Shown here: piece after piece, positions 1-64,000 of the stretch | Position numbering within the stretch: the first letter of the stretch is position 1 | How the letters are laid out: each line of letters opens with the position of its first letter | Source of the DNA: Patescibacteria group bacterium | GTDB taxonomy: Bacteria > Patescibacteriota > Minisyncoccia > Phycocordibacterales > UBA1006 | DNA: 64,000 nt | NCBI GenBank assembly: GCA_028286885.1 | Contig: JAQBQS010000016.1 | Span: 2,809-66,808 of the forward strand | Reading direction: 5' to 3' | Made by a program: the position numbers and the translations under genes | The notes under the pieces: generated by a model | The model's database searches: none | What the model saw: only the letters and a program-made list of their open reading frames with translations | Told to the model about the DNA's origin: nothing

Positions 1-1
1 A

Positions 2-211
2 TGCCAGCAGTATAGTCAGGAAAAGTCTTTATCGGGCCACTTCAGAGTTGTCATCGGAATTGACGAAAAAGATGTGATCTTTCACGATCCTAATGATCTT
101 CTTGAAAATGGCGCGTTACAAAAAATGACTCACGAATCTTTTTTCGAGCTGTGGCAGCCGACAGGGGAAAATGTAACAGGCGGAAGATTCGTTTGGATTT
201 CAAATGAATAA
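2..211 (+). CDS. C-terminal part of peptidase C39-like protein (truncated by window start)
   Basis: Frame from position 2 reads ...SGHFRVVIGIDEKDVIFHDP...FFELW...NE*; the H..V..G and D-P motifs are typical of C39-like papain-fold proteins. Confidence 0.55.
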   Translation, partial: CQQYSQEKSLSGHFRVVIGIDEKDVIFHDPNDLLENGALQKMTHESFFELWQPTGENVTGGRFVWISNE

Positions 212-290
212 AACTCAAAACAAAAAATCCCTCTTGCCGTGCCGAAGCTTTATGCGAAGGCAGGAGAGGGATTTTTTGTTTGGATATTAT

Positions 291-737
291 TTATTTCTTC
301 ATTCCATGCGCGCATCCGCATGTTCCGTCTGCGCATTCGTTGCAGTTTCGATGCCCAAATCGGCAGATGCTGTATGCTCCGCATCCTGAAAAGAGGACTG
401 CGATCGCTACTGACAAGAGGAGGAGTGGTGCGAATGACATCTCGATTCCGACAGGACCTGTTACCTTGATGATGGCAACGATCATCGTGATAGCAAGGAG
501 GAACGAGAAGAACTTGCTCCAAAGTCCTAGGATGAGGGACGCTCCTCCCAAAATCTCGATAATGGCGACAAGCCATGCGAAGAAAGCTCCGAATCCGAGT
601 GATGCGAAGAACGCGATCGTTCCGTGCATGTCGTTTAATTTCTGAATTCCTTCGTAGAGAAAGATGACACCGGCTACGAATCTGATGATGAAGAGTCCGA
701 GAGCTGGCGAGTGGAAGTGATGACGAATTGATTTCAT
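291..737 (-). CDS. DoxX family membrane protein
   Basis: RFVAGVIFLYEGIQKL...EILGGASLILGL...GCGAYSI pattern; start set at ATG 737 because the longer ORF overlaps the tRNA. Confidence 0.8.
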   Translation of the reverse strand: MKSIRHHFHSPALGLFIIRFVAGVIFLYEGIQKLNDMHGTIAFFASLGFGAFFAWLVAIIEILGGASLILGLWSKFFSFLLAITMIVAIIKVTGPVGIEMSFAPLLLLSVAIAVLFSGCGAYSICRFGHRNCNECADGTCGCAHGMKK

Positions 738-862
738 GTGAAAATGGCTAGTGGTTAATAGGACAAGTATATCAGGCTTGAAAAAAATTCCAAACCTGCT
801 ATGATGGAAAAACTTCCGCCTTCGCCCCCTTCGCTTACGCTCAGGGCTACGGCGCGATAAAA

Positions 863-933
863 GCGGTGCTAGTTTAGTGGTAGAATAACTGCCTTCCAAG
901 CAGTGGATCAGGGTTCGATTCCCTGGCGCCGCA
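863..933 (+). tRNA. tRNA-Gly (TCC)
   Basis: Cloverleaf: acceptor GCGGTGC/GCGCCGC, anticodon arm ACTGC-CTTCCAA-GCAGT, T arm CAGGG-TTCGATT-CCCTG. Confidence 0.95.
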
Positions 934-2599
934 CAGTAAGAGATTTCTCGTCTAGTTTTTCTTCATTTATCTTGAAAATGAAGGTCAGTTTTGGTGTTCG
1001 ACTAACTATTTCTTCGTATGTCGGAAACTCTTCGAAGAAGAGGCTATAAAGTGTGATCTGTTCTCGCTTATTCTCAATGTTTTCAAGTATTTTTGTAGGG
1101 TGTTCCATTAAATCTTTTGTATTTTTTATAAATTCGTGAATTTGGTCTTCGTTGATATCGAGCTTGTTTCTTTCGTTTTGTGCCCGACTCAGTTCAATAT
1201 GGATACTCTCATACTCCTTTTCGAGGTCGGCTTTTACGATTGGAGAATTTGCAGCTTCAATTGCTCTAAGTTTCAACTGTTTTTGTTCTTTTATTTCGAG
1301 AATGCGCTTGCTTATAAAGTTTGATTTGTCAGCAACAGTACCTTCTTCTCGGCGATATTTATAAACTAAAGCCCTCTCAATTATCGAGATAAATTCATCA
1401 GTAAACTTAATAGTTGCAAGGAAATTATTGAAAGTATCCTCGGCTTCCTTTCGAGGAAAGGCATATCTTTCGTGTTTTCTAGAACAATGATACGCAGGAT
1501 ATTTGTTTCCTAATTTTCCTGTCGAAAAACTTCCCAAAAGTGGTTTGCCACAGAGCGGGCATTTTAAGATATTTTTAAAAGGGAAGTCGGGTCGGAAATC
1601 ATGTCTTTTGTCCAAGAATTTTTCAAGCTTTTGGTCATAAAGAATTTCAAACCTATTTTCTCCAAGAGAATTTATGTAGACCTTGCCACGATTGGCTTTA
1701 TTAAAAATATCCATTGAAACAATCCCATTCCATTTTCCTTTAATAGGAAGGTAGTTTGTCCATTTTTCACAAACTATTCCGCAGTAAATTGGTCTTGTTA
1801 TTATTCTTTGGAGAGTTTTAACTGTAAGTCCGAGCGATTCCGTCTTTCCTGTAATTTTTGTTTTTGAATTATTCCATTTCTTGCGAACTTTTGATTTAAA
1901 TCCCATTGCGTTTATCTTCGAAACAATTTCCTCATCAGAGTAAATACCCTCCGCACGAAGTCTAAACATTTCAGAATAGTATTTACTTCTCTCGGGATCA
2001 GGTTCAAGAATGTATCGTTTCTTCATATCAACGTCCACCTTTTTTGAAACATATCCGTCGTTGGCTGGTCCCATATGATAACCGTCCCTCACCAAAAGAA
2101 TTTGTGCCTCGATAAGCTGTCGAAGGATTCTCTTTCGATCCATTTCCGATCGTTTGACTTCCATTAGCTCGCTCGCCTCGCTTGGGCTTTCTGTAGACCA
2201 CTCATACTTTAAATTATATTTATCAAAGTGGTTTTTTTCTGCCTGAATGATACCAGTAACATCTCGTAATTCAGTTCCGTGTTTTAGTAGTTCCGATTTG
2301 ATCTCGTAATAATTGTCTACTTTTCCGCGTGTCATTCGACTGATTATGCGAATAATAAGGAACTTAACTTTCCCGGGATTGTCCTTTAAAATTTGGATTA
2401 TTTCGTTGTAAACAGGGCGTGATTTTGTTTTTCCGCTAAAAGGCTCCTCGAATACTTTGTTATCAGGGAATAGTGTATATCCGTTGCGGTCGCAGTAATT
2501 TCTTATATCTTGCTCCTGTCCTGCAAGACTATCGCCGCCGACTGCTTGTTTTGCAGTGCTTACGCGCGCATATCCAATTACATAAATTGGCTCATTCAT
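908..2599 (-). CDS. Large serine recombinase (resolvase + recombinase + Zn-ribbon + coiled coil)
   Basis: YARVSTAKQ catalytic motif, SRMTR, CPLCG...YHC zinc ribbon; stop codon lies inside tRNA-Gly. Confidence 0.92.
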   Translation of the reverse strand: MNEPIYVIGYARVSTAKQAVGGDSLAGQEQDIRNYCDRNGYTLFPDNKVFEEPFSGKTKSRPVYNEIIQILKDNPGKVKFLIIRIISRMTRGKVDNYYEIKSELLKHGTELRDVTGIIQAEKNHFDKYNLKYEWSTESPSEASELMEVKRSEMDRKRILRQLIEAQILLVRDGYHMGPANDGYVSKKVDVDMKKRYILEPDPERSKYYSEMFRLRAEGIYSDEEIVSKINAMGFKSKVRKKWNNSKTKITGKTESLGLTVKTLQRIITRPIYCGIVCEKWTNYLPIKGKWNGIVSMDIFNKANRGKVYINSLGENRFEILYDQKLEKFLDKRHDFRPDFPFKNILKCPLCGKPLLGSFSTGKLGNKYPAYHCSRKHERYAFPRKEAEDTFNNFLATIKFTDEFISIIERALVYKYRREEGTVADKSNFISKRILEIKEQKQLKLRAIEAANSPIVKADLEKEYESIHIELSRAQNERNKLDINEDQIHEFIKNTKDLMEHPTKILENIENKREQITLYSLFFEEFPTYEEIVSRTPKLTFIFKINEEKLDEKSLTVRRQGIEP

Positions 2600-2769
2600 A
2601 AATCTATTTTAACATTATCCGTTTGTTTTGACTCATTTTCAAACCAAATTTTATAAGCTGTATTAACAAATATCATAGAAGCTTCATAAATTTTTTGTAC
2701 CTGAAAATCTGAGAACTTTTTCAGCTCCTCATGAGTAAGTACATTCTTTTTGAATTCTTCCAAGCTCAT
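2596..2769 (-). CDS. Small hypothetical protein coupled to the recombinase
   Basis: 57-aa ORF (MSLEEFKK...) whose stop overlaps the recombinase start (ATGA). Confidence 0.5.
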   Translation of the reverse strand: MSLEEFKKNVLTHEELKKFSDFQVQKIYEASMIFVNTAYKIWFENESKQTDNVKIDL

Positions 2770-3209
2770 TATTTTGAGATTAAAATCGAGATAACAAAAA
2801 CGCCCCAATATAAGGGCTTTTTGTAAGCAAATTACCTGTTCGTAGAAATACGTAGAATTGGTAATTAACTAGGCAAAAAGCCTAACGAATTACCAACTCG
2901 ACGCATTTATTTATCCTGAAGTAAACATATCGTAACTTGTAGATTCATCGGAGATCTCTAGTGTTTTTTAGCCACTTTCTAACTTTTTCTAACCTCCAAA
3001 TGAAACAGGATGAGACATAATCAGGGTAAAATGCAATGTTGATCCGTTTTCTCGATATGATCGCTCCCTGCAATAGTTTTTCGAGAAAACTTTATTAAAT
3101 TATCTGGGGCAATGAACTGACTGACTTTATTATAGCAGTTGTTTTGAAAAAATCACCTCCTAGACATTACAGGATTAAAATAGTACGCTTTCTAACATAA
3201 CCTAATAAA

Positions 3210-3357
3210 AGTAGCCTAAACTCGTCTAACGGCGAGCATGGTGAAAGCAATGTCCAGTCAGACATAAAAAACCCATCATATGGGGTTTGTCTGACTGGCT
3301 GCATTTGGAAACGAATGCAGAGGGCGAAAGTCCTCAACCTATGTGGTGGGCTTTTTG
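3210..3357 (+). ncRNA. Candidate structured RNA, copy 1 (unassigned family)
   Basis: Homologous to 23133-23279 with compensatory changes; multi-stem junction with two GAAA tetraloops and a 3' U-run. Confidence 0.7.
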
Positions 3358-3389
3358 TATCTCATTTATTAGAACAGTCAGACTAATTT

Positions 3390-3728
3390 ATGAAATTTAA
3401 TCCTTTTAAGATAATTTTAAGTGTCGCCAGTCTTATTTTAGCTGGAAGTGTGTTTTATTACTTTATTATTTATTTGCCCTCTGAAAAGCAGATGGAACAT
3501 TTTCGAACCGAACAGGGGAATAGTTTGAGAAACTCGGCATTAAATCATTGTTTTCAGGATGTTCAGTCTGAATATCAAGATGATATGACGAAAAACTGTT
3601 TCCAAGAAGGTTTTGATGATTGCTCCCTGAATCCACATGTTGCAGGAAATATGATAGTTGTTTTGAATAATAAATTACAAGCAGATAAGCAAATTTGTAT
3701 TAAAGAGTACGGGACATGGAATCCATAA
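3390..3728 (+). CDS. Hypothetical single-TM exported protein, Cys-containing
   Basis: N-terminal TM helix, four Cys, followed by a terminator. Confidence 0.7.
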   Translation: MKFNPFKIILSVASLILAGSVFYYFIIYLPSEKQMEHFRTEQGNSLRNSALNHCFQDVQSEYQDDMTKNCFQEGFDDCSLNPHVAGNMIVVLNNKLQADKQICIKEYGTWNP

Positions 3729-3776
3729 TAAAAACAGCTTAAAACCCCTAATTTAGGGGTTTTAAGCTGTTTTTAT
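3728..3776. terminator. Bidirectional intrinsic terminator / perfect inverted repeat
   Basis: ATAAAAACAGCTTAAAACCCCTAA-T-TTAGGGGTTTTAAGCTGTTTTTAT between convergent genes. Confidence 0.75.
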
Positions 3777-3871
3777 TTACTATTTAGAGTGCCCGTATTG
3801 CCTAACTTTTTCTTACCTTGAAACCTTTTTATTTCGCACTTTTTCGTACCAACATTTTTAATTTAAAGTGC

Positions 3872-4165
3872 CTAACTGGCAACATTAAACTTGATATTTC
3901 TTGTTTTTTCCAAAATATCCAAAGTAGCTTTTACAGAAGAATTAGAAGTATTTTTTAAGATTAGCCTATCGCCGTATTTACTGACCAATGGGCTTAAAAA
4001 TTCATCTCCCCATGATGGAGCGAATGTTAAAATTCCAGAAAAATCCAAAATAAGCTCTTCTGAATCAGAAAAGTTTTTTAATTCAGGTTCAAATGCTGTA
4101 AAAGCTTCTCTTCCTCGATCCCGAAATACCGATGTGTTTCCAAATTTAACTAATTGAATTTCCAT
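3872..4165 (-). CDS. STAS-like DUF4325 family protein
   Basis: R.RGRE...LILDFSGI...PSWGDEF motif; lies downstream of an HATPase gene as is usual for this family. Confidence 0.75.
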   Translation of the reverse strand: MEIQLVKFGNTSVFRDRGREAFTAFEPELKNFSDSEELILDFSGILTFAPSWGDEFLSPLVSKYGDRLILKNTSNSSVKATLDILEKTRNIKFNVAS

Positions 4166-4183
4166 AATGTTTATTATACTAAG

Positions 4184-4915
4184 CTAATATTTAATATAAG
4201 CAACACAGCCGCGTAACCAACGAACGGCAGGCCTAATATCTAAATTTGAAGAGTCATGTTTAATTTCCAGTTCTGCGTTACCACTTTGAAATCTAAGTCC
4301 GATTAGATTATTTGTTACGACAGTCCTTACAAATTTTAATCCGTTCCCACGAGACTCCTGAGTCCTTCCAGAAACAACCTCGGTAAATGCTGTATTTATA
4401 GCACTACCATCATCTATCAGGTCTGGGAGGGCTTGCCTTAATGTTGTTAAGATCCCTAAGCCTCGGTCAGCGAGCACAACCTCTCTTTTGTCTGTGTCGT
4501 ATGCAAAAAATATGCCTGCTTCGTCTGGCCAGCGACCTAAGTTATGATCGAAAGAGTTTCCTCCAATTTCTCCAGAAACCGATACCACCAAAGAAAATAT
4601 ATCTTCGAGGAGAGGTGATTTCAGAAGCTCTTCTTGAAACTTGCCAAGCTTGGTCTGAAAAACTGCACTATTCTCAGCATATGCATATCTAGGGATGTGC
4701 GGTATTTCTTTTGAGTCAGCAGTTGCCCATTCAAAAGCTGTTTGAAAAAGATTGTTTGGAAAGAACTCCAGATCAATCTTTCTGTAAAATCTATCCCCGC
4801 CAGGTGATTTCCTAACGGCTCGCAATTTTCCACTCTCGTCCCAACGCCTTAGCGTTGTTATTGAGACATTTAAAATTTTTGCTGCCTCCCCTACTGGTAA
4901 TAGTTCATTCTCCAT
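4184..4915 (-). CDS. MerR-type HTH fused to HATPase-like domain
   Basis: VGEAAKILNVSITTLRRWDESGKL HTH; EIGGNSFDH (N box), DRGLGI (G1), RGNGL (G2). Confidence 0.8.
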   Translation of the reverse strand: MENELLPVGEAAKILNVSITTLRRWDESGKLRAVRKSPGGDRFYRKIDLEFFPNNLFQTAFEWATADSKEIPHIPRYAYAENSAVFQTKLGKFQEELLKSPLLEDIFSLVVSVSGEIGGNSFDHNLGRWPDEAGIFFAYDTDKREVVLADRGLGILTTLRQALPDLIDDGSAINTAFTEVVSGRTQESRGNGLKFVRTVVTNNLIGLRFQSGNAELEIKHDSSNLDIRPAVRWLRGCVAYIKY

Positions 4916-5078
4916 AATTTAAGGTTATATTTTGAATTATACACTAATTTAGGCAAAAACTTGTGTAATACCTACTCATAATATATGCTAAATCTACTCA
5001 TTGCAACAAACATTGATTTTATACCTTTAATCCCTATAAATTGCAATCTGATTAATAGCTTATAATCAAAACATATTT

Positions 5079-5366
5079 ATGGCAGTAAGAATTACTTGTA
5101 TTAACAAAGATAATGGAAATCATTTAAATCCTCATGCAGGGATAACGCACTTCGGATGGGTAAATGAACAAACCAGGGCTACTGGTAAAAGCACGAAAGC
5201 TGTTATGGTTGATTTTTTGACTAAACAAGGAGGGAAGGCATATGTAAAAGATGCTAGAGGGAATATCGCTTATGTTGGCGTTATTACGAATCATATTCCT
5301 CCATATCTTAGAACCTACGCGGATGGTAAGTGGTCGGATAATTTGCTCAGTTTGGGCGAATGTTAA
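5079..5366 (+). CDS. DUF3892 family protein
   Basis: ITCINK...YLRTYADGKWSDNLLSLGEC signature. Confidence 0.8.
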   Translation: MAVRITCINKDNGNHLNPHAGITHFGWVNEQTRATGKSTKAVMVDFLTKQGGKAYVKDARGNIAYVGVITNHIPPYLRTYADGKWSDNLLSLGEC

Positions 5367-5369
5367 TTT

Positions 5370-6104
5370 ATGAAGTTGGTTTTTATTGATGAGACAGATC
5401 GGCAGGCAAGTTCCACAGTCCACGCATTCTTTTCGATTTGTGGGTTGGTTATTGATGAGTCTGAAATTATGGCAACGACAAACGAACTTGAAGAAATTAA
5501 GAAAAAATACAATTTTTCGAATCTAAAGGAATCTAGAAAAAGCGGTCTTTCCGAACAGGAAAAAGTTATTATTTCTACAGAAGTATTTGATTGCCTCAAA
5601 AAACATAACGCATCAATTATTTCAATCGTCTTGGGAGATTTTTCCATGAGCTTTAACATGCCCAAAGATGACCTTTACATGGGAGCAATACAATTCTTGA
5701 TGGAGCGTTTCTGTCTTATTTTAATGAAAGTAAATAGTTGTGGTTTGGCAATATTTGATTGTACAGAAAAGAGATTTGAGAAAAAGCTTAGAGAAAAATT
5801 TTACGAATATATTCAGACTCAAACCGTTCATATGGCTTGGGAGTCAAAACCAAGAGGTCCCATGAGAGATTTCATTCAACCAACTTTATTTTTTGCAGAT
5901 GATGAGCAAAGCATTCTTATTCAAGCGGTTGATCTTATTGCTGTTTCTTTAAACAGTGCGATCGTTAATATTACGCAAAGCAACCCAAAAATCATGGTTG
6001 CAGATCTTCCTTCTGGTAATAAGTTTCTAAACATATACTGGCCACTTTTTGCTTCAAGTTCTTCAGGTAAAGTCGAGGGGTGGGGTGTAAAAGTTTGGGA
6101 TTAA
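5370..6104 (+). CDS. DUF3800 family protein (RNase H-like fold)
   Basis: N-terminal FIDE and C-terminal IQAVDLIA motifs. Confidence 0.75.
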   Translation: MKLVFIDETDRQASSTVHAFFSICGLVIDESEIMATTNELEEIKKKYNFSNLKESRKSGLSEQEKVIISTEVFDCLKKHNASIISIVLGDFSMSFNMPKDDLYMGAIQFLMERFCLILMKVNSCGLAIFDCTEKRFEKKLREKFYEYIQTQTVHMAWESKPRGPMRDFIQPTLFFADDEQSILIQAVDLIAVSLNSAIVNITQSNPKIMVADLPSGNKFLNIYWPLFASSSSGKVEGWGVKVWD

Positions 6105-6290
6105 TCAAATGTTTTATGATGGTTCTACAACCATTAAGGTGTTAGTTTAATATTTACAAAACCATAATAAATTGAATCAATAAGGCTTTTGAGTCAATGA
6201 ATATTTTGTTCTCATTGCGGATAAGACTTCGTTCCATGTTAGAATCATATTCTGCAAGGTGTTCCATTCTAGGGACATGATGCGCACCAC

Positions 6291-6334
6291 TTCGCAAAAA
6301 AGCCATTCGTCAAAACGAATGGCTTTTTTGCGAA
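6291..6334 (+). terminator. Intrinsic terminator, probably the original tRNA-Gly terminator
   Basis: 20-bp stem TTCGCAAAAAAGCCATTCGT-CAAA-ACGAATGGCTTTTTTGCGAA immediately after the putative right att (GCACCA). Confidence 0.6.
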
Positions 6335-6361
6335 AAATATGAGTATGCTATAGTAACGAAT

Positions 6362-6934
6362 ATGGAACTTGAAACGCAACGATTAATACTTCGAAAAGGC
6401 AAAAGGGGGGACTGGAAAGACATTGTTGAAGGAGCTTCGGATCTGAATGTTTCAAAGAATATGACCACGGTGCCTCATCCCTATGGCAAGTCCGATGCGG
6501 AGTGGTTTATCAATGACTCGATCAAGAAGTGGAATCAAAAGAAAGGATACTCTTTTTTCATTGAATTGAAATCGGAAAAGAAAGTTATCGGTGTGATGAC
6601 TATCGGCGGGATTAGCGAAACCAACGGCACAGCGACAACGGGTTCTTGGGTTAACAAGAAATATTGGAAAAAAGGATATATCACAGAAGCAAAAATAGCG
6701 GTAAATGATTTTGCTTTCAATATGTTAAAACTTCGACGCCTCAACTCGACCGTTTTTACGGAAAATAAAGCATCAAATGCTACTCAGTCAAAAATGGGTT
6801 ACAAGATGGAAGGAATGAGCCGAAAAGCACAAAGATCCAAATCCACCGGCAAGATTCACGATATTAATATTTACGGACTTCTTAAGGAAGACTGGAAAAA
6901 GGCGAGAAAAAATCTTGTCCGAAAAAGTAAATAA
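6362..6934 (+). CDS. GNAT (RimJ/RimL-like) N-acetyltransferase
   Basis: LETQRLILR start; YWKKGYITEA; N.AS....K.G motifs. Confidence 0.85.
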   Translation: MELETQRLILRKGKRGDWKDIVEGASDLNVSKNMTTVPHPYGKSDAEWFINDSIKKWNQKKGYSFFIELKSEKKVIGVMTIGGISETNGTATTGSWVNKKYWKKGYITEAKIAVNDFAFNMLKLRRLNSTVFTENKASNATQSKMGYKMEGMSRKAQRSKSTGKIHDINIYGLLKEDWKKARKNLVRKSK

Positions 6935-7710
6935 TGAAACGAATATTCACTCCCTACGAACTCGCGCAACTGGCGAAACACACGATTACGGATTTTGACT
7001 TGGAAAAAATTTCAAAAGGACTCGGCGAAACGTTTTTGGATATTCCCGTTGAATACATAACAGGATTCTGCGAGTTTCGGAAACATGATTTCCAAGTAAG
7101 CCGCGATACCCTGATTCCGAGAATAGAAACGGAAGAAATGATTGATATCGGATTAGAATGCGCAGCGGGTATTCTTGAAAAAAACATCGACAAGAAAACA
7201 ATCGCGTTTGCGGATATCGGAACAGGATCGGGAATTATTGGAATTTCATTCGCAAACGAACTGTCCGAGAAGGGAATCATCACCAAAGGCACTCTGTCGG
7301 ATATTTCGCCAAATGCGCTCGAAATTGCAAAGCAAAACGCAAAGCGCATTCTTGGCGAGGAAAACGATCTCGCATTTTTGGAATCGAATTTGCTCGAGAA
7401 TTTTCCAGTCTCGAAATTTGATATTGTGTTCGCAAATTTACCCTACATTCCATCTGGGAATATGAAGGGCTTGGATTCCTCGGTGAAAGACTTTGAGCCT
7501 GTATCGGCACTCGACGGCGGACCCGACGGATTGGACTTGGTCAGGAAGCTCCTACAGCAGGCTCCTGCATTCTTGAACCAAGATGGCATCGTGATTTTAG
7601 AAGTCGATGATTCGCATCTTGATGCAACTGAATTCTTGGAGAACTTTCATGTCGAGATTAGAAAGGATCAGTTTGGAAACAACCGGTTTTGGATCTTGAA
7701 ATTAAAATAA
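6934..7710 (+). CDS. prmC: Release factor glutamine methyltransferase HemK/PrmC
   Basis: LIPRIETE, DIGTGSG, NLPY (NPPY variant), ALDGGPDGL. Confidence 0.88.
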   Translation: MKRIFTPYELAQLAKHTITDFDLEKISKGLGETFLDIPVEYITGFCEFRKHDFQVSRDTLIPRIETEEMIDIGLECAAGILEKNIDKKTIAFADIGTGSGIIGISFANELSEKGIITKGTLSDISPNALEIAKQNAKRILGEENDLAFLESNLLENFPVSKFDIVFANLPYIPSGNMKGLDSSVKDFEPVSALDGGPDGLDLVRKLLQQAPAFLNQDGIVILEVDDSHLDATEFLENFHVEIRKDQFGNNRFWILKLK

Positions 7711-7773
7711 GATGAAACATAAAATCCTCCATATGGAGGATTTTATGCGTGTTTGTGAATCGCAAAAAGGAAA

Positions 7774-8046
7774 CTATTTGACTGCGTCCTTCAAAGCCTT
7801 TGCGGCTCGGAACTTTGGAACGGTTGTCGCTGCAACCTGGACTGTCTCGCCCGTCTTCGGGTTTCGAGCTGTTCGTGCTGCGCGCGCTTTCGCTGAGAAG
7901 ATTCCGAGTCCGGCGAGCGAGACTTCACCTCCTTTTTTCAAAGTTGATGTGATCTCGTCGATAAACATCTGGACAACTTCCTCGGCCTGGACCTTGGTTC
8001 CGCCGATTTTCGCGTGGATCAAATCGGCAAGTGCTGCTTTGTTCAT
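7774..8046 (-). CDS. hup: DNA-binding protein HU
   Basis: MNKAAL...GLGIF...ARTARNPKTGE...PKFRAAKALKDAV. Confidence 0.95.
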   Translation of the reverse strand: MNKAALADLIHAKIGGTKVQAEEVVQMFIDEITSTLKKGGEVSLAGLGIFSAKARAARTARNPKTGETVQVAATTVPKFRAAKALKDAVK

Positions 8047-8259
8047 GTTCATAGGAACGTGTGCGTCCGTCCCGCCCGTCGGCGGTTCGGACAAAATGAT
8101 TAGGACTTGTAATTAGCTGATCAGCCTTTTGCTTCCAAAAAGCATAATCATTGTAGCATAAGGGTTTTTAGGGACTACTTGACTATAAACTTTATTTATG
8201 ACATGATGTTTTGGAATAAAACCGTTATAATTGAACATTTTAAACTAAAAGACAAGAAT

Positions 8260-8859
8260 ATGGCTATAAGAAATCAAGACAAAACAGTCATTGTAACCTA
8301 CGGGGGAAGCTTGATGAAGGACTATTCGCTCATCAGCGAACGGTGTGAATCAGTTTGTGATGCGGTAGAGCAGAGTGAAACCGATAAAACATACATTATT
8401 TTGGCAGCAGGATTTAATCCCAAGGAAAAAACCAATAAGCCGTTCAAAGAGTTAATGGCGGAAGACATTGAGATTATGCTCGAAGGAAAAAGATATGAGC
8501 GTATCGCCGACGGTATGTCAGCTGATTTAGTCAAAGGAGAGCATCTCGTCAAAATTATGCCGACAGCGGGAAACCATTGGGGGACACTCAAACAGACGGA
8601 GGCGATGCTGCATGAAATAGGCCTTCTGAAAGATGTCAAAACAATTCATGTTGTCATCACCGAGGAAAACATTCCTCAGCTGAAATTTATCTGGCGGCTT
8701 TTTTACAAAGGCGATGCCAAGCTTGAATTCTCCGGCAAGCCGCGCGGCGGAAGAAGCCATTACTACAGGTACGTGCTGGAAAATTTGCGCAAGGTGAGAG
8801 CGCTCCTCTACTGGTTCTTCAAAAAGGATCTGGAGCGAACGCTTGATATCGATGAATGA
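8260..8859 (+). CDS. Hypothetical protein
   Basis: 199-aa ORF with upstream promoter-like sequence and downstream hairpin. Confidence 0.6.
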   Translation: MAIRNQDKTVIVTYGGSLMKDYSLISERCESVCDAVEQSETDKTYIILAAGFNPKEKTNKPFKELMAEDIEIMLEGKRYERIADGMSADLVKGEHLVKIMPTAGNHWGTLKQTEAMLHEIGLLKDVKTIHVVITEENIPQLKFIWRLFYKGDAKLEFSGKPRGGRSHYYRYVLENLRKVRALLYWFFKKDLERTLDIDE

Positions 8860-8980
8860 TTTTAAACACAATATCCGCACATTGCTGTGCGGATTTTTTA
8901 TTTAAAAAACTTCTAAGCCACCACACCAAATTTCCTTTCCTTAAAAAGGAAATTTGGTGTGGTGGCAAGAAAAAAGCAGC

Positions 8981-9316
8981 TTAGGCTGCTTGGGGTTCGA
9001 GAAAGAGAGGTTCGAGTTCCTTGATCACTCCGCAGAAGAATTTGATTTCCGCCTTCGGAACGTCCGAAACGAATTCGGGATAGCGATTCTTGAATACCTC
9101 GTGGTTTTTCCAGAGAATGGTAATTTTGCCGTAGATGAGGTCGATGTTTTTCGGCGGAATACGTTCTTTGTGCAAGGAGACCAAAGTCTCGATTGTTTTG
9201 ATCCGTTCGCAGAAGCCCAGGTGAATAGGATGCGATCCTGATTTCGAATACGACTCCATTTTCTGGGGCAAGTTTGCGAATACGGCTGTTACAGCAATGA
9301 TATAGTCTTGATTCAT
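8981..9316 (-). CDS. Hypothetical protein
   Basis: ORF from MNQDYII; the longer called ORF overlaps the next gene. Confidence 0.5.
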   Translation of the reverse strand: MNQDYIIAVTAVFANLPQKMESYSKSGSHPIHLGFCERIKTIETLVSLHKERIPPKNIDLIYGKITILWKNHEVFKNRYPEFVSDVPKAEIKFFCGVIKELEPLFLEPQAA

Positions 9317-9392
9317 AACAGTATTATTTTGTCTTATGAGCGTACTATTCTGCTTTATTTTTGTAAAGCAAAACGCCCCCGGCGTCCTGGTC

Positions 9393-10169
9393 TTATTGCG
9401 CCTGATTCCATGCGATATCAAACAGCATGCGCATGAACATGGCGATGGATCTGTTGGTAATAATGACTGAATGAAGCCCTTTGTCCCAAACAGTAAGCGC
9501 GACATGGTCCGTCCAAACGGACATTTGCAAGTTGGAATTGAAAATCGCCTTGGGGAGGGCGCGCACTTCGCGGAATTTGATGCGCGCTTCGAGGCGTTCG
9601 TCATCAATATCTGGAAATTCAGGCAAGAGAAGTTTTGTTTTGATTTTCCGTTTGATACGAAGCTCGCGATACTCCTTGAGCCTGTCGCGCGCAACCGTAA
9701 ACCGCTCGGGGTCTCCCGACATGCGCAGTACCTCGCCGCCTTTTTCCTGATCAAGGGATTTCATGAAAACCTTAACAAATCCGTCCTCTCCTTCCAAATG
9801 CTCGATGTCGATCTTTTCGGATTCGCCGCGCAATGCAAACAGGCTGCGCAGTTCCGGCATGACGAGTTCGAGCTCGGACACCTTTTTTCTCGTTTCGAGT
9901 TCCTCATGCTCGAGGAACTTCCGTATCTTTTCAGGATTTTCGACATAGAACACGCGGCGTTTGCCGGAAGCTGTTACGCCAAGAACGCCGCGTTCAACAA
10001 GGCTTTCAACAGCAAGGTGAATAGTCGAGCGGGGGAGTTTTACGCCGCCTGCAATCGCGGCAATGCTCGAGATTCCATTTTGGAACAAGAAAAATACTGC
10101 CTGAATTTGAGCCGAGTCCATGCCGATATTCTTGAGTGACGACTTCAATTGTTTCGGTATTTCGATCAT
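9393..10169 (-). CDS. TrmB-family transcriptional regulator
   Basis: N-terminal wHTH (IAGGVKLPRSTIHLAVESLVERG) plus sensor-like C domain; paralog of 34730-35485. Confidence 0.8.
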   Translation of the reverse strand: MIEIPKQLKSSLKNIGMDSAQIQAVFFLFQNGISSIAAIAGGVKLPRSTIHLAVESLVERGVLGVTASGKRRVFYVENPEKIRKFLEHEELETRKKVSELELVMPELRSLFALRGESEKIDIEHLEGEDGFVKVFMKSLDQEKGGEVLRMSGDPERFTVARDRLKEYRELRIKRKIKTKLLLPEFPDIDDERLEARIKFREVRALPKAIFNSNLQMSVWTDHVALTVWDKGLHSVIITNRSIAMFMRMLFDIAWNQAQ

Positions 10170-10294
10170 GAAACAAGATTATCACAAGTAGTTTGAAATG
10201 ACAAATTTTTATGACACTTTGTACAAAAAACTATAAAAACCAATGAAATTGCCATTTTTACAGAAATAGGTATCAAAATTACTTGTCAAAACTA

Positions 10295-10323
10295 TTGACT
10301 TTTGTTTGCGCGCGTGATACAAT
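10295..10323 (+). promoter_or_regulatory. Sigma70-type promoter with extended -10
   Basis: TTGACT-17 nt-TACAAT preceded by TG. Confidence 0.55.
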
Positions 10324-11011
10324 GCTTGCAGGAAGATAAGAAATAATTCTTCGAGTTCTTTCAAATCCGCGAGATTGCATCCCATTCTCGAAAGGACCGT
10401 TCCCGATATCATAACGTTTGGTGGTATTTGGAACAGTCCTTTCGAGGAAATATTAATAAGCGGCAGCGACTATCTGCCAGGGTCCCCGTGCTGAAGCGAT
10501 TTGACTTCAGGGCGGGGGTAATAACTTGGAGATCCCCATCCAGGAATCAGACACTTAACGTAAGTTCCTCTGACCAACCAATCTGGCGGGCAAAAAACCA
10601 TTCTGCGGGAACAGAATGCCAACTCTATAGACAAGGTTACAACCCCTACGTTAAATGAGTTAAAGTTTTTATGTACAGAGCCGCGTTTCTCGGCTCGTCC
10701 TTCCTTCATGTTCCTAACCGGGCGCAGGGACATGAGGGGCGTGATTAGGTCACGCAAGAAGGGAAGATCTTTGCATTGCATTTGCAAAGGAAGAAAATGC
10801 GCGTAATAGGGAGAGGTCTGGCAAAGGGGGCCTAGAGGGTCATCCTGAGGACCGGACACCTCTCCCTTTCTATCAGGATCTCGAAGAAATTCGAGGTTCT
10901 GTAGAAATTATTCTTTCAAAAAATATAAAGATGTGCGCATGTAAAAGTCACGAGAATAAGAATGTGAAAATTGAAAAATTTACAATTATTCATCATTCAA
11001 AAACTTTTATT

Positions 11012-11305
11012 ATGCAAAACATGTTAGTTGTTACAGCCGCGGTGGGCAGCTTTTTTTACGAGGGACATGATGATCCGAAGACATTTTTCCTAAGCGTAAA
11101 ACCTGGTGATTCTTCGGAAGAGCTTGTTTCTACGGTAGTGGAAAAGTTGTATCGAGTTTTTCGCCCAGAGGATCTTTCCTTCGGGAATGGCTTCGTTGGG
11201 ATAATCCACGACCTCGATCCCCAGGGCGGCCTGATTCGAGAAATCGAACAGAAGTTTAAAGAGCGTTTGGGTAGGGACGAGATCACCGTTCAGGTGAATG
11301 GGTAA
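11012..11305 (+). CDS. Hypothetical protein
   Basis: 97-aa ORF between hairpin repeats. Confidence 0.55.
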   Translation: MQNMLVVTAAVGSFFYEGHDDPKTFFLSVKPGDSSEELVSTVVEKLYRVFRPEDLSFGNGFVGIIHDLDPQGGLIREIEQKFKERLGRDEITVQVNG

Positions 11306-11476
11306 TACCAAGTATTGGCGAGAGTTTCTCGCCATTTTTATCAGAGTCTTGAATTTAATTCGAGGTTCTGCAGAAAGCACATTCAAACAAAATATAAATA
11401 TACGTGCTGTTGTATCCATGCAAAATTATCTATTCAAAGAGTTGGAATAGAAAAAAACAAAACAAAATTTTGCAAG

Positions 11477-11989
11477 ATGGAAAAAACAGTATCACGACGT
11501 TGTTCGCTTAGGTATTGCAATTCCTCGGTAGTGAGCTCACTTCAAGTGATCCACTACGGTGCCAGCAGGTTTGAGTTTTCAAAGTTTAATCCCATTGCGA
11601 ACCACTTCGGTACGTATGGAATTAAACCGAGAAGCGGCGGTCTTTGGACCTCGCCGGTTAACTCAAATCATTCCTGGAGAGGTTTCTGCGAAGGTGAAGA
11701 TTTCAATCTTCATACCTTGAGTTCGTCTTTTCGCCTCTCGTTTCATGGTTGCGCCAAAATCGCAATCATTGACTCGTACGGGGACTTGGAGAACCTTCCG
11801 ATGAGGAGTTTTCCAAAGTCGATGGCTGAAACCGATGTCGATTGGGAGCTTGTTGCTCGCAATGCAGACGCGGTTTGGCTTACGGCGAAAGGCGAGACGA
11901 GGACGAGGCTTTCGGCCCCGTACTTGTTGAACGGATGGGACTGCGAAACAGTTCTCATCATGAATCCGAATTGCTTCTACCTCGTGTAG
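11477..11989 (+). CDS. Hypothetical protein (possibly phage-associated family)
   Basis: KPRSGGLWTSP...DWE...DAVWLT...GWDCETVL conserved-looking motifs. Confidence 0.6.
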   Translation: MEKTVSRRCSLRYCNSSVVSSLQVIHYGASRFEFSKFNPIANHFGTYGIKPRSGGLWTSPVNSNHSWRGFCEGEDFNLHTLSSSFRLSFHGCAKIAIIDSYGDLENLPMRSFPKSMAETDVDWELVARNADAVWLTAKGETRTRLSAPYLLNGWDCETVLIMNPNCFYLV

Positions 11990-12094
11990 AGCAGTTTGTA
12001 TTCATAGGACAAGGAAACTTGTCCTCTTTATCAGGATCTTGAACACGTTCGAGGTTCTGTAGGGAATATTTGATCACCTAAAAATAAATAACGT

Positions 12095-12301
12095 ATGATA
12101 GCTGATATTTTTGACGAACTGCTTGCAAAAATTACTCCCCAGGAAAGTTGGACGGTAAAAAAGTGGTTTATGCACCGCTACGGAGAAAAAGGCTGCATCA
12201 GGAGAACTAAGACGAGACGCATATCTCTCTTTCGTCCGAACGGCCCGAAGGCGAGGAAGAGAAAGTACCCGCAAGGCCATCATCCGGAAGATATCTTTTA
12301 G
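12095..12301 (+). CDS. Small basic hypothetical protein
   Basis: 68-aa ORF after the third hairpin, followed by a terminator. Confidence 0.4.
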   Translation: MIADIFDELLAKITPQESWTVKKWFMHRYGEKGCIRRTKTRRISLFRPNGPKARKRKYPQGHHPEDIF

Positions 12302-12346
12302 TTTAAGTAAACATACGCAAAGAGCGGTCTCTAAAGACCGCTCTTT

Positions 12347-13879
12347 TTATCTCGCATATTCAATCACTCTATTCTCCCGAATCACCGTTACCTTGATTTC
12401 TCCTGGATAGCGGAGCTCCTGTTCGATGCGGATCGCCATGTTGCGAGCCGTTTCGCGCGCCTGCATGTCGGTTAGGACATCGGGGCTTACGAAGACGCGG
12501 ATTTCGCGGCCGGCTTGGAGGGCGAATGATTTCTCGACGCCTGCAAACGTGTTGACGACTGATTCGAGTTCGCGCAAACGCTTCAAGTAATTCTCGAGCG
12601 TATCGCGGCGCGCGCCCGGGCGTGCGCCTGAAATCTGGTCGCAGACCTGGACGATGACGGCCTCGACGGTTTCGTGCGGCCAGTCATCGTGGTGCGATTT
12701 CATGGCGGTGATGACGCGCGGATCAACGCCGAACTTTTCCAAGATGCGGATGCCGATTTCGATATGCGTCCCTTCAACTTCATGATCCAAAGCTTTCCCG
12801 ATGTCATGGACGAGTCCGGCAATCTTGGCGACCACGGGATCAGCTCCGAGTTCTGTTGCGAGCATCTCGGCCAAATGGGCAACCTCGAGCGAGTGCTGCA
12901 GAACATTTTGTCCGTATGACGTTCGATATTTCAATCGTCCCAAGATGGCGATGACGCGCGGATCCAAGGTATAGATTCCGCATTCGTGAACGGCATCTTC
13001 GCCCGCCTTCTTGACCATCTCATTGATTTCGGATTTTGCCTTCTCGAAGAATTCTTCGATTTTTGCAGGTTGGATGCGTCCGTCCTTGATTAGGTTTTCC
13101 AAGGTTACGCGCGCAACCTGGCGGCGGATCGGATCAAATGAGGAGATAATGATTTCATCAGGCGACTCATCAATAATGAGCTCGACGCCGGTGATTCGCT
13201 CGAACGTTCGGATGTTGCGGCCTTCGCGTCCGATGATTTTTCCTTTGACATCGTCTGATTCGATTTCGACTGACGTTGTCGTCATCTCGTGAGCGGTTGA
13301 ACTCGCGAGGCGCTGGATGGAATTTACCAAGATTTCACGCGCGCGGGATTTGTATTTTTCCTCGCCTGTGATTTCAAGTTTTCGGAGCCTTACCAAGATG
13401 TCCTCCGAGTATTTCGCCTCGGCATCTGCAACGAGAAGATCGCGCGCCTCTTCTCGGGTCATGCCGGCGAGCTTGATGAAATCGGATTCCTGCTTTGCCA
13501 AGTTCTCCGTCGCCTTTTCCTTCAGGATCTGAACCTCGGCAACTTTCTTTTTCAGGTCTTCGTATTCGCGGTCGACATCTGATTGGCGGGCATCGAGCGT
13601 CTTTTCCTTGTTCACCAAAAAGTCGCGCGTTTTCTTGAACTCGGTTTCATGGTCTCGTTCGATGTGGCGGAGCTCGTCGGTTCGCGATAGGGCGCGGCGT
13701 TCAGCATCTTCGACAATGCGCGTCGCGTCTTCGCGTGCGCGGAGCATCAATTCTTTGACGTTGGTCTCGAGGCTTCGCTTCTGGAATCGTGCGACGATTT
13801 TGCGGATGAAGTATCCGAGAAACCCGCCGATGACAAGCGCCGCAAAACATGCGGCAAGGGCAATAATATAGTGGCTCAT
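12347..13879 (-). CDS. rny: Ribonuclease Y
   Basis: N-terminal TM, coiled coil, KH (KGKIIGREGRNIR), HD (HDIGKA), GARPGARR, IKVTVIRE. Confidence 0.97.
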   Translation of the reverse strand: MSHYIIALAACFAALVIGGFLGYFIRKIVARFQKRSLETNVKELMLRAREDATRIVEDAERRALSRTDELRHIERDHETEFKKTRDFLVNKEKTLDARQSDVDREYEDLKKKVAEVQILKEKATENLAKQESDFIKLAGMTREEARDLLVADAEAKYSEDILVRLRKLEITGEEKYKSRAREILVNSIQRLASSTAHEMTTTSVEIESDDVKGKIIGREGRNIRTFERITGVELIIDESPDEIIISSFDPIRRQVARVTLENLIKDGRIQPAKIEEFFEKAKSEINEMVKKAGEDAVHECGIYTLDPRVIAILGRLKYRTSYGQNVLQHSLEVAHLAEMLATELGADPVVAKIAGLVHDIGKALDHEVEGTHIEIGIRILEKFGVDPRVITAMKSHHDDWPHETVEAVIVQVCDQISGARPGARRDTLENYLKRLRELESVVNTFAGVEKSFALQAGREIRVFVSPDVLTDMQARETARNMAIRIEQELRYPGEIKVTVIRENRVIEYAR

Positions 13880-14075
13880 AAAAATTCAAGGTCGCGCTAA
13901 GAAGTAAAAATCAAAAATAAACCAGAGAGGGAAGAAGTGCTGAATAAAAACAAAATAAGAATTTCCCTATGTTTAAAGTATCAGGAAAAACGCACTTTGT
14001 AAAGAAACTTGACGCCTGCTTGAAAGGATGATACGTTCATTCATGATAAAACTCTTTAAACCAAAATAACTAACC

Positions 14076-14495
14076 ATGAGAAAAGCCGTTAACATTTTTG
14101 CCTGGATCTTAACTACGATCATTCTTTTATCAACATTTTTCTTCGCGGTGGGAATACTTCCCGGGCCTTACGAGATCTGGTCTGTCTACGCTGCCTATGT
14201 GATCAGCTTCGGATTCTGCGTATGGGTGATCACGCGAGAAAACGTAAACGAGGTCGTTATGGTCTCGACGAGCGTTCTCTTCGTACTCCTCATCTGCACG
14301 CCATGGATTTTTCCTGCAGGCGTCCTTTTTGCCGATACTATGGATGACAGAATGACCTCGATGGCATTTTGCTACATGCCCTTCGGATGGTTCGGGATCA
14401 AGAGTCTCGCGTTCATGACGGTGCTTCCGGTAATAGTCGTAAGCATTCTTGATTCATATTGTCACGAATCGTCAAAGTCGGAGGAATTGGCATAG
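14076..14495 (+). CDS. Hypothetical membrane protein
   Basis: About four hydrophobic segments; own promoter and terminator. Confidence 0.65.
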   Translation: MRKAVNIFAWILTTIILLSTFFFAVGILPGPYEIWSVYAAYVISFGFCVWVITRENVNEVVMVSTSVLFVLLICTPWIFPAGVLFADTMDDRMTSMAFCYMPFGWFGIKSLAFMTVLPVIVVSILDSYCHESSKSEELA

Positions 14496-14618
14496 CCATT
14501 AAAACAGTCCCTACGGGCTGTTTTTTATTTTGATGGAAGGCAAGTAATATTTGACATTCTAGTTTTGAAATGGTAAATTCATTTCAATATCTTTATTCTT
14601 TCATCAAACATTGAAAAC

Positions 14619-15047
14619 ATGAGAAAAGCATTTATTGCCGGCTTGATGATGTTTATGACGGCAGCGCTGATCGCCCAGAATTCATTTCCGGGAGATCTGG
14701 ACGGTATGGATACTTTACAGTATCCGGCTGCTGCGCCATCAAAGTACGTTCTTCGGATCAAGAATCTTTCTTCCAATGCGGTCTTCGCCATTGCGTTTGC
14801 CTGTACCGCCAATACATTCTATGACGGAGATACGATCGTATTGCAGGAAACATTTTTCAAGGATGCGCCGTCCGCTCAGATGAGCATTTGTCTGGAGACG
14901 GTCGAATTCACGAAAAGCTCGGTCTGCCGAAAAGTCGCCAAGGAAGACACGGCGATCATTTACACGAAATGCGTCATTTTGTCCGGAGGCACGGATCCCA
15001 AGAAGCCGTGGCGGTCATATCATTACACGCGCAACAATTCGGGCTAA
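14619..15047 (+). CDS. Hypothetical secreted protein (paralog of 15965-16321)
   Basis: Signal peptide; shares YDGDT.V and YTK.VI..GG motifs with 15965. Confidence 0.65.
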   Translation: MRKAFIAGLMMFMTAALIAQNSFPGDLDGMDTLQYPAAAPSKYVLRIKNLSSNAVFAIAFACTANTFYDGDTIVLQETFFKDAPSAQMSICLETVEFTKSSVCRKVAKEDTAIIYTKCVILSGGTDPKKPWRSYHYTRNNSG

Positions 15048-15174
15048 AAGCCTTTGAAATCCCGGTTATGCCGGGATTTTTTATCGGGAAAATGCCGTAT
15101 TGGATACTTGACATATTATATATATTATGCTAATGTATAAGAGTATTCTTTTAATAACCGCATAAATCAAAAAA

Positions 15175-15810
15175 ATGAAAAAAGTAATGTTCATCGCTAC
15201 GGCGCTTATCGGCCTTTGTCTTGCATCATGCACCCAATCCCAGAAACAGGATCAAACGGCTGAAACCAAGCCCGCCTGCGACTGCAAAGAAAAGTCATGG
15301 ACACAAGACGGCATCGAATACTCGCAGGTGTGCCTCGAAAACTGCAAGTCGGAAGTCGACAAGGAGCAATTCGACACTCTTGTCAAAAACGGCGTGAGCG
15401 TATACATGCACCGCAAATGGGTCTACGGAGATACGGCTTGGGCTGCTTGGTACATTGACCAGGTGGAAGGCAAGAACGTAACCATCACGCCTCAATCCGA
15501 CCAGGATCTCAGGCGCGAACACATCAGGAATGCCCACAAGGATGGAGATCTGGTAGACGTTTCCTTTTGGGGAGATTCGCTTGCAGGCCCTAAGCACTGG
15601 AACGGAGGCTATTTCAAAATCCGCGTTTACAAGAATCGCTTCGAGATTCCGTGTGTGGACCATAACATGTATCCTGACCTGAGCGTCACGCAGATCGATG
15701 AGATGAATGCATTTCTGGCCAAGTACAGATCCCGCTTCACAGCCATGATGCAGGCCGCATCGGATCCGAAGCTGAAGGACTTCCAAGTCCTGTCGCCATT
15801 TACTCTTTAG
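15175..15810 (+). CDS. Hypothetical lipoprotein
   Basis: Lipobox LASC after hydrophobic signal. Confidence 0.7.
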   Translation: MKKVMFIATALIGLCLASCTQSQKQDQTAETKPACDCKEKSWTQDGIEYSQVCLENCKSEVDKEQFDTLVKNGVSVYMHRKWVYGDTAWAAWYIDQVEGKNVTITPQSDQDLRREHIRNAHKDGDLVDVSFWGDSLAGPKHWNGGYFKIRVYKNRFEIPCVDHNMYPDLSVTQIDEMNAFLAKYRSRFTAMMQAASDPKLKDFQVLSPFTL

Positions 15811-15964
15811 AGAGAATCACATTCCTTTAAAGAAAACCCTTCCAATAAATGGAAGGGTTTTTTATTTTTACACGAAAAAAATAGAGATGGATATAATTTG
15901 ACAATTAACATATATTATGCTAATATAAGAACATATTCTTTTAATAACCACATAAACAAACCAA

Positions 15965-16321
15965 ATGAGAAAAGTATTTTTCGCAATCGCAATAATCTCG
16001 GCATTGTTTCTCTCAAGCTGCAATTCCAATGATACGCACAACATGATTCGAGTGATGAACTTAAAAGATCTCGCCGATAAGGAAAATCCCTTGGTATCGC
16101 TCCAGCTCAAATCCGATGCACGGCCCCACTATGATGGAGATACTGTCGTAGTCGGCCAAACGATGTCAGGATTCAGCCTTAACTGCTTCATCGAGACCAA
16201 GCCCGTTGTATTTCCGAAAGGAAAGATGGAAGTACAAGAAGACCAGCTGGTCAGCATGATAACGTATACGAAGATGGTTATCATGAGAGGCGGTGACAAA
16301 ATGCCTTCCGTAAATCTCTAG
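15965..16321 (+). CDS. Hypothetical lipoprotein
   Basis: Lipobox LSSC; paralogous motifs with 14619. Confidence 0.65.
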   Translation: MRKVFFAIAIISALFLSSCNSNDTHNMIRVMNLKDLADKENPLVSLQLKSDARPHYDGDTVVVGQTMSGFSLNCFIETKPVVFPKGKMEVQEDQLVSMITYTKMVIMRGGDKMPSVNL

Positions 16322-16407
16322 TTTGCAAATTATGCAAACGCAAAATCCGAATTCATTTTATGAATTCGGATTTTTTCTTGGCACCTATTTTTAAAAACGC
16401 GCCAAGA

Positions 16408-16992
16408 TTACCGCTTCGTAATCACCTTGTCGGCGATGCCGTACTTTACGGCTTCTTCGCCGTGCATCCAGTAGTTGCGGTCGGCATCTTTTTCGATCTG
16501 CGCCAAGGTCTTGCCTGTATTCTTGGCAAGCATCTTGTAGAGCATCGCCTTGTTTTTCAAGATATGTTCTGCGACGATCGCGATGTCGGACGCCTGGCCC
16601 TCGGTTCCGCCGAGCGGCTGATGGATCATGACTTCGGAGTGGGGAAGGACGAATCGTTTTCCTTTCGCTCCTTCCGACAAGATCATTGCGCCCATGCTCG
16701 CCGCCATGCCGACGCAGATCGTCGAGACGTCGCATTTCAAAAAGTTCATCGTGTCGATGATCGCCATTCCTGCGGTGATGACGCCGCCCGGAGAATTGAT
16801 ATAGAGCGTGATGTCTTTCTTGCTATCGTCGTTTTCAAGGAAGATAAGCTGCGCGATGATGATGTTGGCAATCTCGTCGTCGATCGGACCCGCGAGGAAG
16901 ATAATGCGCTCTTTCAGGAGGCGCGAATAGATATCGTATGCGCGCTCGCCTTGGGATGTTTTTTCGAGGACGGTTGGGATTAAATATGACAT
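16408..16992 (-). CDS. clpP: ATP-dependent Clp protease proteolytic subunit
   Basis: [36 protein letters not shown]. Confidence 0.97.
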
Positions 16993-17235
16993 AGGAATAT
17001 TAGAAATTAGGTTAAGTTCGGATTCCTCCCCTGCGAAGGGGAGGTGCCCGTAGGGCGGAGGGGTATGTTCGGATGTGTCTGAGAATCTGAAAAACCCGCT
17101 ATGACTATAGCACAAAAAGAAGGCCTCGACTGAATTCTTGACATATTTATACATCTCTGATAATATGGATCCCCGACGTTCTTTTTGAAAACCGCATCAC
17201 CCAATTTGATTTTTAAACCAAACCAACATATCCAA

Positions 17236-17754
17236 ATGGAAGAAACCAAGCCAACAGCAACGGGGAAATCCCCAAAAGCAACCGTCTTGATCGTGATCCA
17301 CGATCATAACTGCCACAAGCCGAGCAAGAAGCTCTTTGGCGAAGCGGTCGAATTCCTGATCGAAAGGTCGGATGCCGACATCGCGTTCACGACGAATGCA
17401 TACGATCACCACGAACTGGTACTCTCAATCACTCCGGAAGGTTCTACCGAAGGCGCCATGCCTGCGGCCGGAATATTCCAGGAAATCGGAGCGGAGCTCA
17501 GATGGATGGGACGGAGCGACCGCGGCGACGCGCATCTCCTCGACTTCAAGCGTGTTCGCGAACCGCACGTCGCATCAAAGACAAGCCTCGAGTTCAATGC
17601 CCTCAAGCATGCCAGATCGATACGCAACTGCGTGCCCGGCATCATGAAGATCGCCGAACTCAAGTATCAGACTATGAAACTCAACAGCGGCGGAATCCCG
17701 CACATGGTCGTGACCGTGCCTGCTGACAAGAAAGTATTGGAGCTTGTCGAGTAA
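17236..17754 (+). CDS. Hypothetical protein
   Basis: 172-aa ORF with promoter and terminator. Confidence 0.6.
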   Translation: MEETKPTATGKSPKATVLIVIHDHNCHKPSKKLFGEAVEFLIERSDADIAFTTNAYDHHELVLSITPEGSTEGAMPAAGIFQEIGAELRWMGRSDRGDAHLLDFKRVREPHVASKTSLEFNALKHARSIRNCVPGIMKIAELKYQTMKLNSGGIPHMVVTVPADKKVLELVE

Positions 17755-17851
17755 CGAAAGTTCAAATCCCAATCAGAGCGTCTCTTAGGAGGCGCTTTTT
17801 ATCTTGACAAAATCCATTTTCGTGATAAACTTTTCGCAAATAAAATTACAA

Positions 17852-18218
17852 ATGAATAAACATCTAAAAGCAGCATTTCAACTTTTTGTGCTCTTAGCCG
17901 CTGCGACATGGGTTATTACAATACTCATTGGGGCATATGTGGACCTGTTAAACACCATCAAAGCTGTCTTTCTTATCGCCCTTTCTCGATTCCTCATCCC
18001 GTACGTTGTGGCAATTGCGTTAATAATATTTTCTAAATGGATTTCGGAGAAGAATCAAGAAAAAATTTATACTGTTGCAACAACGCCGGTGATCGTGGTG
18101 CTGATAACCGCTTATCAGCGGGATCTATTTCGGAATCGCATCGGGCATAGCCTTTGCGCTCTCGTTATTTTTTCTCTACGGCATTCCGTATTGCAAAAAG
18201 ATATTTCAGAAAACATAA
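17852..18218 (+). pseudogene. Frameshifted membrane protein gene
   Basis: Hydrophobic ORF from MNKHLK; near 18115 the hydrophobic sequence continues in another frame (FGIASGIAFALSLFFLYG...KT*), which ends just before a terminator. Confidence 0.45.
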
Positions 18219-18262
18219 TCGCACATCAAAACGCACCTCGTCAGGTGCGTTTTTTATTTTAC

Positions 18263-19321
18263 CTATTTCAATCCTTCCAAGTATTCAAATGCTTTTGCGT
18301 TCGTCAGAATCTGCGTGACATAGGCGCGTACGCGTTCTTCGGAAACATCCTGCGCGTCCTTGTACATCTCGAGAATCTTCGCAGTCTCTGACTGGATTTC
18401 TTCCTGATTAGGTTCAAGCTTCTCGTCTTCTGCAACCTTGTCCAAGATGAGCTGCATCTTCGCGCGCTTCTCGGCGTTGATGCGCCATTCGGCTTTCAAT
18501 GCATCTTCTGTCTTCTCGATTCGTTTCAAGTAATCGTCCATCGTCATGCCCGTCATCGAAATGTCGTAGGCGAACTGCGACATCATCTTGTCGAGTTCGA
18601 TGTCGACCAGGAGATCAGGCAAGTCAATCGAAGCTCCTTCGATAATTCCGTCGATCATGGTAATTCGTTTCTTCTCGTTTTCCTGGCGCGTTTTTTCCTT
18701 CGCCAAGTTTTCGCGAAGCTTCGTCTTGAAATCTTCGACTGATTCGAATGCTCCGAGCGTTTTTACAAACTCATCGTCGAGCGCAGGAAGATCTTTTTCT
18801 TCGATGTTCGCATGGTTGTGATCCGTGTGGTCATGTCCGTGCTCGTGCATCAAATGATGCGCGCGCATCTGGCGGAGTTCCTTGATCGAGCCGTCCACCT
18901 CGTCGTCGGTTACCTCGACTGAAATGGTTTCCTTGTTTGTCGACTTGGCAATTTTTTTGTAATCGCCCAAATCGATTTTCGGAACGACAGCCGTGATCAC
19001 GGAAAATTCCAAGTCGTTGCCCTTGGCAATTTTCTTGATATGGATTTCTGGTCGGCCGATTGCCTCGATCTTATTATCAATAATGACCGTTGGATATGCG
19101 TCGGAAATGGCGAGTTCCGCCATTTGTTCAAGGATGCCCATTTCGCCGACGTGTTTTTCGATCATGTTTGCGGGAACCTTGCCTTCGCGGAATCCGTCGA
19201 TTTTGACGCGGCGGCCGATCGCGGCGATGGCGCGGTCGCGGTAGCTCTCGAATTTTTCAGCAGGAACAGTTCCGCTGATCTCGATGCGGGAACGATCCAA
19301 TGGTTTGATTTCGGGTTTCAT
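18263..19321 (-). CDS. tig: Trigger factor lacking the FKBP domain
   Basis: GFREGKVP ribosome-binding motif; LPALDDEFVK and C-terminal domain; only 352 aa, with a His-rich linker in place of the PPIase domain. Confidence 0.92.
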   Translation of the reverse strand: MKPEIKPLDRSRIEISGTVPAEKFESYRDRAIAAIGRRVKIDGFREGKVPANMIEKHVGEMGILEQMAELAISDAYPTVIIDNKIEAIGRPEIHIKKIAKGNDLEFSVITAVVPKIDLGDYKKIAKSTNKETISVEVTDDEVDGSIKELRQMRAHHLMHEHGHDHTDHNHANIEEKDLPALDDEFVKTLGAFESVEDFKTKLRENLAKEKTRQENEKKRITMIDGIIEGASIDLPDLLVDIELDKMMSQFAYDISMTGMTMDDYLKRIEKTEDALKAEWRINAEKRAKMQLILDKVAEDEKLEPNQEEIQSETAKILEMYKDAQDVSEERVRAYVTQILTNAKAFEYLEGLK

Positions 19322-19364
19322 AGTGCGGGTATCGTAGCAGATTTCGAGGAAAATAAAAAGCGCC

Positions 19365-19646
19365 TTAGTTGAGCGCTTTCTTGAGGTTCAGTTTGTTTTC
19401 GAGTTCCCGGACCTTCAAATGAATGAAGAATTTCGAGAAGGCGCCGATCGACGGATCAGCCTCCTGCTTCTTGAGAGTTACAAGCTGGGCCGTCATCTGC
19501 GCGACGGGGTCGGCAGAAGTCTCCGTTGAAACAGTCGTTTCAGGGGCTGAAACGGTTGCATCAGCAGAAATGGTTTCTGCATGAGCATGCGCGGCTCCGA
19601 AGGCTACGATTGCGATGGCAAGGCTAAAAATAGCGAGTTTTTTCAT
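19365..19646 (-). CDS. Hypothetical secreted protein
   Basis: Signal peptide ending AHA. Confidence 0.6.
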   Translation of the reverse strand: MKKLAIFSLAIAIVAFGAAHAHAETISADATVSAPETTVSTETSADPVAQMTAQLVTLKKQEADPSIGAFSKFFIHLKVRELENKLNLKKALN

Positions 19647-19709
19647 AACTCTCTTACTGTACCATGAAACGGGTCGGTTGTCAGGTGAGATGTGGATAAC
19701 AAAAAAACG

Positions 19710-20246
19710 CTATTTAGCGTATTTTTCGTCATAAAGCTTAAATGACTCTTCGATATTTTCGAGCGCCGTCTTCTTGTCATGGATTCCGTTGATCGAAACC
19801 GTTCCTTTCTCGCCCTTCTTGAGCTCCTTGTACGTTTCCCAAAAATGCGTGAACTCTCTCAGGTTGTGCTTGTTGATGTCGGCCAAGTCCTGGATGTCTT
19901 CGAACCGCTTGTCATCCACCGGAACGGCGATGATTTTCGCGTCTGATTCCCCGGTGTCGGTCATATCCATCACCGCTACCGGCCGGACGCGTACCAAGAT
20001 TCCCGGCATGATCGGATAGGTCGTGAGCACGATCACGTCGAGCGCGTCGCCGTCGTGCCATAGCGTCTGCGGAACGAATCCGTAATCGAACGGGTAGGGT
20101 GCCGCGGAATAGTTCGCACGGTCGAGCGCGATCAACCCTGTCTCCTTGTCGATTTCGTATTTGTTGCTCGAACCCTTGGGGATTTCGATAATGACGTTCA
20201 ATTCGTTTGCGCTTGTTCCGCGCGAGATGTCGTGCATGAGATTCAT
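19710..20246 (-). CDS. ppa: Inorganic pyrophosphatase (family I)
   Basis: IEIPKGS.NKYE.DK, YGFVPQT..DGDALD, D.GESDAK. Confidence 0.95.
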   Translation of the reverse strand: MNLMHDISRGTSANELNVIIEIPKGSSNKYEIDKETGLIALDRANYSAAPYPFDYGFVPQTLWHDGDALDVIVLTTYPIMPGILVRVRPVAVMDMTDTGESDAKIIAVPVDDKRFEDIQDLADINKHNLREFTHFWETYKELKKGEKGTVSINGIHDKKTALENIEESFKLYDEKYAK

Positions 20247-20369
20247 ATGGACATTACAGTACCATTTCACAGGCATTCTTGCAAAATTATCAAGAAACAA
20301 GAATGCCTTCTTGGCAAGTTGCCAGATTCCCAATAAGGAGTAGATTGAAATCAAGTAAATCTTTAAAAA

Positions 20370-20810
20370 ATGAAAAGAATATATATGTTGGCAATGCTCG
20401 TCGTCATGACGACGGCTGCCATGGCACAGCACTTTCACGGCAACGGCTTCGCCGTCAGAGGCGGATGGAATGTCAGCTTCGGCGTGAGCCGCGGCCTCGG
20501 ATGGGGAACCAATCCCGGATACTACAACAATTTCGGAAGGTTCGGATGCTCAAGTCCGGTTGTCTATGATTATGGATACAACTACCGGTATACCTATAAT
20601 CCGGGCATCTATCTGACGCCGGCCTATTCCGCTCCGACGGTAATCGTACAACAAGCGGCGCCTGCGTCTGTAGTCATCATCCAGCAGCCTGTCGTGATAC
20701 AGGAATCGAACCCTTGCTATTACATTACCGAGTACCACAAGATCGGTGGGCAACAGGTATACGATGCCAACGGCAATCCGGAATCCCGGCGCGTCCTCCG
20801 ATGTGACTAA
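20370..20810 (+). CDS. Hypothetical secreted protein, Gly/Tyr-rich
   Basis: Signal peptide AMA|Q; terminator follows. Confidence 0.6.
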   Translation: MKRIYMLAMLVVMTTAAMAQHFHGNGFAVRGGWNVSFGVSRGLGWGTNPGYYNNFGRFGCSSPVVYDYGYNYRYTYNPGIYLTPAYSAPTVIVQQAAPASVVIIQQPVVIQESNPCYYITEYHKIGGQQVYDANGNPESRRVLRCD

Positions 20811-20965
20811 TGAGTTTTTTAAAAGATCTGCTTCTTGCGGATCTTTTTTATTTTTGCTAGGATGCGAAGGCGAGATTAAGGCGCGGCGGCCGTAACGGGC
20901 CTCCTTCAGGGCAGTAGCGACCGTATCGGCCGCCGCCCAAACGCCCCACGCTCGCGCCAAAACAA

Positions 20966-21040
20966 TCCCCTGTAGCTCAGCGGTAGAGCAATCGACTGTT
21001 AATCGATTGGTCGTAGGTTCGATCCCTACCGGGGGAGCCA
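20966..21040 (+). tRNA. tRNA-Asn (GTT)
   Basis: TCCCCTG/CGGGGGA acceptor, anticodon loop CTGTTAA, GGTTCGATCC T arm, encoded CCA. Confidence 0.95.
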
Positions 21041-21331
21041 GTTAGGGGTACTAGCAAGTTCTAGTACCAAGTTCCAAGGTTCTCGCATTGTAAACTCTAG
21101 GTTTTTTCCATCTACAAGCGGGTTCTGAATGAGATAATTCACAAAAGCTCTTTTTTCATGTGTATCAGAACTTTCAAAAAGTTCAGTTGCATCATGAGCA
21201 AGATTAAGTATTACGCCTACAGTGATTTTGTAAGTGTGATCTGCTTTTGTGTGCTCATCAAGTTCGATAGAAAGTCGCGCCTGTCGGTCTTTAAGCTGTT
21301 GCAACTTTTTGTCATAGTCGTCAGGGGTAAT
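21026..21331 (-). pseudogene. C-terminal remnant of a large serine recombinase
   Basis: ITPDDYDKKLQQLK...ELFESSDTHEKRAFVNYL...LEFTMREPWN...WLP coiled-coil tail running into the tRNA; no catalytic N-terminus. Confidence 0.65.
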
Positions 21332-21398
21332 TCGCCACTCCGATCATATTTCAGCCCGTACCGCTTAAAAGGCTCGTTATTGTGCTACATTGATGAAT

Positions 21399-21953
21399 AT
21401 GCAAGAAGATAAAAGGATCGCTACAATGGAAGCTCTGTATGAGAATTCAAAGAGCTTAATAACATCCGCCGACTCTCTTATAGAGTCAAAAATGCCCGTT
21501 GGGCATGCTTTTGCGCTACTTCAAACAGCTTGTGAGGAAATCGGAAGAATGTTGGCAATTTTACAAATCCTTCAGAGTGTTAAAGTTGAGCTTCCAAGGA
21601 ATAGGCATACTGTTAAGCACTCCCATTTTCTTAGATTTATGTCGATTCAGCCTGTAGGGCATCGACCTTACTTTGAGATCATTTCCGAGATTACTGGCTT
21701 TGAAATCAATCAAGAGAACTCAAAGGACGATGTTGTTCTTGATAAAATTCAGAAGTTTAGAGAGTCTTGCTTATATGTAAACGTTAATTTCGATAACAAT
21801 CATACGATTTCATCCCCAACTGAAGAGAGAATACAAGGTAAGGTTGAGCAGGTAAAGGAGCTAAAAGAAATTCTTGTAAATTATATGAATGGCATGCTTA
21901 AACCACTTATAGAAGCTCACAAAAACGGGAAGACGATATTCTCTAAATCTTAA
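21399..21953 (+). CDS. AbiV-like abortive infection protein
   Basis: N...L...A..L, ALLQTACEEIGR, HTVKH, FRESCLYV motifs resemble AbiV. Confidence 0.65.
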   Translation: MQEDKRIATMEALYENSKSLITSADSLIESKMPVGHAFALLQTACEEIGRMLAILQILQSVKVELPRNRHTVKHSHFLRFMSIQPVGHRPYFEIISEITGFEINQENSKDDVVLDKIQKFRESCLYVNVNFDNNHTISSPTEERIQGKVEQVKELKEILVNYMNGMLKPLIEAHKNGKTIFSKS

Positions 21954-21959
21954 GGTCTT

Positions 21960-22925
21960 ATGGAAAATCTAAAATCTAAAAAACAAATACTTTTAACAGG
22001 GGCTGGCTTTTCAAAAAATTTCGGAGGCTTTTTAGCCAAGGAAATGTTCGATGAGATCTATAACAGCGACCATCTTAAAAAGTTTCCAACATTAAGAGAT
22101 AAGCTTCTTGCCACAGGTGATTTTGAGTTTTTTTATGCGGAAGCAATGCTCGATAAAAACCTAACTCCCGAAGAAAAAGGTGCTGTTAAAGCTGCAGTGC
22201 AAGAAGCTTACAATAACCTGGATAAAATCTTTCAGAGCTCTTTTATATCCAATGGTGATTTGCTAATGAGCTGGGGTGATTTTCTAAGTAAAAACTTTTC
22301 TGGTAATGGGTCGGCTGTAGGGTTATTTTTTACTCTCAATCAGGATTTGTTGCTGGAAAGAAGTTTTGGGAATGTTTGCCCTGGAGTCAAGTCATTTAGA
22401 ATGAACGGGCTTGGACAAGCAGATTCATTTTCTTCCTCTCATTCGGTAGTTCTACCACAAGACACTAAAAGGGCAGAGGCAGACATTTTAGTGGGTAACC
22501 TTTCCTATTTTAAGTTACATGGTTCCTATGGGTGGAAATCTTCTGACGGTACAGATCAGATGGTTGTAGGAAGTAATAAGTCAGAGCTGATTGAAAAGGA
22601 GCCGATCCTGAAGCTTTATTTCGATGTTTTTAAGAAGGCTATCGCCGAGGGAAACAAAAATATTTTAATAATAGGGTATGGGTTCAGGGACAAGCATATC
22701 AACGATGTCTTGATGGACGGGGTTGAAAACCATGGATTAAAAATAGTTTGTATAGGTAACTCATCAATAGCTGATGTTATTAAAAAAGCGGAAAATGAAT
22801 ACCCAGAATGCGTACCTTTACTAAGAAGGGTTGATAAGTACTTCCCTTACCCTTTAGAAAGAATCTTAAATAATAATGCAGGAGACACAAGCTTTCGAGA
22901 TAGGATCGAGGAAAATATTCGATAA
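21960..22925 (+). CDS. SIR2-like (SIR2_2) domain protein
   Basis: LLTGAGFS, TLNQDLLLE, KLHGS, IIGYGFRDKHIN. Confidence 0.85.
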   Translation: MENLKSKKQILLTGAGFSKNFGGFLAKEMFDEIYNSDHLKKFPTLRDKLLATGDFEFFYAEAMLDKNLTPEEKGAVKAAVQEAYNNLDKIFQSSFISNGDLLMSWGDFLSKNFSGNGSAVGLFFTLNQDLLLERSFGNVCPGVKSFRMNGLGQADSFSSSHSVVLPQDTKRAEADILVGNLSYFKLHGSYGWKSSDGTDQMVVGSNKSELIEKEPILKLYFDVFKKAIAEGNKNILIIGYGFRDKHINDVLMDGVENHGLKIVCIGNSSIADVIKKAENEYPECVPLLRRVDKYFPYPLERILNNNAGDTSFRDRIEENIR

Positions 22926-23132
22926 CCTTAGCAATTCTTAGCATTATTTAGAGAATGTTAGATTTTCATATAATCGCAGATCCATCTTAATACTCCTCCA
23001 ATTAAGGGTTCTGAACTTGCTTACGAGGGGGAGCCAAGTATTGACGATTTATCGAATATATTGTAATGAAAAATCACCATATTAATATGGTGATTTTTCA
23101 TTTATGTGCTATAAGATAAATACAACTAAATC

Positions 23133-23279
23133 AGTAGCCTAAACTCTTGAGTGATCGAGAGCATGGTGAAATAAACCCAGTAAAGATTAAAAAACCCATC
23201 ATATGGGGCTATCTTTACTGGTCGTATCTGGAAACGGATACGGAGGGCGAAAGCTCTCACCTATGTGGTGGGCTTTTTG
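23133..23279 (+). ncRNA. Candidate structured RNA, copy 2
   Basis: Aligns to 3210-3357 with covarying stems. Confidence 0.7.
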
Positions 23280-23423
23280 CTTGAATTATTAGTTTTATAT
23301 TTCGACTATATCTTCTAAGAGAAATTATTTTTTGAGCTAAGCCTATAACTTCTCTTTAGAAATAATTTAACTCGCTTTGATAAGGTAATTTACCTATAAA
23401 AAGCCTTCAGTAAATGCATTTTC

Positions 23424-24425
23424 ATGGAAAAAAATAACAAAAAGAGTTCGTTAGGAAAAATTGTTGCGATTATGTTCTTTAGCGGATTTGTTCTTCTGAT
23501 TGGGTGTCTTGTCTTAGGATTCAAATATGTATGCCGGCACGAGGCATGCTCGATTTCTTCCCAGAAGCCCTATGTGGTTTCCATAAAAACTGAGGAAGGG
23601 AAAGGTGTGCATGTTGAAAATAAAGGATCTATTTTCTCGATTTTTTACAAAGTCCAGAATGGAAACGGACCCGCTGAAGATTTTTTTAACGTTGATACAA
23701 GTAAGTTTGCAATTCAGGACTTGTCAGTCGATTTGGAGAGCCCCTTTTTTAGTTGTTCTCAGCGAAGAGAGAAGAAGATTATATATGTCATTTTAGATGT
23801 TTCGAAATCGGTTGTTCAATCGGCAGGCGAGGACTATTTCAGCAGAGTTACTTCTACCATACAAAATATTTTAGCCTCGGACAGTCTTGAGCCTGGCGAT
23901 CAAATTCGAATTAGATTTATGGGAAATAATAATGACGCGCTTGATAATCTTGATTTTACCGGACCTCGTTTCAAATATTCAGTTCAAAAGAATTCAGTTC
24001 AAAAGAAAATAACTCTTACTCTTACGGATTACTCGCGTGATCATTTAACGAAATGTCAAAATACATCAGGCGCGATTTCTCTAGAAGATGTTATTGGTCA
24101 TATTCAAAGTTCATATGAGAAACGCATCCAAACTCCGGATAATACGACGAATATTTCCGGTTTGTTGAAACAGATATCAAATGAAGTTTCTTTGGAACAG
24201 GAGCGATTTGAATCGGTTCGATACATCATCTTTACGGACGGTGACTCTACTGACGAATACGACGGATGCGATTACTTGTCCGCAGATAAATGCGGAACTG
24301 ACATCAAAAGTCTCAACTTGAATCATGACCTTTCAAATCGCGCGTATGTCATCTGGGTCAAGGATTCGTGGACACAAGGAGTGTTTAGAAAACTATTCGA
24401 CGGCATGTCCGTTAATTTCCAATAG
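23424..24425 (+). CDS. Membrane-anchored vWA-like domain protein
   Basis: N-terminal TM; ILDVSKS (DxSxS), TNI, IFTDG. Confidence 0.65.
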   Translation: MEKNNKKSSLGKIVAIMFFSGFVLLIGCLVLGFKYVCRHEACSISSQKPYVVSIKTEEGKGVHVENKGSIFSIFYKVQNGNGPAEDFFNVDTSKFAIQDLSVDLESPFFSCSQRREKKIIYVILDVSKSVVQSAGEDYFSRVTSTIQNILASDSLEPGDQIRIRFMGNNNDALDNLDFTGPRFKYSVQKNSVQKKITLTLTDYSRDHLTKCQNTSGAISLEDVIGHIQSSYEKRIQTPDNTTNISGLLKQISNEVSLEQERFESVRYIIFTDGDSTDEYDGCDYLSADKCGTDIKSLNLNHDLSNRAYVIWVKDSWTQGVFRKLFDGMSVNFQ

Positions 24426-24428
24426 ATT

Positions 24429-25757
24429 ATGAAATTATTTAATTCTGACTACAACAAAGGATACAGGGCTGCCAAAAGCTATGTGCGGATTATCTCGCTT
24501 CCGAAAGACGTTACAAACAATATCAAGTCGTTTCTTGATTCCGTTTATGTAAGTGCTGTGAGCGGACTTGCCCATATCCTCCAAGAAAATCTCAGCTATG
24601 CGGAAAACAGAATACGAACTATTGAAGTAGAATTGAAATCACTGAAAGATCGTAAAGAAAAACTGATTACGGAAGCAAATCAAATCGACGAGAAAGAAGT
24701 AACGGAACTTTTTTTGGGACAGGCTTCTGAGATCGAAGCCCGGATACAGGAATTTAATAGGAACATCGAACTTCTCAATGATCAGCTCAATGAATTAAAA
24801 AAAGAACACATTCAGGTTTCTTCGAAAGAAAAGCCAGTTGAAAAGACAAATAGCAAATCAGCTAGCTTCATCGGAAGTGTTATTCAAAAGTTACAGGAAT
24901 CAGCAAAAGAGTTTTCTACGATCGGACCCTGGTTTCTTCTGGTTTTGGTTGATTATGGGATTGCAGTTTCGTTTTTTAGTCAATATGCTGAAGGGCAGGG
25001 TTTTCTAGTTGAGGTAGTTGTCGGGTATCTTCTTCCTCTTGCTATAACACTTATTTCGATGGTTGCCATGCATATGGTAATAGATGGAGTGAAAAAACTT
25101 CAGTCCGACGATGCAGCTCCATCCACGGCTATATCAACTGTCGCGGCAGTCGTTATTTTGGCTTTGATTTTCTTCGGAATCCTTTTCATGAGAGTTCTGA
25201 ATGATGGTGACAATCTTGTCATGCAAATCGTCATTTGGGTTCTCTTCGTAGGACTTGTTATCGTAGTTGGATACGAACTTCATAAGAAAGGAAAAAGCCC
25301 TGGTGTCATTATCGAATATCCTGCAAAGATGATCGTATGTACATTAGGTCTCATATGCGGAGCAATTGCATGGCCATTCGAGCAGATCCACAATGTAACA
25401 ACGAAACAGAGAAACATAGGTCCCGAAGCGGAACTTAAGAAGAGTATGGTGTACATCCAAGAGCGCATCAATAACCAATTTGCTGAAAAAGCTAGGCTTG
25501 AAGGAAAGCTTACTAATCTTCCGAGAGAGAAAATGCAGTTTACTTCCACGAATATCGCGATTCTGAGACAGCAGAAGATGAACATGGCTGAGAAGGATAT
25601 TCAAGAAATAGATGCAATCATTTACGATAATCAAGCCGAACTTGTAAAATCAAAAGCAGCCGAAAAATCATTAAAAGATCGTTTGATGGAAATACGAACG
25701 GGATCAAACGATGGCGCCATGAAACAGCTTATGAAAAGATTGAGGCAAAAGTCGTAG
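24429..25757 (+). CDS. Coiled-coil multi-pass membrane protein
   Basis: Heptad-rich N and C regions flanking 4-5 TM segments. Confidence 0.7.
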   Translation: MKLFNSDYNKGYRAAKSYVRIISLPKDVTNNIKSFLDSVYVSAVSGLAHILQENLSYAENRIRTIEVELKSLKDRKEKLITEANQIDEKEVTELFLGQASEIEARIQEFNRNIELLNDQLNELKKEHIQVSSKEKPVEKTNSKSASFIGSVIQKLQESAKEFSTIGPWFLLVLVDYGIAVSFFSQYAEGQGFLVEVVVGYLLPLAITLISMVAMHMVIDGVKKLQSDDAAPSTAISTVAAVVILALIFFGILFMRVLNDGDNLVMQIVIWVLFVGLVIVVGYELHKKGKSPGVIIEYPAKMIVCTLGLICGAIAWPFEQIHNVTTKQRNIGPEAELKKSMVYIQERINNQFAEKARLEGKLTNLPREKMQFTSTNIAILRQQKMNMAEKDIQEIDAIIYDNQAELVKSKAAEKSLKDRLMEIRTGSNDGAMKQLMKRLRQKS

Positions 25758-25758
25758 T

Positions 25759-25887
25759 ATGTTTGCGTTCATACTCTTTGCTATTTTCTGTTATGGTATC
25801 TACGAGCTTTTCCGTCATGGAAAAATTGGAATTGCGATATTTCTTATTCTCGCATTCCTAGTTTGGGCGTTCTTCAGCTTTTTGTAA
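25759..25887 (+). CDS. Small two-TM membrane protein (42 aa, below ORF track cutoff)
   Basis: MFAFILFAIFCYGIYELFRHGKIGIAIFLILAFLVWAFFSFL*, starting 1 nt after the previous stop. Confidence 0.5.
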   Translation: MFAFILFAIFCYGIYELFRHGKIGIAIFLILAFLVWAFFSFL

Positions 25888-25975
25888 AAATACATAAATG
25901 CTTGCAAGTGCAGGCATTTGTTTTGAAACTCAGGTGGTTTATCAAAAATTTAACTCTATATGATAAAGTATTAAT

Positions 25976-26221
25976 ATGAAATTTATCAAAAATATATCCC
26001 TCGGGATTATTGCCCTTCTTGTTGTTTTTGCCATGGCGCATCCGGCCTTTGCGAAATCTTCGTATTATACGAATTCATCGCATGTCAAAGTTCATGTTCC
26101 GACATGGGAACAGCGTGTTCCTGTTGGTGCGACGGCGCAGTGCAGAGATCGGTCTTACAGTTACAGTCAGCATCGTCGCGGGACGTGCTCGGGGCATAAA
26201 GGAGTTGCGAGCTGGCTATAA
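25976..26221 (+). CDS. DUF3761 family secreted protein
   Basis: GATAQCRD.SYSYSQHRRGTCSGH.GV signature. Confidence 0.85.
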   Translation: MKFIKNISLGIIALLVVFAMAHPAFAKSSYYTNSSHVKVHVPTWEQRVPVGATAQCRDRSYSYSQHRRGTCSGHKGVASWL

Positions 26222-26262
26222 CAAAAAATGCCCTCGAGGGCATTTTTTGTTATAGTGCCTAC

Positions 26263-26823
26263 ATGGCAAAGTTCATACTCCACGGAGGCTTCACTCCCGG
26301 AAACACGCATGAAGACAATAGCGATTTCTATTCTGAAATCCTGAAGGATGCTCCTGAAAATGCACGGATCCTCTTGGTTCTGTTCGCGAAAAGTCCTGAC
26401 CGCTGGGCGGCAGGCGAGGAAAAACTCAAGGTGGAATTCAATAATACCCGCCATGCGGGGAATATTTCATTTGAAGTGGCACAGGAGGATGGATTCATGG
26501 AACAGGTCAGGACTTCGGACGTAATTTATCTGAGCGGAGGAGTCAGCAAAAACCTGCTTGATGTTCTTGAAAAGTTTCCTTCATTTGAAAACGCACTTGC
26601 CGGCAAGACGGTTGCAGGAGAATCAGGGGGTGCAAACGTCCTGGCGAAATTTTTCTACAGCCCGTCGGCGAGCCAGGTGTTCGAAGGTCTTGGAATACTT
26701 GCCGTCAAAATAATTCCTCATTATTCAAAAGAAAAAGAAGGATTGCTTGATAACGTAGGAGAGGGCTTGGAAGAATTGTTCCTGTCGGAATATGCTTACA
26801 AAGTTTTCTATAAGGAATATTAA
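26263..26823 (+). CDS. Peptidase S51 / class I glutamine amidotransferase-like protein
   Basis: DVIYLSGG, GESGGA nucleophile elbow, IPHY. Confidence 0.75.
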   Translation: MAKFILHGGFTPGNTHEDNSDFYSEILKDAPENARILLVLFAKSPDRWAAGEEKLKVEFNNTRHAGNISFEVAQEDGFMEQVRTSDVIYLSGGVSKNLLDVLEKFPSFENALAGKTVAGESGGANVLAKFFYSPSASQVFEGLGILAVKIIPHYSKEKEGLLDNVGEGLEELFLSEYAYKVFYKEY

Positions 26824-26827
26824 AATT

Positions 26828-27445
26828 ATGAAACCTATCAAAGCCATCTGCTTCGACCTCGACGGAGTTTACTTCACTTCGAAGGGCAAGAATTCCTTCC
26901 ATGAAGCGCTTATAAGCGAATACGGAATATCAAAAGAAGTCGTAGATAATTTCATGTACCGAGGTCCCGAAATGGCAGAGCTTGTTCGCGGACAGATCAG
27001 CAACGAGGATTTTTGGAACAAGCTCCGCGAGGCGACAGGCATTACTGCATCGGATCAGGAATTGTCCGAACGATGGGTGCGCGATTACGAAGTGAATCAG
27101 GATGTCCGCAATGCGGTTTTGAAAGCGAAAGAGCTTGGCTATAAAACATGCGTCTGCACGAACAATAATGCAATCAGATTGCCGATCCTTTCCAAGCGCT
27201 TCAACTTGAATAATGATTTTGACGTTATTGTTTCATCGCACGAGGTCGGACATACAAAGCCCAACAAAGAAATATTCGAAGCACTTATCAGCAGATTGAA
27301 TGTTGAGCCGGAAGAACTTGTCTATTCCGACGATAATCCCGATCGGCTGCAAGGCGCTACGGACTTGGGAATTCGAACCTTCGTCTACGAAAGTTTTGAA
27401 CAATTTCTGACAGACTTGAAAAGTTTTGGAGTCGAGTTGCATTAA
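26828..27445 (+). CDS. HAD family phosphatase
   Basis: FDLDGV, TNN, KP, DD motifs. Confidence 0.85.
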   Translation: MKPIKAICFDLDGVYFTSKGKNSFHEALISEYGISKEVVDNFMYRGPEMAELVRGQISNEDFWNKLREATGITASDQELSERWVRDYEVNQDVRNAVLKAKELGYKTCVCTNNNAIRLPILSKRFNLNNDFDVIVSSHEVGHTKPNKEIFEALISRLNVEPEELVYSDDNPDRLQGATDLGIRTFVYESFEQFLTDLKSFGVELH

Positions 27446-27511
27446 GAAAGAAAAAACACCGGCCGGTGTTTTTTCTTTGGCGAGAACAGAAAGTATTCAA
27501 AAGATTATGGA

Positions 27512-28015
27512 TTATTCACCTGTCTCCATCTGCGCCGCTTTCAAGCTTTTCTTCATGGCCGCCGTCAGAACCTTGTCCGCATGCTCTTCCTCGGCAAGCG
27601 TTTCCGAAAGAAGTTTTGCGGCATCAGTAAGTCCGAGCGCTTTGGCTTCCTCGATGGCGGTCATATAGCCGGCCATCTCATAATGCTCGGCATAGCGCGC
27701 GGCACCTGCGATCATGCTGTCCTTGATAGTATCAGGAGCTTCCTGCTTCGTTGCCCACTGGCCGTCTTCGATAATGCCGCGGATTCCCTCGCATGTCGTC
27801 TTGCGGGAACTCGTTCCTAATATTTCGAAAATCTGATCAAGTCGCGCGCTGTGGTTTTTCGTTTCCTCGAGATGGTCCAAGAATCCATGGGCGAGTTCGG
27901 GGTCGGATGATGCCTTTGCAAGTTTCGGTAGCGCCTTTTCAAGTTGCTTTTCGATGTCGTAGAGTGCCTGGATCTTGAGCGTAAATGCTTTTGTCGGAGT
28001 TGTAATCGTTTTCAT
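27512..28015 (-). CDS. Ferritin-like DUF892 (YciE/YciF) protein
   Basis: LYDIEKQL..ALPK, HLEET..H..RL, EHYEMAGY, TLAEE..AD..L. Confidence 0.88.
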   Translation of the reverse strand: MKTITTPTKAFTLKIQALYDIEKQLEKALPKLAKASSDPELAHGFLDHLEETKNHSARLDQIFEILGTSSRKTTCEGIRGIIEDGQWATKQEAPDTIKDSMIAGAARYAEHYEMAGYMTAIEEAKALGLTDAAKLLSETLAEEEHADKVLTAAMKKSLKAAQMETGE

Positions 28016-28207
28016 AATGTTCTTAATGTGATTAAGCTGGTAATTATGATAGAGACGGGCAGGGGTCCTGCCACTCTTAATTATAACTCCGGCATAAATT
28101 ACTCTTCAAGGGTCCGGTGTGCACTAAAAAAAGCCTGTGAGAGGCTGTACAAAATCTTTCTGCCTTCTTTCCACAAAAAATGCGATCTGTCGGGATCGCA
28201 TCAGAAC

Positions 28208-29536
28208 CTAGCTTTTCTTCCACTTCCATTCCTTCATCGGCCCGTTGATAAATCCGACGAGCCGTTCCGAGAGCGGGGGTTGGAATGCGTAGGGAGCTAC
28301 TTGGTCAATTGAAATTGCGCCGCTGTTTAAATTTCTGACGATGTCTGAAAACTCGGACTCGTGTCGTTTGAAATTGCTGTCGAGCCAAATGACGCCTTGC
28401 GGATCAATATGACAATCGGCTTTCAAAAGCAACGAGTCCCAATCGCAGCTGTCGATGAACGGGAACCAGCACAGTCCGTGAAATGCAATGCCTGATTCCG
28501 AAAGCATGTCTTGAAGCTTTATGCATTCTTGGTACATATATATGAACCAAGAAATCCTGTCCGTAATCGTTCCGCGAATGTTCGTCTCGCTGATCATGAT
28601 CGGCAGCCGGTAACGCTCCGCATATTGCATTGCAACCTGTGCGCAGCCGATCGGCTGTTCGTTCTCTCGCCGGCGCACGCCTGACGGATCGTTTGCATCC
28701 TCGACATATTCGAATTCGCAGTGGGCATAGTAATCAAGTCCCAGCACGTCGATGATTACGGGCGAATGCGCGAAGCTTTCGATTTCCTCGCCGCTCATTC
28801 CTTTCCTGAACTGCTCGTACAATAGATGTTCATGATTTACTCTTCCAAGAAGCAGGTCGAGCAGTTGGAATCTTGTGTTGTTGCGATGTTCGGCGTACGC
28901 TGATGATTTCTCATCGAAGCCCCTGTGATATTCCGATGCATCAATGTAGACATGCGTGCAGCCGCGGTCTCGCAGCACATGACTGATGTCCCTGATCGCG
29001 AACGCCACGTTCCGAAGGCTTTTGTAAAAATGATCATCGTCCGCGTGGAACGGATACCAGATTCCCGCACGTTCGCAGAAAAATGTCGTGACCAAGGGTT
29101 CATTAATAATTGTGTATTTTTTTGCCCAAGGATACCTCGTCAGTAGGTGCTTGATGAAGCGCTCGTAGAGTTTGGGAAATCCGGAATTTGAAAATCCGCC
29201 CACGAGCCATCTTGGAAATGACGTGTGATGCAACGGATCCATGATGGGATCGAGCCCGAGCTCGCGTATCGCGTGCATATAGTTGTCGAGCCATGTCCAA
29301 TCATATCTGCCCGGCGCATATTCAATCCGATGCCAGGGAATTCCTGCACGGAATGTCGAGATTCCCGTTTTAGAGAGCAGTTTCAAATCTTCGGAATAAT
29401 ATTCGTAATGAAGCGTTTCCTCTAAAACGTCGCGCACGCCTTTGCGCGGTTCGCCCCTTTGGATAATGCGTGTTGTTTCAAAGCCTGTAATTATCGGGAA
29501 TGCGGGCTTTTTCTGTGGTGCCGTAGTATGTCTCAT
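28208..29536 (-). CDS. Glycoside hydrolase family 1-like protein
   Basis: IPWHRIE..PG.YDW, INEP (acid/base), GLDYY, ISET (nucleophile). Confidence 0.8.
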   Translation of the reverse strand: MRHTTAPQKKPAFPIITGFETTRIIQRGEPRKGVRDVLEETLHYEYYSEDLKLLSKTGISTFRAGIPWHRIEYAPGRYDWTWLDNYMHAIRELGLDPIMDPLHHTSFPRWLVGGFSNSGFPKLYERFIKHLLTRYPWAKKYTIINEPLVTTFFCERAGIWYPFHADDDHFYKSLRNVAFAIRDISHVLRDRGCTHVYIDASEYHRGFDEKSSAYAEHRNNTRFQLLDLLLGRVNHEHLLYEQFRKGMSGEEIESFAHSPVIIDVLGLDYYAHCEFEYVEDANDPSGVRRRENEQPIGCAQVAMQYAERYRLPIMISETNIRGTITDRISWFIYMYQECIKLQDMLSESGIAFHGLCWFPFIDSCDWDSLLLKADCHIDPQGVIWLDSNFKRHESEFSDIVRNLNSGAISIDQVAPYAFQPPLSERLVGFINGPMKEWKWKKS

Positions 29537-29709
29537 AATATTTTATTTTAATGGTACTGTTCTTTTTTAACTTATAAAAAGATGGATTTTTTGTCAAGAT
29601 TACTCGCAATTTATTGACATAAATCATTCCAAGTGCTACTTTAATATCAAGATAGTTGTTTAACATGCCAAACTGAACTGTCATTTCTTTACCTTCAATC
29701 CAGTTACTG

Positions 29710-30519
29710 ATGAAAAAATCACTCAGCCTTTTTGTTCTCGCGCTTGCCGGAGGAATATTCTTTTCCTCGTGCAGCAATAATGCCAACAGCTCATCGTATC
29801 AGTCGAGCACTGTCGCTCTCGATACGCCGCCGACCATTTCCCCGATTCCGCAAGAGCACGACAGGGCGAAGCTTTTTCAAAGAATGAGCGCGGCAAGGCG
29901 GTGCGCACTGCGCCTACTCGAAGAATACAAGCGCGATTCTGCCCTGAATCCGCAAATCGAAACAGTCGTAAAGTATGCCACGTTCTATAACGGGGAAATG
30001 CTTCCGGGAAGCACGAACATGGTTTATCATCCGCTTGATTCGTTTCGCACGCCGATGATGGTTGTTGCCGTTGACCCTTCCGGCATAGCAACTGTTAAAG
30101 GGTCAGACGCTTCCGCGGTGCTAATGCTTACTGTCGGGCCGTTTAAAACGGACATGTCGCCTCAAAGCATGAGCATACTAATCAACAGGCAATTGCTTTT
30201 TGAATTCGACACGCTCTATCTGGGTTCCGCACTGATCCACGAGGCCATCCATGTTCTCCAAGGACCTAATCGGGCAAGCATGGGAGACTTAGAGTTTGAG
30301 CCCTACGCGATTCAAACAAGAATACTGAAACATCACTTGTCTGTTGAGCAAAAAAAGATCTACGAACTACATTTGGCGGCACAGAAAAAGCTGCCTTATA
30401 ACGTGGCTCAACTAGACAAAGATAATTCTGGATGGATCACGGAGGTGTTCGGTTCCGCGAACGGATACATCGACAAGTTCGGCTTTGATGTTTACGGAAG
30501 CCGGTGGTACACCCACTGA
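29710..30519 (+). CDS. Lipoprotein with HExxH metallopeptidase-like motif
   Basis: FSSC lipobox; LIHEAIHVLQ...E.E.Y. Confidence 0.6.
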   Translation: MKKSLSLFVLALAGGIFFSSCSNNANSSSYQSSTVALDTPPTISPIPQEHDRAKLFQRMSAARRCALRLLEEYKRDSALNPQIETVVKYATFYNGEMLPGSTNMVYHPLDSFRTPMMVVAVDPSGIATVKGSDASAVLMLTVGPFKTDMSPQSMSILINRQLLFEFDTLYLGSALIHEAIHVLQGPNRASMGDLEFEPYAIQTRILKHHLSVEQKKIYELHLAAQKKLPYNVAQLDKDNSGWITEVFGSANGYIDKFGFDVYGSRWYTH

Positions 30520-30799
30520 CCGTGCTGAACGAAAGGAGATTATCACAAGAATAGCTCCCCCAAACCCGTCGGTTGTCGACGGGTTTTTATTTATCTTCCA
30601 ACGATCTCCACAGCATTTCAAACTTCGCTCGAACAGGTTGAATTTAAGAAGACGGAGCAAGATTGACAAAACGAATTATTATTGATAATGTCAACTCAAT
30701 TATAAGTTCCTTGTCATGGGGAATTATTCGTTGCGTCTTTCTTGCATTTCTTATGCAAGCGGAGATGGTGCGATTTTTTCAAACAATTAAAAAATAACA

Positions 30800-32353
30800 A
30801 TGGAAAAAGCATTACGAGGAGGAAAGGAGCTAGGTCTTCTTGAACTTCAACAACACGCCCAAAAGTTCGGTTATTCCATACCTGAATTCTTTGTATTGCC
30901 AGAAAGTGGCAACGAAGAGGAAATAGCTGGAATTTCCGATCACTTCAACGGCAAGAACGTTATTGTCCGGTCCAATTCTCTTATGGAGAATGCCGAGTTC
31001 GGCTTCGATGGAATCTACAAAACTATCGTTGTCGAAAACTGCAACCTGTCGAAACTCAAAGAAGCATGCAAAGAAGTCTCGGATTCACTGTTCTCCGAAA
31101 CTGCCATCGCATATCGCAGCAAGGCTGGGATTGCGCATGACTCCATAAGAGTAATCGTGCAAAAATTTATCGACCAGAGCGAAACCGGTTCCGGCAAGGA
31201 ACTGAAATATTTCGTTATGGAAACGTCGGTAAACGCTCAAGGTGATATTTCGATTGTAACAGGCAGCGAATACGACTTCGTTAATAGCGGTGCCGATTAC
31301 GAAGAAATGCTGCTTGATAAGGACGGAGAAACAATTATGGCCCCTAACAAATTCCTTCTTTTCGGAACAGAGCGAGTATTAACTAAGCTGCAGCAAATCG
31401 CAGCGGGACTTAATGGAGTATTCGGGCCTGTCTCCTTAGAGGGTTCATGCATCAGGAACAAAGAAACTCGCAATGTAGAAATCTTTTTGTTTCAGCGCAG
31501 GTTGCTGCCGAAAGAAATTTACCATGCGCAGCCGGAAACGGTCCCGGCCAAGTATGCCGACAGGGACATTTTATTCCGCTCAAGTACCTACAGAGGGGCG
31601 GGAAAGCTGGAAAACCTTCCCGTTATCGTGATGCCCGGAATAGACAAGGTGAGCGTTTGGGAAAACGAACTGCGCAGCCGCATCAGCCAATTCAAGTCTG
31701 ATGTGATTCTCTTCGTGCCATCGATGGCATTGGGCGTGCTGAGCGTAAAGATTCTCAATGACTACTCGGTATTGACGGGCGTCAAAGCGATTATCTCCCG
31801 CGAAAAAATCGATTATTCCTCCCACGCATTCAAAGTCGCATCTCTGGCGCGCATTCCGTTTGTCTCGATAGGAGATTTTTCTCGCGTTGAAACCGTTAGC
31901 GCCGGCTCCCTGTTTTTCACTGAAAACGAAGCCGTGTTCTGCATAGACGAGATACGGGATGAATTTAACTTTGTTCGCATCAAAAAGTCCGCTGCGGCAT
32001 CGCTGGCGACATTGCTGAAAAGGAAAGGAATCACGGTAAAATTTTCGGAAGAGGAACGAAAGCTCGGATTTCAGCTCGATCTTAATCATTTTTCGTTTGA
32101 CGAGCTCAAGGTCTCATTCCACAGACTGTTGGAGGACGTTTCCGGGGAGGTATGGCTATTAACCGGAAACGGCGTAAACATAGGCTTCGTGTGCGAGAAC
32201 TCAAAAGGCCACGTCATCAGGTATTCCGGATGGGCCAATTACCTCCACAAGGAAGGGCATATGAGGTTAGACAATTTCGACGAACGTTTTGAAAATAACC
32301 GGATTGAATGGAATCTGATTCAGAAGATCGCCGTGCAGCTTGATGGAGCCTGA
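30800..32353 (+). CDS. PEP/pyruvate-binding (PPDK N-like) domain protein
   Basis: GGK...L, IPEFFV, IVRSNS..E....F.G.Y.T, VIVQKFI, FQRR, SHA...A. Confidence 0.6.
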   Translation: MEKALRGGKELGLLELQQHAQKFGYSIPEFFVLPESGNEEEIAGISDHFNGKNVIVRSNSLMENAEFGFDGIYKTIVVENCNLSKLKEACKEVSDSLFSETAIAYRSKAGIAHDSIRVIVQKFIDQSETGSGKELKYFVMETSVNAQGDISIVTGSEYDFVNSGADYEEMLLDKDGETIMAPNKFLLFGTERVLTKLQQIAAGLNGVFGPVSLEGSCIRNKETRNVEIFLFQRRLLPKEIYHAQPETVPAKYADRDILFRSSTYRGAGKLENLPVIVMPGIDKVSVWENELRSRISQFKSDVILFVPSMALGVLSVKILNDYSVLTGVKAIISREKIDYSSHAFKVASLARIPFVSIGDFSRVETVSAGSLFFTENEAVFCIDEIRDEFNFVRIKKSAAASLATLLKRKGITVKFSEEERKLGFQLDLNHFSFDELKVSFHRLLEDVSGEVWLLTGNGVNIGFVCENSKGHVIRYSGWANYLHKEGHMRLDNFDERFENNRIEWNLIQKIAVQLDGA

Positions 32354-32397
32354 AAGCTCTTTGAACCGACTCATTCGTGAGCGGTTTTTTATTTCCT

Positions 32398-33321
32398 TCA
32401 ACCAATCCCAAGAAGCTCGGAAAGCTTTTTCTTGGACCGTTCGTACTTGTCTTGTTGATTTGAATACGCGTAGAAGCTCAGGCTTCCGAGTCCGATGTAC
32501 GCCTGGTAGCACAGTACGCGCTTGCGGAAATCGGGAATGTCTTCTTCCTTCAGGTTATGAAAATCCAGATATGCCTGTTCGTAATCGAAATCTTTCGTGA
32601 AGAACTGCATCCATGAGACGTCGTAAAGGAAGTCTCCGTACATCGAGTTCGCCCAGTCGATCACCCCCGTTACTTTTCCGTCCTTGGCCAGCACGTTGTC
32701 AAAGTTGTAATCCGAGTGGACGAGATATCTGACTTCGGGGCAGGCCGGAACCAGCTCCGCGTATTTGCCGTAGGCTTCGTTCCAGAAGTCTTTCTCCAAG
32801 ATGGAATTTTCAAAAAGACTTTCGGCGAATTCATCGACGTCGAGCAAGACGCCTTTCCATGTCTTATGCTTCGCCTTTCCGTCGGCGTCCCAATCGCCGT
32901 ATCCTTCGCTCTCGGATATGTCGGTCTTGTGAACGGAGTCGAGCGTTCCCAAGAGGCTCGGAAGCGACTCGTCGAATTCTTGATCCGAAAGATCTTTGAA
33001 AAGGGAACCTTCGATTTTTTGGGATATCGCGAAATGGTTGCCGTCCGGCAAGGTTCCGATCTCCTTGATTTCCGGAATCGGAAGCGCCGCCGACTTGAAA
33101 TGAACATAAGCGTAGAGGTCTTTCTTGAATGCGCGATCGCCATGCTTGTTTACGCGAAGGATGAGATGTTCTCCGTCGATTGCGAAGCTGAAGGCCTGCG
33201 AGCCTTCGCCCCCTGAAATGGCAGAAAGGTCGGAAACGGGCTTTCCGTAATGAGAAGCTAAAAAAGACTCGGCTTCGTCGAGGCTTACGCGCGTTTTATG
33301 GGTAGATGATGATGTGTCCAT
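32398..33321 (-). CDS. Aminoglycoside phosphotransferase family protein
   Basis: GGEGSQAF, LVHSDYNFDNVL, GVIDW....GDFLYD. Confidence 0.85.
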   Translation of the reverse strand: MDTSSSTHKTRVSLDEAESFLASHYGKPVSDLSAISGGEGSQAFSFAIDGEHLILRVNKHGDRAFKKDLYAYVHFKSAALPIPEIKEIGTLPDGNHFAISQKIEGSLFKDLSDQEFDESLPSLLGTLDSVHKTDISESEGYGDWDADGKAKHKTWKGVLLDVDEFAESLFENSILEKDFWNEAYGKYAELVPACPEVRYLVHSDYNFDNVLAKDGKVTGVIDWANSMYGDFLYDVSWMQFFTKDFDYEQAYLDFHNLKEEDIPDFRKRVLCYQAYIGLGSLSFYAYSNQQDKYERSKKKLSELLGIG

Positions 33322-33351
33322 ATGGATTTCTTTTAGAAATAAGAATTGCTT

Positions 33352-33603
33352 TTATCGATGAATGCATCCCGCCCAGCAGCACGGCCGGCGCATACCTTTG
33401 CGCATCTTGTCGAGTCCGACTTCAATGCGGTGGGCGCGGGTCTCTTCCTTCTTTGCGGAAGTAACCCAGCAAATCCATTCGTTGCGGGCCAAGGGAGTTA
33501 TGTCCTGCCATACGTCCTTCACCTTGGAGTCCGAAGCGATAGCCTTCTTGAAATCATTCGGCAGCGTATGGACAGTTCCGTTCGGAAGAGAATTCTTGGT
33601 CAT
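33352..33603 (-). CDS. YdeI/OmpD-associated family protein
   Basis: ITPLARNEWICWVTSAKKEETR..R...RRPCCWAGC. Confidence 0.85.
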   Translation of the reverse strand: MTKNSLPNGTVHTLPNDFKKAIASDSKVKDVWQDITPLARNEWICWVTSAKKEETRAHRIEVGLDKMRKGMRRPCCWAGCIHR

Positions 33604-33669
33604 GGACGCAGTTTAGCAGGAAAAGGCTTTCTTGAAAATTTGTAATAAATGGCATAAGAAAAACAGCCC

Positions 33670-34314
33670 CTACGTCGGGACTGCTTCAAGTACTTCGATC
33701 GCCGTTGTAATCTTGGCAACGAGCGTTTCCATCGTCTCGCTTTGAATCTTGGAAAACATCGGCAGATAGATTGATGTCGTCTCGAGAATCTGGCTGGCTG
33801 CCCATTTCGTCTGGGGAGGAAGCGTGCGCAAGTTGTGCAGGCGGTCGACGGCTTTCAGAATCTGTGCATCCCCATCCTTGGCAAGTTCTGTGATATAGAA
33901 CTGGTACCATTCCTCTTTCGTATGGAAACGGATCTTGTCTTCCGACGGCTTGGTCAATGTCGTAACAAGTTTTGCAACGCGTTCTCCGAAGACGAGCGTG
34001 ATGCGGAACGTTGCAATTCTGATGAACTCGTCATATGAGCCTTTCACGTTTCCGAGAAGCGGCGAATCCTCGCCAACGTCATGTAGGAGAAATGCAATCA
34101 ACAAATCGCGATCATAGATTCCAAGTTCGTCCATGAGGATGATGCATCCAGCGCGAGGGTGTTCGAAATAACGACCACCGAGTTTGCGACTGTGCGTGCG
34201 GTGCGCTTCCTTGGACAAATCGTAGGCGAACATGATCAAGTCGATGTCATGTGCGGACATCTTGCTGATCAGGCGATCCATAAATGTTTGTCGTGTTTCG
34301 TTGATTTTTTTCAT
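33670..34314 (-). CDS. HD-domain (p)ppGpp hydrolase-like protein (small alarmone hydrolase type)
   Basis: AH....R..G.RY..HP, LLHDVGED, KAVDRLHNLR. Confidence 0.75.
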   Translation of the reverse strand: MKKINETRQTFMDRLISKMSAHDIDLIMFAYDLSKEAHRTHSRKLGGRYFEHPRAGCIILMDELGIYDRDLLIAFLLHDVGEDSPLLGNVKGSYDEFIRIATFRITLVFGERVAKLVTTLTKPSEDKIRFHTKEEWYQFYITELAKDGDAQILKAVDRLHNLRTLPPQTKWAASQILETTSIYLPMFSKIQSETMETLVAKITTAIEVLEAVPT

Positions 34315-34553
34315 ACATGTGTTGGGTTAGAGGTTGTTAATAGAGGGCACCATGTCGGGACTTCTGATTCGTTGCGAGTGTTGTAAGGCCTGCATGCGGT
34401 TGTGATGTTCTGGTTTGCCTTCGTGCAGTAGACCCTTACATCGTCGTCGCAGAACCAATCGTCAGGATCCGGATCGGCAAGCACCTTGTGGAAGGGGCAG
34501 TCCATGCAGTTGCTGATGTTGAGCGTTGCTTGCGGCTGTTGTTTTTCTTGCAT
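34311..34553 (-). CDS. Small Cys-rich hypothetical protein
   Basis: CMDCPF...DWFCDDD...C...C...WCPL; stop overlaps HD gene start. Confidence 0.6.
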   Translation of the reverse strand: MQEKQQPQATLNISNCMDCPFHKVLADPDPDDWFCDDDVRVYCTKANQNITTACRPYNTRNESEVPTWCPLLTTSNPTHV

Positions 34554-34729
34554 AGTTAGTTTTTTTGTTGAAAGAATGGGTTACGTTTTCACTCTAACAG
34601 TAAAAAACAACTTGTAATCAAGAAAAGTACAGTTTTTAGCCGGCGCATTAAAAAACTATTTACTTATATAGGTAGATAAGTTATATTATAAGTATCATTT
34701 TGTAAAAAAACATTTACAAACTATTACTT

Positions 34730-35485
34730 ATGAAATACTTGGAATCATTTAAAAAGCTTGGAATGACAGCCGATCAATCAAAGATCTATGAGGTTTTGGT
34801 TGCAATTCCGCTTGCGCCTGCGCGCATGATCGCGCAGAAAGCTCGCGTGGGCAGGGAGCTGACGTACGTTGTCCTCGGCCAGCTCGAGAATCTCGGACTT
34901 GTTGAGCGTTCAACGCAAGGCAAGATTATCTTGTTTCGCGCCAAGAATCCGCGGACGATTAAAAAACTTGTCGAAGAGAAGGAAGAAGAGGCATCAAGCG
35001 CACACAAAGCCTATCAAGATATCATCGGAAACTTGGTGAGCGATTACAACATGAACCACGGCAAGCCGTTCATTCGGTTTTACGAAGGCCTCGACGGACT
35101 GCAGAAAACATACGAGCATATCTTGAAGCATGCCAAGACGGTGTATGTGATCCGTTCGCTCTTTGATTATGAGCATGCCGAAATTCGGTCTGCGGTCGTT
35201 GCGCAGCTCGAAGCCCAGGCGAAAAAGGGAATCAGATCGTACGTCATCAGTCCGAAGCTCGACCACATGGGCTCTGAAAAAGTGACCCATAACATGACGC
35301 GCAACATCACGCGAAAGGTCGTTCCAAAGGAAAAGCTGACGCTGCCTTCGCAGATCGTGATTTATAACAATACCGTCAGTATTACCTCCATGAAAAAAGA
35401 AATCATTACTACAGTGATTGAAAACGACGATATTGCCCAAACATTCAAGAAGCTGTTCGATTATTTGTGGGAATCGGAAGTTTAA
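34730..35485 (+). CDS. TrmB-family transcriptional regulator
   Basis: LGMT..Q.KIY..L wHTH; IRFYEGLDG; IYNNTVSI. Confidence 0.8.
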   Translation: MKYLESFKKLGMTADQSKIYEVLVAIPLAPARMIAQKARVGRELTYVVLGQLENLGLVERSTQGKIILFRAKNPRTIKKLVEEKEEEASSAHKAYQDIIGNLVSDYNMNHGKPFIRFYEGLDGLQKTYEHILKHAKTVYVIRSLFDYEHAEIRSAVVAQLEAQAKKGIRSYVISPKLDHMGSEKVTHNMTRNITRKVVPKEKLTLPSQIVIYNNTVSITSMKKEIITTVIENDDIAQTFKKLFDYLWESEV

Positions 35486-35540
35486 TATAACGACATATAT
35501 TTATTGTTTTACGATAAACTATATGCTACAGTATTCTTGT

Positions 35541-36023
35541 ATGAAACAAAAATCAACCCTTTTCCTCAAAGCCGTCATTGTCATCTTTGGTCTTGCCGTG
35601 CTCGCATTGTGCGTTTTTGCCTTGCCGACCCTGTTCCATGGTCCGGTTGCGGCATATCCCGGTATGCCGTATGCCGAAACGTTTATCGGAATCATCATGT
35701 ATGCCGCGGCGATCCCGTTTTACATCGCGCTTTATCAAGGTTTCAAGTTATTAAACTATATCGATGCCAACAAGGCGTTTTCCGAATGGTCCGTCAAATC
35801 CCTCGGAATCATCAAGTACTGCGCGATTGCGGTCAGCGTTTTGTATTTTGGAATGCTGCCATTCCTGTATCCGATGGTCCAAGTCGAGGACTCGCCGGGC
35901 CTCATGCTGTTTGCGACGGTGTTTGCGACCGCGCCGCTCGTGATTGCGGTATTTGCGGCGGTTTTGCAAAAGTTGTTGCGAAGCGCGATTGATCTGAAAT
36001 CAGAGAACGATCTAACCGTTTAA
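35541..36023 (+). CDS. DUF2975 membrane protein
   Basis: STLFLK...AFS..SV.SL..IKYCA...AVLQKLL..AIDLKSENDLTV. Confidence 0.88.
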   Translation: MKQKSTLFLKAVIVIFGLAVLALCVFALPTLFHGPVAAYPGMPYAETFIGIIMYAAAIPFYIALYQGFKLLNYIDANKAFSEWSVKSLGIIKYCAIAVSVLYFGMLPFLYPMVQVEDSPGLMLFATVFATAPLVIAVFAAVLQKLLRSAIDLKSENDLTV

Positions 36024-36027
36024 TTTT

Positions 36028-36237
36028 ATGGCAATCATCATCAATATCGACGTCATGCTCGCAAAAAGAAAGATGAGCGTTACCGAACTTGCAGAGAGAG
36101 TCGGAATAACCATGGCTAACATTTCGATTCTCAAAAATGCGAAGGCAAAGGCGATTCGGTTATCGACTTTGGAATCTATCTGCCGGGCATTGGAATGCCA
36201 GCCGGGAGACATTTTGGAGTACAAGCCGAATATATAA
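36028..36237 (+). CDS. Cro/C1-type HTH regulator (YozG-like)
   Basis: MAIIINIDVMLAKRKMSVTELAERVGIT.AN.SILK...CQPGDILEY; usual partner of DUF2975. Confidence 0.92.
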   Translation: MAIIINIDVMLAKRKMSVTELAERVGITMANISILKNAKAKAIRLSTLESICRALECQPGDILEYKPNI

Positions 36238-36255
36238 ATATGCTATCCTAAAAGC

Positions 36256-37029
36256 ATGGAAAAAGAACCTAAAAAGCAAGGGAGAGATTTGATCAAGAAG
36301 GCAACGCTCTTCGTACCGACGATACTTGCCATGCATAATATAGAAGAGGCGAAAACAGTGCCTACACATCTCGATAATATGAATCCGTCGCATAATGAGG
36401 CGGCTTCAACGTACATCGAAAAGAGATCCGAGAAAGATGTTCCCTATCAGGAGGCGCTCGCGGCGCATGGACCTGATTCATTGCATATTGAAAAACAGGA
36501 TACGCATGCACAAGAGGGACAGACCGCAAATAGCAATACAGCTGAGACACACAACCCGCAGCCGGAGAGCACAGCTACAACTCCTGATGTTTCCAAGACG
36601 CCAGAACCTTCCCCTGCGCGAGCTGTTGAATCGCATCCTTCGGTTGAGATTGCTCCAAACGAAGTTCTCGGCTATCTCACGAAAATCATCAAGAAGGAGC
36701 TTCCGTTTATCTGCAAGCTCAAGGACATAACCGTCGAAGGATCCGACAACGGCAACAGCCTCAAGATCAAAGTCGTCGTCGGAGCTTTTGGAACAGAAGC
36801 GACCTATACGGGAGATTTGATAGGAAACAAAACTCTTGCCATCCAAAACGGTGTGCTTTTGCCGCAATCTGCCGAAAATACAGCAGGAAACACCGTCAGG
36901 TCCAAGCTCGCAAAAGCGCTCGAAGAACTTACGCGCCAGCTCAAGGAAAAGTACACAGGATCGCATCCGGGCTCGATTGCCGGACTTACGACAAGGGACG
37001 GAAAGCTCGCGATTGATTTTGAAAAATAA
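36256..37029 (+). CDS. Hypothetical protein
   Basis: 257-aa ORF with low-complexity linker. Confidence 0.6.
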   Translation: MEKEPKKQGRDLIKKATLFVPTILAMHNIEEAKTVPTHLDNMNPSHNEAASTYIEKRSEKDVPYQEALAAHGPDSLHIEKQDTHAQEGQTANSNTAETHNPQPESTATTPDVSKTPEPSPARAVESHPSVEIAPNEVLGYLTKIIKKELPFICKLKDITVEGSDNGNSLKIKVVVGAFGTEATYTGDLIGNKTLAIQNGVLLPQSAENTAGNTVRSKLAKALEELTRQLKEKYTGSHPGSIAGLTTRDGKLAIDFEK

Positions 37030-37118
37030 AAAAGCTAATTTGAAAAGAAAACGCTCGGGATTTTCCTTGAGCGTTTTCTTGTTCCTAAGGGAGGCAACGT
37101 TTGTGTTATGATTTAATC

Positions 37119-37679
37119 ATGAATAAAAAAACCGGCGGAGTTATTATCGCACTATTAGTAATCCTGATCGCGCTTGTTGCGTACGGGGTATTCAAGCCTA
37201 AACAGGTCAGTGTAAGTCCGGTTTTTGATGTTCCGACACAGGAAACGCCTATGATTCCCGCACAGCCGCAGACAGCTACCATTGTAGCTCCCTCTACTCC
37301 GTCCGCCGCAATTGCGCAAAACGCAAAGTTGTACAAAGCTTCGGGATTCTCGTTTCAATACGACAAGGACGCGACAGTCGAAGTTCAGTCGTATTCGTCA
37401 GGCTCCCTGTTTTATAACGTCTTCAAAGTCGGCGGCGTCATGGAATGGACGAGGTTGTTCAATGAAAAAATTACGTCATACGAATCATTCTGCGGTCCCG
37501 GAAATCCTACTCACACGTTTATCGCCAACAACAAGACATTTACCTACTGCGATTCGAGAGGCGAGCCGGGACGAACCTATTTCTACGAGAAAAACGGCAA
37601 GACCGTCATGATCAGCACGCAGGGAACCAACGGAAAGGCGTATTCCAACATCATTCCGGAATCTGTAGAGATAGATTAA
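37119..37679 (+). CDS. Hypothetical membrane-anchored exported protein
   Basis: N-terminal TM, Pro/Thr linker, GFSFQY motif. Confidence 0.65.
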   Translation: MNKKTGGVIIALLVILIALVAYGVFKPKQVSVSPVFDVPTQETPMIPAQPQTATIVAPSTPSAAIAQNAKLYKASGFSFQYDKDATVEVQSYSSGSLFYNVFKVGGVMEWTRLFNEKITSYESFCGPGNPTHTFIANNKTFTYCDSRGEPGRTYFYEKNGKTVMISTQGTNGKAYSNIIPESVEID

Positions 37680-37712
37680 GTTATTTATTCAAATTAAGAT
37701 CATTACATTCTT

Positions 37713-38618
37713 ATGCAAAAAATCATTCCTCATCTTTGGTTCGACAAGGAAGCCAAAGAAGCCGCAGAGTTTTACGTTTCCGTTTTCCCCGATTCGAAAA
37801 TCACGTCCGCAACCGTTTTGCACAACACTCCTTCGGGCGATTGCGACATGCTGTCGTTTGATTTGTGGGGATATTCGTTCATGGCGATCAGCGCGGGACC
37901 GATCTTCAAACTCAATCCGTCGATTTCGTTCATGGTTAATTTTGATCCGTCGCGCGATCCTGACGCCGCGAAGCATCTTGGTGAAATGTGGGAGAAATTA
38001 TCCGAAGGAGGAAAGGCACTCATGCCTCTCGGCGAATATCCGTTCAGCAAGAAATACGGATGGATACAGGACAGATATGGCGTGACGTGGCAGCTCATTC
38101 TGACGAATCCGAATGGCGAGCCTCGTCCGAATATTGTACCCTCGATCATGTTTGTCGGCGACAACACAGGCAAGGCGGAAGCCGCGACTTATTTCTACAT
38201 GTCGGTGTTCAAGGATTCAAAGCGCGGAACGCTTGCGCATTATCCCGCGGGAATGAAGCCTGATCCGGAAAGCTCGGTAATGTTTACGGACTTCCAGATC
38301 CTCGGCCAGTGGTTTGCCGCAATGGACAGCGGACGAAATCATGATTTCAAATTGAACGAAGCGATTTCATTCTTGGTAAATTGCGAAACGCAGGAAGAAA
38401 TCGATTACTACTGGGACAAGCTGTCCAATGTGCCCGAATCCGAGATGTGCGGATGGTGCAAGGACGCGTACGGATTGTCATGGCAGATTAATCCGGCCAT
38501 CATGAACGAGATTTTCAAAAACGGGACCGAGGAACAGATTGCTCGCGTTACCCAGGCATTCTTGAAAATGAAGAAATTCGATCTCGCGGAGATTGAGCGC
38601 GCTTATCGAGAAGGGTAG
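37713..38618 (+). CDS. VOC family protein (tandem PhnB-like domains)
   Basis: KIIPHLWFD..A.EAA.FY, YGWIQDRYGVTWQ, CGWCKDAYGLSWQ. Confidence 0.9.
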   Translation: MQKIIPHLWFDKEAKEAAEFYVSVFPDSKITSATVLHNTPSGDCDMLSFDLWGYSFMAISAGPIFKLNPSISFMVNFDPSRDPDAAKHLGEMWEKLSEGGKALMPLGEYPFSKKYGWIQDRYGVTWQLILTNPNGEPRPNIVPSIMFVGDNTGKAEAATYFYMSVFKDSKRGTLAHYPAGMKPDPESSVMFTDFQILGQWFAAMDSGRNHDFKLNEAISFLVNCETQEEIDYYWDKLSNVPESEMCGWCKDAYGLSWQINPAIMNEIFKNGTEEQIARVTQAFLKMKKFDLAEIERAYREG

Positions 38619-38693
38619 ATATAAACTCTTGACAATATATTTTAAATATGATATATCAGTCAGGTAAGTTATTTAAAAACAAAATAAACCAAT

Positions 38694-39068
38694 ATGAACT
38701 TAAACCCGCAAACAATCAACATTTTTGTCCTAAGGAAAGGATTCTACGAGGCGGTCATATCGACCAAGGATGACATCAGCCGCAGCCATGAAGAAAAACT
38801 GACGCTCGAGCTCGAATCTGCAAAACCGTGGAAGCGCGGCCTTCACTCGGGCCAGTTCGGTTCCTTCAGCGCCCCAAACGAAGAGATACCAAAGTACAAT
38901 GATGATGACTATTACTTCCTCAACATTAAGGATATCTTAGGAGAGAAGAAACCTATTTATCTGGCGCTCGAAAAGCAGCATGTAGAAGATGGAGGCGAGC
39001 ACTTCGCGAGCGATATCAGAAGTTCTCTGGGAAACCATAGGTCAAGAATGCTTCTCTTTGTGGACTAA
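38694..39068 (+). CDS. Hypothetical protein
   Basis: 124-aa ORF with TTGACA promoter and terminator. Confidence 0.55.
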   Translation: MNLNPQTINIFVLRKGFYEAVISTKDDISRSHEEKLTLELESAKPWKRGLHSGQFGSFSAPNEEIPKYNDDDYYFLNIKDILGEKKPIYLALEKQHVEDGGEHFASDIRSSLGNHRSRMLLFVD

Positions 39069-39170
39069 AAGCTGATGCAACAAACAGAAACCCTTGCTTT
39101 TCAAGCGAGGGTTTTTTATTTGCATTTCCAAATTAAAAAACGCACAAGACAATCCTTGTGCGTTTGTGTT

Positions 39171-40412
39171 TTACAGGAAGGTGAACTTGCCGTTCTCGTA
39201 GATGACCACCTTTGATCCGTCTTCGAGCGTAGCCGTCACCTTGCGATTGGCGGTGCTTATGATGTCGGTATGGACTTTCAGGCATTTGTTGAAGCCTCTT
39301 TCTTCCCATTCCTCGTCGCTTACATTGATGATCGGACCGTTGAGCGTATCATGGTACGACATGCCTACGGCGATGTGGGTGTTTCCGAACTCGCCTCCGA
39401 TGTTTTCATCGTAGAGCGTCACGGCCATGAATTTTTCGATTTGCGAGTGCCTGCTGTCAGTGAGCGAGAATTCGCCGAGCTTATTGGCTCCTTCGTTCGC
39501 GATCATTTGCAGGAGCGCGTCTTGGTTTTCCGTCGCGGTTGCCTGGGTGATGACGCCGTTTTTGAAATAGAGTTCGATGCCCGAGATGCGGTTGCCTGAC
39601 CAATAGAGCGGCTGGTTGAACCTGATCCAGCCTTCCGTGCCGCGCCAATCCGGCGAGGTGAAGACCTCGAAGCTCGGGATGTTTTTCCCGCTGCCCGCGT
39701 TCCATTTCCGGTCGGAACCGATCTTGATCTTCAGATCGGCGTCCTCGCCTTCGATATGCACCCACTGGATTTTCATGTCGGTGAGCTTTTGCTTTACCTC
39801 GGACATTTCTACTTGCAGGCGCTTCCATGTGCCGACAGGATCTTCATCCTTGAGGTAGCAGGCCTTGATGATCTGGTCCCAGTACTCTTCTGTCGACATG
39901 CCGGCTTCTTTTGCCATGGACTCGCTTCCATAGAGGCAGAGCGTCCAGTCCTGTTTGCCTTCGGCTTCTTTTTCCTGGCGCCACTTCATGAAGGGGGATG
40001 CCACGCTTGATAGTTTCGCAACTTTCTCGGCAGGCAGCCCTTCTGTGTTGTGGACGTCCGGCTCGCAGATGATGAACATGATATGATCGGCCTCGTCGCA
40101 GACGCCTTTCCATACCTTGTTTGCGAAAAATCCGAGCTGCTCGTCGCTTCCGAGCTCGATGAGCTCACGCGAAAGACCGTAGCGGCCGATCTCGTTCGGC
40201 AGGTAGCTTGTGATCGCATTTCCCCCCGATCTCCATATTTCCTTCAAAACGGCCATGAAAAGCGGCTTGGTATATTCGCATCCGGAAAGCCAGACGGTTT
40301 CGCCGGGCTTGAGGCCTTTGCCTCCGCCCATGGCATAGTGCACCATGACCTTGGCATATTTATCAAGAATGTCTTGGTCGGGAGTGTAAGCACCCAGTAG
40401 TTGTTTCTGCAT
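39171..40412 (-). CDS. Aminopeptidase, M29 (AmpS/PepS) family
   Basis: NIPSFEVFTSP, LGEFSL, LYDEN.GG..GNTHIAVG, VHTDI. Confidence 0.9.
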   Translation of the reverse strand: MQKQLLGAYTPDQDILDKYAKVMVHYAMGGGKGLKPGETVWLSGCEYTKPLFMAVLKEIWRSGGNAITSYLPNEIGRYGLSRELIELGSDEQLGFFANKVWKGVCDEADHIMFIICEPDVHNTEGLPAEKVAKLSSVASPFMKWRQEKEAEGKQDWTLCLYGSESMAKEAGMSTEEYWDQIIKACYLKDEDPVGTWKRLQVEMSEVKQKLTDMKIQWVHIEGEDADLKIKIGSDRKWNAGSGKNIPSFEVFTSPDWRGTEGWIRFNQPLYWSGNRISGIELYFKNGVITQATATENQDALLQMIANEGANKLGEFSLTDSRHSQIEKFMAVTLYDENIGGEFGNTHIAVGMSYHDTLNGPIINVSDEEWEERGFNKCLKVHTDIISTANRKVTATLEDGSKVVIYENGKFTFL

Positions 40413-40503
40413 TGTTATTTGTTTTTGGTTAAGAATTCATATGCGGTTGTATCATTCTAAAATAATAAAGTCAACATATAGTGCGGGTCATTTCAGAATT
40501 CAT

Positions 40504-41094
40504 CTAACCATCATTGATATCAGGATGAAGCTCCCTGATATTGCCGTTTTGCAAATGGCTTAATGCCTTAAGGTACGCCGCGTAATCTTCTTTGGAAAAA
40601 GTAACGAGAAAGCCGGAATGATTATTCTGCAGATGCTGGTATTCTTCGCGAAAATGTTCGAAGTCCCTCTCCATCTCGTCAAAAAACCACGTTACGATGA
40701 TCAGCATTTCCTCGCGGGTCTTCTTGTCGGTTTCATTTTTTTGAAACACGCCAAAAACGGATTTGAACGAAGAGAGAACGAATATTGTATGTTGCTGCGA
40801 GCTCAATTCGGCGAGCTTGGCCCGGTATTTGGCCATAGACGGAATATCGTCCGCGTCGCTGTTCATTTCGGAAAGAGTTTCTTGGCTCGGAGAAAACAAG
40901 TCTTCAAATCCAATCGTTTCGAATGTCGCGTTTTCGAATTTGCCGCTCTCTGCCATCGCTTTCAGCAAAGCATCATTCGCAATCTCCGAAACCATCGTGC
41001 AAAAACCGGCGCGGCTTATTTTCCGCGCGATCGTGCTTATTACCAAAGGATCAGTGCGTTCCTGATTATTTTTAGGACCGATCCATTCTTTCAT
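40504..41094 (-). CDS. Hypothetical protein
   Basis: 196-aa ORF filling the gap. Confidence 0.55.
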   Translation of the reverse strand: MKEWIGPKNNQERTDPLVISTIARKISRAGFCTMVSEIANDALLKAMAESGKFENATFETIGFEDLFSPSQETLSEMNSDADDIPSMAKYRAKLAELSSQQHTIFVLSSFKSVFGVFQKNETDKKTREEMLIIVTWFFDEMERDFEHFREEYQHLQNNHSGFLVTFSKEDYAAYLKALSHLQNGNIRELHPDINDG

Positions 41095-41206
41095 TGAGTT
41101 GATGATACCACGCGGAAATCAGATTTCATAAATCGCACTATTGACTTAATCAGAAAATATGCTATTCTTGCATCGATTTGTATTTTTGAAAATTAAATAA
41201 AAAAGA

Positions 41207-42283
41207 ATGGCAGATTTTGAAGAAATTAAAAAAGCTATAGAAGAGAAAAGATTTGTTCCAGCAAAGCCTAAGGAAAGACCAAATGAAAAAGAAGTAGAGA
41301 TCATCAAAAGTCTTGATGAGGCAAAAAAGTTAAGAACAACAAAAAAAGCTGACGGCAACGGATATGTTTTCGTAAACGGAAACAGACCTGCCGAGATCGA
41401 ACTCTATACGCTTGGCATGAATCCATCGGGCAATAAATATCCCAGTATTATCAAAGATTTGGGCTCCCTCGTATTTCCTCCTCAAACGATCATTTGCGGA
41501 GAGATAGCATTTGAGGTCGATGGGAAGCAGAGGCGCTCCGAAATAGGGAGGATCAACAGCTCTGGGTTAAAAAATGCGTTGAGGCTTCAGGAGTCCAAGG
41601 AAATCATTCCCGAGCTTTTCCTATTCAATCCATTAATGTGGAACGGCAAAGACATTACTAACTGGTCGTATGACGACCGTTTCGAATGCCTTGCCGAACA
41701 TCTTGCGAAGAAACGTTTTGATTACGTCAAACTGATCGAACTTTTAAAATGCTCATTGGCTGATGCCCGCGCAATGGCAAAAGAAAAAGAATGGGAAGGC
41801 CTTGTTTTGGCCGATGCAGAATCCATGACCGGTTTTTCTATCAAGGAAACAGCGGATGAGGATGCACCAATTCCGCGGACGAAAGGCCTTTGGAAAGACA
41901 AAGAAGGATTACTTCTTGATTTCGTCGCGTATGACGTTAGGTTCAGTACTGCAAAATCTCGCCTCGGTGCAATAAAGGATTTCAAAATCGGCATCATCGA
42001 TCCGTTTACGAAAGAGATCATTCCTTGCGGGAATTGCGGAAAGCTTCGAGTGTCGGATGCCTTTGCATATGCTGATCCGAAAAAGCTACCTGTAGCCGTC
42101 GAGGTTAGATTTGAGATGTGGTCACATAACGGTGTCCCGCTCACTGCAAGCGTCGAACGCATTCGCGAACCAAAAGACAAGCATTACACACAGTGCTTTG
42201 CGTCAGAAGAAGACATGGCGGAAATTCTTTTCAAGAATACAAGAAAGAGAATCCCTCTCTCATCGATCAAACCGAAAAAGTAA
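41207..42283 (+). CDS. ATP-dependent DNA ligase-like protein
   Basis: KADG (motif I), CGEI (III), LFLFN (IIIa), WEGLVL (IV), LWKDK (V), OB-fold tail with ERIR..DK. Confidence 0.7.
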   Translation: MADFEEIKKAIEEKRFVPAKPKERPNEKEVEIIKSLDEAKKLRTTKKADGNGYVFVNGNRPAEIELYTLGMNPSGNKYPSIIKDLGSLVFPPQTIICGEIAFEVDGKQRRSEIGRINSSGLKNALRLQESKEIIPELFLFNPLMWNGKDITNWSYDDRFECLAEHLAKKRFDYVKLIELLKCSLADARAMAKEKEWEGLVLADAESMTGFSIKETADEDAPIPRTKGLWKDKEGLLLDFVAYDVRFSTAKSRLGAIKDFKIGIIDPFTKEIIPCGNCGKLRVSDAFAYADPKKLPVAVEVRFEMWSHNGVPLTASVERIREPKDKHYTQCFASEEDMAEILFKNTRKRIPLSSIKPKK

Positions 42284-42384
42284 CACTTACATCCTCTGGT
42301 ACGCCAGGGGATTTTTCTTTGTAAGATTTGATCTTTTAATGCATACTGCTCGGCATAAACCCTTCGCCTAAAAAATATTACCCC

Positions 42385-43395
42385 TTGCTTGACGCCGTGC
42401 GCATATTCGCGGCGTTTTGGGTGATGAATTTCCATTATTTCGGCGAGATTGGAATATCCAATAGTGTCACATGGTACCGGTATGGAAATCTTGGCGTGCA
42501 GCTCTTTTTCATCGTCAGCGGATTCGTAATCGTCCAGTCGCTCGAAGGCAAAACGTTCAAGGAATTTGCGAAGGGCAGATTCGTGCGCCTGTTTCCGCTG
42601 TTTTGGTTTTTGTGCACGATTACGTTTTTGCTCACTCTTGTCGTGCCCTATGCGGATCATGTGAACATTGGCGGATACCTGACGAACATGACCATGCTTC
42701 CGGATCTTATCAATAAGTTTTCGCACGGCACTCTGGTCGATGCGTCGTACTGGACGCTGACGGTTGAACTTTTATTCTACGTTGGCATCGGATTATTTTG
42801 CTCGTTGTTTTCTTATAAAAATATTCGCATCTTTTTGGGCGGATGGCTTCTTGTCAGTATTGCTGCGTTTGCGTTTCATGCGGATCAGAACTTTTACGTA
42901 AAGCTGCTGTTGGTTCGCCATGCGTCCTATTTCATCTTCGGAAGCTCCCTTGCGTTGATTGCGACGAAGCATGCTAAGAATGCTTTTGAAAAGTATTTCG
43001 ATTGGATGTTATTGGGCGGGAGTGCCTTATACTCTCTGGTTATCAATACAGTCGCCATTCCTCCGTATATAAACGTAAATTCGCACGACAGCATTATTGT
43101 CACATGTCTTCTTATTATATTCTTTGCGGGAATTCCGCTTCTGGTCTATGTGTCGTCACGAATAAAAAATAAAAATATGATTGGATGGCTTGCGCTTCTC
43201 GGCGGGCTGACGTATCCGGTGTACTTGCTGCACCAACGAATCGGAACGCTCGCTATTAATTATTTCACGGGCAGGTTTGCCGTTTCTCGCACTGTGTTTG
43301 TCATTTTGTTTGAAGTCATCGTCATCCTTCTTGCATACGTGATCTATCGCCAAGACAAAAAAGTGCGCGCGTGGCTCGGCAAAAAAATCGGCTAG
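42385..43395 (+). CDS. Acyltransferase family 3 (OafA-like) membrane protein
   Basis: LDAVR..AA..V..FH, GVQLFFIVSGFVI, RFVRLFP, YWTL.VE..FY, TYPVYLLH. Confidence 0.9.
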   Translation: MLDAVRIFAAFWVMNFHYFGEIGISNSVTWYRYGNLGVQLFFIVSGFVIVQSLEGKTFKEFAKGRFVRLFPLFWFLCTITFLLTLVVPYADHVNIGGYLTNMTMLPDLINKFSHGTLVDASYWTLTVELLFYVGIGLFCSLFSYKNIRIFLGGWLLVSIAAFAFHADQNFYVKLLLVRHASYFIFGSSLALIATKHAKNAFEKYFDWMLLGGSALYSLVINTVAIPPYINVNSHDSIIVTCLLIIFFAGIPLLVYVSSRIKNKNMIGWLALLGGLTYPVYLLHQRIGTLAINYFTGRFAVSRTVFVILFEVIVILLAYVIYRQDKKVRAWLGKKIG

Positions 43396-43471
43396 AGGAT
43401 TTGCAATTCTCGCAATTTGATTGTATGATCACTCGTGAGTTTTTTCTTGTATAACCAAATAATTAAACAGC

Positions 43472-44794
43472 ATGAAGACAAAAGTCCTCGTTATTGGTGC
43501 CGACGGGCGCGCAGACGCGCTGGCACGCCAAGCAAGCCTTGGAATCCATTTTTCACATCTGTACGCATTGCCCGGCAATCCGGGAACCAAGCGATGGGCG
43601 ACAACCATCAGCGGTTCGATAACTGATTTCGTAGCCATCGAAAAGGAATGCCTCAAGCACGGCATCACGACGATCGTAGTCGGTCCGGAAGATCCGCTTG
43701 TAAAAGGCATCTCGGAGTATTTTGCAGCCAGCCAATCGTCTGCCCATATCAAAATCGTGGGACCATCTGCCAAGAATGCAAAGATCGAAGGCAGCAAGGC
43801 GCATGCGAAACAATTTATGGATCGCCACGGCATACCGACAGCGCCTTTCCAGATTTTCAAGGAAGACCAGCTGGAACTGGCCAAGCTGTACATCGAACAG
43901 CTGACTGTATTTCCTACTGTCATCAAGGCCGACGGCCTGGCTGCAGGAAAGGGAGTCCTCATCTGTCATACGCCCGAAGAAGCGCTTGCGGCAGTAGAAG
44001 GCATGCTCTCCGGTGCCAAGTTCGGCGATGCGGGAAAGACGATCGTCGTCGAGGAATTCCTTCCGGGAAAAGAAAGCTCGTTCATCGTCATCACTGACGG
44101 AACGGGCGCGTGGAAACTTCTGCCTTTGGCACGCGATTACAAACGCGCGGGCGTTGGCGACACAGGTCTCAACACAGGCGGCATGGGTGTCATCTCGACG
44201 CCGTCTCTCGTGACGGAATCATTCAAGCAGATTGTCACTGAACGCGTCATCGAGCCTACGATCCAAGGATTTATCGCCGATGGAACTCCCTACAAAGGAT
44301 TCCTTTACATTCAGCTCATGGAAGTAGAGGGACAACCGTTTGTTGTCGAGTACAACTGCCGCCTGGGAGATCCTGAAACGGAAGGCATCCTGCCTCTGAT
44401 CAAGAGCGACTTCAGCGAACTTCTCGCGGCGTGCGCAAACGGAACTCTCAAGTATACGAACCTGGAATTCCATGAAGAATGTTCGGCTGTGATCGCGATT
44501 GTTTCAGGAGGCTATCCCGGGGACTTCGAGAAAGACAAGAAGATCATGATTAATAAGTATGCGATCGGCCGCATCGGATGCAACATTTTCTTCGCAGGCG
44601 CGAAAGAGGAACATGGCGAACTTGTTACAAGCGGCGGCAGGGTTCTGTATCTGCAGGCCAATGCCCCTACTCTCAAGGAAGCGTTGAACCGCTGCTATGA
44701 AGCTGCCAAGCATGTCTTCTTCGACAATATGTACTTCCGTACCGACATCGGCGCCGAGGTGCTTGCGCTTGAAGCGATCGGACAGGAAGCATAA
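43472..44794 (+). CDS. purD: Phosphoribosylamine--glycine ligase
   Basis: PGNPG, VGPEDPL, EGSK..AK, IKADGLAAGKGV, NTGGMG, EYNCRLGDPET, SGGRV. Confidence 0.95.
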   Translation: MKTKVLVIGADGRADALARQASLGIHFSHLYALPGNPGTKRWATTISGSITDFVAIEKECLKHGITTIVVGPEDPLVKGISEYFAASQSSAHIKIVGPSAKNAKIEGSKAHAKQFMDRHGIPTAPFQIFKEDQLELAKLYIEQLTVFPTVIKADGLAAGKGVLICHTPEEALAAVEGMLSGAKFGDAGKTIVVEEFLPGKESSFIVITDGTGAWKLLPLARDYKRAGVGDTGLNTGGMGVISTPSLVTESFKQIVTERVIEPTIQGFIADGTPYKGFLYIQLMEVEGQPFVVEYNCRLGDPETEGILPLIKSDFSELLAACANGTLKYTNLEFHEECSAVIAIVSGGYPGDFEKDKKIMINKYAIGRIGCNIFFAGAKEEHGELVTSGGRVLYLQANAPTLKEALNRCYEAAKHVFFDNMYFRTDIGAEVLALEAIGQEA

Positions 44795-44894
44795 TGAGCA
44801 TCTTCGAATCCGCCTTAACCGGTGGATTTTTTAATGGCATTATCCGACCTCATGGCATTTTACCCCCGCTCCTTTTCGTGATAGCATCAATGGT

Positions 44895-47501
44895 ATGAAT
44901 CTCAATCCTAAAAACTGGTTCGAACTCCAGCAGAAGCGCAAGGCGGTGCGGGCGGACTTGGCCAAGGAAACCGGCATGCGATCCTCCGAGGCTCTCGACA
45001 AAAGCGCGGAAGCCGACGGCATGAACGACCTTCTCGGTGCAATTGCGAGCGGAAACCTCGCGAATGTTTCGCTCGACACCGGAGCCGTCGACGGCGTCGC
45101 AAAATCGGAATATGTCAGGCATCTGCAGGAAACGCTGCGGCAATTGAACGAGGAAGCCGAGAAGTTCGGCCCGGTGACCGAAGAGTCGGTCGAAACCTAC
45201 CGCCAGCAGTCAGGCGAGCATTACGCCTATAAGAAAGTGAACCAGGAACTGCTGAAGCTCGACACTCTGCGCGAGGAGACGGACCGCGCGATTTTCGAAA
45301 TTTTGAAAAACGGCAAGGGCGAAGGCTTTACGCGCATGGACGAAGCGAAGCTCGCCGAGTACGAGAAGATCAAGGGCGCGATCACGAACCGGACGGCGTC
45401 GCTCGAACAGAATCCGGAAACGGCGCTGTTCGTGCGCATGCACACGCTCGACTCGTACCACGATCAGCTCGTCAAGGAAAACTACATCGAGACGCCGTCG
45501 CGAACGGAATACATCGACTGGATCAAGGACCAGATGAAGAACCACCGCGCGGTGCTTCTTGAAGGCGCGACGGGAACCGGAAAAACGGAGCTTCTGATCC
45601 ATACGTCAAAGTCGCTTCTCGGCAAGAACAATCCCGAGATATTGGCCGGAAATCCGCACGTTACGAAATACGATCTCTTGGGAAGCCAGGGATTGGAATC
45701 CGACGAGCATGGAACGAAAACCGTCGACAAGCCTGGATGCCTGCCGCGAGCGATGAAGGACGGCAACCTGCTGATCCTCGACGAGATGAACCAGATCGAA
45801 ACCAAGGTCCGATTCGCGCTCAAGCCGTTTTACCGCTACTCGGGAGTCCGCGGCGGCGAGGTTTCCGTCGAAGGCGTGAACTATCCGGTCAACGACGGAT
45901 TCCTGATCGCGGCTACCGCGAACCTCAAGAGCGAAAAGCACAAGGACCGCTTCGACCTGGACGCGGCCGAGTCGCGCGTATTCGCGATGAAGCGCATCGA
46001 GTACCCTCCGCAAAACGAGCTGTACGACATGGCGCTCGCGGCGCTCCGCAGGAACGACGGAACGTACCTCGTCTCCGAAGGTTCGGCGAAATCGACGCTG
46101 AAGTATCTGGTGGACGCGGCGCGCGACATTCAGGAAGGCTACGAGAAAGCGCTGTCCGCGGGATTTGACCCGTCATCCGGAAAGAAGACGTCGCTTGAAA
46201 AAGCGGTGCTCGATCCCGGCGAATTCATGGCAATGGTCAAGTCGTACACGGCATCCTACGCGTCCGGAAAAACATTCGAGGACCACATCGACGCGCGATT
46301 GGCCGATTTCGTCGCCAAAGGATCGTACCCGGAAAAAGACCGCGTGCTTCTCGCGAAAATTCTGACGTCGAAGGGATTCCTCTTGAAAAACTTTGATCCC
46401 GAAATGCTCCATTTGACGGACGACACGCTGCGAGATTCCCTTGCCCAGTGGCCGATGCCGGCGCAAGACACCCTTGTCCGCGAGCGCGGCACGATGACGG
46501 AACGCGAAGCGGCGATGCTCGATCCGTACGAACTGCGCAAGGAAATGATCGCGAAAACGACCGACAGCTTCGTCGGTATGATTCCCGAGGAAGAAAAGCA
46601 GATGATCCTCAACGCGGCGGAGCGCGGCATCAATTATCTCGAAGCCAAGGAAGCGATCGGGAAAGAAAATTTCCTCGGTCCCGACGAGATCAAGTTCCGA
46701 TTCTCGATCGACGTCAAGAACGCTCCGAAGGTTCCGTTTTCAAAACAGGAACTCATGGACGCGAAAAAGCTCGGCCAGCAGCTGGTTCTGTACGTCGACA
46801 AGACGAAAGACGGCAAGCCCCTGACGATTTCCGCCATGCGCGAGCAGACGAAAAACAAGACGAGCCAGGCAACCGGACTCTTCGCGGACGGCGACGATTA
46901 TTTCAAGAACAACGGGCTTGATCAGGAAACGCCGCGCGTCGGCTGGCGCCTGACTTCCAAGGAGTGCCTGCCGAATTCGGAAAACAAGAACTATTTCGGA
47001 CAGACGCAGGTTGCCGTCGATTACTTGAAAAACGAAGTCTTCAAGGGAACTAAAATTCCCAAGGAATACGCCGAAGCGTTCGACGAATGGGAAGCGGTCA
47101 AGAAAACGAATCTCAAGGAGCAGTCCGAATCGGGCGACAGCGCGAAATGGATGGCCGCGTCGCAGCAGCTCGCGAATCTCAAGATTACGCAGCTGACCCG
47201 CGAGCGATTGTCCGAAGTCATGTACCGCCTCGCGATTCAGGAATCGAAAAACAAAGAGCGTTTGCTCGATTCCGCGGGCCGCACGGTCTACTATACGTGG
47301 ACGAGCTCCCGTGGTTCCGATGGCGACTTGGCTCTCGCCGGCCGCTTCGATTCCGACGGCGTGGATGTGTGCGCGGGTGGGAGCCGAGGGATTCCGGCTC
47401 GCGCATCGGGGTTTGTCTCTCTCGCAGTTGAATTTAGGATATCAGGAATTTTTGAATCATGCGGAACAAACCGCCCGGATAGGGCGGTTTGTGGCGAATG
47501 A
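44895..47501 (+). CDS. DGR target: MoxR/dynein-related AAA+ ATPase with C-terminal variable (CLec-like) domain
   Basis: Walker A GATGTGKTE, Walker B LLILDEMN, sensor IAATAN; VR at 3' end. The TR-colinear stop is at 47429-47431; the current frame reads on to 47501 because of a 2-bp insertion. Confidence 0.88.
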   Translation: MNLNPKNWFELQQKRKAVRADLAKETGMRSSEALDKSAEADGMNDLLGAIASGNLANVSLDTGAVDGVAKSEYVRHLQETLRQLNEEAEKFGPVTEESVETYRQQSGEHYAYKKVNQELLKLDTLREETDRAIFEILKNGKGEGFTRMDEAKLAEYEKIKGAITNRTASLEQNPETALFVRMHTLDSYHDQLVKENYIETPSRTEYIDWIKDQMKNHRAVLLEGATGTGKTELLIHTSKSLLGKNNPEILAGNPHVTKYDLLGSQGLESDEHGTKTVDKPGCLPRAMKDGNLLILDEMNQIETKVRFALKPFYRYSGVRGGEVSVEGVNYPVNDGFLIAATANLKSEKHKDRFDLDAAESRVFAMKRIEYPPQNELYDMALAALRRNDGTYLVSEGSAKSTLKYLVDAARDIQEGYEKALSAGFDPSSGKKTSLEKAVLDPGEFMAMVKSYTASYASGKTFEDHIDARLADFVAKGSYPEKDRVLLAKILTSKGFLLKNFDPEMLHLTDDTLRDSLAQWPMPAQDTLVRERGTMTEREAAMLDPYELRKEMIAKTTDSFVGMIPEEEKQMILNAAERGINYLEAKEAIGKENFLGPDEIKFRFSIDVKNAPKVPFSKQELMDAKKLGQQLVLYVDKTKDGKPLTISAMREQTKNKTSQATGLFADGDDYFKNNGLDQETPRVGWRLTSKECLPNSENKNYFGQTQVAVDYLKNEVFKGTKIPKEYAEAFDEWEAVKKTNLKEQSESGDSAKWMAASQQLANLKITQLTRERLSEVMYRLAIQESKNKERLLDSAGRTVYYTWTSSRGSDGDLALAGRFDSDGVDVCAGGSRGIPARASGFVSLAVEFRISGIFESCGTNRPDRAVCGE
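47301..47428 (+). repeat. DGR variable region (VR)
   Basis: Matches TR except 15 substitutions, all at TR adenines, plus a 2-nt insertion. Confidence 0.95.
47466..47492 (+). promoter_or_regulatory. Post-VR hairpin/cruciform (putative retrohoming target-recognition element)
   Basis: ACAAACCGCCC-GGATA-GGGCGGTTTGT, perfect 11-bp stem ~35 nt after VR. Confidence 0.75.
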
Positions 47502-47692
47502 AAGTGTGCTAGAATGATCCGCACCGGGAATGCGAAGGCATCAATGATGCCTTTCCCCGAAACATACATTACTGCTTGCCTTCCTCTTCGCGCGAGTATT
47601 TCGACAGCCGCGGCGCGCGCGAAAAAATGACATCCTCGACCTTCTTATGATAATTAAGAACGAAGAAGAACTGACCCGGACGGGGGAAGGCA

Positions 47693-47818
47693 ACAAGCTC
47701 CCGTGATTCCGATGGCAACTTGGCTCTCGCCGGCAACTTCGATTCCGACGGCGTGAATGTGAACAGGTGGAAGCCGAGGAATTCCGACTCGAACATCGGG
47801 GTTTGTCTCTCTCGAAGT
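47693..47818 (+). ncRNA. DGR template repeat (TR)
   Basis: AAC/AAT-rich invariant copy of VR in intergenic DNA upstream of avd/RT. Confidence 0.93.
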
Positions 47819-47851
47819 GATAACATGTCAAACGAAAACGGAGCGGGCCCT

Positions 47852-48184
47852 TCAGGGCCGCGCTCCGTTTTCACTCTCTATTTTTTTAATCCAACCGCCG
47901 ATGATTTTTCCAAGTTCCGCCAAGTGTTCCGAGAGGATCACATGCGCCCGGTCGGGAAGGCATTTCGCGTCGTTTGCGATGCGCAGCCGAAGCTGGATGC
48001 TTTTGAGTTCGACGTCGATTTTATTAACCAGCAACAACTGGCTTGCACCCTTCTTGGACCGCGCGAGCATTCCCATCTCGAGCGCTTCGAAGGCCTTGGG
48101 GATGATCGGAAGTCCGAGGGCGTACCGGTCGAATTTTGGCATTTTGCCTACATACATATGCAACGCGACAATGAACTTGCACAT
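47852..48184 (-). CDS. avd: Avd-like accessory variability determinant (four-helix bundle)
   Basis: MPKFDRYALG...LRLRIA...LAELGKIIGGWIK motifs; last ~110 aa of the 910-aa antisense ORF; start may be TTG 48211 or further up. Confidence 0.82.
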   Translation of the reverse strand: MCKFIVALHMYVGKMPKFDRYALGLPIIPKAFEALEMGMLARSKKGASQLLLVNKIDVELKSIQLRLRIANDAKCLPDRAHVILSEHLAELGKIIGGWIKKIESENGARP

Positions 48185-48229
48185 TTTGGCCGCGAAAGCG
48201 CTCGACGCCAAAATTCGGGGGGGGGGGGG

Positions 48230-49279
48230 GTGATTCAGGACACCTATTCTAACATCATCTCGCTCAAAAACTTGTTCACCGCGTGGAAGGAATTTATCAT
48301 CGGCAAGAAAAATAAAGCGGACGTTCTTGAATTCGGCACGATGTACGAGCAGGAATTGATCGCGCTCCACGCTTCGCTCGATCTCGGACGGTATTCGCAC
48401 GGCGGCTACCACGCGTTCATGGTCTGCGATCCGAAGCGCAGATCGATCAACAAGGCCCGGGTGCGCGACCGCGTTTTGCATCACGCGATCCACAGGCTTC
48501 TCGTTCCGATATTCGAGCCCGGGTTCATTTTCGATTCCTATTCGTCGAGAAAAGCCAAAGGCGTCCATGCGGCGCGCGAGCGATTCCGCGAATTCGCGCG
48601 CGTGCTGTCGCGGAACAATACGAAAACAGTCTGGGTTCTCAAATGCGACATCAGGAAATTTTTCGATTCGGTCGACCATGCGGTTCTTATGGGCCTTCTC
48701 GCGCGCAGGCTGAAGTGCCCGCGGACGCTCGCGCTTCTCGGCAATATCATCCGAAGCTACGACTCCGGCGCGGGGAAGGGAATACCGCTCGGCAACCTGA
48801 CAAGCCAGCTGTTTTCGAACGTCTACATGGATCCGTTCGACCAGTTCATGAAAAGGATCGTCCGCGCGAAATGCTATATAAGGTACGCGGACGATTTCGT
48901 GATCCTTTCCCGCGACCGCGACTATTTGGCACGCCTGATTCCGACGATCAACGCCTTCCTGGACAAAGACCTCAAGCTCCGGATGCATCCGAACAAAGTC
49001 GAGATCAAGAAATGGCATTCCGGAATCGATTTTCTGGGGGCGACGATGTTCCCGCATTTTCGCGTTCTGCGCACCAAGACCAAAAGGCGCGCGTTCAGAA
49101 AAATCAGGAAGAACATTATTTTTTACAAGAACGGACTCATCCAATACGAGGATCTTGTTTCGATCATCCGTTCGTATCTGGGAATCATGCAGCACGTGGA
49201 CTCGTTCGGCGTCAGGCGAGACCTCTTGTCGATGATCAGGAGCATGGGATCCGCAGGTGTGGAATTCTCGAAATTGTGA
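48230..49279 (+). CDS. DGR reverse transcriptase
   Basis: DPKRRSI, RDRVLHHAI, SYSSRKAKGVH, LKCDIRKFFDSVDH, GIPLGNLTSQLFSNVYM, YIRYADDF, IDFLG; start GTG 48230 (alternative in-frame ATG 48158). Confidence 0.95.
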   Translation: MIQDTYSNIISLKNLFTAWKEFIIGKKNKADVLEFGTMYEQELIALHASLDLGRYSHGGYHAFMVCDPKRRSINKARVRDRVLHHAIHRLLVPIFEPGFIFDSYSSRKAKGVHAARERFREFARVLSRNNTKTVWVLKCDIRKFFDSVDHAVLMGLLARRLKCPRTLALLGNIIRSYDSGAGKGIPLGNLTSQLFSNVYMDPFDQFMKRIVRAKCYIRYADDFVILSRDRDYLARLIPTINAFLDKDLKLRMHPNKVEIKKWHSGIDFLGATMFPHFRVLRTKTKRRAFRKIRKNIIFYKNGLIQYEDLVSIIRSYLGIMQHVDSFGVRRDLLSMIRSMGSAGVEFSKL

Positions 49280-49291
49280 TAGTCTTGGCAC

Positions 49292-51319
49292 ATGAAAGGC
49301 CCCGTTTTCAAGATCGAACAACAAGACGCCGGCGATAAAAACGCGAAGCAAGAAGGCAAAGCCGCCCGGGTATTTGAGACCCATAAGGACTTTTTCGCCA
49401 ATTACACGAAACACGGCAACTTGGAAATCAAGCCCGCAACCGACGCGGGACTTGAAACGTCGGCGATCGATTTGTCGGATCCGAAGCGTCCGAAAATATT
49501 CCTCCACGACGATTTTCTCGAGGAAAAAAGCGGCGGAAGCGACATCGCGGGACTGTGGGCCGCGTCGCACGAGTGCGAGCATCTCGTGGAACTTTTGGGG
49601 CTCTTGAACGAAAAGGACGGGCCGGGAATCTGGCGCGACCGGCAGGCGGCGATCGATGCCGATCCGAGCTTGCACATTCTGGACAATTGCCTGGACGACG
49701 TGAAAATGAACCGAAGCGTCGTTGCGAAGGCTCCGGTCACGCGCGGCAGCTTCCATGAAATTTACGACAAGAAGCTTTTTGCGGACACGGATTTTACCAA
49801 GATCCCGAAACATCTGCAGTTTGCGTACGCGTTGCTGAACGAAGACCCGATCAACGGAGGGCGCGCGTGCACCGTTTCGCCCGACGTGCGCCAGGAAATT
49901 ACGCGCCTCCGGGCCGTTCAAAACGGGCAAAAGCAAAATTTGTTCAACTTCATGACCAATCCCGATGTCGGAATGAAGGACCGCCTGAAGCTGCAGGAAA
50001 TGTTTTTCGAGCCGGTCTATAAAAAATTCAAGCGGGACGACGACAAGAATTGGGAGCCGCCCAAAGACGGCGACAAGAAAGAAGGCGAGGGAAGCCCCGA
50101 TCAGAATCAAGGACAGCAAGGCGAAGGGCAGGATCAAGAAGGCGGCCAGCCTCCAAAGTCCCAAGACCAAAAACCTTCCGGCGACGGAAAAGGCAAGCCG
50201 GAGAAAAAAGAAGGTCCGTCCGAAAACGGCGATCCGAAAGATTCCGAATCCGAACCCGGAGACGGCAAGAAAACGGATGAAAAATACAAGGAGCTCTACG
50301 ACAAGTTCAACGAGGCGATGAAGCAGGCCGTCCCGAAAGATCTCGAGGAAAAAGCCGTCGAGGAATTCATCGACAACAAATCCGATCGGAAAAGCTACGA
50401 GGAGCAATCGCTCGAAGCGTACGCGCTCGCCGAAGGCGTGACGGTCGAAGATTTGAAAGGCTATCGCCGCTACATCGACCGCGTCGAGGAATTGCGCAAT
50501 CCCGAGACCGACGAACTGCTGATCGAGGAAATCCGCAACATTTTCCGCCGCATCATCGCCGAGCGCACCGCAAAGCTGCCGCAATCTAAAATGCCGCAGA
50601 GCGAAGGCGTCACGATCCGGTTTCCCGCCCAGGCCGTCGTCCAGACCAAAGCCGGAAATCCCGAACCCGAAGTCTGGCAGACGATCGAAGAGAAGGAGGC
50701 GGTCAAGGAATTGATCGGCAAGTTCGACGTGACGCTGGTGTGCGACCGGTCCCGCTCCATGGGTTCAGGCGGAAAACTGGAAGCCCAGCGGACGACGTCG
50801 GCTCTGGTTTTGGAAGCTTTGCGCGAGTTCGGCACGGACCTCGAGGACGCGGCGGCGGATTTGGAATCGAATCTCGAAATCAGGACGGAAGTTTGGTCGT
50901 TCGGCGACGACGCGCAGTGCGAACTTTTGAAAGCACTGTCTCCGACGCTCTCCGAAAAAGAACGGGTGCTCGTCTATCAGAAGCTGTCGCAGGTGCCCGG
51001 AAACTCGACCAAGGATTACCAGACCCTCGAAAAGCTGCTGAAGAGTTTGGACCCGAAAGATCTGGACGCGATCGCCGAGAAGAAGCTGCGCAAAATCGTC
51101 TTTGTCGTTTCCGACGGCGAGAGCAGCGACGTCGCCGCAACGAAACGGATTCTCGCGAAGCTTCGCGAAAAAGGAATTCTCGTCTACGGAATCGGCGTCA
51201 CGAACGAAGCGCGATCGATCGAGACGACCTATGCGCCCTCCGGCCGCGTCTGTCCCGACCAGAACCAGCTCCCGGTTGTCATGGGCGAACTCTTGAAAGA
51301 GCAGCTGGAGACCGTCTGA
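49292..51319 (+). CDS. HExxH + acidic linker + vWA domain protein (MoxR partner type)
   Basis: ASHECEHL and NCLDDVKMN in N-domain; D/E/G/Q/K-rich linker; MIDAS DRSRSM, ST.D, VSDGE. Confidence 0.8.
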   Translation: MKGPVFKIEQQDAGDKNAKQEGKAARVFETHKDFFANYTKHGNLEIKPATDAGLETSAIDLSDPKRPKIFLHDDFLEEKSGGSDIAGLWAASHECEHLVELLGLLNEKDGPGIWRDRQAAIDADPSLHILDNCLDDVKMNRSVVAKAPVTRGSFHEIYDKKLFADTDFTKIPKHLQFAYALLNEDPINGGRACTVSPDVRQEITRLRAVQNGQKQNLFNFMTNPDVGMKDRLKLQEMFFEPVYKKFKRDDDKNWEPPKDGDKKEGEGSPDQNQGQQGEGQDQEGGQPPKSQDQKPSGDGKGKPEKKEGPSENGDPKDSESEPGDGKKTDEKYKELYDKFNEAMKQAVPKDLEEKAVEEFIDNKSDRKSYEEQSLEAYALAEGVTVEDLKGYRRYIDRVEELRNPETDELLIEEIRNIFRRIIAERTAKLPQSKMPQSEGVTIRFPAQAVVQTKAGNPEPEVWQTIEEKEAVKELIGKFDVTLVCDRSRSMGSGGKLEAQRTTSALVLEALREFGTDLEDAAADLESNLEIRTEVWSFGDDAQCELLKALSPTLSEKERVLVYQKLSQVPGNSTKDYQTLEKLLKSLDPKDLDAIAEKKLRKIVFVVSDGESSDVAATKRILAKLREKGILVYGIGVTNEARSIETTYAPSGRVCPDQNQLPVVMGELLKEQLETV

Positions 51320-51521
51320 TTTCTTGGGTAAGGGATGCGGATAAAATAAGCAAGAATAAAAGCCTTTCGATTGGATCGAAAGGCTTTTTTGTTGAGGCTC
51401 TGCTTCCTCGAGGCTCACCGTTTAGTATTTATTTGTCAAGTACTCTTGATTAAGCCTTTAATTGCAAAGGAATGCTCCCCATGGTACTGTTTGCAAAATC
51501 ATTCACTCTTAAAACAACATA

Positions 51522-52487
51522 ATGATACAACTCATCAACGCTATTTTTGTCATGGGCTGGTATATCGGCGCCGGACTTTTTGTACTGCAGTCGTACAAGC
51601 TCTATAAATCCAAGGATGCAAACGGCGTTTCGATAATCGCAGCCGTCGGATTTTTTATTCTCAATCTCAATTCGAGCTTCTGGATGTATTTCCATCACGA
51701 GTATCTGACGATCATCGGAACGATGGGAATCGCGCTTGCCAACTTGGCCAATGCAATCCTTGCGTGGAACTACGGAGGAAGGCCAAAGTACGACGCCGTT
51801 ATTTTTGATCTGGACGGAACAATTTTTGACACGCAGACGCCTGTTCATGCGACGGCCGAATGCAGCATCCTCGCGACCCATGGAATTATTCTTGAACCGG
51901 CAGAAATTTCGGAGCGCTTCGCGGGCATGTCCACGCTCAAAGTCTTCAAGGATCTCGCGCCGCATCTTGACGAACATGAACTCTTCGACCAGAAGTGGAA
52001 CATGATACGCGAGATGCTCGAATCGAAGCATCCTGAACCGATTAAAGGGATGGACCGACTGCTCGCGCATCTGCGACTCAAGAAAACATTGACTGCCGTC
52101 GCGTCTGCATCACCTCGGTGGTACATCGAACTCATGATGAAGAAAAATATCGGCAAGCGCATTTCCGAAGCGGTAGGTCCTGTTTTCAGAGATACGCCGC
52201 TCGGATATTATTTCCAGCAGAATTATGTTTCAGCCGACGAAGTCGAGAATCCAAAGCCGGCACCCGATGTATTCCTAGAAGCCGCAAAACGTCTCGGTGT
52301 CGATCCTCAAAGATGTCTCGTCATCGGCGACGGCATGTCGGACGTTCGTGGCGGAACGGCTGCGGGGATGGATGTCATCTTCTTGGGCAAGGCGAGCGAA
52401 GAACTTGAAAAGCTTGATAATGTCATTTCATTTTCAAACAGCGAGGACTTGGTTTCGTATCTGATCAAGCAGAAGAATTTCTTTTGA
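51522..52487 (+). CDS. PQ-loop/SemiSWEET-like membrane domain fused to HAD phosphatase
   Basis: Three TM segments with LQSYKLYKSKDANGVS; FDLDGT, ASAS, KPAPDVF, IGDGMSD..G..AAGM. Confidence 0.75.
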   Translation: MIQLINAIFVMGWYIGAGLFVLQSYKLYKSKDANGVSIIAAVGFFILNLNSSFWMYFHHEYLTIIGTMGIALANLANAILAWNYGGRPKYDAVIFDLDGTIFDTQTPVHATAECSILATHGIILEPAEISERFAGMSTLKVFKDLAPHLDEHELFDQKWNMIREMLESKHPEPIKGMDRLLAHLRLKKTLTAVASASPRWYIELMMKKNIGKRISEAVGPVFRDTPLGYYFQQNYVSADEVENPKPAPDVFLEAAKRLGVDPQRCLVIGDGMSDVRGGTAAGMDVIFLGKASEELEKLDNVISFSNSEDLVSYLIKQKNFF

Positions 52488-52577
52488 AAGCAAATCACAC
52501 TGGAAGGTGTGATTTTTTATTTGGAAAGTAAAAAACTGCGCTCGCCGTGAAGGCTGCGCAGTTTGAATGCTGGATGA

Positions 52578-54110
52578 TTATTCAAATTCAGTGGTAGCAG
52601 GGGGCTTGGGAGTGTAATCCCAGAACACCCTGTTGACCAGCGTATGCTTGGTAATCTCGTTCGTGATTCTCTCCATCACGTGCGGCGCCAGATACATGGG
52701 CTTGACCGTCATGAAGTCCGACGTGGTGATCGGACGAACGATGATGGAATAGGCGAGCGATCTCGCGTCTCCTTTGACTCCCGTTGTCTTGGTTCCGTCG
52801 AGCGCGACAACCAGCTGCGATATCTCATCGTAGCAGTTCTCATCTTTGAGGATCGCGGTGACGATCTTGTCAGCCCATTGGACCGTCTTGATCAGGTTTC
52901 GCGTTGCCGGTATGCCAAGAATGCGCAGATACAGTCCCGGTCCCGGAAAGGGTTTCCGTTCCGCGATCATCGCGTCAAGGTTGAGGCTGCGCGCGATGGC
53001 GCGGATCTCATGCTTGAAGAGATGAGACAGCGGTTCGACCTTCGGTATCGAGAAGTCCACGATGTTGTGGTGCGACTTGATCAAGGCGGATTTTCCTTTC
53101 TTTCCCGACTCGATCAAATCCGTTGCGAGCGTTCCCTGGATCATGTGGGTGATCCGGTATTTTGAAATGATCCGTTCGAATGTCTCGCGATAGGCCTTCA
53201 TGAATCGCTTGCGCTTTTCTTCGGGATCGGTCGCCTTGCCGATGGTTTTAAGAAACCGGCTGCTTGCCTTGACGACATTGATCGGGATCCCCGCCCGCGC
53301 CATGGTGGCTTGGACTTCTTCGATCTCGCCTTCTCTCATCCCGCCGTGATCAATGATGAACGAGACGAGGTTGTCGCCCATGATAGGCGCCAAGATGGCG
53401 GCGAGCGTCGTGGAATCAACTCCTCCGCTTAAGCCGAGGAGTGCGCGACCGCCGCCGACCTCTGTCAGAACGTGGTTTCTTATTTCATCGATCGCGTTTT
53501 CGGAATTCCAGTCAGGGACGCATTTTGCAATACCTGCGAAATTTTTCAGGATCGAGTTGTCATCGTCGGTTTGGATAACCTCGGGATGAAACTGGAGCGC
53601 GATAATTTTTCCGAGAGGTGAAATGATTCCCTCGATGACTTTTCCTCCGTCCGTTCCTGATGATGCGATTTCTTCGAATCCGTTTGGAAGATTTGCAACG
53701 ATGTCGCCGTGGCTTGTCCACGCGTTCAAATGCGTTTGGAGATCTGCAAAAATCCGTTCTTCGTTGTTGATGCGGATTTTCATCGGGCCGTAGCCTTTCT
53801 GATCCGTATTTCCTTTTTGCACCGATGAAGAATCTAAAAGGTGTGCAATGAGCTGCATGCCGTAGCAGATGCCGAGGACGTAGTAGTCGCCGTTTAAAAG
53901 TTCTACGGGAATGGTCGGCGCATTCTCGTCGTAGACGCTCGCGTTTCCTCCGGAGAGGATGAGCGCTTTCGGAGAATTTTCTGCCAGGCATTCTTTCAGT
54001 TTTTCAGGGCTTGTGATAACCGATCTGAATCCGAGAAGCGCAAGAGTCCTTGCGATGATGGTCGTGTACTGCGAGCCGAAATCGATAATGACGAATTGTG
54101 GTTTATTCAT
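52578..54110 (-). CDS. guaA: GMP synthase (glutamine-hydrolysing)
   Basis: DFGSQYT, GICYGMQ, QFHPEV, SGGVDS, IKSHHN, PFPGPGL, KPPATTEFE. Confidence 0.96.
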   Translation of the reverse strand: MNKPQFVIIDFGSQYTTIIARTLALLGFRSVITSPEKLKECLAENSPKALILSGGNASVYDENAPTIPVELLNGDYYVLGICYGMQLIAHLLDSSSVQKGNTDQKGYGPMKIRINNEERIFADLQTHLNAWTSHGDIVANLPNGFEEIASSGTDGGKVIEGIISPLGKIIALQFHPEVIQTDDDNSILKNFAGIAKCVPDWNSENAIDEIRNHVLTEVGGGRALLGLSGGVDSTTLAAILAPIMGDNLVSFIIDHGGMREGEIEEVQATMARAGIPINVVKASSRFLKTIGKATDPEEKRKRFMKAYRETFERIISKYRITHMIQGTLATDLIESGKKGKSALIKSHHNIVDFSIPKVEPLSHLFKHEIRAIARSLNLDAMIAERKPFPGPGLYLRILGIPATRNLIKTVQWADKIVTAILKDENCYDEISQLVVALDGTKTTGVKGDARSLAYSIIVRPITTSDFMTVKPMYLAPHVMERITNEITKHTLVNRVFWDYTPKPPATTEFE

Positions 54111-54202
54111 GTTGTTAATGTTTGTTTGCGCGAGCGTATCATTGTTTTGGAACAGTGTCAATTAATTAAAATGCGGATCCGTAATTATGGTATTCTTCTA
54201 TC

Positions 54203-54823
54203 ATGAAAAAACTTCCCTCAGATTTCAAAGAGCTTTCTTCAAATCCGGAACTCTGGAACGAGGTCATGGAATACAATTGTTCGTCAGGAACCTACGAACA
54301 ATGGGAAGGAAAGAGAAAATTCATCGCGGGTGCGATCAACGGCGACGGCACAATATTGGATATCGGGTGCGCGGGCGGAATGTTTTTGAAGTCTCTTCAA
54401 AACTGGTCGCAGTTTGAACTTGTTCCGTATGGAATCGATATCGACGAATCGTACATCGAAGCCGCAAAGAATCTGTTTCCGGAATGTCCGGATCATTTCG
54501 CCGTGCGCGGACTCGCGGATGCGGGAAACCTCGCATCGGCTGGACTTCCCGAGCGTTACGACTTCGTATATGTCAGCGTCATCTACAACGTAAAATGGGT
54601 TGAATTTATCAAGAATACGCTGTTGCCGATGGCCAAGAAGCGACTGGTTCTTGGATTTTATGCGCCGAATAAATTCGAGTTCGAAAGCGAAGGATGGAAA
54701 CAGGAGCGCGCATGGCTTGCCGAGATTATCCAAAGCCTTAAGGATGCAGGTTTGGAATGCTCGGAACCCGTATTTAATCCTGACAGGTTCAACCAGTCGT
54801 ATGTCTGGATCGACAAGGAATAG
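54203..54823 (+). CDS. Class I SAM-dependent methyltransferase
   Basis: ILDIGCAGG, YGIDID. Confidence 0.75.
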   Translation: MKKLPSDFKELSSNPELWNEVMEYNCSSGTYEQWEGKRKFIAGAINGDGTILDIGCAGGMFLKSLQNWSQFELVPYGIDIDESYIEAAKNLFPECPDHFAVRGLADAGNLASAGLPERYDFVYVSVIYNVKWVEFIKNTLLPMAKKRLVLGFYAPNKFEFESEGWKQERAWLAEIIQSLKDAGLECSEPVFNPDRFNQSYVWIDKE

Positions 54824-54912
54824 GGCAGCGGGATACTTGACTTTTAAGCATATATATGCTATCGTTGCTTTGACAGCATTTTATAGTTCACTCATAAAAT
54901 CCAATAAATAAT

Positions 54913-55539
54913 ATGTATTCAGCAAAGCAAAAATTCTGGACAATATTTCTTGCGTACCTTTGTTACAAAATCGAGAAGAAGGTTCAGAACCTCGAAGACG
55001 TGAAGTATGTTCTTCCTATCTGGAATGAGCTCGGTCCTAAAATCATGGAACAATGGCTAAACTCAGGCGACATTTTTCCGGAACATCACCATCAGACGTA
55101 TCTTCATTTTAATTATGGAGGCACATATAACGGCACGATTTTTGGCAAGGTGTTCGGCGAGAAGCTGGAAGAAGCCTACGGCCAGCACGTCATATCGCCA
55201 GGGATGAGAGATGTCTCAATCAAATTTGAGACTGACATCGCCCCGTTTCCTGAACGTGAAAAGAATCTGTACGAGAATCTCCGTCTTGAAATCAGGGAAG
55301 ACGATCGTGTCACCCAGTTCAGTGAAAACGGCGGATTCGCTGCATATTACGACATCCCGCATATGACTACGGTCATGACGGAGTCAAAAAAGGAAGCATT
55401 CAGGGAAGGCTGCAAAACCAGCTTCAACGATGACTTCATGGATTTCTTCGAGAAGAACATCGGTCTCGAGTTTGAAAAGGCACTGATCTTCTTCTGTGAT
55501 GTAATTCCCAGAAGACTGAAGCAGGAAGTTCCTGCTTAA
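54913..55539 (+). CDS. Hypothetical protein
   Basis: 208-aa ORF with own promoter and terminator. Confidence 0.6.
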   Translation: MYSAKQKFWTIFLAYLCYKIEKKVQNLEDVKYVLPIWNELGPKIMEQWLNSGDIFPEHHHQTYLHFNYGGTYNGTIFGKVFGEKLEEAYGQHVISPGMRDVSIKFETDIAPFPEREKNLYENLRLEIREDDRVTQFSENGGFAAYYDIPHMTTVMTESKKEAFREGCKTSFNDDFMDFFEKNIGLEFEKALIFFCDVIPRRLKQEVPA

Positions 55540-55607
55540 AACATTCGCCACCCTCTCTAGCAATGGAGAGGGTGTTTTTTACTTTCAAATAAAAGAGCCT
55601 TTTAAGG

Positions 55608-56570
55608 CTAATTTATCATTGCACCCATATTCTGCCTAAAGGTTATTCTATCCCTTCCTTTTACAATTCCTCCCATGAGAGTGTTGGCGACTACCTTACC
55701 GCCGGGTTCTATGGTTATTATCCCTCCCATCAGTTTGTCGAGAATAAGCGTAACGCCTGACTTCACTGTAACCATTCCGCCCATAATTTTATTGATGGTT
55801 ACGGTCCCGGTTCCGTTAAGTACGGTGTTTCCTCCCATTATCTTGTCCAAGCTTGGTGACGTACTAGCATCAATCGTTTTACTACCCATAGCTTCGGAAT
55901 AATTTCCCTGTGAAGAGGAAGTAAACGTTGAAGAATAGGTTGTTGATTTGCCGTAGGATACGTCTCCGGACGACGTCTGCGTTGTTTTTATTTTCCCCTT
56001 TTCAAATGTGATAGCCGAGGTGCCATTCATATCGAAACTGGTTGCTCCGAACACGATCGATCCTCCCGTGCGGACCGGCTGGGGCACGCCCGCATCTTGG
56101 GCCATTTTTTCGGAAATCGGTTTTTTGTTGGAATCGAAATAGTGCACCTGTCCGTCCTTGATCAGGACATAGACAGTGGCATTTGGAGCTCCTTCGCGGT
56201 TCGGCTCCCGTCTCGGCTCTTCTTTCCTTTCGCGCCGAGGCTCCTCTCTGGTTGCTTCCTGTTTCGGCGGATTTGCGAGTATTTTTTCAATTTTGTCGAG
56301 CATCACTGCCTGATCTGAATTGTTCTCTACGAGAACAGCTTGGATCGCCAACAGAAGGGGCGTCAGTTGTGCCTGCATAGAGGGCCGTTTCTCGTATTCA
56401 TCGGTAACGAGATCAGTTGCTTGGTAAATGTATGCGACGCGCTTGCGAAGTTCTTCGGGGAGCCTGTCTTGGTGAAGACGCTTCCAAAAGAGTCTTCGGA
56501 ATTCTTTCATGCTGAAGTCTTCCATATTATTCTTCGGTTGGCCGAAATTTGAATCGCCTGGCATTTTCAT
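55608..56570 (-). CDS. Hypothetical protein with C-terminal xKIMGG repeats
   Basis: DKIMGG, NKIMGG, DKLMGG, NTLMGG at ~17-aa spacing. Confidence 0.65.
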   Translation of the reverse strand: MKMPGDSNFGQPKNNMEDFSMKEFRRLFWKRLHQDRLPEELRKRVAYIYQATDLVTDEYEKRPSMQAQLTPLLLAIQAVLVENNSDQAVMLDKIEKILANPPKQEATREEPRRERKEEPRREPNREGAPNATVYVLIKDGQVHYFDSNKKPISEKMAQDAGVPQPVRTGGSIVFGATSFDMNGTSAITFEKGKIKTTQTSSGDVSYGKSTTYSSTFTSSSQGNYSEAMGSKTIDASTSPSLDKIMGGNTVLNGTGTVTINKIMGGMVTVKSGVTLILDKLMGGIITIEPGGKVVANTLMGGIVKGRDRITFRQNMGAMIN

Positions 56571-56676
56571 GGTTCCACTATACGCGAGGAACGGATGCTT
56601 GGAAAGTTCTCTTGACTTTATTTGATTATAATGTCATTATAATCCCGAGAATAATTCAAAACCAAAATCAAAACAG

Positions 56677-56829
56677 ATGAAAAGAATACTATGTACATAC
56701 ATCGTGCTTGCCATTCTGGCTTCGGGATGTTCGACGGGCTATCGTCCGTACGGAAAGGCGAAACAGCAAAAGGCATTTGAGAGCTATCAAAGAAGCGAAA
56801 AGCGCAGGAATGCGCATTCAGGCAGATGA
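56677..56829 (+). CDS. Small basic lipoprotein (50 aa)
   Basis: MKRILCTYIVLAILASGC lipobox; lies between a promoter and a terminator. Confidence 0.5.
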   Translation: MKRILCTYIVLAILASGCSTGYRPYGKAKQQKAFESYQRSEKRRNAHSGR

Positions 56830-56948
56830 TCCAAAGGAATGTTTTTAAAGCCGGTAAAAGCCGGTTTTTCTTTTGAACAAAGTCTTGACTTAAATTGTTT
56901 ATTATGTCACTATAACCTCGAAACATATTTAACAACCAAATAAAAAAC

Positions 56949-57503
56949 ATGAAGAAAATAACAAACCTTCAGATCGCCCTCTGGATGGAATTGCTTCCGG
57001 CAGAGGTTTCCGGAATGATACGCCAGAGCAATGAAGATGATCTGGTGAAATTTCTAAAAGGGGACTCGGTCGATACGCTGTTGCTTCTCGATATATGCAA
57101 AGAAGGAGTTGCACAATCCTACGCAGCGGAACTGCAGCTTGTAGAAATGCTCCCTGCATTCTTGGAGCAGGAAAAGAAACTCACAGCGCAGGTTGCGGAA
57201 CTGAAATTCGGCATACCTCATCCGGACGAAAAATTTTGGAACACTGGATGTGGCTTGGTCAAACTGCTCTGCGAGACATGCAAAGTAAAAGAATGGAACA
57301 CTGCCGGAGGTCATAAAGTCGCTAGTCTCTTCGAGACAAAAGATTTTTATGTTGAGTTTCAGCCAACATGGATAAGTATGGTCGTAGGAGGCGGAATATT
57401 CTTCAAACCTCCAACTTCAAAACTTGGGCTCCTAGAAATTCTCGTAGCCGTAGAGAATTTGAAAGAGCTCGGAATGACGGGAATAAGACAGCGAGGAAAC
57501 TAA
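56949..57503 (+). CDS. Hypothetical protein
   Basis: 184-aa ORF with promoter and terminator. Confidence 0.6.
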   Translation: MKKITNLQIALWMELLPAEVSGMIRQSNEDDLVKFLKGDSVDTLLLLDICKEGVAQSYAAELQLVEMLPAFLEQEKKLTAQVAELKFGIPHPDEKFWNTGCGLVKLLCETCKVKEWNTAGGHKVASLFETKDFYVEFQPTWISMVVGGGIFFKPPTSKLGLLEILVAVENLKELGMTGIRQRGN

Positions 57504-57571
57504 CTTTTTCAAACCAATCACAAACGTGTGATTGGTTTTTTATTTTTCTTCAAATTGGTATGATGAAGCAT

Positions 57572-58060
57572 ATGCCAAACATCAACGTAACCCCGTTCCT
57601 CTGGTTCAACGACAACGCCGAGGAGGCCGTGAACCTGTACATGTCGCTGTTCCCAAACTCAAAACTTGTCAGCATTGCCAAGTATCCAGACACATTCCCA
57701 AGTCCGTCGATGGCCGGAAAAGTTCTGACAGCAGTCTTTGAGTTAAACGGTCGCGAATTCCGCGCAATGGACGCGGGTCCGCACGCGGAGTTTACCGATG
57801 CAATCTCGCTTCAGGTTGATGTCGATACCCAAGAAGAAGTCGACCATTTGTGGAACGGGCTGACTGCGAACGGCGGAGCTGAAAGCCGGTGCGGATGGTG
57901 CAAAGACAAGTTCGGCGTTTCTTGGCAGATCATTCCAAGAATGCTGCCAAAGCTTATCGGAGATTCTGACCGCGAAAAGTCAGCGCGCGCCATGGCTGCG
58001 ATGATGACGATGGGCAAGATCGACATTGCCAAGATTCAGGCGGCGTACGACGGGCAGTAA
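57572..58060 (+). CDS. VOC family protein (PhnB-like)
   Basis: TPFLWFND.AEEA..LY, CGWCKDKFGVSWQI. Confidence 0.9.
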   Translation: MPNINVTPFLWFNDNAEEAVNLYMSLFPNSKLVSIAKYPDTFPSPSMAGKVLTAVFELNGREFRAMDAGPHAEFTDAISLQVDVDTQEEVDHLWNGLTANGGAESRCGWCKDKFGVSWQIIPRMLPKLIGDSDREKSARAMAAMMTMGKIDIAKIQAAYDGQ

Positions 58061-58096
58061 GCCCGTTTTGTTTTGGAAAGCTGGTATACTTCTAGC

Positions 58097-58546
58097 ATGA
58101 ACGAACAACTTCCCGCGAATAATCCGATCGAGAGCCTTGAGAAAAGGAAAGAGAGAAAGGAGAAACTGCGTCTCGAGATAACGTCTTTTGCCGCGGAGAT
58201 CATCGCAAGCGGCGAGACATTTCCGTTTCCCGGGCTCGACAATGAAACGTATGTGAAATGGAAGGAAAGCGAAGAATTCATCCCTTCGGAATTTGCTTTC
58301 ACTTCGATCGACGAGATTCTTGAAAAATTCAAAACCGAGGGAATGAAGCTTTCTCTCGGCGACGTATATCCCGCGGATGCGAAGCATAACGGTGCGGTCT
58401 ATGTCCTGCCGGTTTCAAGCACGAGCGTGAAAGAGGACGGATTGCTTTTGAAAAAGATAATCATCGACGGGTCGGCAGATCCTCGCATTAAAAATCTTTT
58501 CTCGAAGGTCGAAGAATATGAGAAAATAAATGTAAGAGCTGACTAG
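58097..58546 (+). CDS. Hypothetical protein
   Basis: 149-aa ORF. Confidence 0.55.
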   Translation: MNEQLPANNPIESLEKRKERKEKLRLEITSFAAEIIASGETFPFPGLDNETYVKWKESEEFIPSEFAFTSIDEILEKFKTEGMKLSLGDVYPADAKHNGAVYVLPVSSTSVKEDGLLLKKIIIDGSADPRIKNLFSKVEEYEKINVRAD

Positions 58547-58552
58547 TTTTCT

Positions 58553-58948
58553 ATGCAATCAAAAAATAAACTTATTGGCGTGAGCATTCTGTCGCTTGTC
58601 ATCGGGGTTCTCATAGGTTGGCTGATCTGGCACGGAGTTTCTTCAAGTCAGAGTGATCATATGACAACCCATGTTATGCCGGACGGTACCGTTATGAATC
58701 AAGATGGCAGCATGGCTATGCAGATGGACGCTATGACGAACGGGCTTGCCGGCAAAATCGGCGACGAGTTCGACCGCGCATTCCTGACAGAAATGATTGC
58801 TCATCACGAAGGGGCTGTTGCAATGGCGAACCTCGTTCTCAAAAATTCCAAGCGTCCGGAAATGATCGCGTTTGCGCACCGCATTATCGACGCGCAAAGC
58901 GGCGAAATTATCCAGATGAAGGAATGGCTGGCGCAGTGGTATCGTTAA
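58553..58948 (+). CDS. DUF305 family protein
   Basis: FDRAFLTEMIAHHEGAVAMA...IIDAQSGEI..MKEWL. Confidence 0.9.
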   Translation: MQSKNKLIGVSILSLVIGVLIGWLIWHGVSSSQSDHMTTHVMPDGTVMNQDGSMAMQMDAMTNGLAGKIGDEFDRAFLTEMIAHHEGAVAMANLVLKNSKRPEMIAFAHRIIDAQSGEIIQMKEWLAQWYR

Positions 58949-59000
58949 TTGGATAAATATAAAAATCCCTTTTTGGGATTTTTATATTTCAAGAAAAGCT

Positions 59001-59165
59001 TTATTGTAATTCTTCGTCTTGGTTGGAATCATCAGCATCCGAAGACGATGATGCTTGAGAATTTTCATTTTGTTCAGATGGATGATATCCGTTTGGATGG
59101 TCTGTTCGTCGTTCTTCGTCAGTCATTGAATCATTTCGCCTCTCTCCGTTCATAGTTGTATTCAT
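59001..59165 (-). CDS. Possible small acidic disordered protein
   Basis: 54-aa ORF ending before a bidirectional terminator. Confidence 0.3.
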   Translation of the reverse strand: MNTTMNGERRNDSMTDEERRTDHPNGYHPSEQNENSQASSSSDADDSNQDEELQ

Positions 59166-59348
59166 AAAATGCAATAAAATAACCTGATAAGAATTCGACT
59201 CGAAAGTGTGGCGCGCCACACTTTCATTGTAAATCCCTTTTTAATCAGTGTCAGGAGGGACGGTGGATAAAAAAGCGGATTAAAATCCTTTTAAAAATAA
59301 AGGCTTAATATGGAGTTTCTCTTCGTACGTTCGTGCTAGAATTGGCTC

Positions 59349-60014
59349 ATGAATATTTTCGAACGACTTTGTTACAAGTTGCCGAGGGCGTTACAAAGTC
59401 TTGTTACGTTTCGCGCGATCGCGTGGTATTTGCTCGCCGTTGCCGCAACGTACGCGATCGTCATGTTCGGACTCGATGCGAACTATTTTATGTGGGCACA
59501 GACGAGTTCGCTCTACGGATTTTTCTCGCTCGCGGGATTCCTTGGATTTTTTATTCCGTTTTTCATCTTCCTTATATTTTTGGTTGTCGGATCAGTAACG
59601 AAAAACAAGCGCACGATGATGGCCGCATGGATGTCGGCGCAGGCGGGAATACTCGGCTTCGGGCTTTCATCATTCGTCAAGATTTTCACGGGGCGCATCC
59701 AGCCGCCGCACGGAATCGTTTCGAATGTTTTGCAAGTAAGCCACGGGTTCCGGTTCGGGATTCTCGAAGGCGGAGTCTTCTGGGGCTGGCCGTCATCGCA
59801 CACGGCGACCGCATTCGCGATTTCAGTTGCGATCGCTGTCTATTACAAGGACAAGAAATGGCTCGGCGTCATCGCAATCTTGTATGCGCTCTATATCGGC
59901 ATCGGCGCGTCGATGAGTTTTCATTGGCTTTCCGACGTTGTTGCGGGACTTATCTTGGGATGCGTGATCGGGGTTGCGGCGGGAAGGAATTTTCGAGAAA
60001 GTAAGAAATTATAG
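59349..60014 (+). CDS. PAP2 family phosphatase
   Basis: K...GR.QP, PSSHT, HWLSDV..G. Confidence 0.88.
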   Translation: MNIFERLCYKLPRALQSLVTFRAIAWYLLAVAATYAIVMFGLDANYFMWAQTSSLYGFFSLAGFLGFFIPFFIFLIFLVVGSVTKNKRTMMAAWMSAQAGILGFGLSSFVKIFTGRIQPPHGIVSNVLQVSHGFRFGILEGGVFWGWPSSHTATAFAISVAIAVYYKDKKWLGVIAILYALYIGIGASMSFHWLSDVVAGLILGCVIGVAAGRNFRESKKL

Positions 60015-60137
60015 TTGACAAGAAAACGCCTGAAGGGAGAGATAACGAGTTAGAAAATATCTTTTCATTAATAAAAGTAATATAAATATTCAAAAACAGC
60101 GATTTCCAAATCGCTGTTTTTATGTTACTGTAATTTC

Positions 60138-60290
60138 GTACCCCATAGACCTTAGAATGCTCACCTTTCCCGAAGGATGGCTGCTTTTATTATCTGTTAT
60201 TGATAAACAAGGGCAGTCGAGTTCCGTAACAGGACCTCTTTCGGGAGGAGCACTGTCTATGGGGTACAGCTCGGCTGCCCCTTTTTGTTT
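60138..60290 (+). ncRNA. Candidate structured leader RNA with alternative pairings
   Basis: 13-bp perfect outer helix, nested stems, alternative helix followed by a U-run. Confidence 0.55.
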
Positions 60291-60339
60291 TGTTCGAAAT
60301 GAAAATGCGCGAGCTATTACTTAATTAGTTTTTCGTATT

Positions 60340-61083
60340 ATGTTTGCGATTTTTGGATGGGGAAGAAAATCAAAAAGTTGGCTCCTGCCGGACGGCAGCC
60401 ATGTCCTGGCTTATTGGCGTTATTTTCATATATTTTGGTGTCCTCTTGCATTTAACATTAAATGGCATTTGGTCGGTGATAATCGTTCCGAAGACAAGGT
60501 AATTACTCATGAAAAAGTAAAAGAACTGATGCCACACAATACTCCCGACTTGAATGCTTGGCAGCGATACGGGCTTCTCATGGCGGCGGGAGTTTGCATT
60601 CTTATAGCAATCATTTCCGGAGCAACATCCCAAGACACATCTTTTGCATCTTCCAACGCTCAGCAGAGCCAAGCTTCCTACAACTCACTTCCGACCGGTA
60701 CAGTTCTTTTGAAGTTGCCTAGTTATTTTGAAGGAAGTGGAAGGTTTACTATTAAAAACGGCACCAGTGACGATGCAGTTGTAAAACTTGTAGATAATTC
60801 TGCCAATACGTCCATATATTCGGTATATTTAAAGGCGAATAGTAATTATACAGTTGAAAGTATTTTAGATGGGAATTATAAAGTCATATTTACTTCGGGT
60901 AAGAATTGGGATGCGAGCAGTAACAAGTTTCTCGTGAGTCCTGATTATGAGAAGTTTGAAGATATTCTTAATTTTGAAACTACAGACGATCAGTTGACGC
61001 ATTATTCGTTGACTCTCAACCCAGTAGTAGGGGGTACTGCTGAAACTGCTACGATTAATCCATCAGAATTTAATAGTTATTGA
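60340..61083 (+). CDS. Hypothetical membrane-anchored protein
   Basis: IFGWG N-terminal domain, TM, beta-rich extracellular domain (IKNGT..DAVVKL). Confidence 0.7.
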   Translation: MFAIFGWGRKSKSWLLPDGSHVLAYWRYFHIFWCPLAFNIKWHLVGDNRSEDKVITHEKVKELMPHNTPDLNAWQRYGLLMAAGVCILIAIISGATSQDTSFASSNAQQSQASYNSLPTGTVLLKLPSYFEGSGRFTIKNGTSDDAVVKLVDNSANTSIYSVYLKANSNYTVESILDGNYKVIFTSGKNWDASSNKFLVSPDYEKFEDILNFETTDDQLTHYSLTLNPVVGGTAETATINPSEFNSY

Positions 61084-61221
61084 TTATCGTAATTACTCTT
61101 TCTTCCTGGCCTGGTTTTTTATACAGTCCGATGGTATATAGTATCTATGTCTTGTTTTCTTCTCTCGACAGTTTAATGCAAGAACTTAATAATCAATTCG
61201 AAGTAAGAAGCATTATTTGAA

Positions 61222-61473
61222 ATGAAAAAAATTCTCAGAAATCTTGTAATCGGAATGGCTGCATTTGTTGTCGCATTCGCAATGGCGAGTCCGGCATTCG
61301 CATCCAAATCGTATTACTACACGAATTCGTCGCACAACCGCGTTCATGTTCCTACATATCAGAACACGGTTCCGGCAGGAGCTTCGGCGCATTGCCGCGA
61401 CGGATCGTACAGCTATAGCCAGCATCGACGCGGGACATGTTCCGGGCATCATGGAGTTGCGTCGTGGTTATAA
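61222..61473 (+). CDS. DUF3761 family secreted protein (paralog of 25976)
   Basis: GASAHCRDGSYSYSQHRRGTCSGHHGV. Confidence 0.85.
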   Translation: MKKILRNLVIGMAAFVVAFAMASPAFASKSYYYTNSSHNRVHVPTYQNTVPAGASAHCRDGSYSYSQHRRGTCSGHHGVASWL

Positions 61474-61570
61474 TATCTAAAACAAAAAATCCTGCCCATG
61501 CAGGGTTTTTTGCCAGCTGTTTTCTTGACAAAAATTTCCAATTCAAGTACGGTGTTTTAAAATCACAACA

Positions 61571-62209
61571 ATGAATAGAAAGAAGCATATATTCTTCGAT
61601 TTCGACGGAATGAAATTCGATACGATACCCAAGCAAGTTGAATATCTGAACCAGCGTTACGGGCTGAACCTCACGGTTGACGATCATACGGACGGACTTT
61701 TTCTCGATGAAATCCTGAACAAGCATCTTCCCGCTGATAAGCACGTGACTCGGATCGATGCCTATCGCGACGTTTCAAAGTATTTCCTCGAGTCGCATGA
61801 GTGGCACGAGGGCATCATGCCGATGGAAGGAATGGCTGAAACGCTCGAAGCGTTATCCAAGGAGTATGTTCTTTGGACCGTAACGGCGCGCCAGATAGGC
61901 GGGATAGATGTCATCAAGCAGGTGCTCGACAGGCACGTGCCCAACTGCATCGAGGATATCCATTGCGTATGGAGGTACCAGGATGGAGATTTCAAGGCCG
62001 TTAGCAAGCGAGAATTCATCGAAAGTATCGACGGAGAAAAAGTCGGGTTTCTCGATGATTCGCCGTCGGAAGTGGAGCAGATTCAGGACATCGTTCCGTC
62101 ATGGCTCTTCGATCCGACCGGCAAGCATGACTCGAATACGAAAATCAAGAATCGCGTGCGCAGCTGGAGGGAGATCAAGGGCCTATTCCTCAAAAACCCA
62201 GACAATTAA
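61571..62209 (+). CDS. HAD superfamily (5'-nucleotidase-like) protein
   Basis: FDFDG, VTAR, K, LDDS, RVRSWREI. Confidence 0.7.
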   Translation: MNRKKHIFFDFDGMKFDTIPKQVEYLNQRYGLNLTVDDHTDGLFLDEILNKHLPADKHVTRIDAYRDVSKYFLESHEWHEGIMPMEGMAETLEALSKEYVLWTVTARQIGGIDVIKQVLDRHVPNCIEDIHCVWRYQDGDFKAVSKREFIESIDGEKVGFLDDSPSEVEQIQDIVPSWLFDPTGKHDSNTKIKNRVRSWREIKGLFLKNPDN

Positions 62210-62274
62210 TACAACCCGCTCGAAAGGGCGGTTTTTTATTTTCTAAAAGATCCAGTATGTGTTAATGTCATTGC

Positions 62275-63177
62275 ATGTGGCAGCTCTACGTCTTGGGATC
62301 GCTCTTCGCGTCCGCAACTGAAAACGTGATCGAGAAGGCTTCGATCATCAAAAATATTGCCGTTGATTTTTTCATCGCGTCATTCTGGCGGCCTTTTCTT
62401 TTCTTCGTCGTGACGGCATTGATCGGGATTATCGGCGTTGTCGGTCCGCTTCACTTTTCGTTTCATTGGACAATCTTGCTTCTTGCTCCTTTTGGGGCGA
62501 CAGCGTCGTTGTTTTACACCTACACGCTCAAGCATGTGGAAATTACGAATGCTTCCGCGATCGCATATGCGGCGCCGATCGTATTTTTATTCATCGATTC
62601 GAAAATCTTCCATAACGGATTTCCGTTTGCCGTGGTCGCCGGAATTTTCCTTTTGGTTCTCGGAGGAATCGGTTTCTCTCTTGATGCGACGACGAGAAAA
62701 CTAAAGTCCGAACTGACGCCGAAGGTATGGGGAATCCTGCTGTTCGGATTGGTTTGGACGGGCTTTGAAGCGTACGCGTTCAAATATTTAAACAGTATCC
62801 AAGGAGTAAACGGCGTCAGCTTCTTCGCAAGCATGTGGCTTCTTGTCTCGGCAATTCTCTTCGTCGTTGTCATCGCGAAAGGGAAAGCGAACCTTCTTGC
62901 CAGCAAGGCGACATTCGCATACGTGAAGCAGTCCCTGATGAGCAAGACGCTCGACGCGACAAGCACGGTACTGTGGGCTCAGGCGATTGCATTTGCAACG
63001 GTTGCCCAAGTCAGCGCGCTCGATGCGCTCTATCCGCTGATCATCTTTGCAATGGCGGCTATCGTGCAGGGAATCTTCCGCGTGAAGCTCGACGAGAAAT
63101 TGGACCGGCGTCATGTCTTCTTGAAGATAATTGCGACGATTATGCTGGTTGCCGGAGCGTTTCTGATCGGCGCGTAA
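62275..63177 (+). CDS. EamA/DMT family transporter
   Basis: About ten TM segments in two repeats. Confidence 0.75.
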   Translation: MWQLYVLGSLFASATENVIEKASIIKNIAVDFFIASFWRPFLFFVVTALIGIIGVVGPLHFSFHWTILLLAPFGATASLFYTYTLKHVEITNASAIAYAAPIVFLFIDSKIFHNGFPFAVVAGIFLLVLGGIGFSLDATTRKLKSELTPKVWGILLFGLVWTGFEAYAFKYLNSIQGVNGVSFFASMWLLVSAILFVVVIAKGKANLLASKATFAYVKQSLMSKTLDATSTVLWAQAIAFATVAQVSALDALYPLIIFAMAAIVQGIFRVKLDEKLDRRHVFLKIIATIMLVAGAFLIGA

Positions 63178-63265
63178 TTTTTGAAAAAATTCCGCAATAG
63201 ATACATGGCCGCATTTTTATCGAACATGCTAAAATGGCCATACTAACAATTAACCAACCAAACCT

Positions 63266-63658
63266 ATGAATCCAGTCGTCCATTTTGAAATGCCCTATGA
63301 AGATCGCGATCGTGCCAGCACTTTTTACGAGAAGACATTCGGCTGGAAGATGAACAAGCTCGGCGCGGACATGGGCGATTACGTCGTCGCGCATACCGGT
63401 GAGACCGATGAGAAGAATATGCTGAAAGTACCTAACATGATCAACGGCGGATTTTGGAACAAGACGATGAGTCCCGCAACTGCTGTGCCGTCAGTCGTCA
63501 TTGCCGTTACCGACATGGACAAGGCGGTTGCGGACGTGAAGGCAAATGGCGGAACAATGCTCGGCGAACCGCAGGAGATTCCGGGCGTCGGACTTCACGC
63601 AGGATTTACCGATACCGAAGGCAACCGCGTAAGCTTGCTCAAGCCGAACCAGATGTAA
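63266..63658 (+). CDS. VOC/glyoxalase family protein
   Basis: VVHFEMP..D.DRA..FY...FGW, INGG, DTEGNRVSL. Confidence 0.88.
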   Translation: MNPVVHFEMPYEDRDRASTFYEKTFGWKMNKLGADMGDYVVAHTGETDEKNMLKVPNMINGGFWNKTMSPATAVPSVVIAVTDMDKAVADVKANGGTMLGEPQEIPGVGLHAGFTDTEGNRVSLLKPNQM

Positions 63659-63745
63659 AACCCGAAAGGGTTTTTATTCTTGACAAATTATCATTAAAAA
63701 GTATAATCCTTCTTAATATTTCTTAACTAAACTAAATAATCAATC

Positions 63746-64000
63746 ATGAACGGCGGAATATTTTTTAACGGAAAAGCGGTAGGTATCTTGGGATGCTGCG
63801 TATTGGCATTGGGTCTTCTTGTATGTACTACGATCTGGAGCGATAAAACGTCTGATTATAATCCATCCTATGAGAATCGTGGCGGAAAAATCGCGAAGCT
63901 GTACATCGAAAACGGATGCAGAGTCGCCCTGGTGCAGGACAAAGTCGATACTCTTCAGTATATGAAACTGTCTTCATGCGATCAGACATTCGGAGACGTC
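63746..64000 (+). CDS. Hypothetical exported protein (truncated by window end)
   Basis: Open frame with N-terminal TM after a TTGACA-TATAAT promoter. Confidence 0.5.
   Translation, partial: MNGGIFFNGKAVGILGCCVLALGLLVCTTIWSDKTSDYNPSYENRGGKIAKLYIENGCRVALVQDKVDTLQYMKLSSCDQTFGDV

Follow-up and report, generated by a model that had tools for sequence, protein, structure and literature searches.

The two copies of a structured RNA in the window (the whole 64,000-nt stretch of DNA analysed here) are members of the LOOT family, and we consider it probable that they function in cis as promoter-proximal leaders with two states. The 3' tail would open the long stem P2, and the strand freed in this way would cover the start region of the downstream cargo gene. 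This reading is based on the family assignment, the pairings and their covariation, the position of a copy of the P2 5' arm (a') before the start codon, and the genetic context.

Copy 1 matched LOOT (Rfam RF03000) at 3213..3335 (+) with 81.3 bits (E 9.6e-14) and copy 2 at 23136..23258 (+) with 92.6 bits (E 2.1e-16), both over model positions 1-121 and above the Rfam gathering cut-off of 46.4 bits. A third copy is present in the same genome. All six model helices (P1, P1a, P2, P2a, P3, and P4) were found in the Rfam alignments of both copies, P2a being partly non-canonical in each. The original prediction had left the family unassigned and had proposed an Rfam search; because that search returned full-length LOOT for both copies, the unassigned status is refuted. 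As the family is already catalogued, without a function, the observation as filed is not new. The remaining description was largely borne out: the copies do lie at 3210-3357 and 23133-23279, and the invariant segments and covarying stems are present as it gave them. That the RNA is structured and read from the + strand agrees with the folding z-scores against shuffles (-7.3 and -6.6, compared to -3.9 and -4.6 for the - strand), and 0 of 200 shuffles folded as well as the + strand of either copy. The downstream ORFs (3390-3728 and 23424-24425), which had been called unrelated membrane proteins, each encode a hydrophobic N-terminus and matched nothing in Pfam or PHROG. Support thus extends to a structured and presumably transcribed RNA that sits in accessory DNA and precedes unrelated membrane proteins.

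LOOT is a ZWD-based family figured in the Rfam 14 paper (PMC7779021), and six helices with ~43 pairs are given in an excerpt of PMC7657543. The Rfam model, typed as sRNA, ends at P4; it includes neither the apex:tail helix nor the repeat of the P2 arm at the start codon, and likewise omits promoter and island context. A two-state reading of the LOOT leader was not met in the literature covered, to which the Weinberg 2017 supplement does not belong.

On the + strand of the copy 1 locus, a weak candidate promoter (TAGACA, 17 nt, TACGCT; 3161..3189), picked by eye and below the promoter-scan threshold, precedes the LOOT core (3213..3335), which comprises P1 with the receptor, P2, P3, and P4. P1 (3215..3241) carries two halves resembling an 11-nt tetraloop receptor, CCUAAAC (3215-3221) and GCAUGG (3236-3241). 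P2 (3254..3298) consists of the 5' arm a (3254-3264), the apex (3265-3287), and the 3' arm a* (3288-3298), and is followed by P3 and P4 (3299..3335), each with a GAAA loop (3308-3311 in P3). The 3' tail (3338..3357), outside the Rfam model, complements the P2 apex. Further downstream, a' (3375..3383) is an exact 9-nt repeat of the P2 5' arm and ends 6 nt before the ATG; its possible pairing with a* (-16.3 kcal/mol) was the best of 77 when partners were swapped. The cargo gene (3390..3728) encodes 112 aa with a hydrophobic N-terminus and without a family, and a terminator-like hairpin of 20 pairs (3729..3775) closes the LOOT-cargo unit. Divergent from copy 1, a large serine integrase gene (908..2599, - strand) runs into the upstream tRNA-Gly (863-934).

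Copy 2 is preceded on the + strand by an extended -10-like box (TG-C-TATAAG, 23107..23115), recognized in the sequence and absent from the promoter-scan list. The box lies 6 nt before ACAA, a spacing typical of the family, and ACAA is, judging from the sequence, likely the transcript start. The core (23136..23258) contains a (23177-23187), the apex (23188-23210), and a* (23211-23221); the tail (23260..23279) has the same sequence as that of copy 1 and complements the apex. Before the ATG, the P2 arm is echoed only in part (7 nt, 23408..23414) and not significantly, as 6 of the 77 swapped partners did better than the -7.2 kcal/mol of this pairing. The cargo gene (23424..24425) encodes 333 aa with an N-terminal membrane anchor and without a family. 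Three RNA runs from the same study gave no contig against 22600-24600, which is uninformative on expression either way. Upstream, the C-terminal remnant of a serine integrase (21026..21304, - strand) runs into tRNA-Asn (20966-21040).

About 100 LOOT loci (up to 105 per count) were compared. In an alignment of 40 of them, made from sequence only, 3' tail and P2 apex form a helix of 15 pairs, which were 95.8% paired, 12 of them with double changes. The whole-structure measures of this alignment were reached by 0 of 500 shuffles, and slid controls gave 40-50%. The mean duplex energy was -25.5 kcal/mol for a tail with its own apex vs -13.7 kcal/mol with swapped ones, and for 78 of 84 loci the own partner was among the best 5%. 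The 3' segment CCTATGTGGTGGGCTTTTTG chiefly complements the P2 apex, a point that the original prediction had missed and the one correction to it. Termination cannot be its general role since 23 of 91 tails are without a run of four U; the tails of both window copies contain five U, and the non-U letters of U-poor tails pair with the apex. The helix could also be a static pseudoknot on closed P2.

Both receptor halves were found in 100 and the GAAA loop in 104 of 105 loci. Identity was 0.40 for the P2 arm, 0.62 for the apex, and 0.88 for the receptor, and the invariant columns of the 40-sequence alignment are confined to the receptor and GAAA loop, plus a single base at the P2 foot and a single U in the tail. 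Most of the conserved bases belong, by sequence, to a GAAA tetraloop and its receptor. The 11-nt GAAA receptor is of the CCUAAG/UAUGG type in the portion of bioRxiv 10.1101/2024.03.11.584472 consulted, and LOOT resembles it in combining, within one RNA, a CCUAAN/YAUGG internal loop (CCUAA...(C/U)AUGG) with a GAAA loop closed by G-C/C-G. Compared to the motif as described there, the G-U pair is swapped for A-C (46 loci) or C-U-type arrangements (45 loci), and the docking is presumed.

In 28 of 76 loci, copy 1 included, the variable P2 5' arm is repeated shortly ahead of the cargo ATG, where ~1% is expected by chance; only 7 of 42 loci had it in the independent set. It was found in 26 of 47 loci of the window's order vs 2 of 29 in other groups. 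An exact copy of at least 8 nt occurred downstream in 34 of 83 loci (1.3% with swapped arms), with one case each upstream and in reverse. While the distance from LOOT spans 41-70 nt, 27 of the copies end 2-7 nt before the ATG. A target-site duplication was rejected as the origin of a and a' because P1 is never missing although it falls outside the repeat, and because the position of a' follows the ATG. No SD-like word was found in the 28 a' loci, and genome G000 is SD-poor (20/537); two short motifs did not locate its 16S 3' end. Membrane cargo was not associated with a' (17/28 vs 30/48).

A same-strand ORF lies within 250 nt of LOOT in 98 of 105 loci (in 8 a longer downstream ORF is on the opposite strand), and 81 of 105 have a -10-like box, compared to 32% of shuffled sequences. 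Integrase, terminase, or ParB-methylase genes were found within 10 kb of 29 of 40 LOOT loci (integrase 28, terS 16, ParB-methylase 16, and terL 7, capsid genes being outside this count) vs 0 of 20 controls. LOOT thus associates with integrase/terminase-bearing islands and not with tRNAs: the tRNA proximity in the original prediction holds for both window copies (2.1-2.3 kb) and fails as a family trait, a tRNA within 5 kb being found in 12 of 40 loci vs 6 of 20 controls. A GOLLD/ROOL-like tRNA-linked RNA was rejected on these counts. The window's own islands show just an integrase (copy 1) or its remnant (copy 2). Among 53/71 ORFs of 7 short viral contigs, no capsid or portal match was obtained.

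On the reading we favor, each copy would be the 5' leader of a single cargo gene within a small integrative island, phage-satellite-like in character, of the ultra-small Patescibacteria (CPR). The unit would have the order promoter, LOOT, tail, and cargo gene, and usually runs opposite to the integrase and packaging genes of the island. In state I, presumably the first to fold, P2 (a:a*) would be closed and the start region open, held by the P3 GAAA loop docked in the P1 receptor. In state II, the tail would invade the P2 apex (~15 pairs) and open P2, and the freed a* would pair with a', covering about -17 to -2 relative to the start codon. This would block ribosomes in hosts that seldom use Shine-Dalgarno sites; in loci with a U-rich tail, the apex:tail helix may additionally pause or stop RNA polymerase. 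Transcription, docking, refolding order, direction of regulation, and trigger are the steps that we infer. The input is most likely kinetic (folding time, pausing, or sequestration of the tail in a post-tail hairpin) rather than a metabolite, and membrane, nuclease, and exclusion proteins would as a result be expressed briefly or at a damped level. Copy 1 appears to have the full set of elements, whereas copy 2 keeps apex:tail without a clear a'. The two nested states were near-equal in energy (-2.9 ± 3.7 kcal/mol); in the nested ensemble of both copies, a model that pseudoknots lie outside of, state I prevailed at all lengths tried and a*:a' was never populated.

The maturation-gene 5' UTR of MS2 may be analogous. 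In the excerpt of PMC4615214 consulted, slow refolding ends with the initiation region covered by a complementary strand from upstream, and a metastable helix provides a time window, two features the LOOT proposal would share. MS2 is an RNA phage, SD-based and without a tetraloop-receptor scaffold, whereas LOOT would need a strand exchange triggered by the tail. More tentatively, LOOT may be a portable, ligand-free RNA timer, a leader stabilized by tetraloop and receptor whose re-codable 11-nt strand covers an SD-free start region and so silences any cargo fused behind it, carried by undescribed capsid-less, terminase-bearing satellites of Patescibacteria. With the two extra helices and their exact partners, an orphan Rfam family acquires a concrete mechanism testable by mutation, and with the small integrase/terminase islands of CPR bacteria a home; if true, it would mean RNA-based translation control in uncultured bacteria that rarely use Shine-Dalgarno sites, and a small re-codable expression switch.

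An unlikely alternative that nevertheless fits several observations is that LOOT is released mostly as a stable sRNA ending at the tail, which would target, in trans, read-through RNA of the same island or of one newly entering and so provide autoregulation or immunity. Rfam types LOOT as sRNA, a run of at least four U is present in 68 of 91 tails, the host elements look satellite-like, and the P2 arm differs between co-resident copies in 16 of the 16 multi-copy genomes listed. Precedent is offered by IsrK (Gifsy-1) and CI RNA (satellite phage P4), in the consulted part of PMC4825925 trans-acting short or processed RNAs that target replication or antiterminator genes. As portrayed there, they are mobile-element leaders with partners in their own transcript and alternative folds, and control termination or translation of the downstream gene, to which LOOT may be likened; the C4-type, IsrK, and CI Rfam families gave no match in the window at E up to 5. 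However, every complementary partner of LOOT is in cis on the same transcript, and immunity groups coded by the apex fit poorly because copies 1 and 2 share apex and tail and the apex is more conserved than P2.

A riboswitch sensing a small molecule or ion, its expression platform formed by apex:tail and a*:a', would account for the leader position, the tertiary receptor-tetraloop scaffold, and the mutually exclusive helices. It is improbable, as few invariant bases other than receptor and GAAA remain to form a binding pocket, and the downstream genes are heterogeneous with no common pathway. We give slightly less credence still to an action against the island's main transcript, either as an antisense RNA or by blocking transcription that runs from the methylase-terminase operon into the integrase. 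LOOT does mostly face against the integrase (22/28), ParB-methylase (14/16), and terL (5/7), and the apex on the - strand reads as a hairpin with a U-run, but the A-run is accounted for by tail pairing, and a' at the cargo start codon and the + strand receptor and GNRA loops are left unexplained. Hardly credible is a single static fold, P2 with an apex:tail pseudoknot, whose sole effect would be to stabilize the mRNA 5' end, with a' as a duplication by-product: most loci are without a', but where present it follows the ATG and not the distance from LOOT, and it matches a different P2 sequence at each of 28 loci from 24 genomes.

A shared upstream word, AAAWTCAC, was found in just 4 of 104 loci, and the 12-mer matches contained no duplicated tRNA-Gly or tRNA-Asn 3' end bounding the islands as att repeats. 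Genome G000 (93% complete) gave no SRP54 match, and a link to the membrane cargo is speculation. The integrase remnant at 21026..21304 shares 56% identity over 98 aa with the integrase beside the third LOOT copy.

The repeat positions, shared segments and covarying stems of the original prediction were all borne out on re-inspection of the sequence. Its view that the family was unassigned fell, as the Rfam scan of the window returned LOOT (RF03000; cut-off 46.4 bits) full-length for both copies, at 3213-3335 (copy 1, 81.3 bits) and 23136-23258 (copy 2, 92.6 bits). The repeat is a real feature of a known family, and both window copies are ordinary members. Folding of the + strand gave -63.2 kcal/mol (z -7.3) for copy 1 and -58.1 kcal/mol (z -6.6) for copy 2; none of 200 shuffles was as stable, and the - strands of both copies folded more weakly. 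A third copy lies elsewhere in this genome (845,730 bases, 93% complete), at G000:C3:13918-14051 (loci L003 and L249).

Sixteen of 61 relatives carry LOOT, as do 41 of 151 genomes from the order and 30 of 151 from the phylum; each count includes the window's genome, and the samples partly overlap. It was found in none of 14 control genomes. A pattern scan of named genomes gave at least 120 matching stretches; among the 80 listed, 66 carried names of Patescibacteria (CPR), four those of other groups and ten no group name. LOOT was confirmed in 16 of 20 stretches checked, and two of the four non-CPR-named stretches were not LOOT on checking. It was also seen in contigs labelled Bdellovibrionales and Thioalkalispiraceae (L139, L198), reflecting either transfer or mis-binning.

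LOOT reportedly came from the Weinberg 2017 survey. In the accessible portions of other papers, it is described with six helices and many cross-covariations (PMC7657543), mentioned in a figure legend as ZWD-based (PMC7779021) and listed as a table row (PMC11701678). Searches on LOOT RNA and related terms yielded nothing beyond passing mentions, and the accessible main text of Weinberg 2017 (PMC5737381; supplement not covered) does not discuss the motif. The additional pairings and island context reported here, some of which that supplement may note, did not turn up in the literature searched; both are well supported by sequence comparison.

The comparative set comprised 105 LOOT loci, of which 92 were parsed and 13 were not; 84 had a distinct arm of the long stem P2, reduced to 83 in later counts by exclusion of the mis-parsed L047. 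Paired with its own P2 apex, the 23-nt region between the P2 arms a and a*, the 32 nt past the Rfam model (the tail) reached a mean of -25.5 kcal/mol, compared to -13.7 for swapped partners, and the own partner ranked within the top 5% in 78 of 84 loci. Covariation was scored for 40 of the collected loci, aligned by sequence alone; there the apex:tail helix comprised 15 pairs with 95.8% of cells paired and two-sided changes at 12 pairs, base swaps at one position including C-G, U-A, G-C and A-U. Slid registers gave 40-50% and none of 500 shuffles reached the whole-structure values (P3 included), both being controls that kinship inflates. Because the U-rich tail end pairs and changes together with an A-rich linker, and 23 of 91 tails lack a four-U run, the tail is primarily there for pairing and could terminate transcription in some copies at best. 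In a subset, a segment 3' of the U-run is able to recapture the tail (own -10.3 versus -7.2; top 5% in 29 of 83 loci).

Of 83 loci, 34 have an exact copy of the P2 arm, at least 8 nt long, on their downstream side; swapped partners gave 1.3%, and the upstream and reverse-strand controls 1 each. In 27 the copy ends 2-7 nt before the ATG. Of 76 loci that have an ORF, 28 have this copy, a', near the ATG; they span 24 genomes and 21 families, and the P2 sequence differs in each of the 28 (arm identity 0.40). It was unevenly spread: 26 of 47 loci in the window's order had it, versus 2 of 29 elsewhere in the phylum. An SD-like word occurred in none of the 28 a' loci versus 9 of 48 others; in the window's genome such words are rarer ahead of start codons (20 of 537) than inside genes (39). 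In an independent set picked by apex and tail alone (of 85 examined, 82 could be parsed, and 42 were new and had an ORF), a' at -12 kcal/mol or better was present in 7 of 42 (swapped, 0.8%), which is more than chance yet a minority feature. Copy 1 carries a' at 3375-3383 and the third copy a 10-nt a'; copy 2 has just a 7-nt echo before the ATG, which is not significant.

Of the 105 loci, 100 have both receptor-like halves, which resemble 11-nt receptor variants in the accessible part of bioRxiv 10.1101/2024.03.11.584472, and 104 have a closed GAAA loop; other invariant columns are few in the 40-locus alignment. An upstream -10-like box (score at least 5) is present in 81 of the 105, versus 32% of shuffles; of 76 loci counted, 54 have ACAA 6-8 nt past a -10-like hexamer. 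Consensus promoter scans of the window did not report the -10-like sites of copies 1 and 2. In 98 of 105 loci a same-strand ORF of at least 50 codons (the cargo gene) begins 25-250 nt downstream; a hydrophobic N-terminus occurs in 58 of these 98 versus 240 of 920 ORFs of the window's genome. Most have no family, the assigned ones including SNase (6), superinfection immunity, DUF4352, T5orf172, SHOCT and DNA methylases (3 each) and HNH (2).

LOOT is most likely a leader that would switch between the P2 and apex:tail folds. LOOT and cargo gene would share one transcript from one promoter; P2 would form first, held by the receptor-tetraloop contact, leaving the start region open. Once transcribed, the tail may invade the apex, and by geometry so long a helix within a loop of 23 nt would be expected to disrupt P2, so that the freed a* would cover the start region of the cargo gene. 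Alternatively, the outcome might be polymerase pausing where the tail is U-rich. This mode would be comparable to that of the MS2 maturation leader, as far as the accessible text of PMC4615214 describes it. In nested folds, with pseudoknots outside the model, the energy difference between apex:tail and P2 folds across 83 loci was -2.9 ± 3.7 kcal/mol when the tail was just made; under the same restriction, the unconstrained ensembles of copies 1 and 2 stayed in the P2 state at every length tried and that of the third copy flipped only briefly.

As conserved pocket bases are few and the downstream genes share no common pathway, a switch driven by kinetics or modulated by a protein is more probable than one sensing a metabolite. 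The main rival to a switching leader is an RNA that works in trans, in the manner of IsrK and P4 CI (PMC4825925, accessible part).

In 68 of 105 loci the ORF lying closest upstream runs divergently; 100 of these closest upstream ORFs, taken from the whole set, were scanned and included 13 serine integrases and 8 ParB-type proteins. Among 40 loci chosen for long contigs, one per genome, and searched by tblastn at ±10 kb, serine integrase was found in 28, terS and ParB-methylase in 16 each and terL in 7; at least one of these occurred in 29 of 40 versus 0 of 20 control stretches, LOOT being mostly oriented against them. No tRNA enrichment was found near these 40 loci relative to the controls. 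LOOT was present in 7 of 22 viral-contig loci scanned; six of the seven had a clear terS or terL and five an integrase. Of their 71 ORFs, 53 were scanned, and none of these matched a capsid or portal protein. A compact CPR element recurs (L252-L291, L107-L127), comprising ParB-methylase, terS, often terL, and serine integrase; the LOOT-cargo unit sits within it in the opposing orientation. None of the papers retrieved on related terms describes this element, judging by titles and the opening lines of abstracts.

The surroundings of both window copies look like decayed islands. Copy 1 and an integrase extending into tRNA-Gly point away from each other, and a 20-pair hairpin marks the end of the copy 1 cargo gene. 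Copy 2 is preceded by the remnant of an integrase at tRNA-Asn and by two genes of defence type; these HEPN AbiV and SIR2-like genes (21390-22925), between tRNA-Asn and copy 2, are likely a defence pair. A perfect inverted repeat with 19-nt arms (23067-23104) lies 5' of copy 2. The word AAAAATCACC precedes both copies by about 65 nt (3149-3157 for copy 1) and is present in only 4 of 104 loci. The third copy's island holds a replication initiator and a serine integrase running into tRNA-His. Farther on come a reverse transcriptase, an Avd-like ORF and a tyrosine integrase.

No SRP54-family match was found in the 93% complete genome, while 14 of 14 control genomes were positive. The window also carries a diversity-generating retroelement (44895-49279), with a reverse transcriptase at about 48230-49225 and a template repeat at 47693-47818. 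The gene for an 868-aa AAA_5 protein has the variable repeat (47301-47428) at its 3' end. In a 69-nt block, mismatches between the two repeats are confined to template adenines.

Follow-up and report, generated by a model that had tools for sequence, protein, structure and literature searches.

A DGR linked to a candidate MoxR-type AAA+/vWA motor with a variable recognition tip in a Patescibacteria group bacterium

Organization of the locus

The locus lies on contig JAQBQS010000016.1 of a Patescibacteria group bacterium with a tiny genome, within a window of 64,000 nucleotides (the whole stretch of DNA analysed). An ATPase gene that is the target of a DGR, the DGR itself and a vWA gene follow one another, with these features:

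44895-47501, plus strand: DGR target ORF as assembled, 868 aa, with an N-terminal helical region, AAA_5, a linker, a probable CLec domain and an out-of-frame tail
45462-46394, plus strand: AAA+ core of the target (residues about 190-500), with Walker A 224-231, Walker B 292-297, sensor-1 Asn343 and probable arginine finger Arg361
46617-47372, plus strand: in-frame part of the C-terminal variable domain (residues about 575-826), probable CLec/FGE-type fold
47301-47428, plus strand: variable region (VR), 128 nt
47366-47375, plus strand: stretch within which a 2-nt VR insertion relative to the template can be placed anywhere; it adjoins an AAC codon of the template and frameshifts the target
47457-47501: GC-rich inverted repeat 3' of VR (11-bp core stem 47466-47492), at the position of a DGR homing hairpin
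about 47526-47558: second hairpin after VR
47693-47818, plus strand: template repeat (TR), 126 nt with 27 A, reading frame intact
47834-47874: strong hairpin between TR and the reverse transcriptase gene (z -5.58), covering the avd stop codon
47852 to about 48238, minus strand: avd, about 128 aa, head to head with the reverse transcriptase gene
48217-48230, plus strand: run of 14 G at the junction of the two genes, encoding poly-proline at the Avd N-terminus
48230-49279, plus strand: DGR reverse transcriptase (RT), about 349 aa, open frame with an inferred GTG start; YADD at 48884-48895
49292-51319, plus strand: CobT-like partner, 675 aa, with an HExxH domain (about 20-255), a charged low-complexity linker (about 256-330), a helical and finger-like region and a vWA domain with complete MIDAS
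51358-51388: 14-bp hairpin with T-rich tails immediately 3' of the vWA gene, where the transcription unit probably ends

The RT matches RVT_1 of Pfam (E 3e-23). Its best PDB sequence match is 8ub7_A (E 1.5e-43), which we take to be the Bordetella DGR RT, and the best group II intron RT reaches 3.7e-20. Avd scores 52 bits against bAvd PF22296 (cut-off 40) and 55 bits against NCBIfam NF033474, below the cut-off of 80 for that model. The start of avd is uncertain, with CTG where two relatives show ATG, and G runs of at least 9 are present in 9/36 related loci. A 101-aa minus-strand ORF over TR was ruled out as Avd, having no Pfam match. Both the RT with YADD and the adjacent Avd of the original prediction are therefore present, with the strand of avd corrected to minus; this is the usual CPR layout, and avd is antisense in all 36 related loci that carry it (36/36). 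Similarly, the vWA gene begins 12 nt past the RT stop (49279 and 49292), as had been stated. No VMAP-like third effector gene occurs in the unit from the end of purD to the terminator after the vWA gene. A promoter scan returned 4 sites against 2.3 +/- 1.6 expected and is not informative. The neighbours of the locus, purD and guaA, are chromosomal.

Template, variable region and alleles

TR and VR differ by 15 substitutions, and all of them (15/15) fall at TR adenines, for which the chance probability is 1.7e-12. The adenine-only pair of the original prediction is thus confirmed and its count of substitutions stands, but its description of VR was incomplete, as the 2-nt frameshifting insertion had been missed. 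About 1e14 protein variants are reachable from TR over the first 39 codons. Moreover, the inverted repeat 3' of VR folds strongly as DNA (z -6.05; 0/200 shuffles equally good) and is a putative homing hairpin, a role assigned by comparison with the part of PMC5758913 considered here. We have little doubt that the DGR is genuine and that the module as a whole is as described.

After about residue 826 the target ORF leaves the TR frame, and it ends at 47501 instead of at the stop at 47429-47431. The frameshift removes the family's conserved last strand. Judged from its sequence, the assembled target allele, without the last CLec strand, is probably non-binding. An assembly artefact, with the true target ending at 47431, would fit the sequencing depth of only about 10-14 at the locus, the polymorphic VRs, and the assembly breaks or N inside the VRs of two related loci (G326 and L050). 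We consider this explanation quite unlikely: an independent contig of run X1 spans 47366-47375 with 0 gaps relative to the window. In addition, in the part of PMC5758913 considered here, frameshifting VR indels are given for 11/372 curated DGRs, and 74% of indels adjoin AAC, as here.

Run X1, the probable source sample, also holds a second VR allele on one contig (contigs, not reads), with other bases at 47325 and 47326, both of which are TR-A sites, which hints at the A-restricted variation in VR that the original prediction had proposed to look for. In the same run, a contig breaks just before 47314, likewise a TR-A site. The stretch is absent from runs X2 and X3. A remote VR for this TR was not found in the genome, and a single-protein scan of the genome contigs found nothing. 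Among related TR/VR pairs, 3/44 are frameshifted, and in one locus both VRs contain a stop; together with the frameshifted assembled allele, this suggests assembly error or a tip under weak selection. As TR, RT, Avd and the hairpin are intact, a later homing event could overwrite the null allele here.

Target ATPase and its variable domain

The target is of the AAA_5 (MoxR/midasin) type (E 8e-10), and its closest solved relatives in profile searches are midasin, NorQ, CbbQ and CobS; phrog_249 also matches it. The motifs, named as is established for AAA+ proteins, are well kept: the Walker A Lys, the Walker B Asp-Glu and Asn343 are retained in 45/45 aligned homologs and Arg361 in 39/45. The protein is an ATPase of the AAA_5/H2-insert clade with intact catalytic motifs. 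Its best 19-residue hydropathy window is 1.0, which indicates no TM segment, and TM segments are absent from 44/45 ATPases and 44/45 partners in the aligned sets. ATPase and partner look cytoplasmic from their sequences, and the earlier view of MoxR-type Walker motifs in a cytoplasmic-looking protein without TM segments bears up.

The variable domain has 801 relatives at E<=0.001. An intact homolog, P0052, is 64% identical to it over 260 aa and was modelled with pLDDT >93 in this domain. The domain model matches TvpA best (Z 9.0, rmsd 4.1, 170 aligned), a Z that is near the level the tool calls common and that comes from the homolog, not from the frameshifted window protein; other CLec/FGE folds, including Mtd and TaqVP, follow. 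Foldseek with the same model found no match in the PDB at E<=0.001. A C-type lectin fold, for which the original prediction had proposed a check, thus has moderate support from modelling.

Additionally, related loci, a few of them duplicates, contain 38 CLec ORFs that stand alone and begin with a helical region; these are often next to the vWA gene, and in L076, L084, L085 and L090 ATPase and CLec are separate genes. No standalone CLec paralog was found in the window genome. The N-termini of the standalone ORFs have no BLAST match to vWA proteins and match ATPases only next to the CLec domain.

The HExxH-vWA partner

In the partner, HExxH occupies residues 93-97 and lies within a modelled helix (84-105). 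In 45/45 aligned partners there is no variation at HExxH, at any of the five MIDAS positions or at H93, E94, H97, D131, N132 and D136; conserved downstream acidic residues are a zincin-like feature. The only solved-structure match of the N-terminal domain is MJ1213, presumably a minimal metallopeptidase, and this profile match is weak (E 0.013). Pfam searches with 45 partners at E<=0.01 returned no peptidase, CobT or DUF2201 model. Since CobT has an N-terminal domain to which a docking function is ascribed, the HExxH domain is not necessarily a protease.

Whole-chain PDB searches with the partner are filled by vWA-domain matches. The partner model superposes on NorD (Z 19.6, rmsd 5.8, 230 aligned) and on the MIDAS domain of midasin (Z 19.3, rmsd 3.5, 212 aligned), and both matches take in the residues that precede the vWA core. 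Among viral folds, phage CobT-like proteins rank first and match the model over its length; they are also the Atlas neighbours of the N-terminal domain. A complex prediction with two ATPase cores (190-500) and partner residues 325-675 scored 0.01, a verdict of "no answer" that carries no weight either way.

Linkage and distribution

We found 74 loci with the vWA alignment, among which 37 have a same-strand ATPase relative, 43 an RT and 36 avd; these related loci are kin and not independent samples. In loci with long flanks (at least 6 kb upstream and at least 3 kb downstream), an ATPase relative is present in 20/20 and an RT in 15/20. The DGR is not simply placed between ATPase and vWA gene, as had been thought, since 13/37 loci have the ATPase downstream of the vWA gene. 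Starting from the ATPase side, 7/9 metagenome loci are true relatives; the partner is present in 2/7, and the other 5 end too early downstream to show whether it follows. One divergent ATPase, in G421, lacks a partner within 16 kb, and in G235 there is none in the 12.6 kb fetched.

Across 401 genomes of the class, the vWA alignment matches 15 and the ATPase 13, with both in 11, and in 10/11 of the latter the two genes lie within about 3 kb on one contig. The pair is patchy, occurring in about 4% of class genomes, and the vWA protein was not found in 40/40 relatives. The GC content of the module (0.557) is above that of 238/238 genome windows (mean 0.469). An empty insertion site was not found: among 24 relatives, purD was detected in none and the HAD gene that lies downstream here in 1/24.

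A prophage reading was rejected for this locus, as phage structural matches were missing both among the 8 proteins searched and in Pfam scans covering 61 proteins of the window. One viral-labelled contig (L094) carries a related vWA-AAA-avd-RT module, and in viral contigs the partner alignment confirmed 0/141 pattern matches. No PADLOC model matches the partner and the ATPase has weak P-loop matches only; known defence genes in the window are >20 kb from the module.

Stable pair and exchanged cassette

ATPase-core and vWA distances are closely correlated (Mantel r 0.92, 32 loci). For the 21 loci with RT, the correlations are 0.88 for ATPase-vWA, 0.21 for ATPase-RT and 0.35 for vWA-RT. With the linkage in 20/20 long-flank loci, the earlier proposal that the vWA gene accompanies this ATPase family is upheld, and co-evolution can be added to it. 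Based on constant linkage and joint descent in the sequences, the HExxH-vWA gene is the true partner of the ATPase.

In contrast, for 24 loci the RT tree requires 4 changes of variable-domain class, which is the minimum, as against 6 changes on the ATPase and vWA trees. A single clade for class K1 is rejected by the ATPase data (p-AU 1.4e-10), and a deep ATPase clade is rejected by the RT data (p-AU 0.0006). Furthermore, the ATPase cores of L040 and L068 are 83.5% identical, whereas their C-terminal domains have no BLAST match. The ATPase and vWA trees agree, and that of the RT tracks variable-domain class; collectively, tip, TR, Avd and RT appear to be swapped as a unit onto a stable CobST/NorQD-like motor-partner pair.

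Comparison with known systems

The target class is not unusual, as had first been supposed: PMC10907252, in the part considered here and citing Paul et al. 2017, reports AAA-CLec as the most common CPR DGR target. In the corresponding part of Wu et al. (PMC5758913), this class is UVR4 (category g1, architecture B3), and architecture B3 makes up 90% of their CPR set; the likeness of the window target to UVR4 is one of gene order and domain content. The shared features are the order target-TR-(avd)-RT with antisense avd, an AAA/midasin-like ATPase before the C-terminal VR, and short and long targets together. In contrast, the part of PMC5758913 considered here names no conserved vWA partner and describes no tip exchange; in its supplement, "vWA" appears in 3 places, twice in the description of a domain and once within an alignment. 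We found neither a conserved vWA partner nor tip exchange in the literature, with Paul et al. 2017 covered only through citation.

DGRs tied to MoxR-vWA systems have been described in multicellular bacteria (Kaur et al., PMC7159879; Dore et al., PMC10907252). Those systems likewise join a MoxR ATPase, a vWA protein, a peptidase domain and a DGR-diversified CLec in one cytoplasmic system. However, in those systems it is the vWA protein that carries the fused CLec, and VMAP has a trypsin- or caspase-like peptidase. Here CLec (or FGS) is not fused to vWA: VR is part of the ATPase gene, the vWA domain stands last in its own gene, which also carries HExxH, a third gene is lacking, and the host belongs to CPR.

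The window pair also resembles CobS-CobT, NorQ-NorD and CbbQ-CbbO in its ATPase profile matches and in the partner's N-terminal domain, flexible linker, finger and vWA (bioRxiv 10.64898/2026.10.09.757910; PMC13036017). Unlike the window target, the ATPases of those motors have no lectin tip, and identity is only 15-21%; moreover, no client enzyme (CobN, NOR or Rubisco) is encoded beside the window module. In phages, a MoxR/CobS-like ATPase is likewise paired with an adjacent metallopeptidase-vWA (CobT-like) protein, in which vWA is joined to an HExxH-type domain, but no CLec or DGR is described for it (Iyer et al., PMC7824862), and the window locus is chromosomal.

Interpretation

The best overall explanation, which we favour by a little, is a horizontally moving CPR chromosomal module in which a MoxR-type AAA+/vWA motor bears a DGR-diversified recognition tip. 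That the pair is such a motor is probable by analogy with its relatives. As in CobST and NorQD, the ATPase would form a hexamer whose pore receives the partner's finger, and the partner MIDAS would grip a client while ATP turnover twists it. Less firmly, six variable CLec tips and standalone CLec paralogs may pick the client by avidity, and the HExxH domain may cut it. Intracellular recognition with remodelling or cleavage is the best reading by analogy. The most likely client would be a foreign protein inside the cell, from a phage or a mobile element, and the outcome an adaptive cytoplasmic system that recognises and then remodels or cleaves; an adaptive defence role against such a client is a tentative assignment.

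Three other functions have to be weighed against this. The pair might be a maturation machine that folds, processes or assembles CLec proteins, either its own tip or standalone paralogs, to be displayed for attachment to the host, which is the purpose that CPR DGRs are usually suggested to serve. The standalone CLec ORFs and the loci with separate ATPase and CLec genes would suit such a machine, and a MoxR and metallopeptidase-vWA pair has been proposed for virion assembly and processing in jumbo phages (PMC7824862). Nevertheless, nearly all ATPases and partners lack a TM segment, no pilus or secretion gene was seen in the flanks of the locus, and in the window the tip is fused to the ATPase with no standalone paralog in the genome, which makes surface maturation unlikely.

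If the module instead acted on host-cell proteins after contact or delivery, the DGR would track host variation; CPR DGRs have been set in the context of an episymbiotic lifestyle and of interaction with the host, and patchy presence (15/401 genomes) and tip exchange would fit host switching. This is very unlikely in our view, as no export signal or delivery system is linked to the module and a hexameric motor with a 675-aa partner seems an unlikely cargo. Alternatively, the DGR could be a selfish passenger that equips a housekeeping-type AAA/vWA chaperone, whose work does without the tip, with CLec tip, TR, avd and RT. Swapping of the cassette and recurrent null VR alleles would be expected of a passenger, a full RT is lacking in 5/20 long-flank loci, and L056 has an unrelated C-terminus and no DGR. 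Yet the ATPases of RT-less loci (L013, L017, L046, L052 and L068) mostly keep the CLec tip, the in-frame tip fusion is restored after swaps, and presence in about 4% of class genomes is unlike a housekeeping function, so that a mere passenger is highly improbable.

Returning to the diversified motor, a bolder version is a two-tier, adaptive immune-like machine. Cassettes would be recombined onto a conserved ATPase-vWA-protease motor and then tuned by the DGR, letting the cell evolve within generations to seize and cut new phage or host proteins in its own cytoplasm, with null tips as reversible off states. We regard this version as doubtful, if worth stating.

With a fixed partner in which HExxH and MIDAS are invariant, an orphan variable protein becomes a defined two-protein machine. 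The commonest CPR DGR target may thereby be expressed, purified and assayed as such, for which the recent structures of CobST and NorQD offer a template. Exchange of tips and retroelements on a stable motor, if real, would let diversification act at two levels and make the motor a natural scaffold for programming how proteins are remodelled or cleaved.

The variable tip and its frameshifted allele

The diversity-generating retroelement (DGR) takes in the 3' end of the target ATPase gene (window 44895..47501, + strand) and the interval between that gene and its HExxH-vWA partner gene (49292..51319, + strand). Its components are as follows.

47301-47428, + strand: variable region (VR), 128 nt
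47693-47818, + strand: template repeat (TR), 126 nt with 27 adenines
47852 to ~48238, - strand: accessory gene avd, antisense to the reverse transcriptase gene
48230-49279, + strand: reverse transcriptase (RT), start inferred, with YADD and an RVT_1 match

Aligned with one 2-nt gap, TR and VR show 15 mismatches, all 15 facing TR adenines (chance probability 1.7e-12). The coordinates and adenine-restricted substitutions of the original prediction were upheld, as were the YADD-bearing RT and the neighboring Avd-like gene, here assigned to the minus strand; the 2-nt excess of the VR had been overlooked. This excess can be placed anywhere in 47366-47375 and adjoins a TR AAC codon. Because of it, the target reading frame diverges from that of the TR at about residue 826 and ends at 47501. 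The TR frame stops at 47429-47431, preceded by the family motif G-V-x-x-S-R, an ending found in 112 of 150 relatives and absent from the window protein. In the predicted structure of an intact homolog this motif forms the terminal strand, and its loss probably leaves the assembled allele non-binding. Among curated DGRs, the excerpt available of PMC5758913 gives frameshifting VR indels in 11/372, with 74% of indels adjoining AAC. Other VRs with a 1-nt frameshift or premature stop occur at related loci (L012:6750-6893, L067:2375-2492, L075:8021-8155, L027:7874-7997) and in protein P0053; in locus L050 a run of N falls within the VR, and in genome G326 the contig terminates there.

The gene order, target-TR-(avd)-RT, is the B3 layout that accounts for 90% of the Wu CPR set (PMC5758913, in part). 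A GC-rich hairpin lies 3' of the VR and a terminator-like hairpin 3' of the vWA gene. Contigs from a public sequencing run, the possible source of the stretch, match the window across the VR insertion with no gaps. They carry bases other than those of the window at 47325 and 47326. One of the contigs stops at 47313; positions 47314, 47325, and 47326 all lie opposite TR adenines. These contigs, from one sample, represent a second VR allele, insertion included, which could be a mosaic path. The window DGR is real and probably recently active.

A run of 14 G (window 48217-48230) occupies the avd/RT junction, exactly where the contigs of that sequencing run break, and G runs of 9 or more occur in 9/36 related loci. 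A change in its length would frameshift avd and could serve as a DGR on/off switch, or the run could be a mere sequencing weak spot. The TR reading frame continues without a stop across the antisense avd as far as the RT (window 47720-49279, 519 codons), probably by chance in GC-rich DNA. The same genome carries a second complete DGR outside the window (contig C3, ~4413-8440), with a 241-aa target without ATPase, TR 7333-7455, VR 7722-7844 (12/13 mismatches at TR adenines), an antisense avd, and an RT 48% identical to that of the window. It adjoins a tyrosine-integrase-like ORF in a low-GC stretch.

Target ATPase and partner

The Walker A, Walker B, and sensor-1 residues of the AAA_5 domain are invariant in 45 aligned homologs; among solved structures, the domain is closest to midasin, NorQ, CbbQ, and CobS. 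A search of the target for a transmembrane segment found none. The C-terminal domain (tip) has 801 relatives at E<=0.001; the best 150 of these are mostly standalone proteins of ~300 aa, and 29 match the profile of this ATPase. The tip fold was taken from the intact homolog P0052, which shares 64% identity over 260 aa and whose model was compared with 48,161 chains. TvpA, a DGR variable protein of Treponema, ranked first (Z 9.0, rmsd 4.1, 170 aligned), ahead of further CLec/FGE folds. A CLec fold thus receives moderate support from this homolog model.

In the partner (675 aa), a disordered, charged linker connects the N-terminal HExxH domain to the vWA domain. HExxH and all five MIDAS positions are invariant in 45/45 aligned homologs. 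By structure comparison, the C-terminal half resembles NorD (Z 19.6, rmsd 5.8, 230 aligned) as well as the MIDAS domain of midasin; along its full length the partner resembles phage CobT-like proteins. In CobST and NorQD, a finger of the vWA component passes through the pore of the hexameric ATPase (bioRxiv 10.64898/2026.10.09.757910; PMC13036017; both in part), and a MoxR and metallopeptidase-vWA pair has been described in jumbo phages (PMC7824862, in part).

Linkage and distribution

Scanning with the partner alignment, one genome per species, gave 74 loci. In 37 of them an ATPase relative lies on the same strand, upstream in 24 and downstream in 13; 43 have an RT and 36 an avd, antisense every time. 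Where flanks are long (at least 6 kb upstream and at least 3 kb downstream), the ATPase is present in 20/20 loci, and the RT in 15/20; the 21 loci that have none of ATPase, RT, and avd all fall below this flank. Across 32 of the 74 loci we found 44 TR/VR pairs, with 681/737 mismatches at TR adenines, alignment ends counted. These observations show mutagenic homing into the tip, and a fixed ATPase-vWA pair.

Among 401 genomes sampled evenly from the class, the partner occurs in 15, the ATPase in 13, and both in 11. As to the six single-match genomes, a divergent ATPase lies 3 kb off in G049, the contig ends beside avd-RT-vWA in G125 and G265, G129 is truncated on one side, and the DNA fetched for G235 and G421 yielded no partner; three of the fetched regions duplicate loci of the 74-locus set. 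Named relatives of the partner are mostly Patescibacteria, with other records labeled Gammaproteobacteria, Bdellovibrionales, Eubacteriales, and Woesearchaeota. Together with the window genome's 846 kb at 93% completeness, these relatives point to a CPR bacterium. A single-protein query found the module in 0/40 nearest relatives of the window genome, and the module GC (0.557) exceeds that of each of 238 genome windows. The distribution is patchy.

Several variants were observed. In a split form (L084, L085, L076, L090), ATPase and CLec domain each have a gene of their own, and as many as three CLec paralogs alternate with the ATPase and vWA genes; many loci also carry extra tip proteins that stand alone and share the class of the tip. 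At L094:6658-13992 and L107:4646-9989 the partner is ~900 aa and similar in the vWA half only, and therefore has a different N-terminal part; L094 is a viral-labeled contig with vWA-AAA-avd-RT. At L056:11859-14207, a family ATPase with an unrelated C-terminal domain adjoins a vWA gene, with no DGR found nearby.

Exchange of tips with the RT

Before tree building, C-terminal domains from 32 ATPases of the loci and from 7 database proteins were sorted by BLAST, which gave four classes with more than one member and three singletons. Tree distances of ATPase core and vWA correlate closely (r 0.92; 32 loci, L050 excluded for its unknown residues), whereas those against the RT give 0.21 for the ATPase and 0.35 for the vWA (21 loci). 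Over 24 loci, tip class needs 4 changes on the RT tree, the fewest possible, against 6 on the ATPase and vWA trees. Class K1 as one clade is rejected by the ATPase data (p-AU 1.4e-10) and is one clade on the RT tree (support 78); conversely, the deep ATPase clade to which the window belongs is rejected on the RT data (p-AU 0.0006). The ATPase cores of L040 and L068 are 83.5% identical, and their tips have no BLAST match. The tip is exchanged together with the RT, which provides evidence for diversification at two levels. The folded class is K4, that of the window; VR position suggests that the other classes are CLec as well.

Genes around the module

The module is flanked by purD (window 43472-44794) and guaA (52578-54161), which is unusual for a genome type in which nucleotide synthesis is mostly lacking; a search of 24 relatives found no purD. 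The order tRNA-Asn, AbiV-type HEPN gene, SIR2_2 gene (20966-22922) marks a possible small defense island, and a large serine recombinase abutted by tRNA-Gly (863-2599) is a probable integration site. An ATP-dependent DNA ligase domain protein (41207-42283) of lower GC (0.44) lies three genes upstream of the module.

Proposed mechanism and significance

We propose that the ATPase would be a hexameric motor acting through the vWA finger and MIDAS, that the tips would choose the client, and that the HExxH domain would cleave it. We tentatively favor cytoplasmic defense against phage or mobile-element proteins. Maturation of CLec adhesins by the module ranks second and is unlikely; action on the host is more doubtful, and we consider it least probable that the DGR is a passenger.

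The target class of the window DGR is known: in CPR bacteria, the commonest DGR target architecture joins a CLec to an AAA ATPase (PMC10907252, in part, citing Paul et al. 2017), and AAA-type CPR targets are catalogued as UVR4/g1 (PMC5758913, in part). DGR-linked MoxR-vWA systems of multicellular bacteria differ in carrying the CLec on the vWA protein (PMC7159879, PMC10907252; available portions). Our full-text literature search found no description of tip exchange or of the HExxH-vWA partner of CPR targets, which Paul et al. 2017, outside that search, may mention. With a conserved partner, the function of the module becomes testable.
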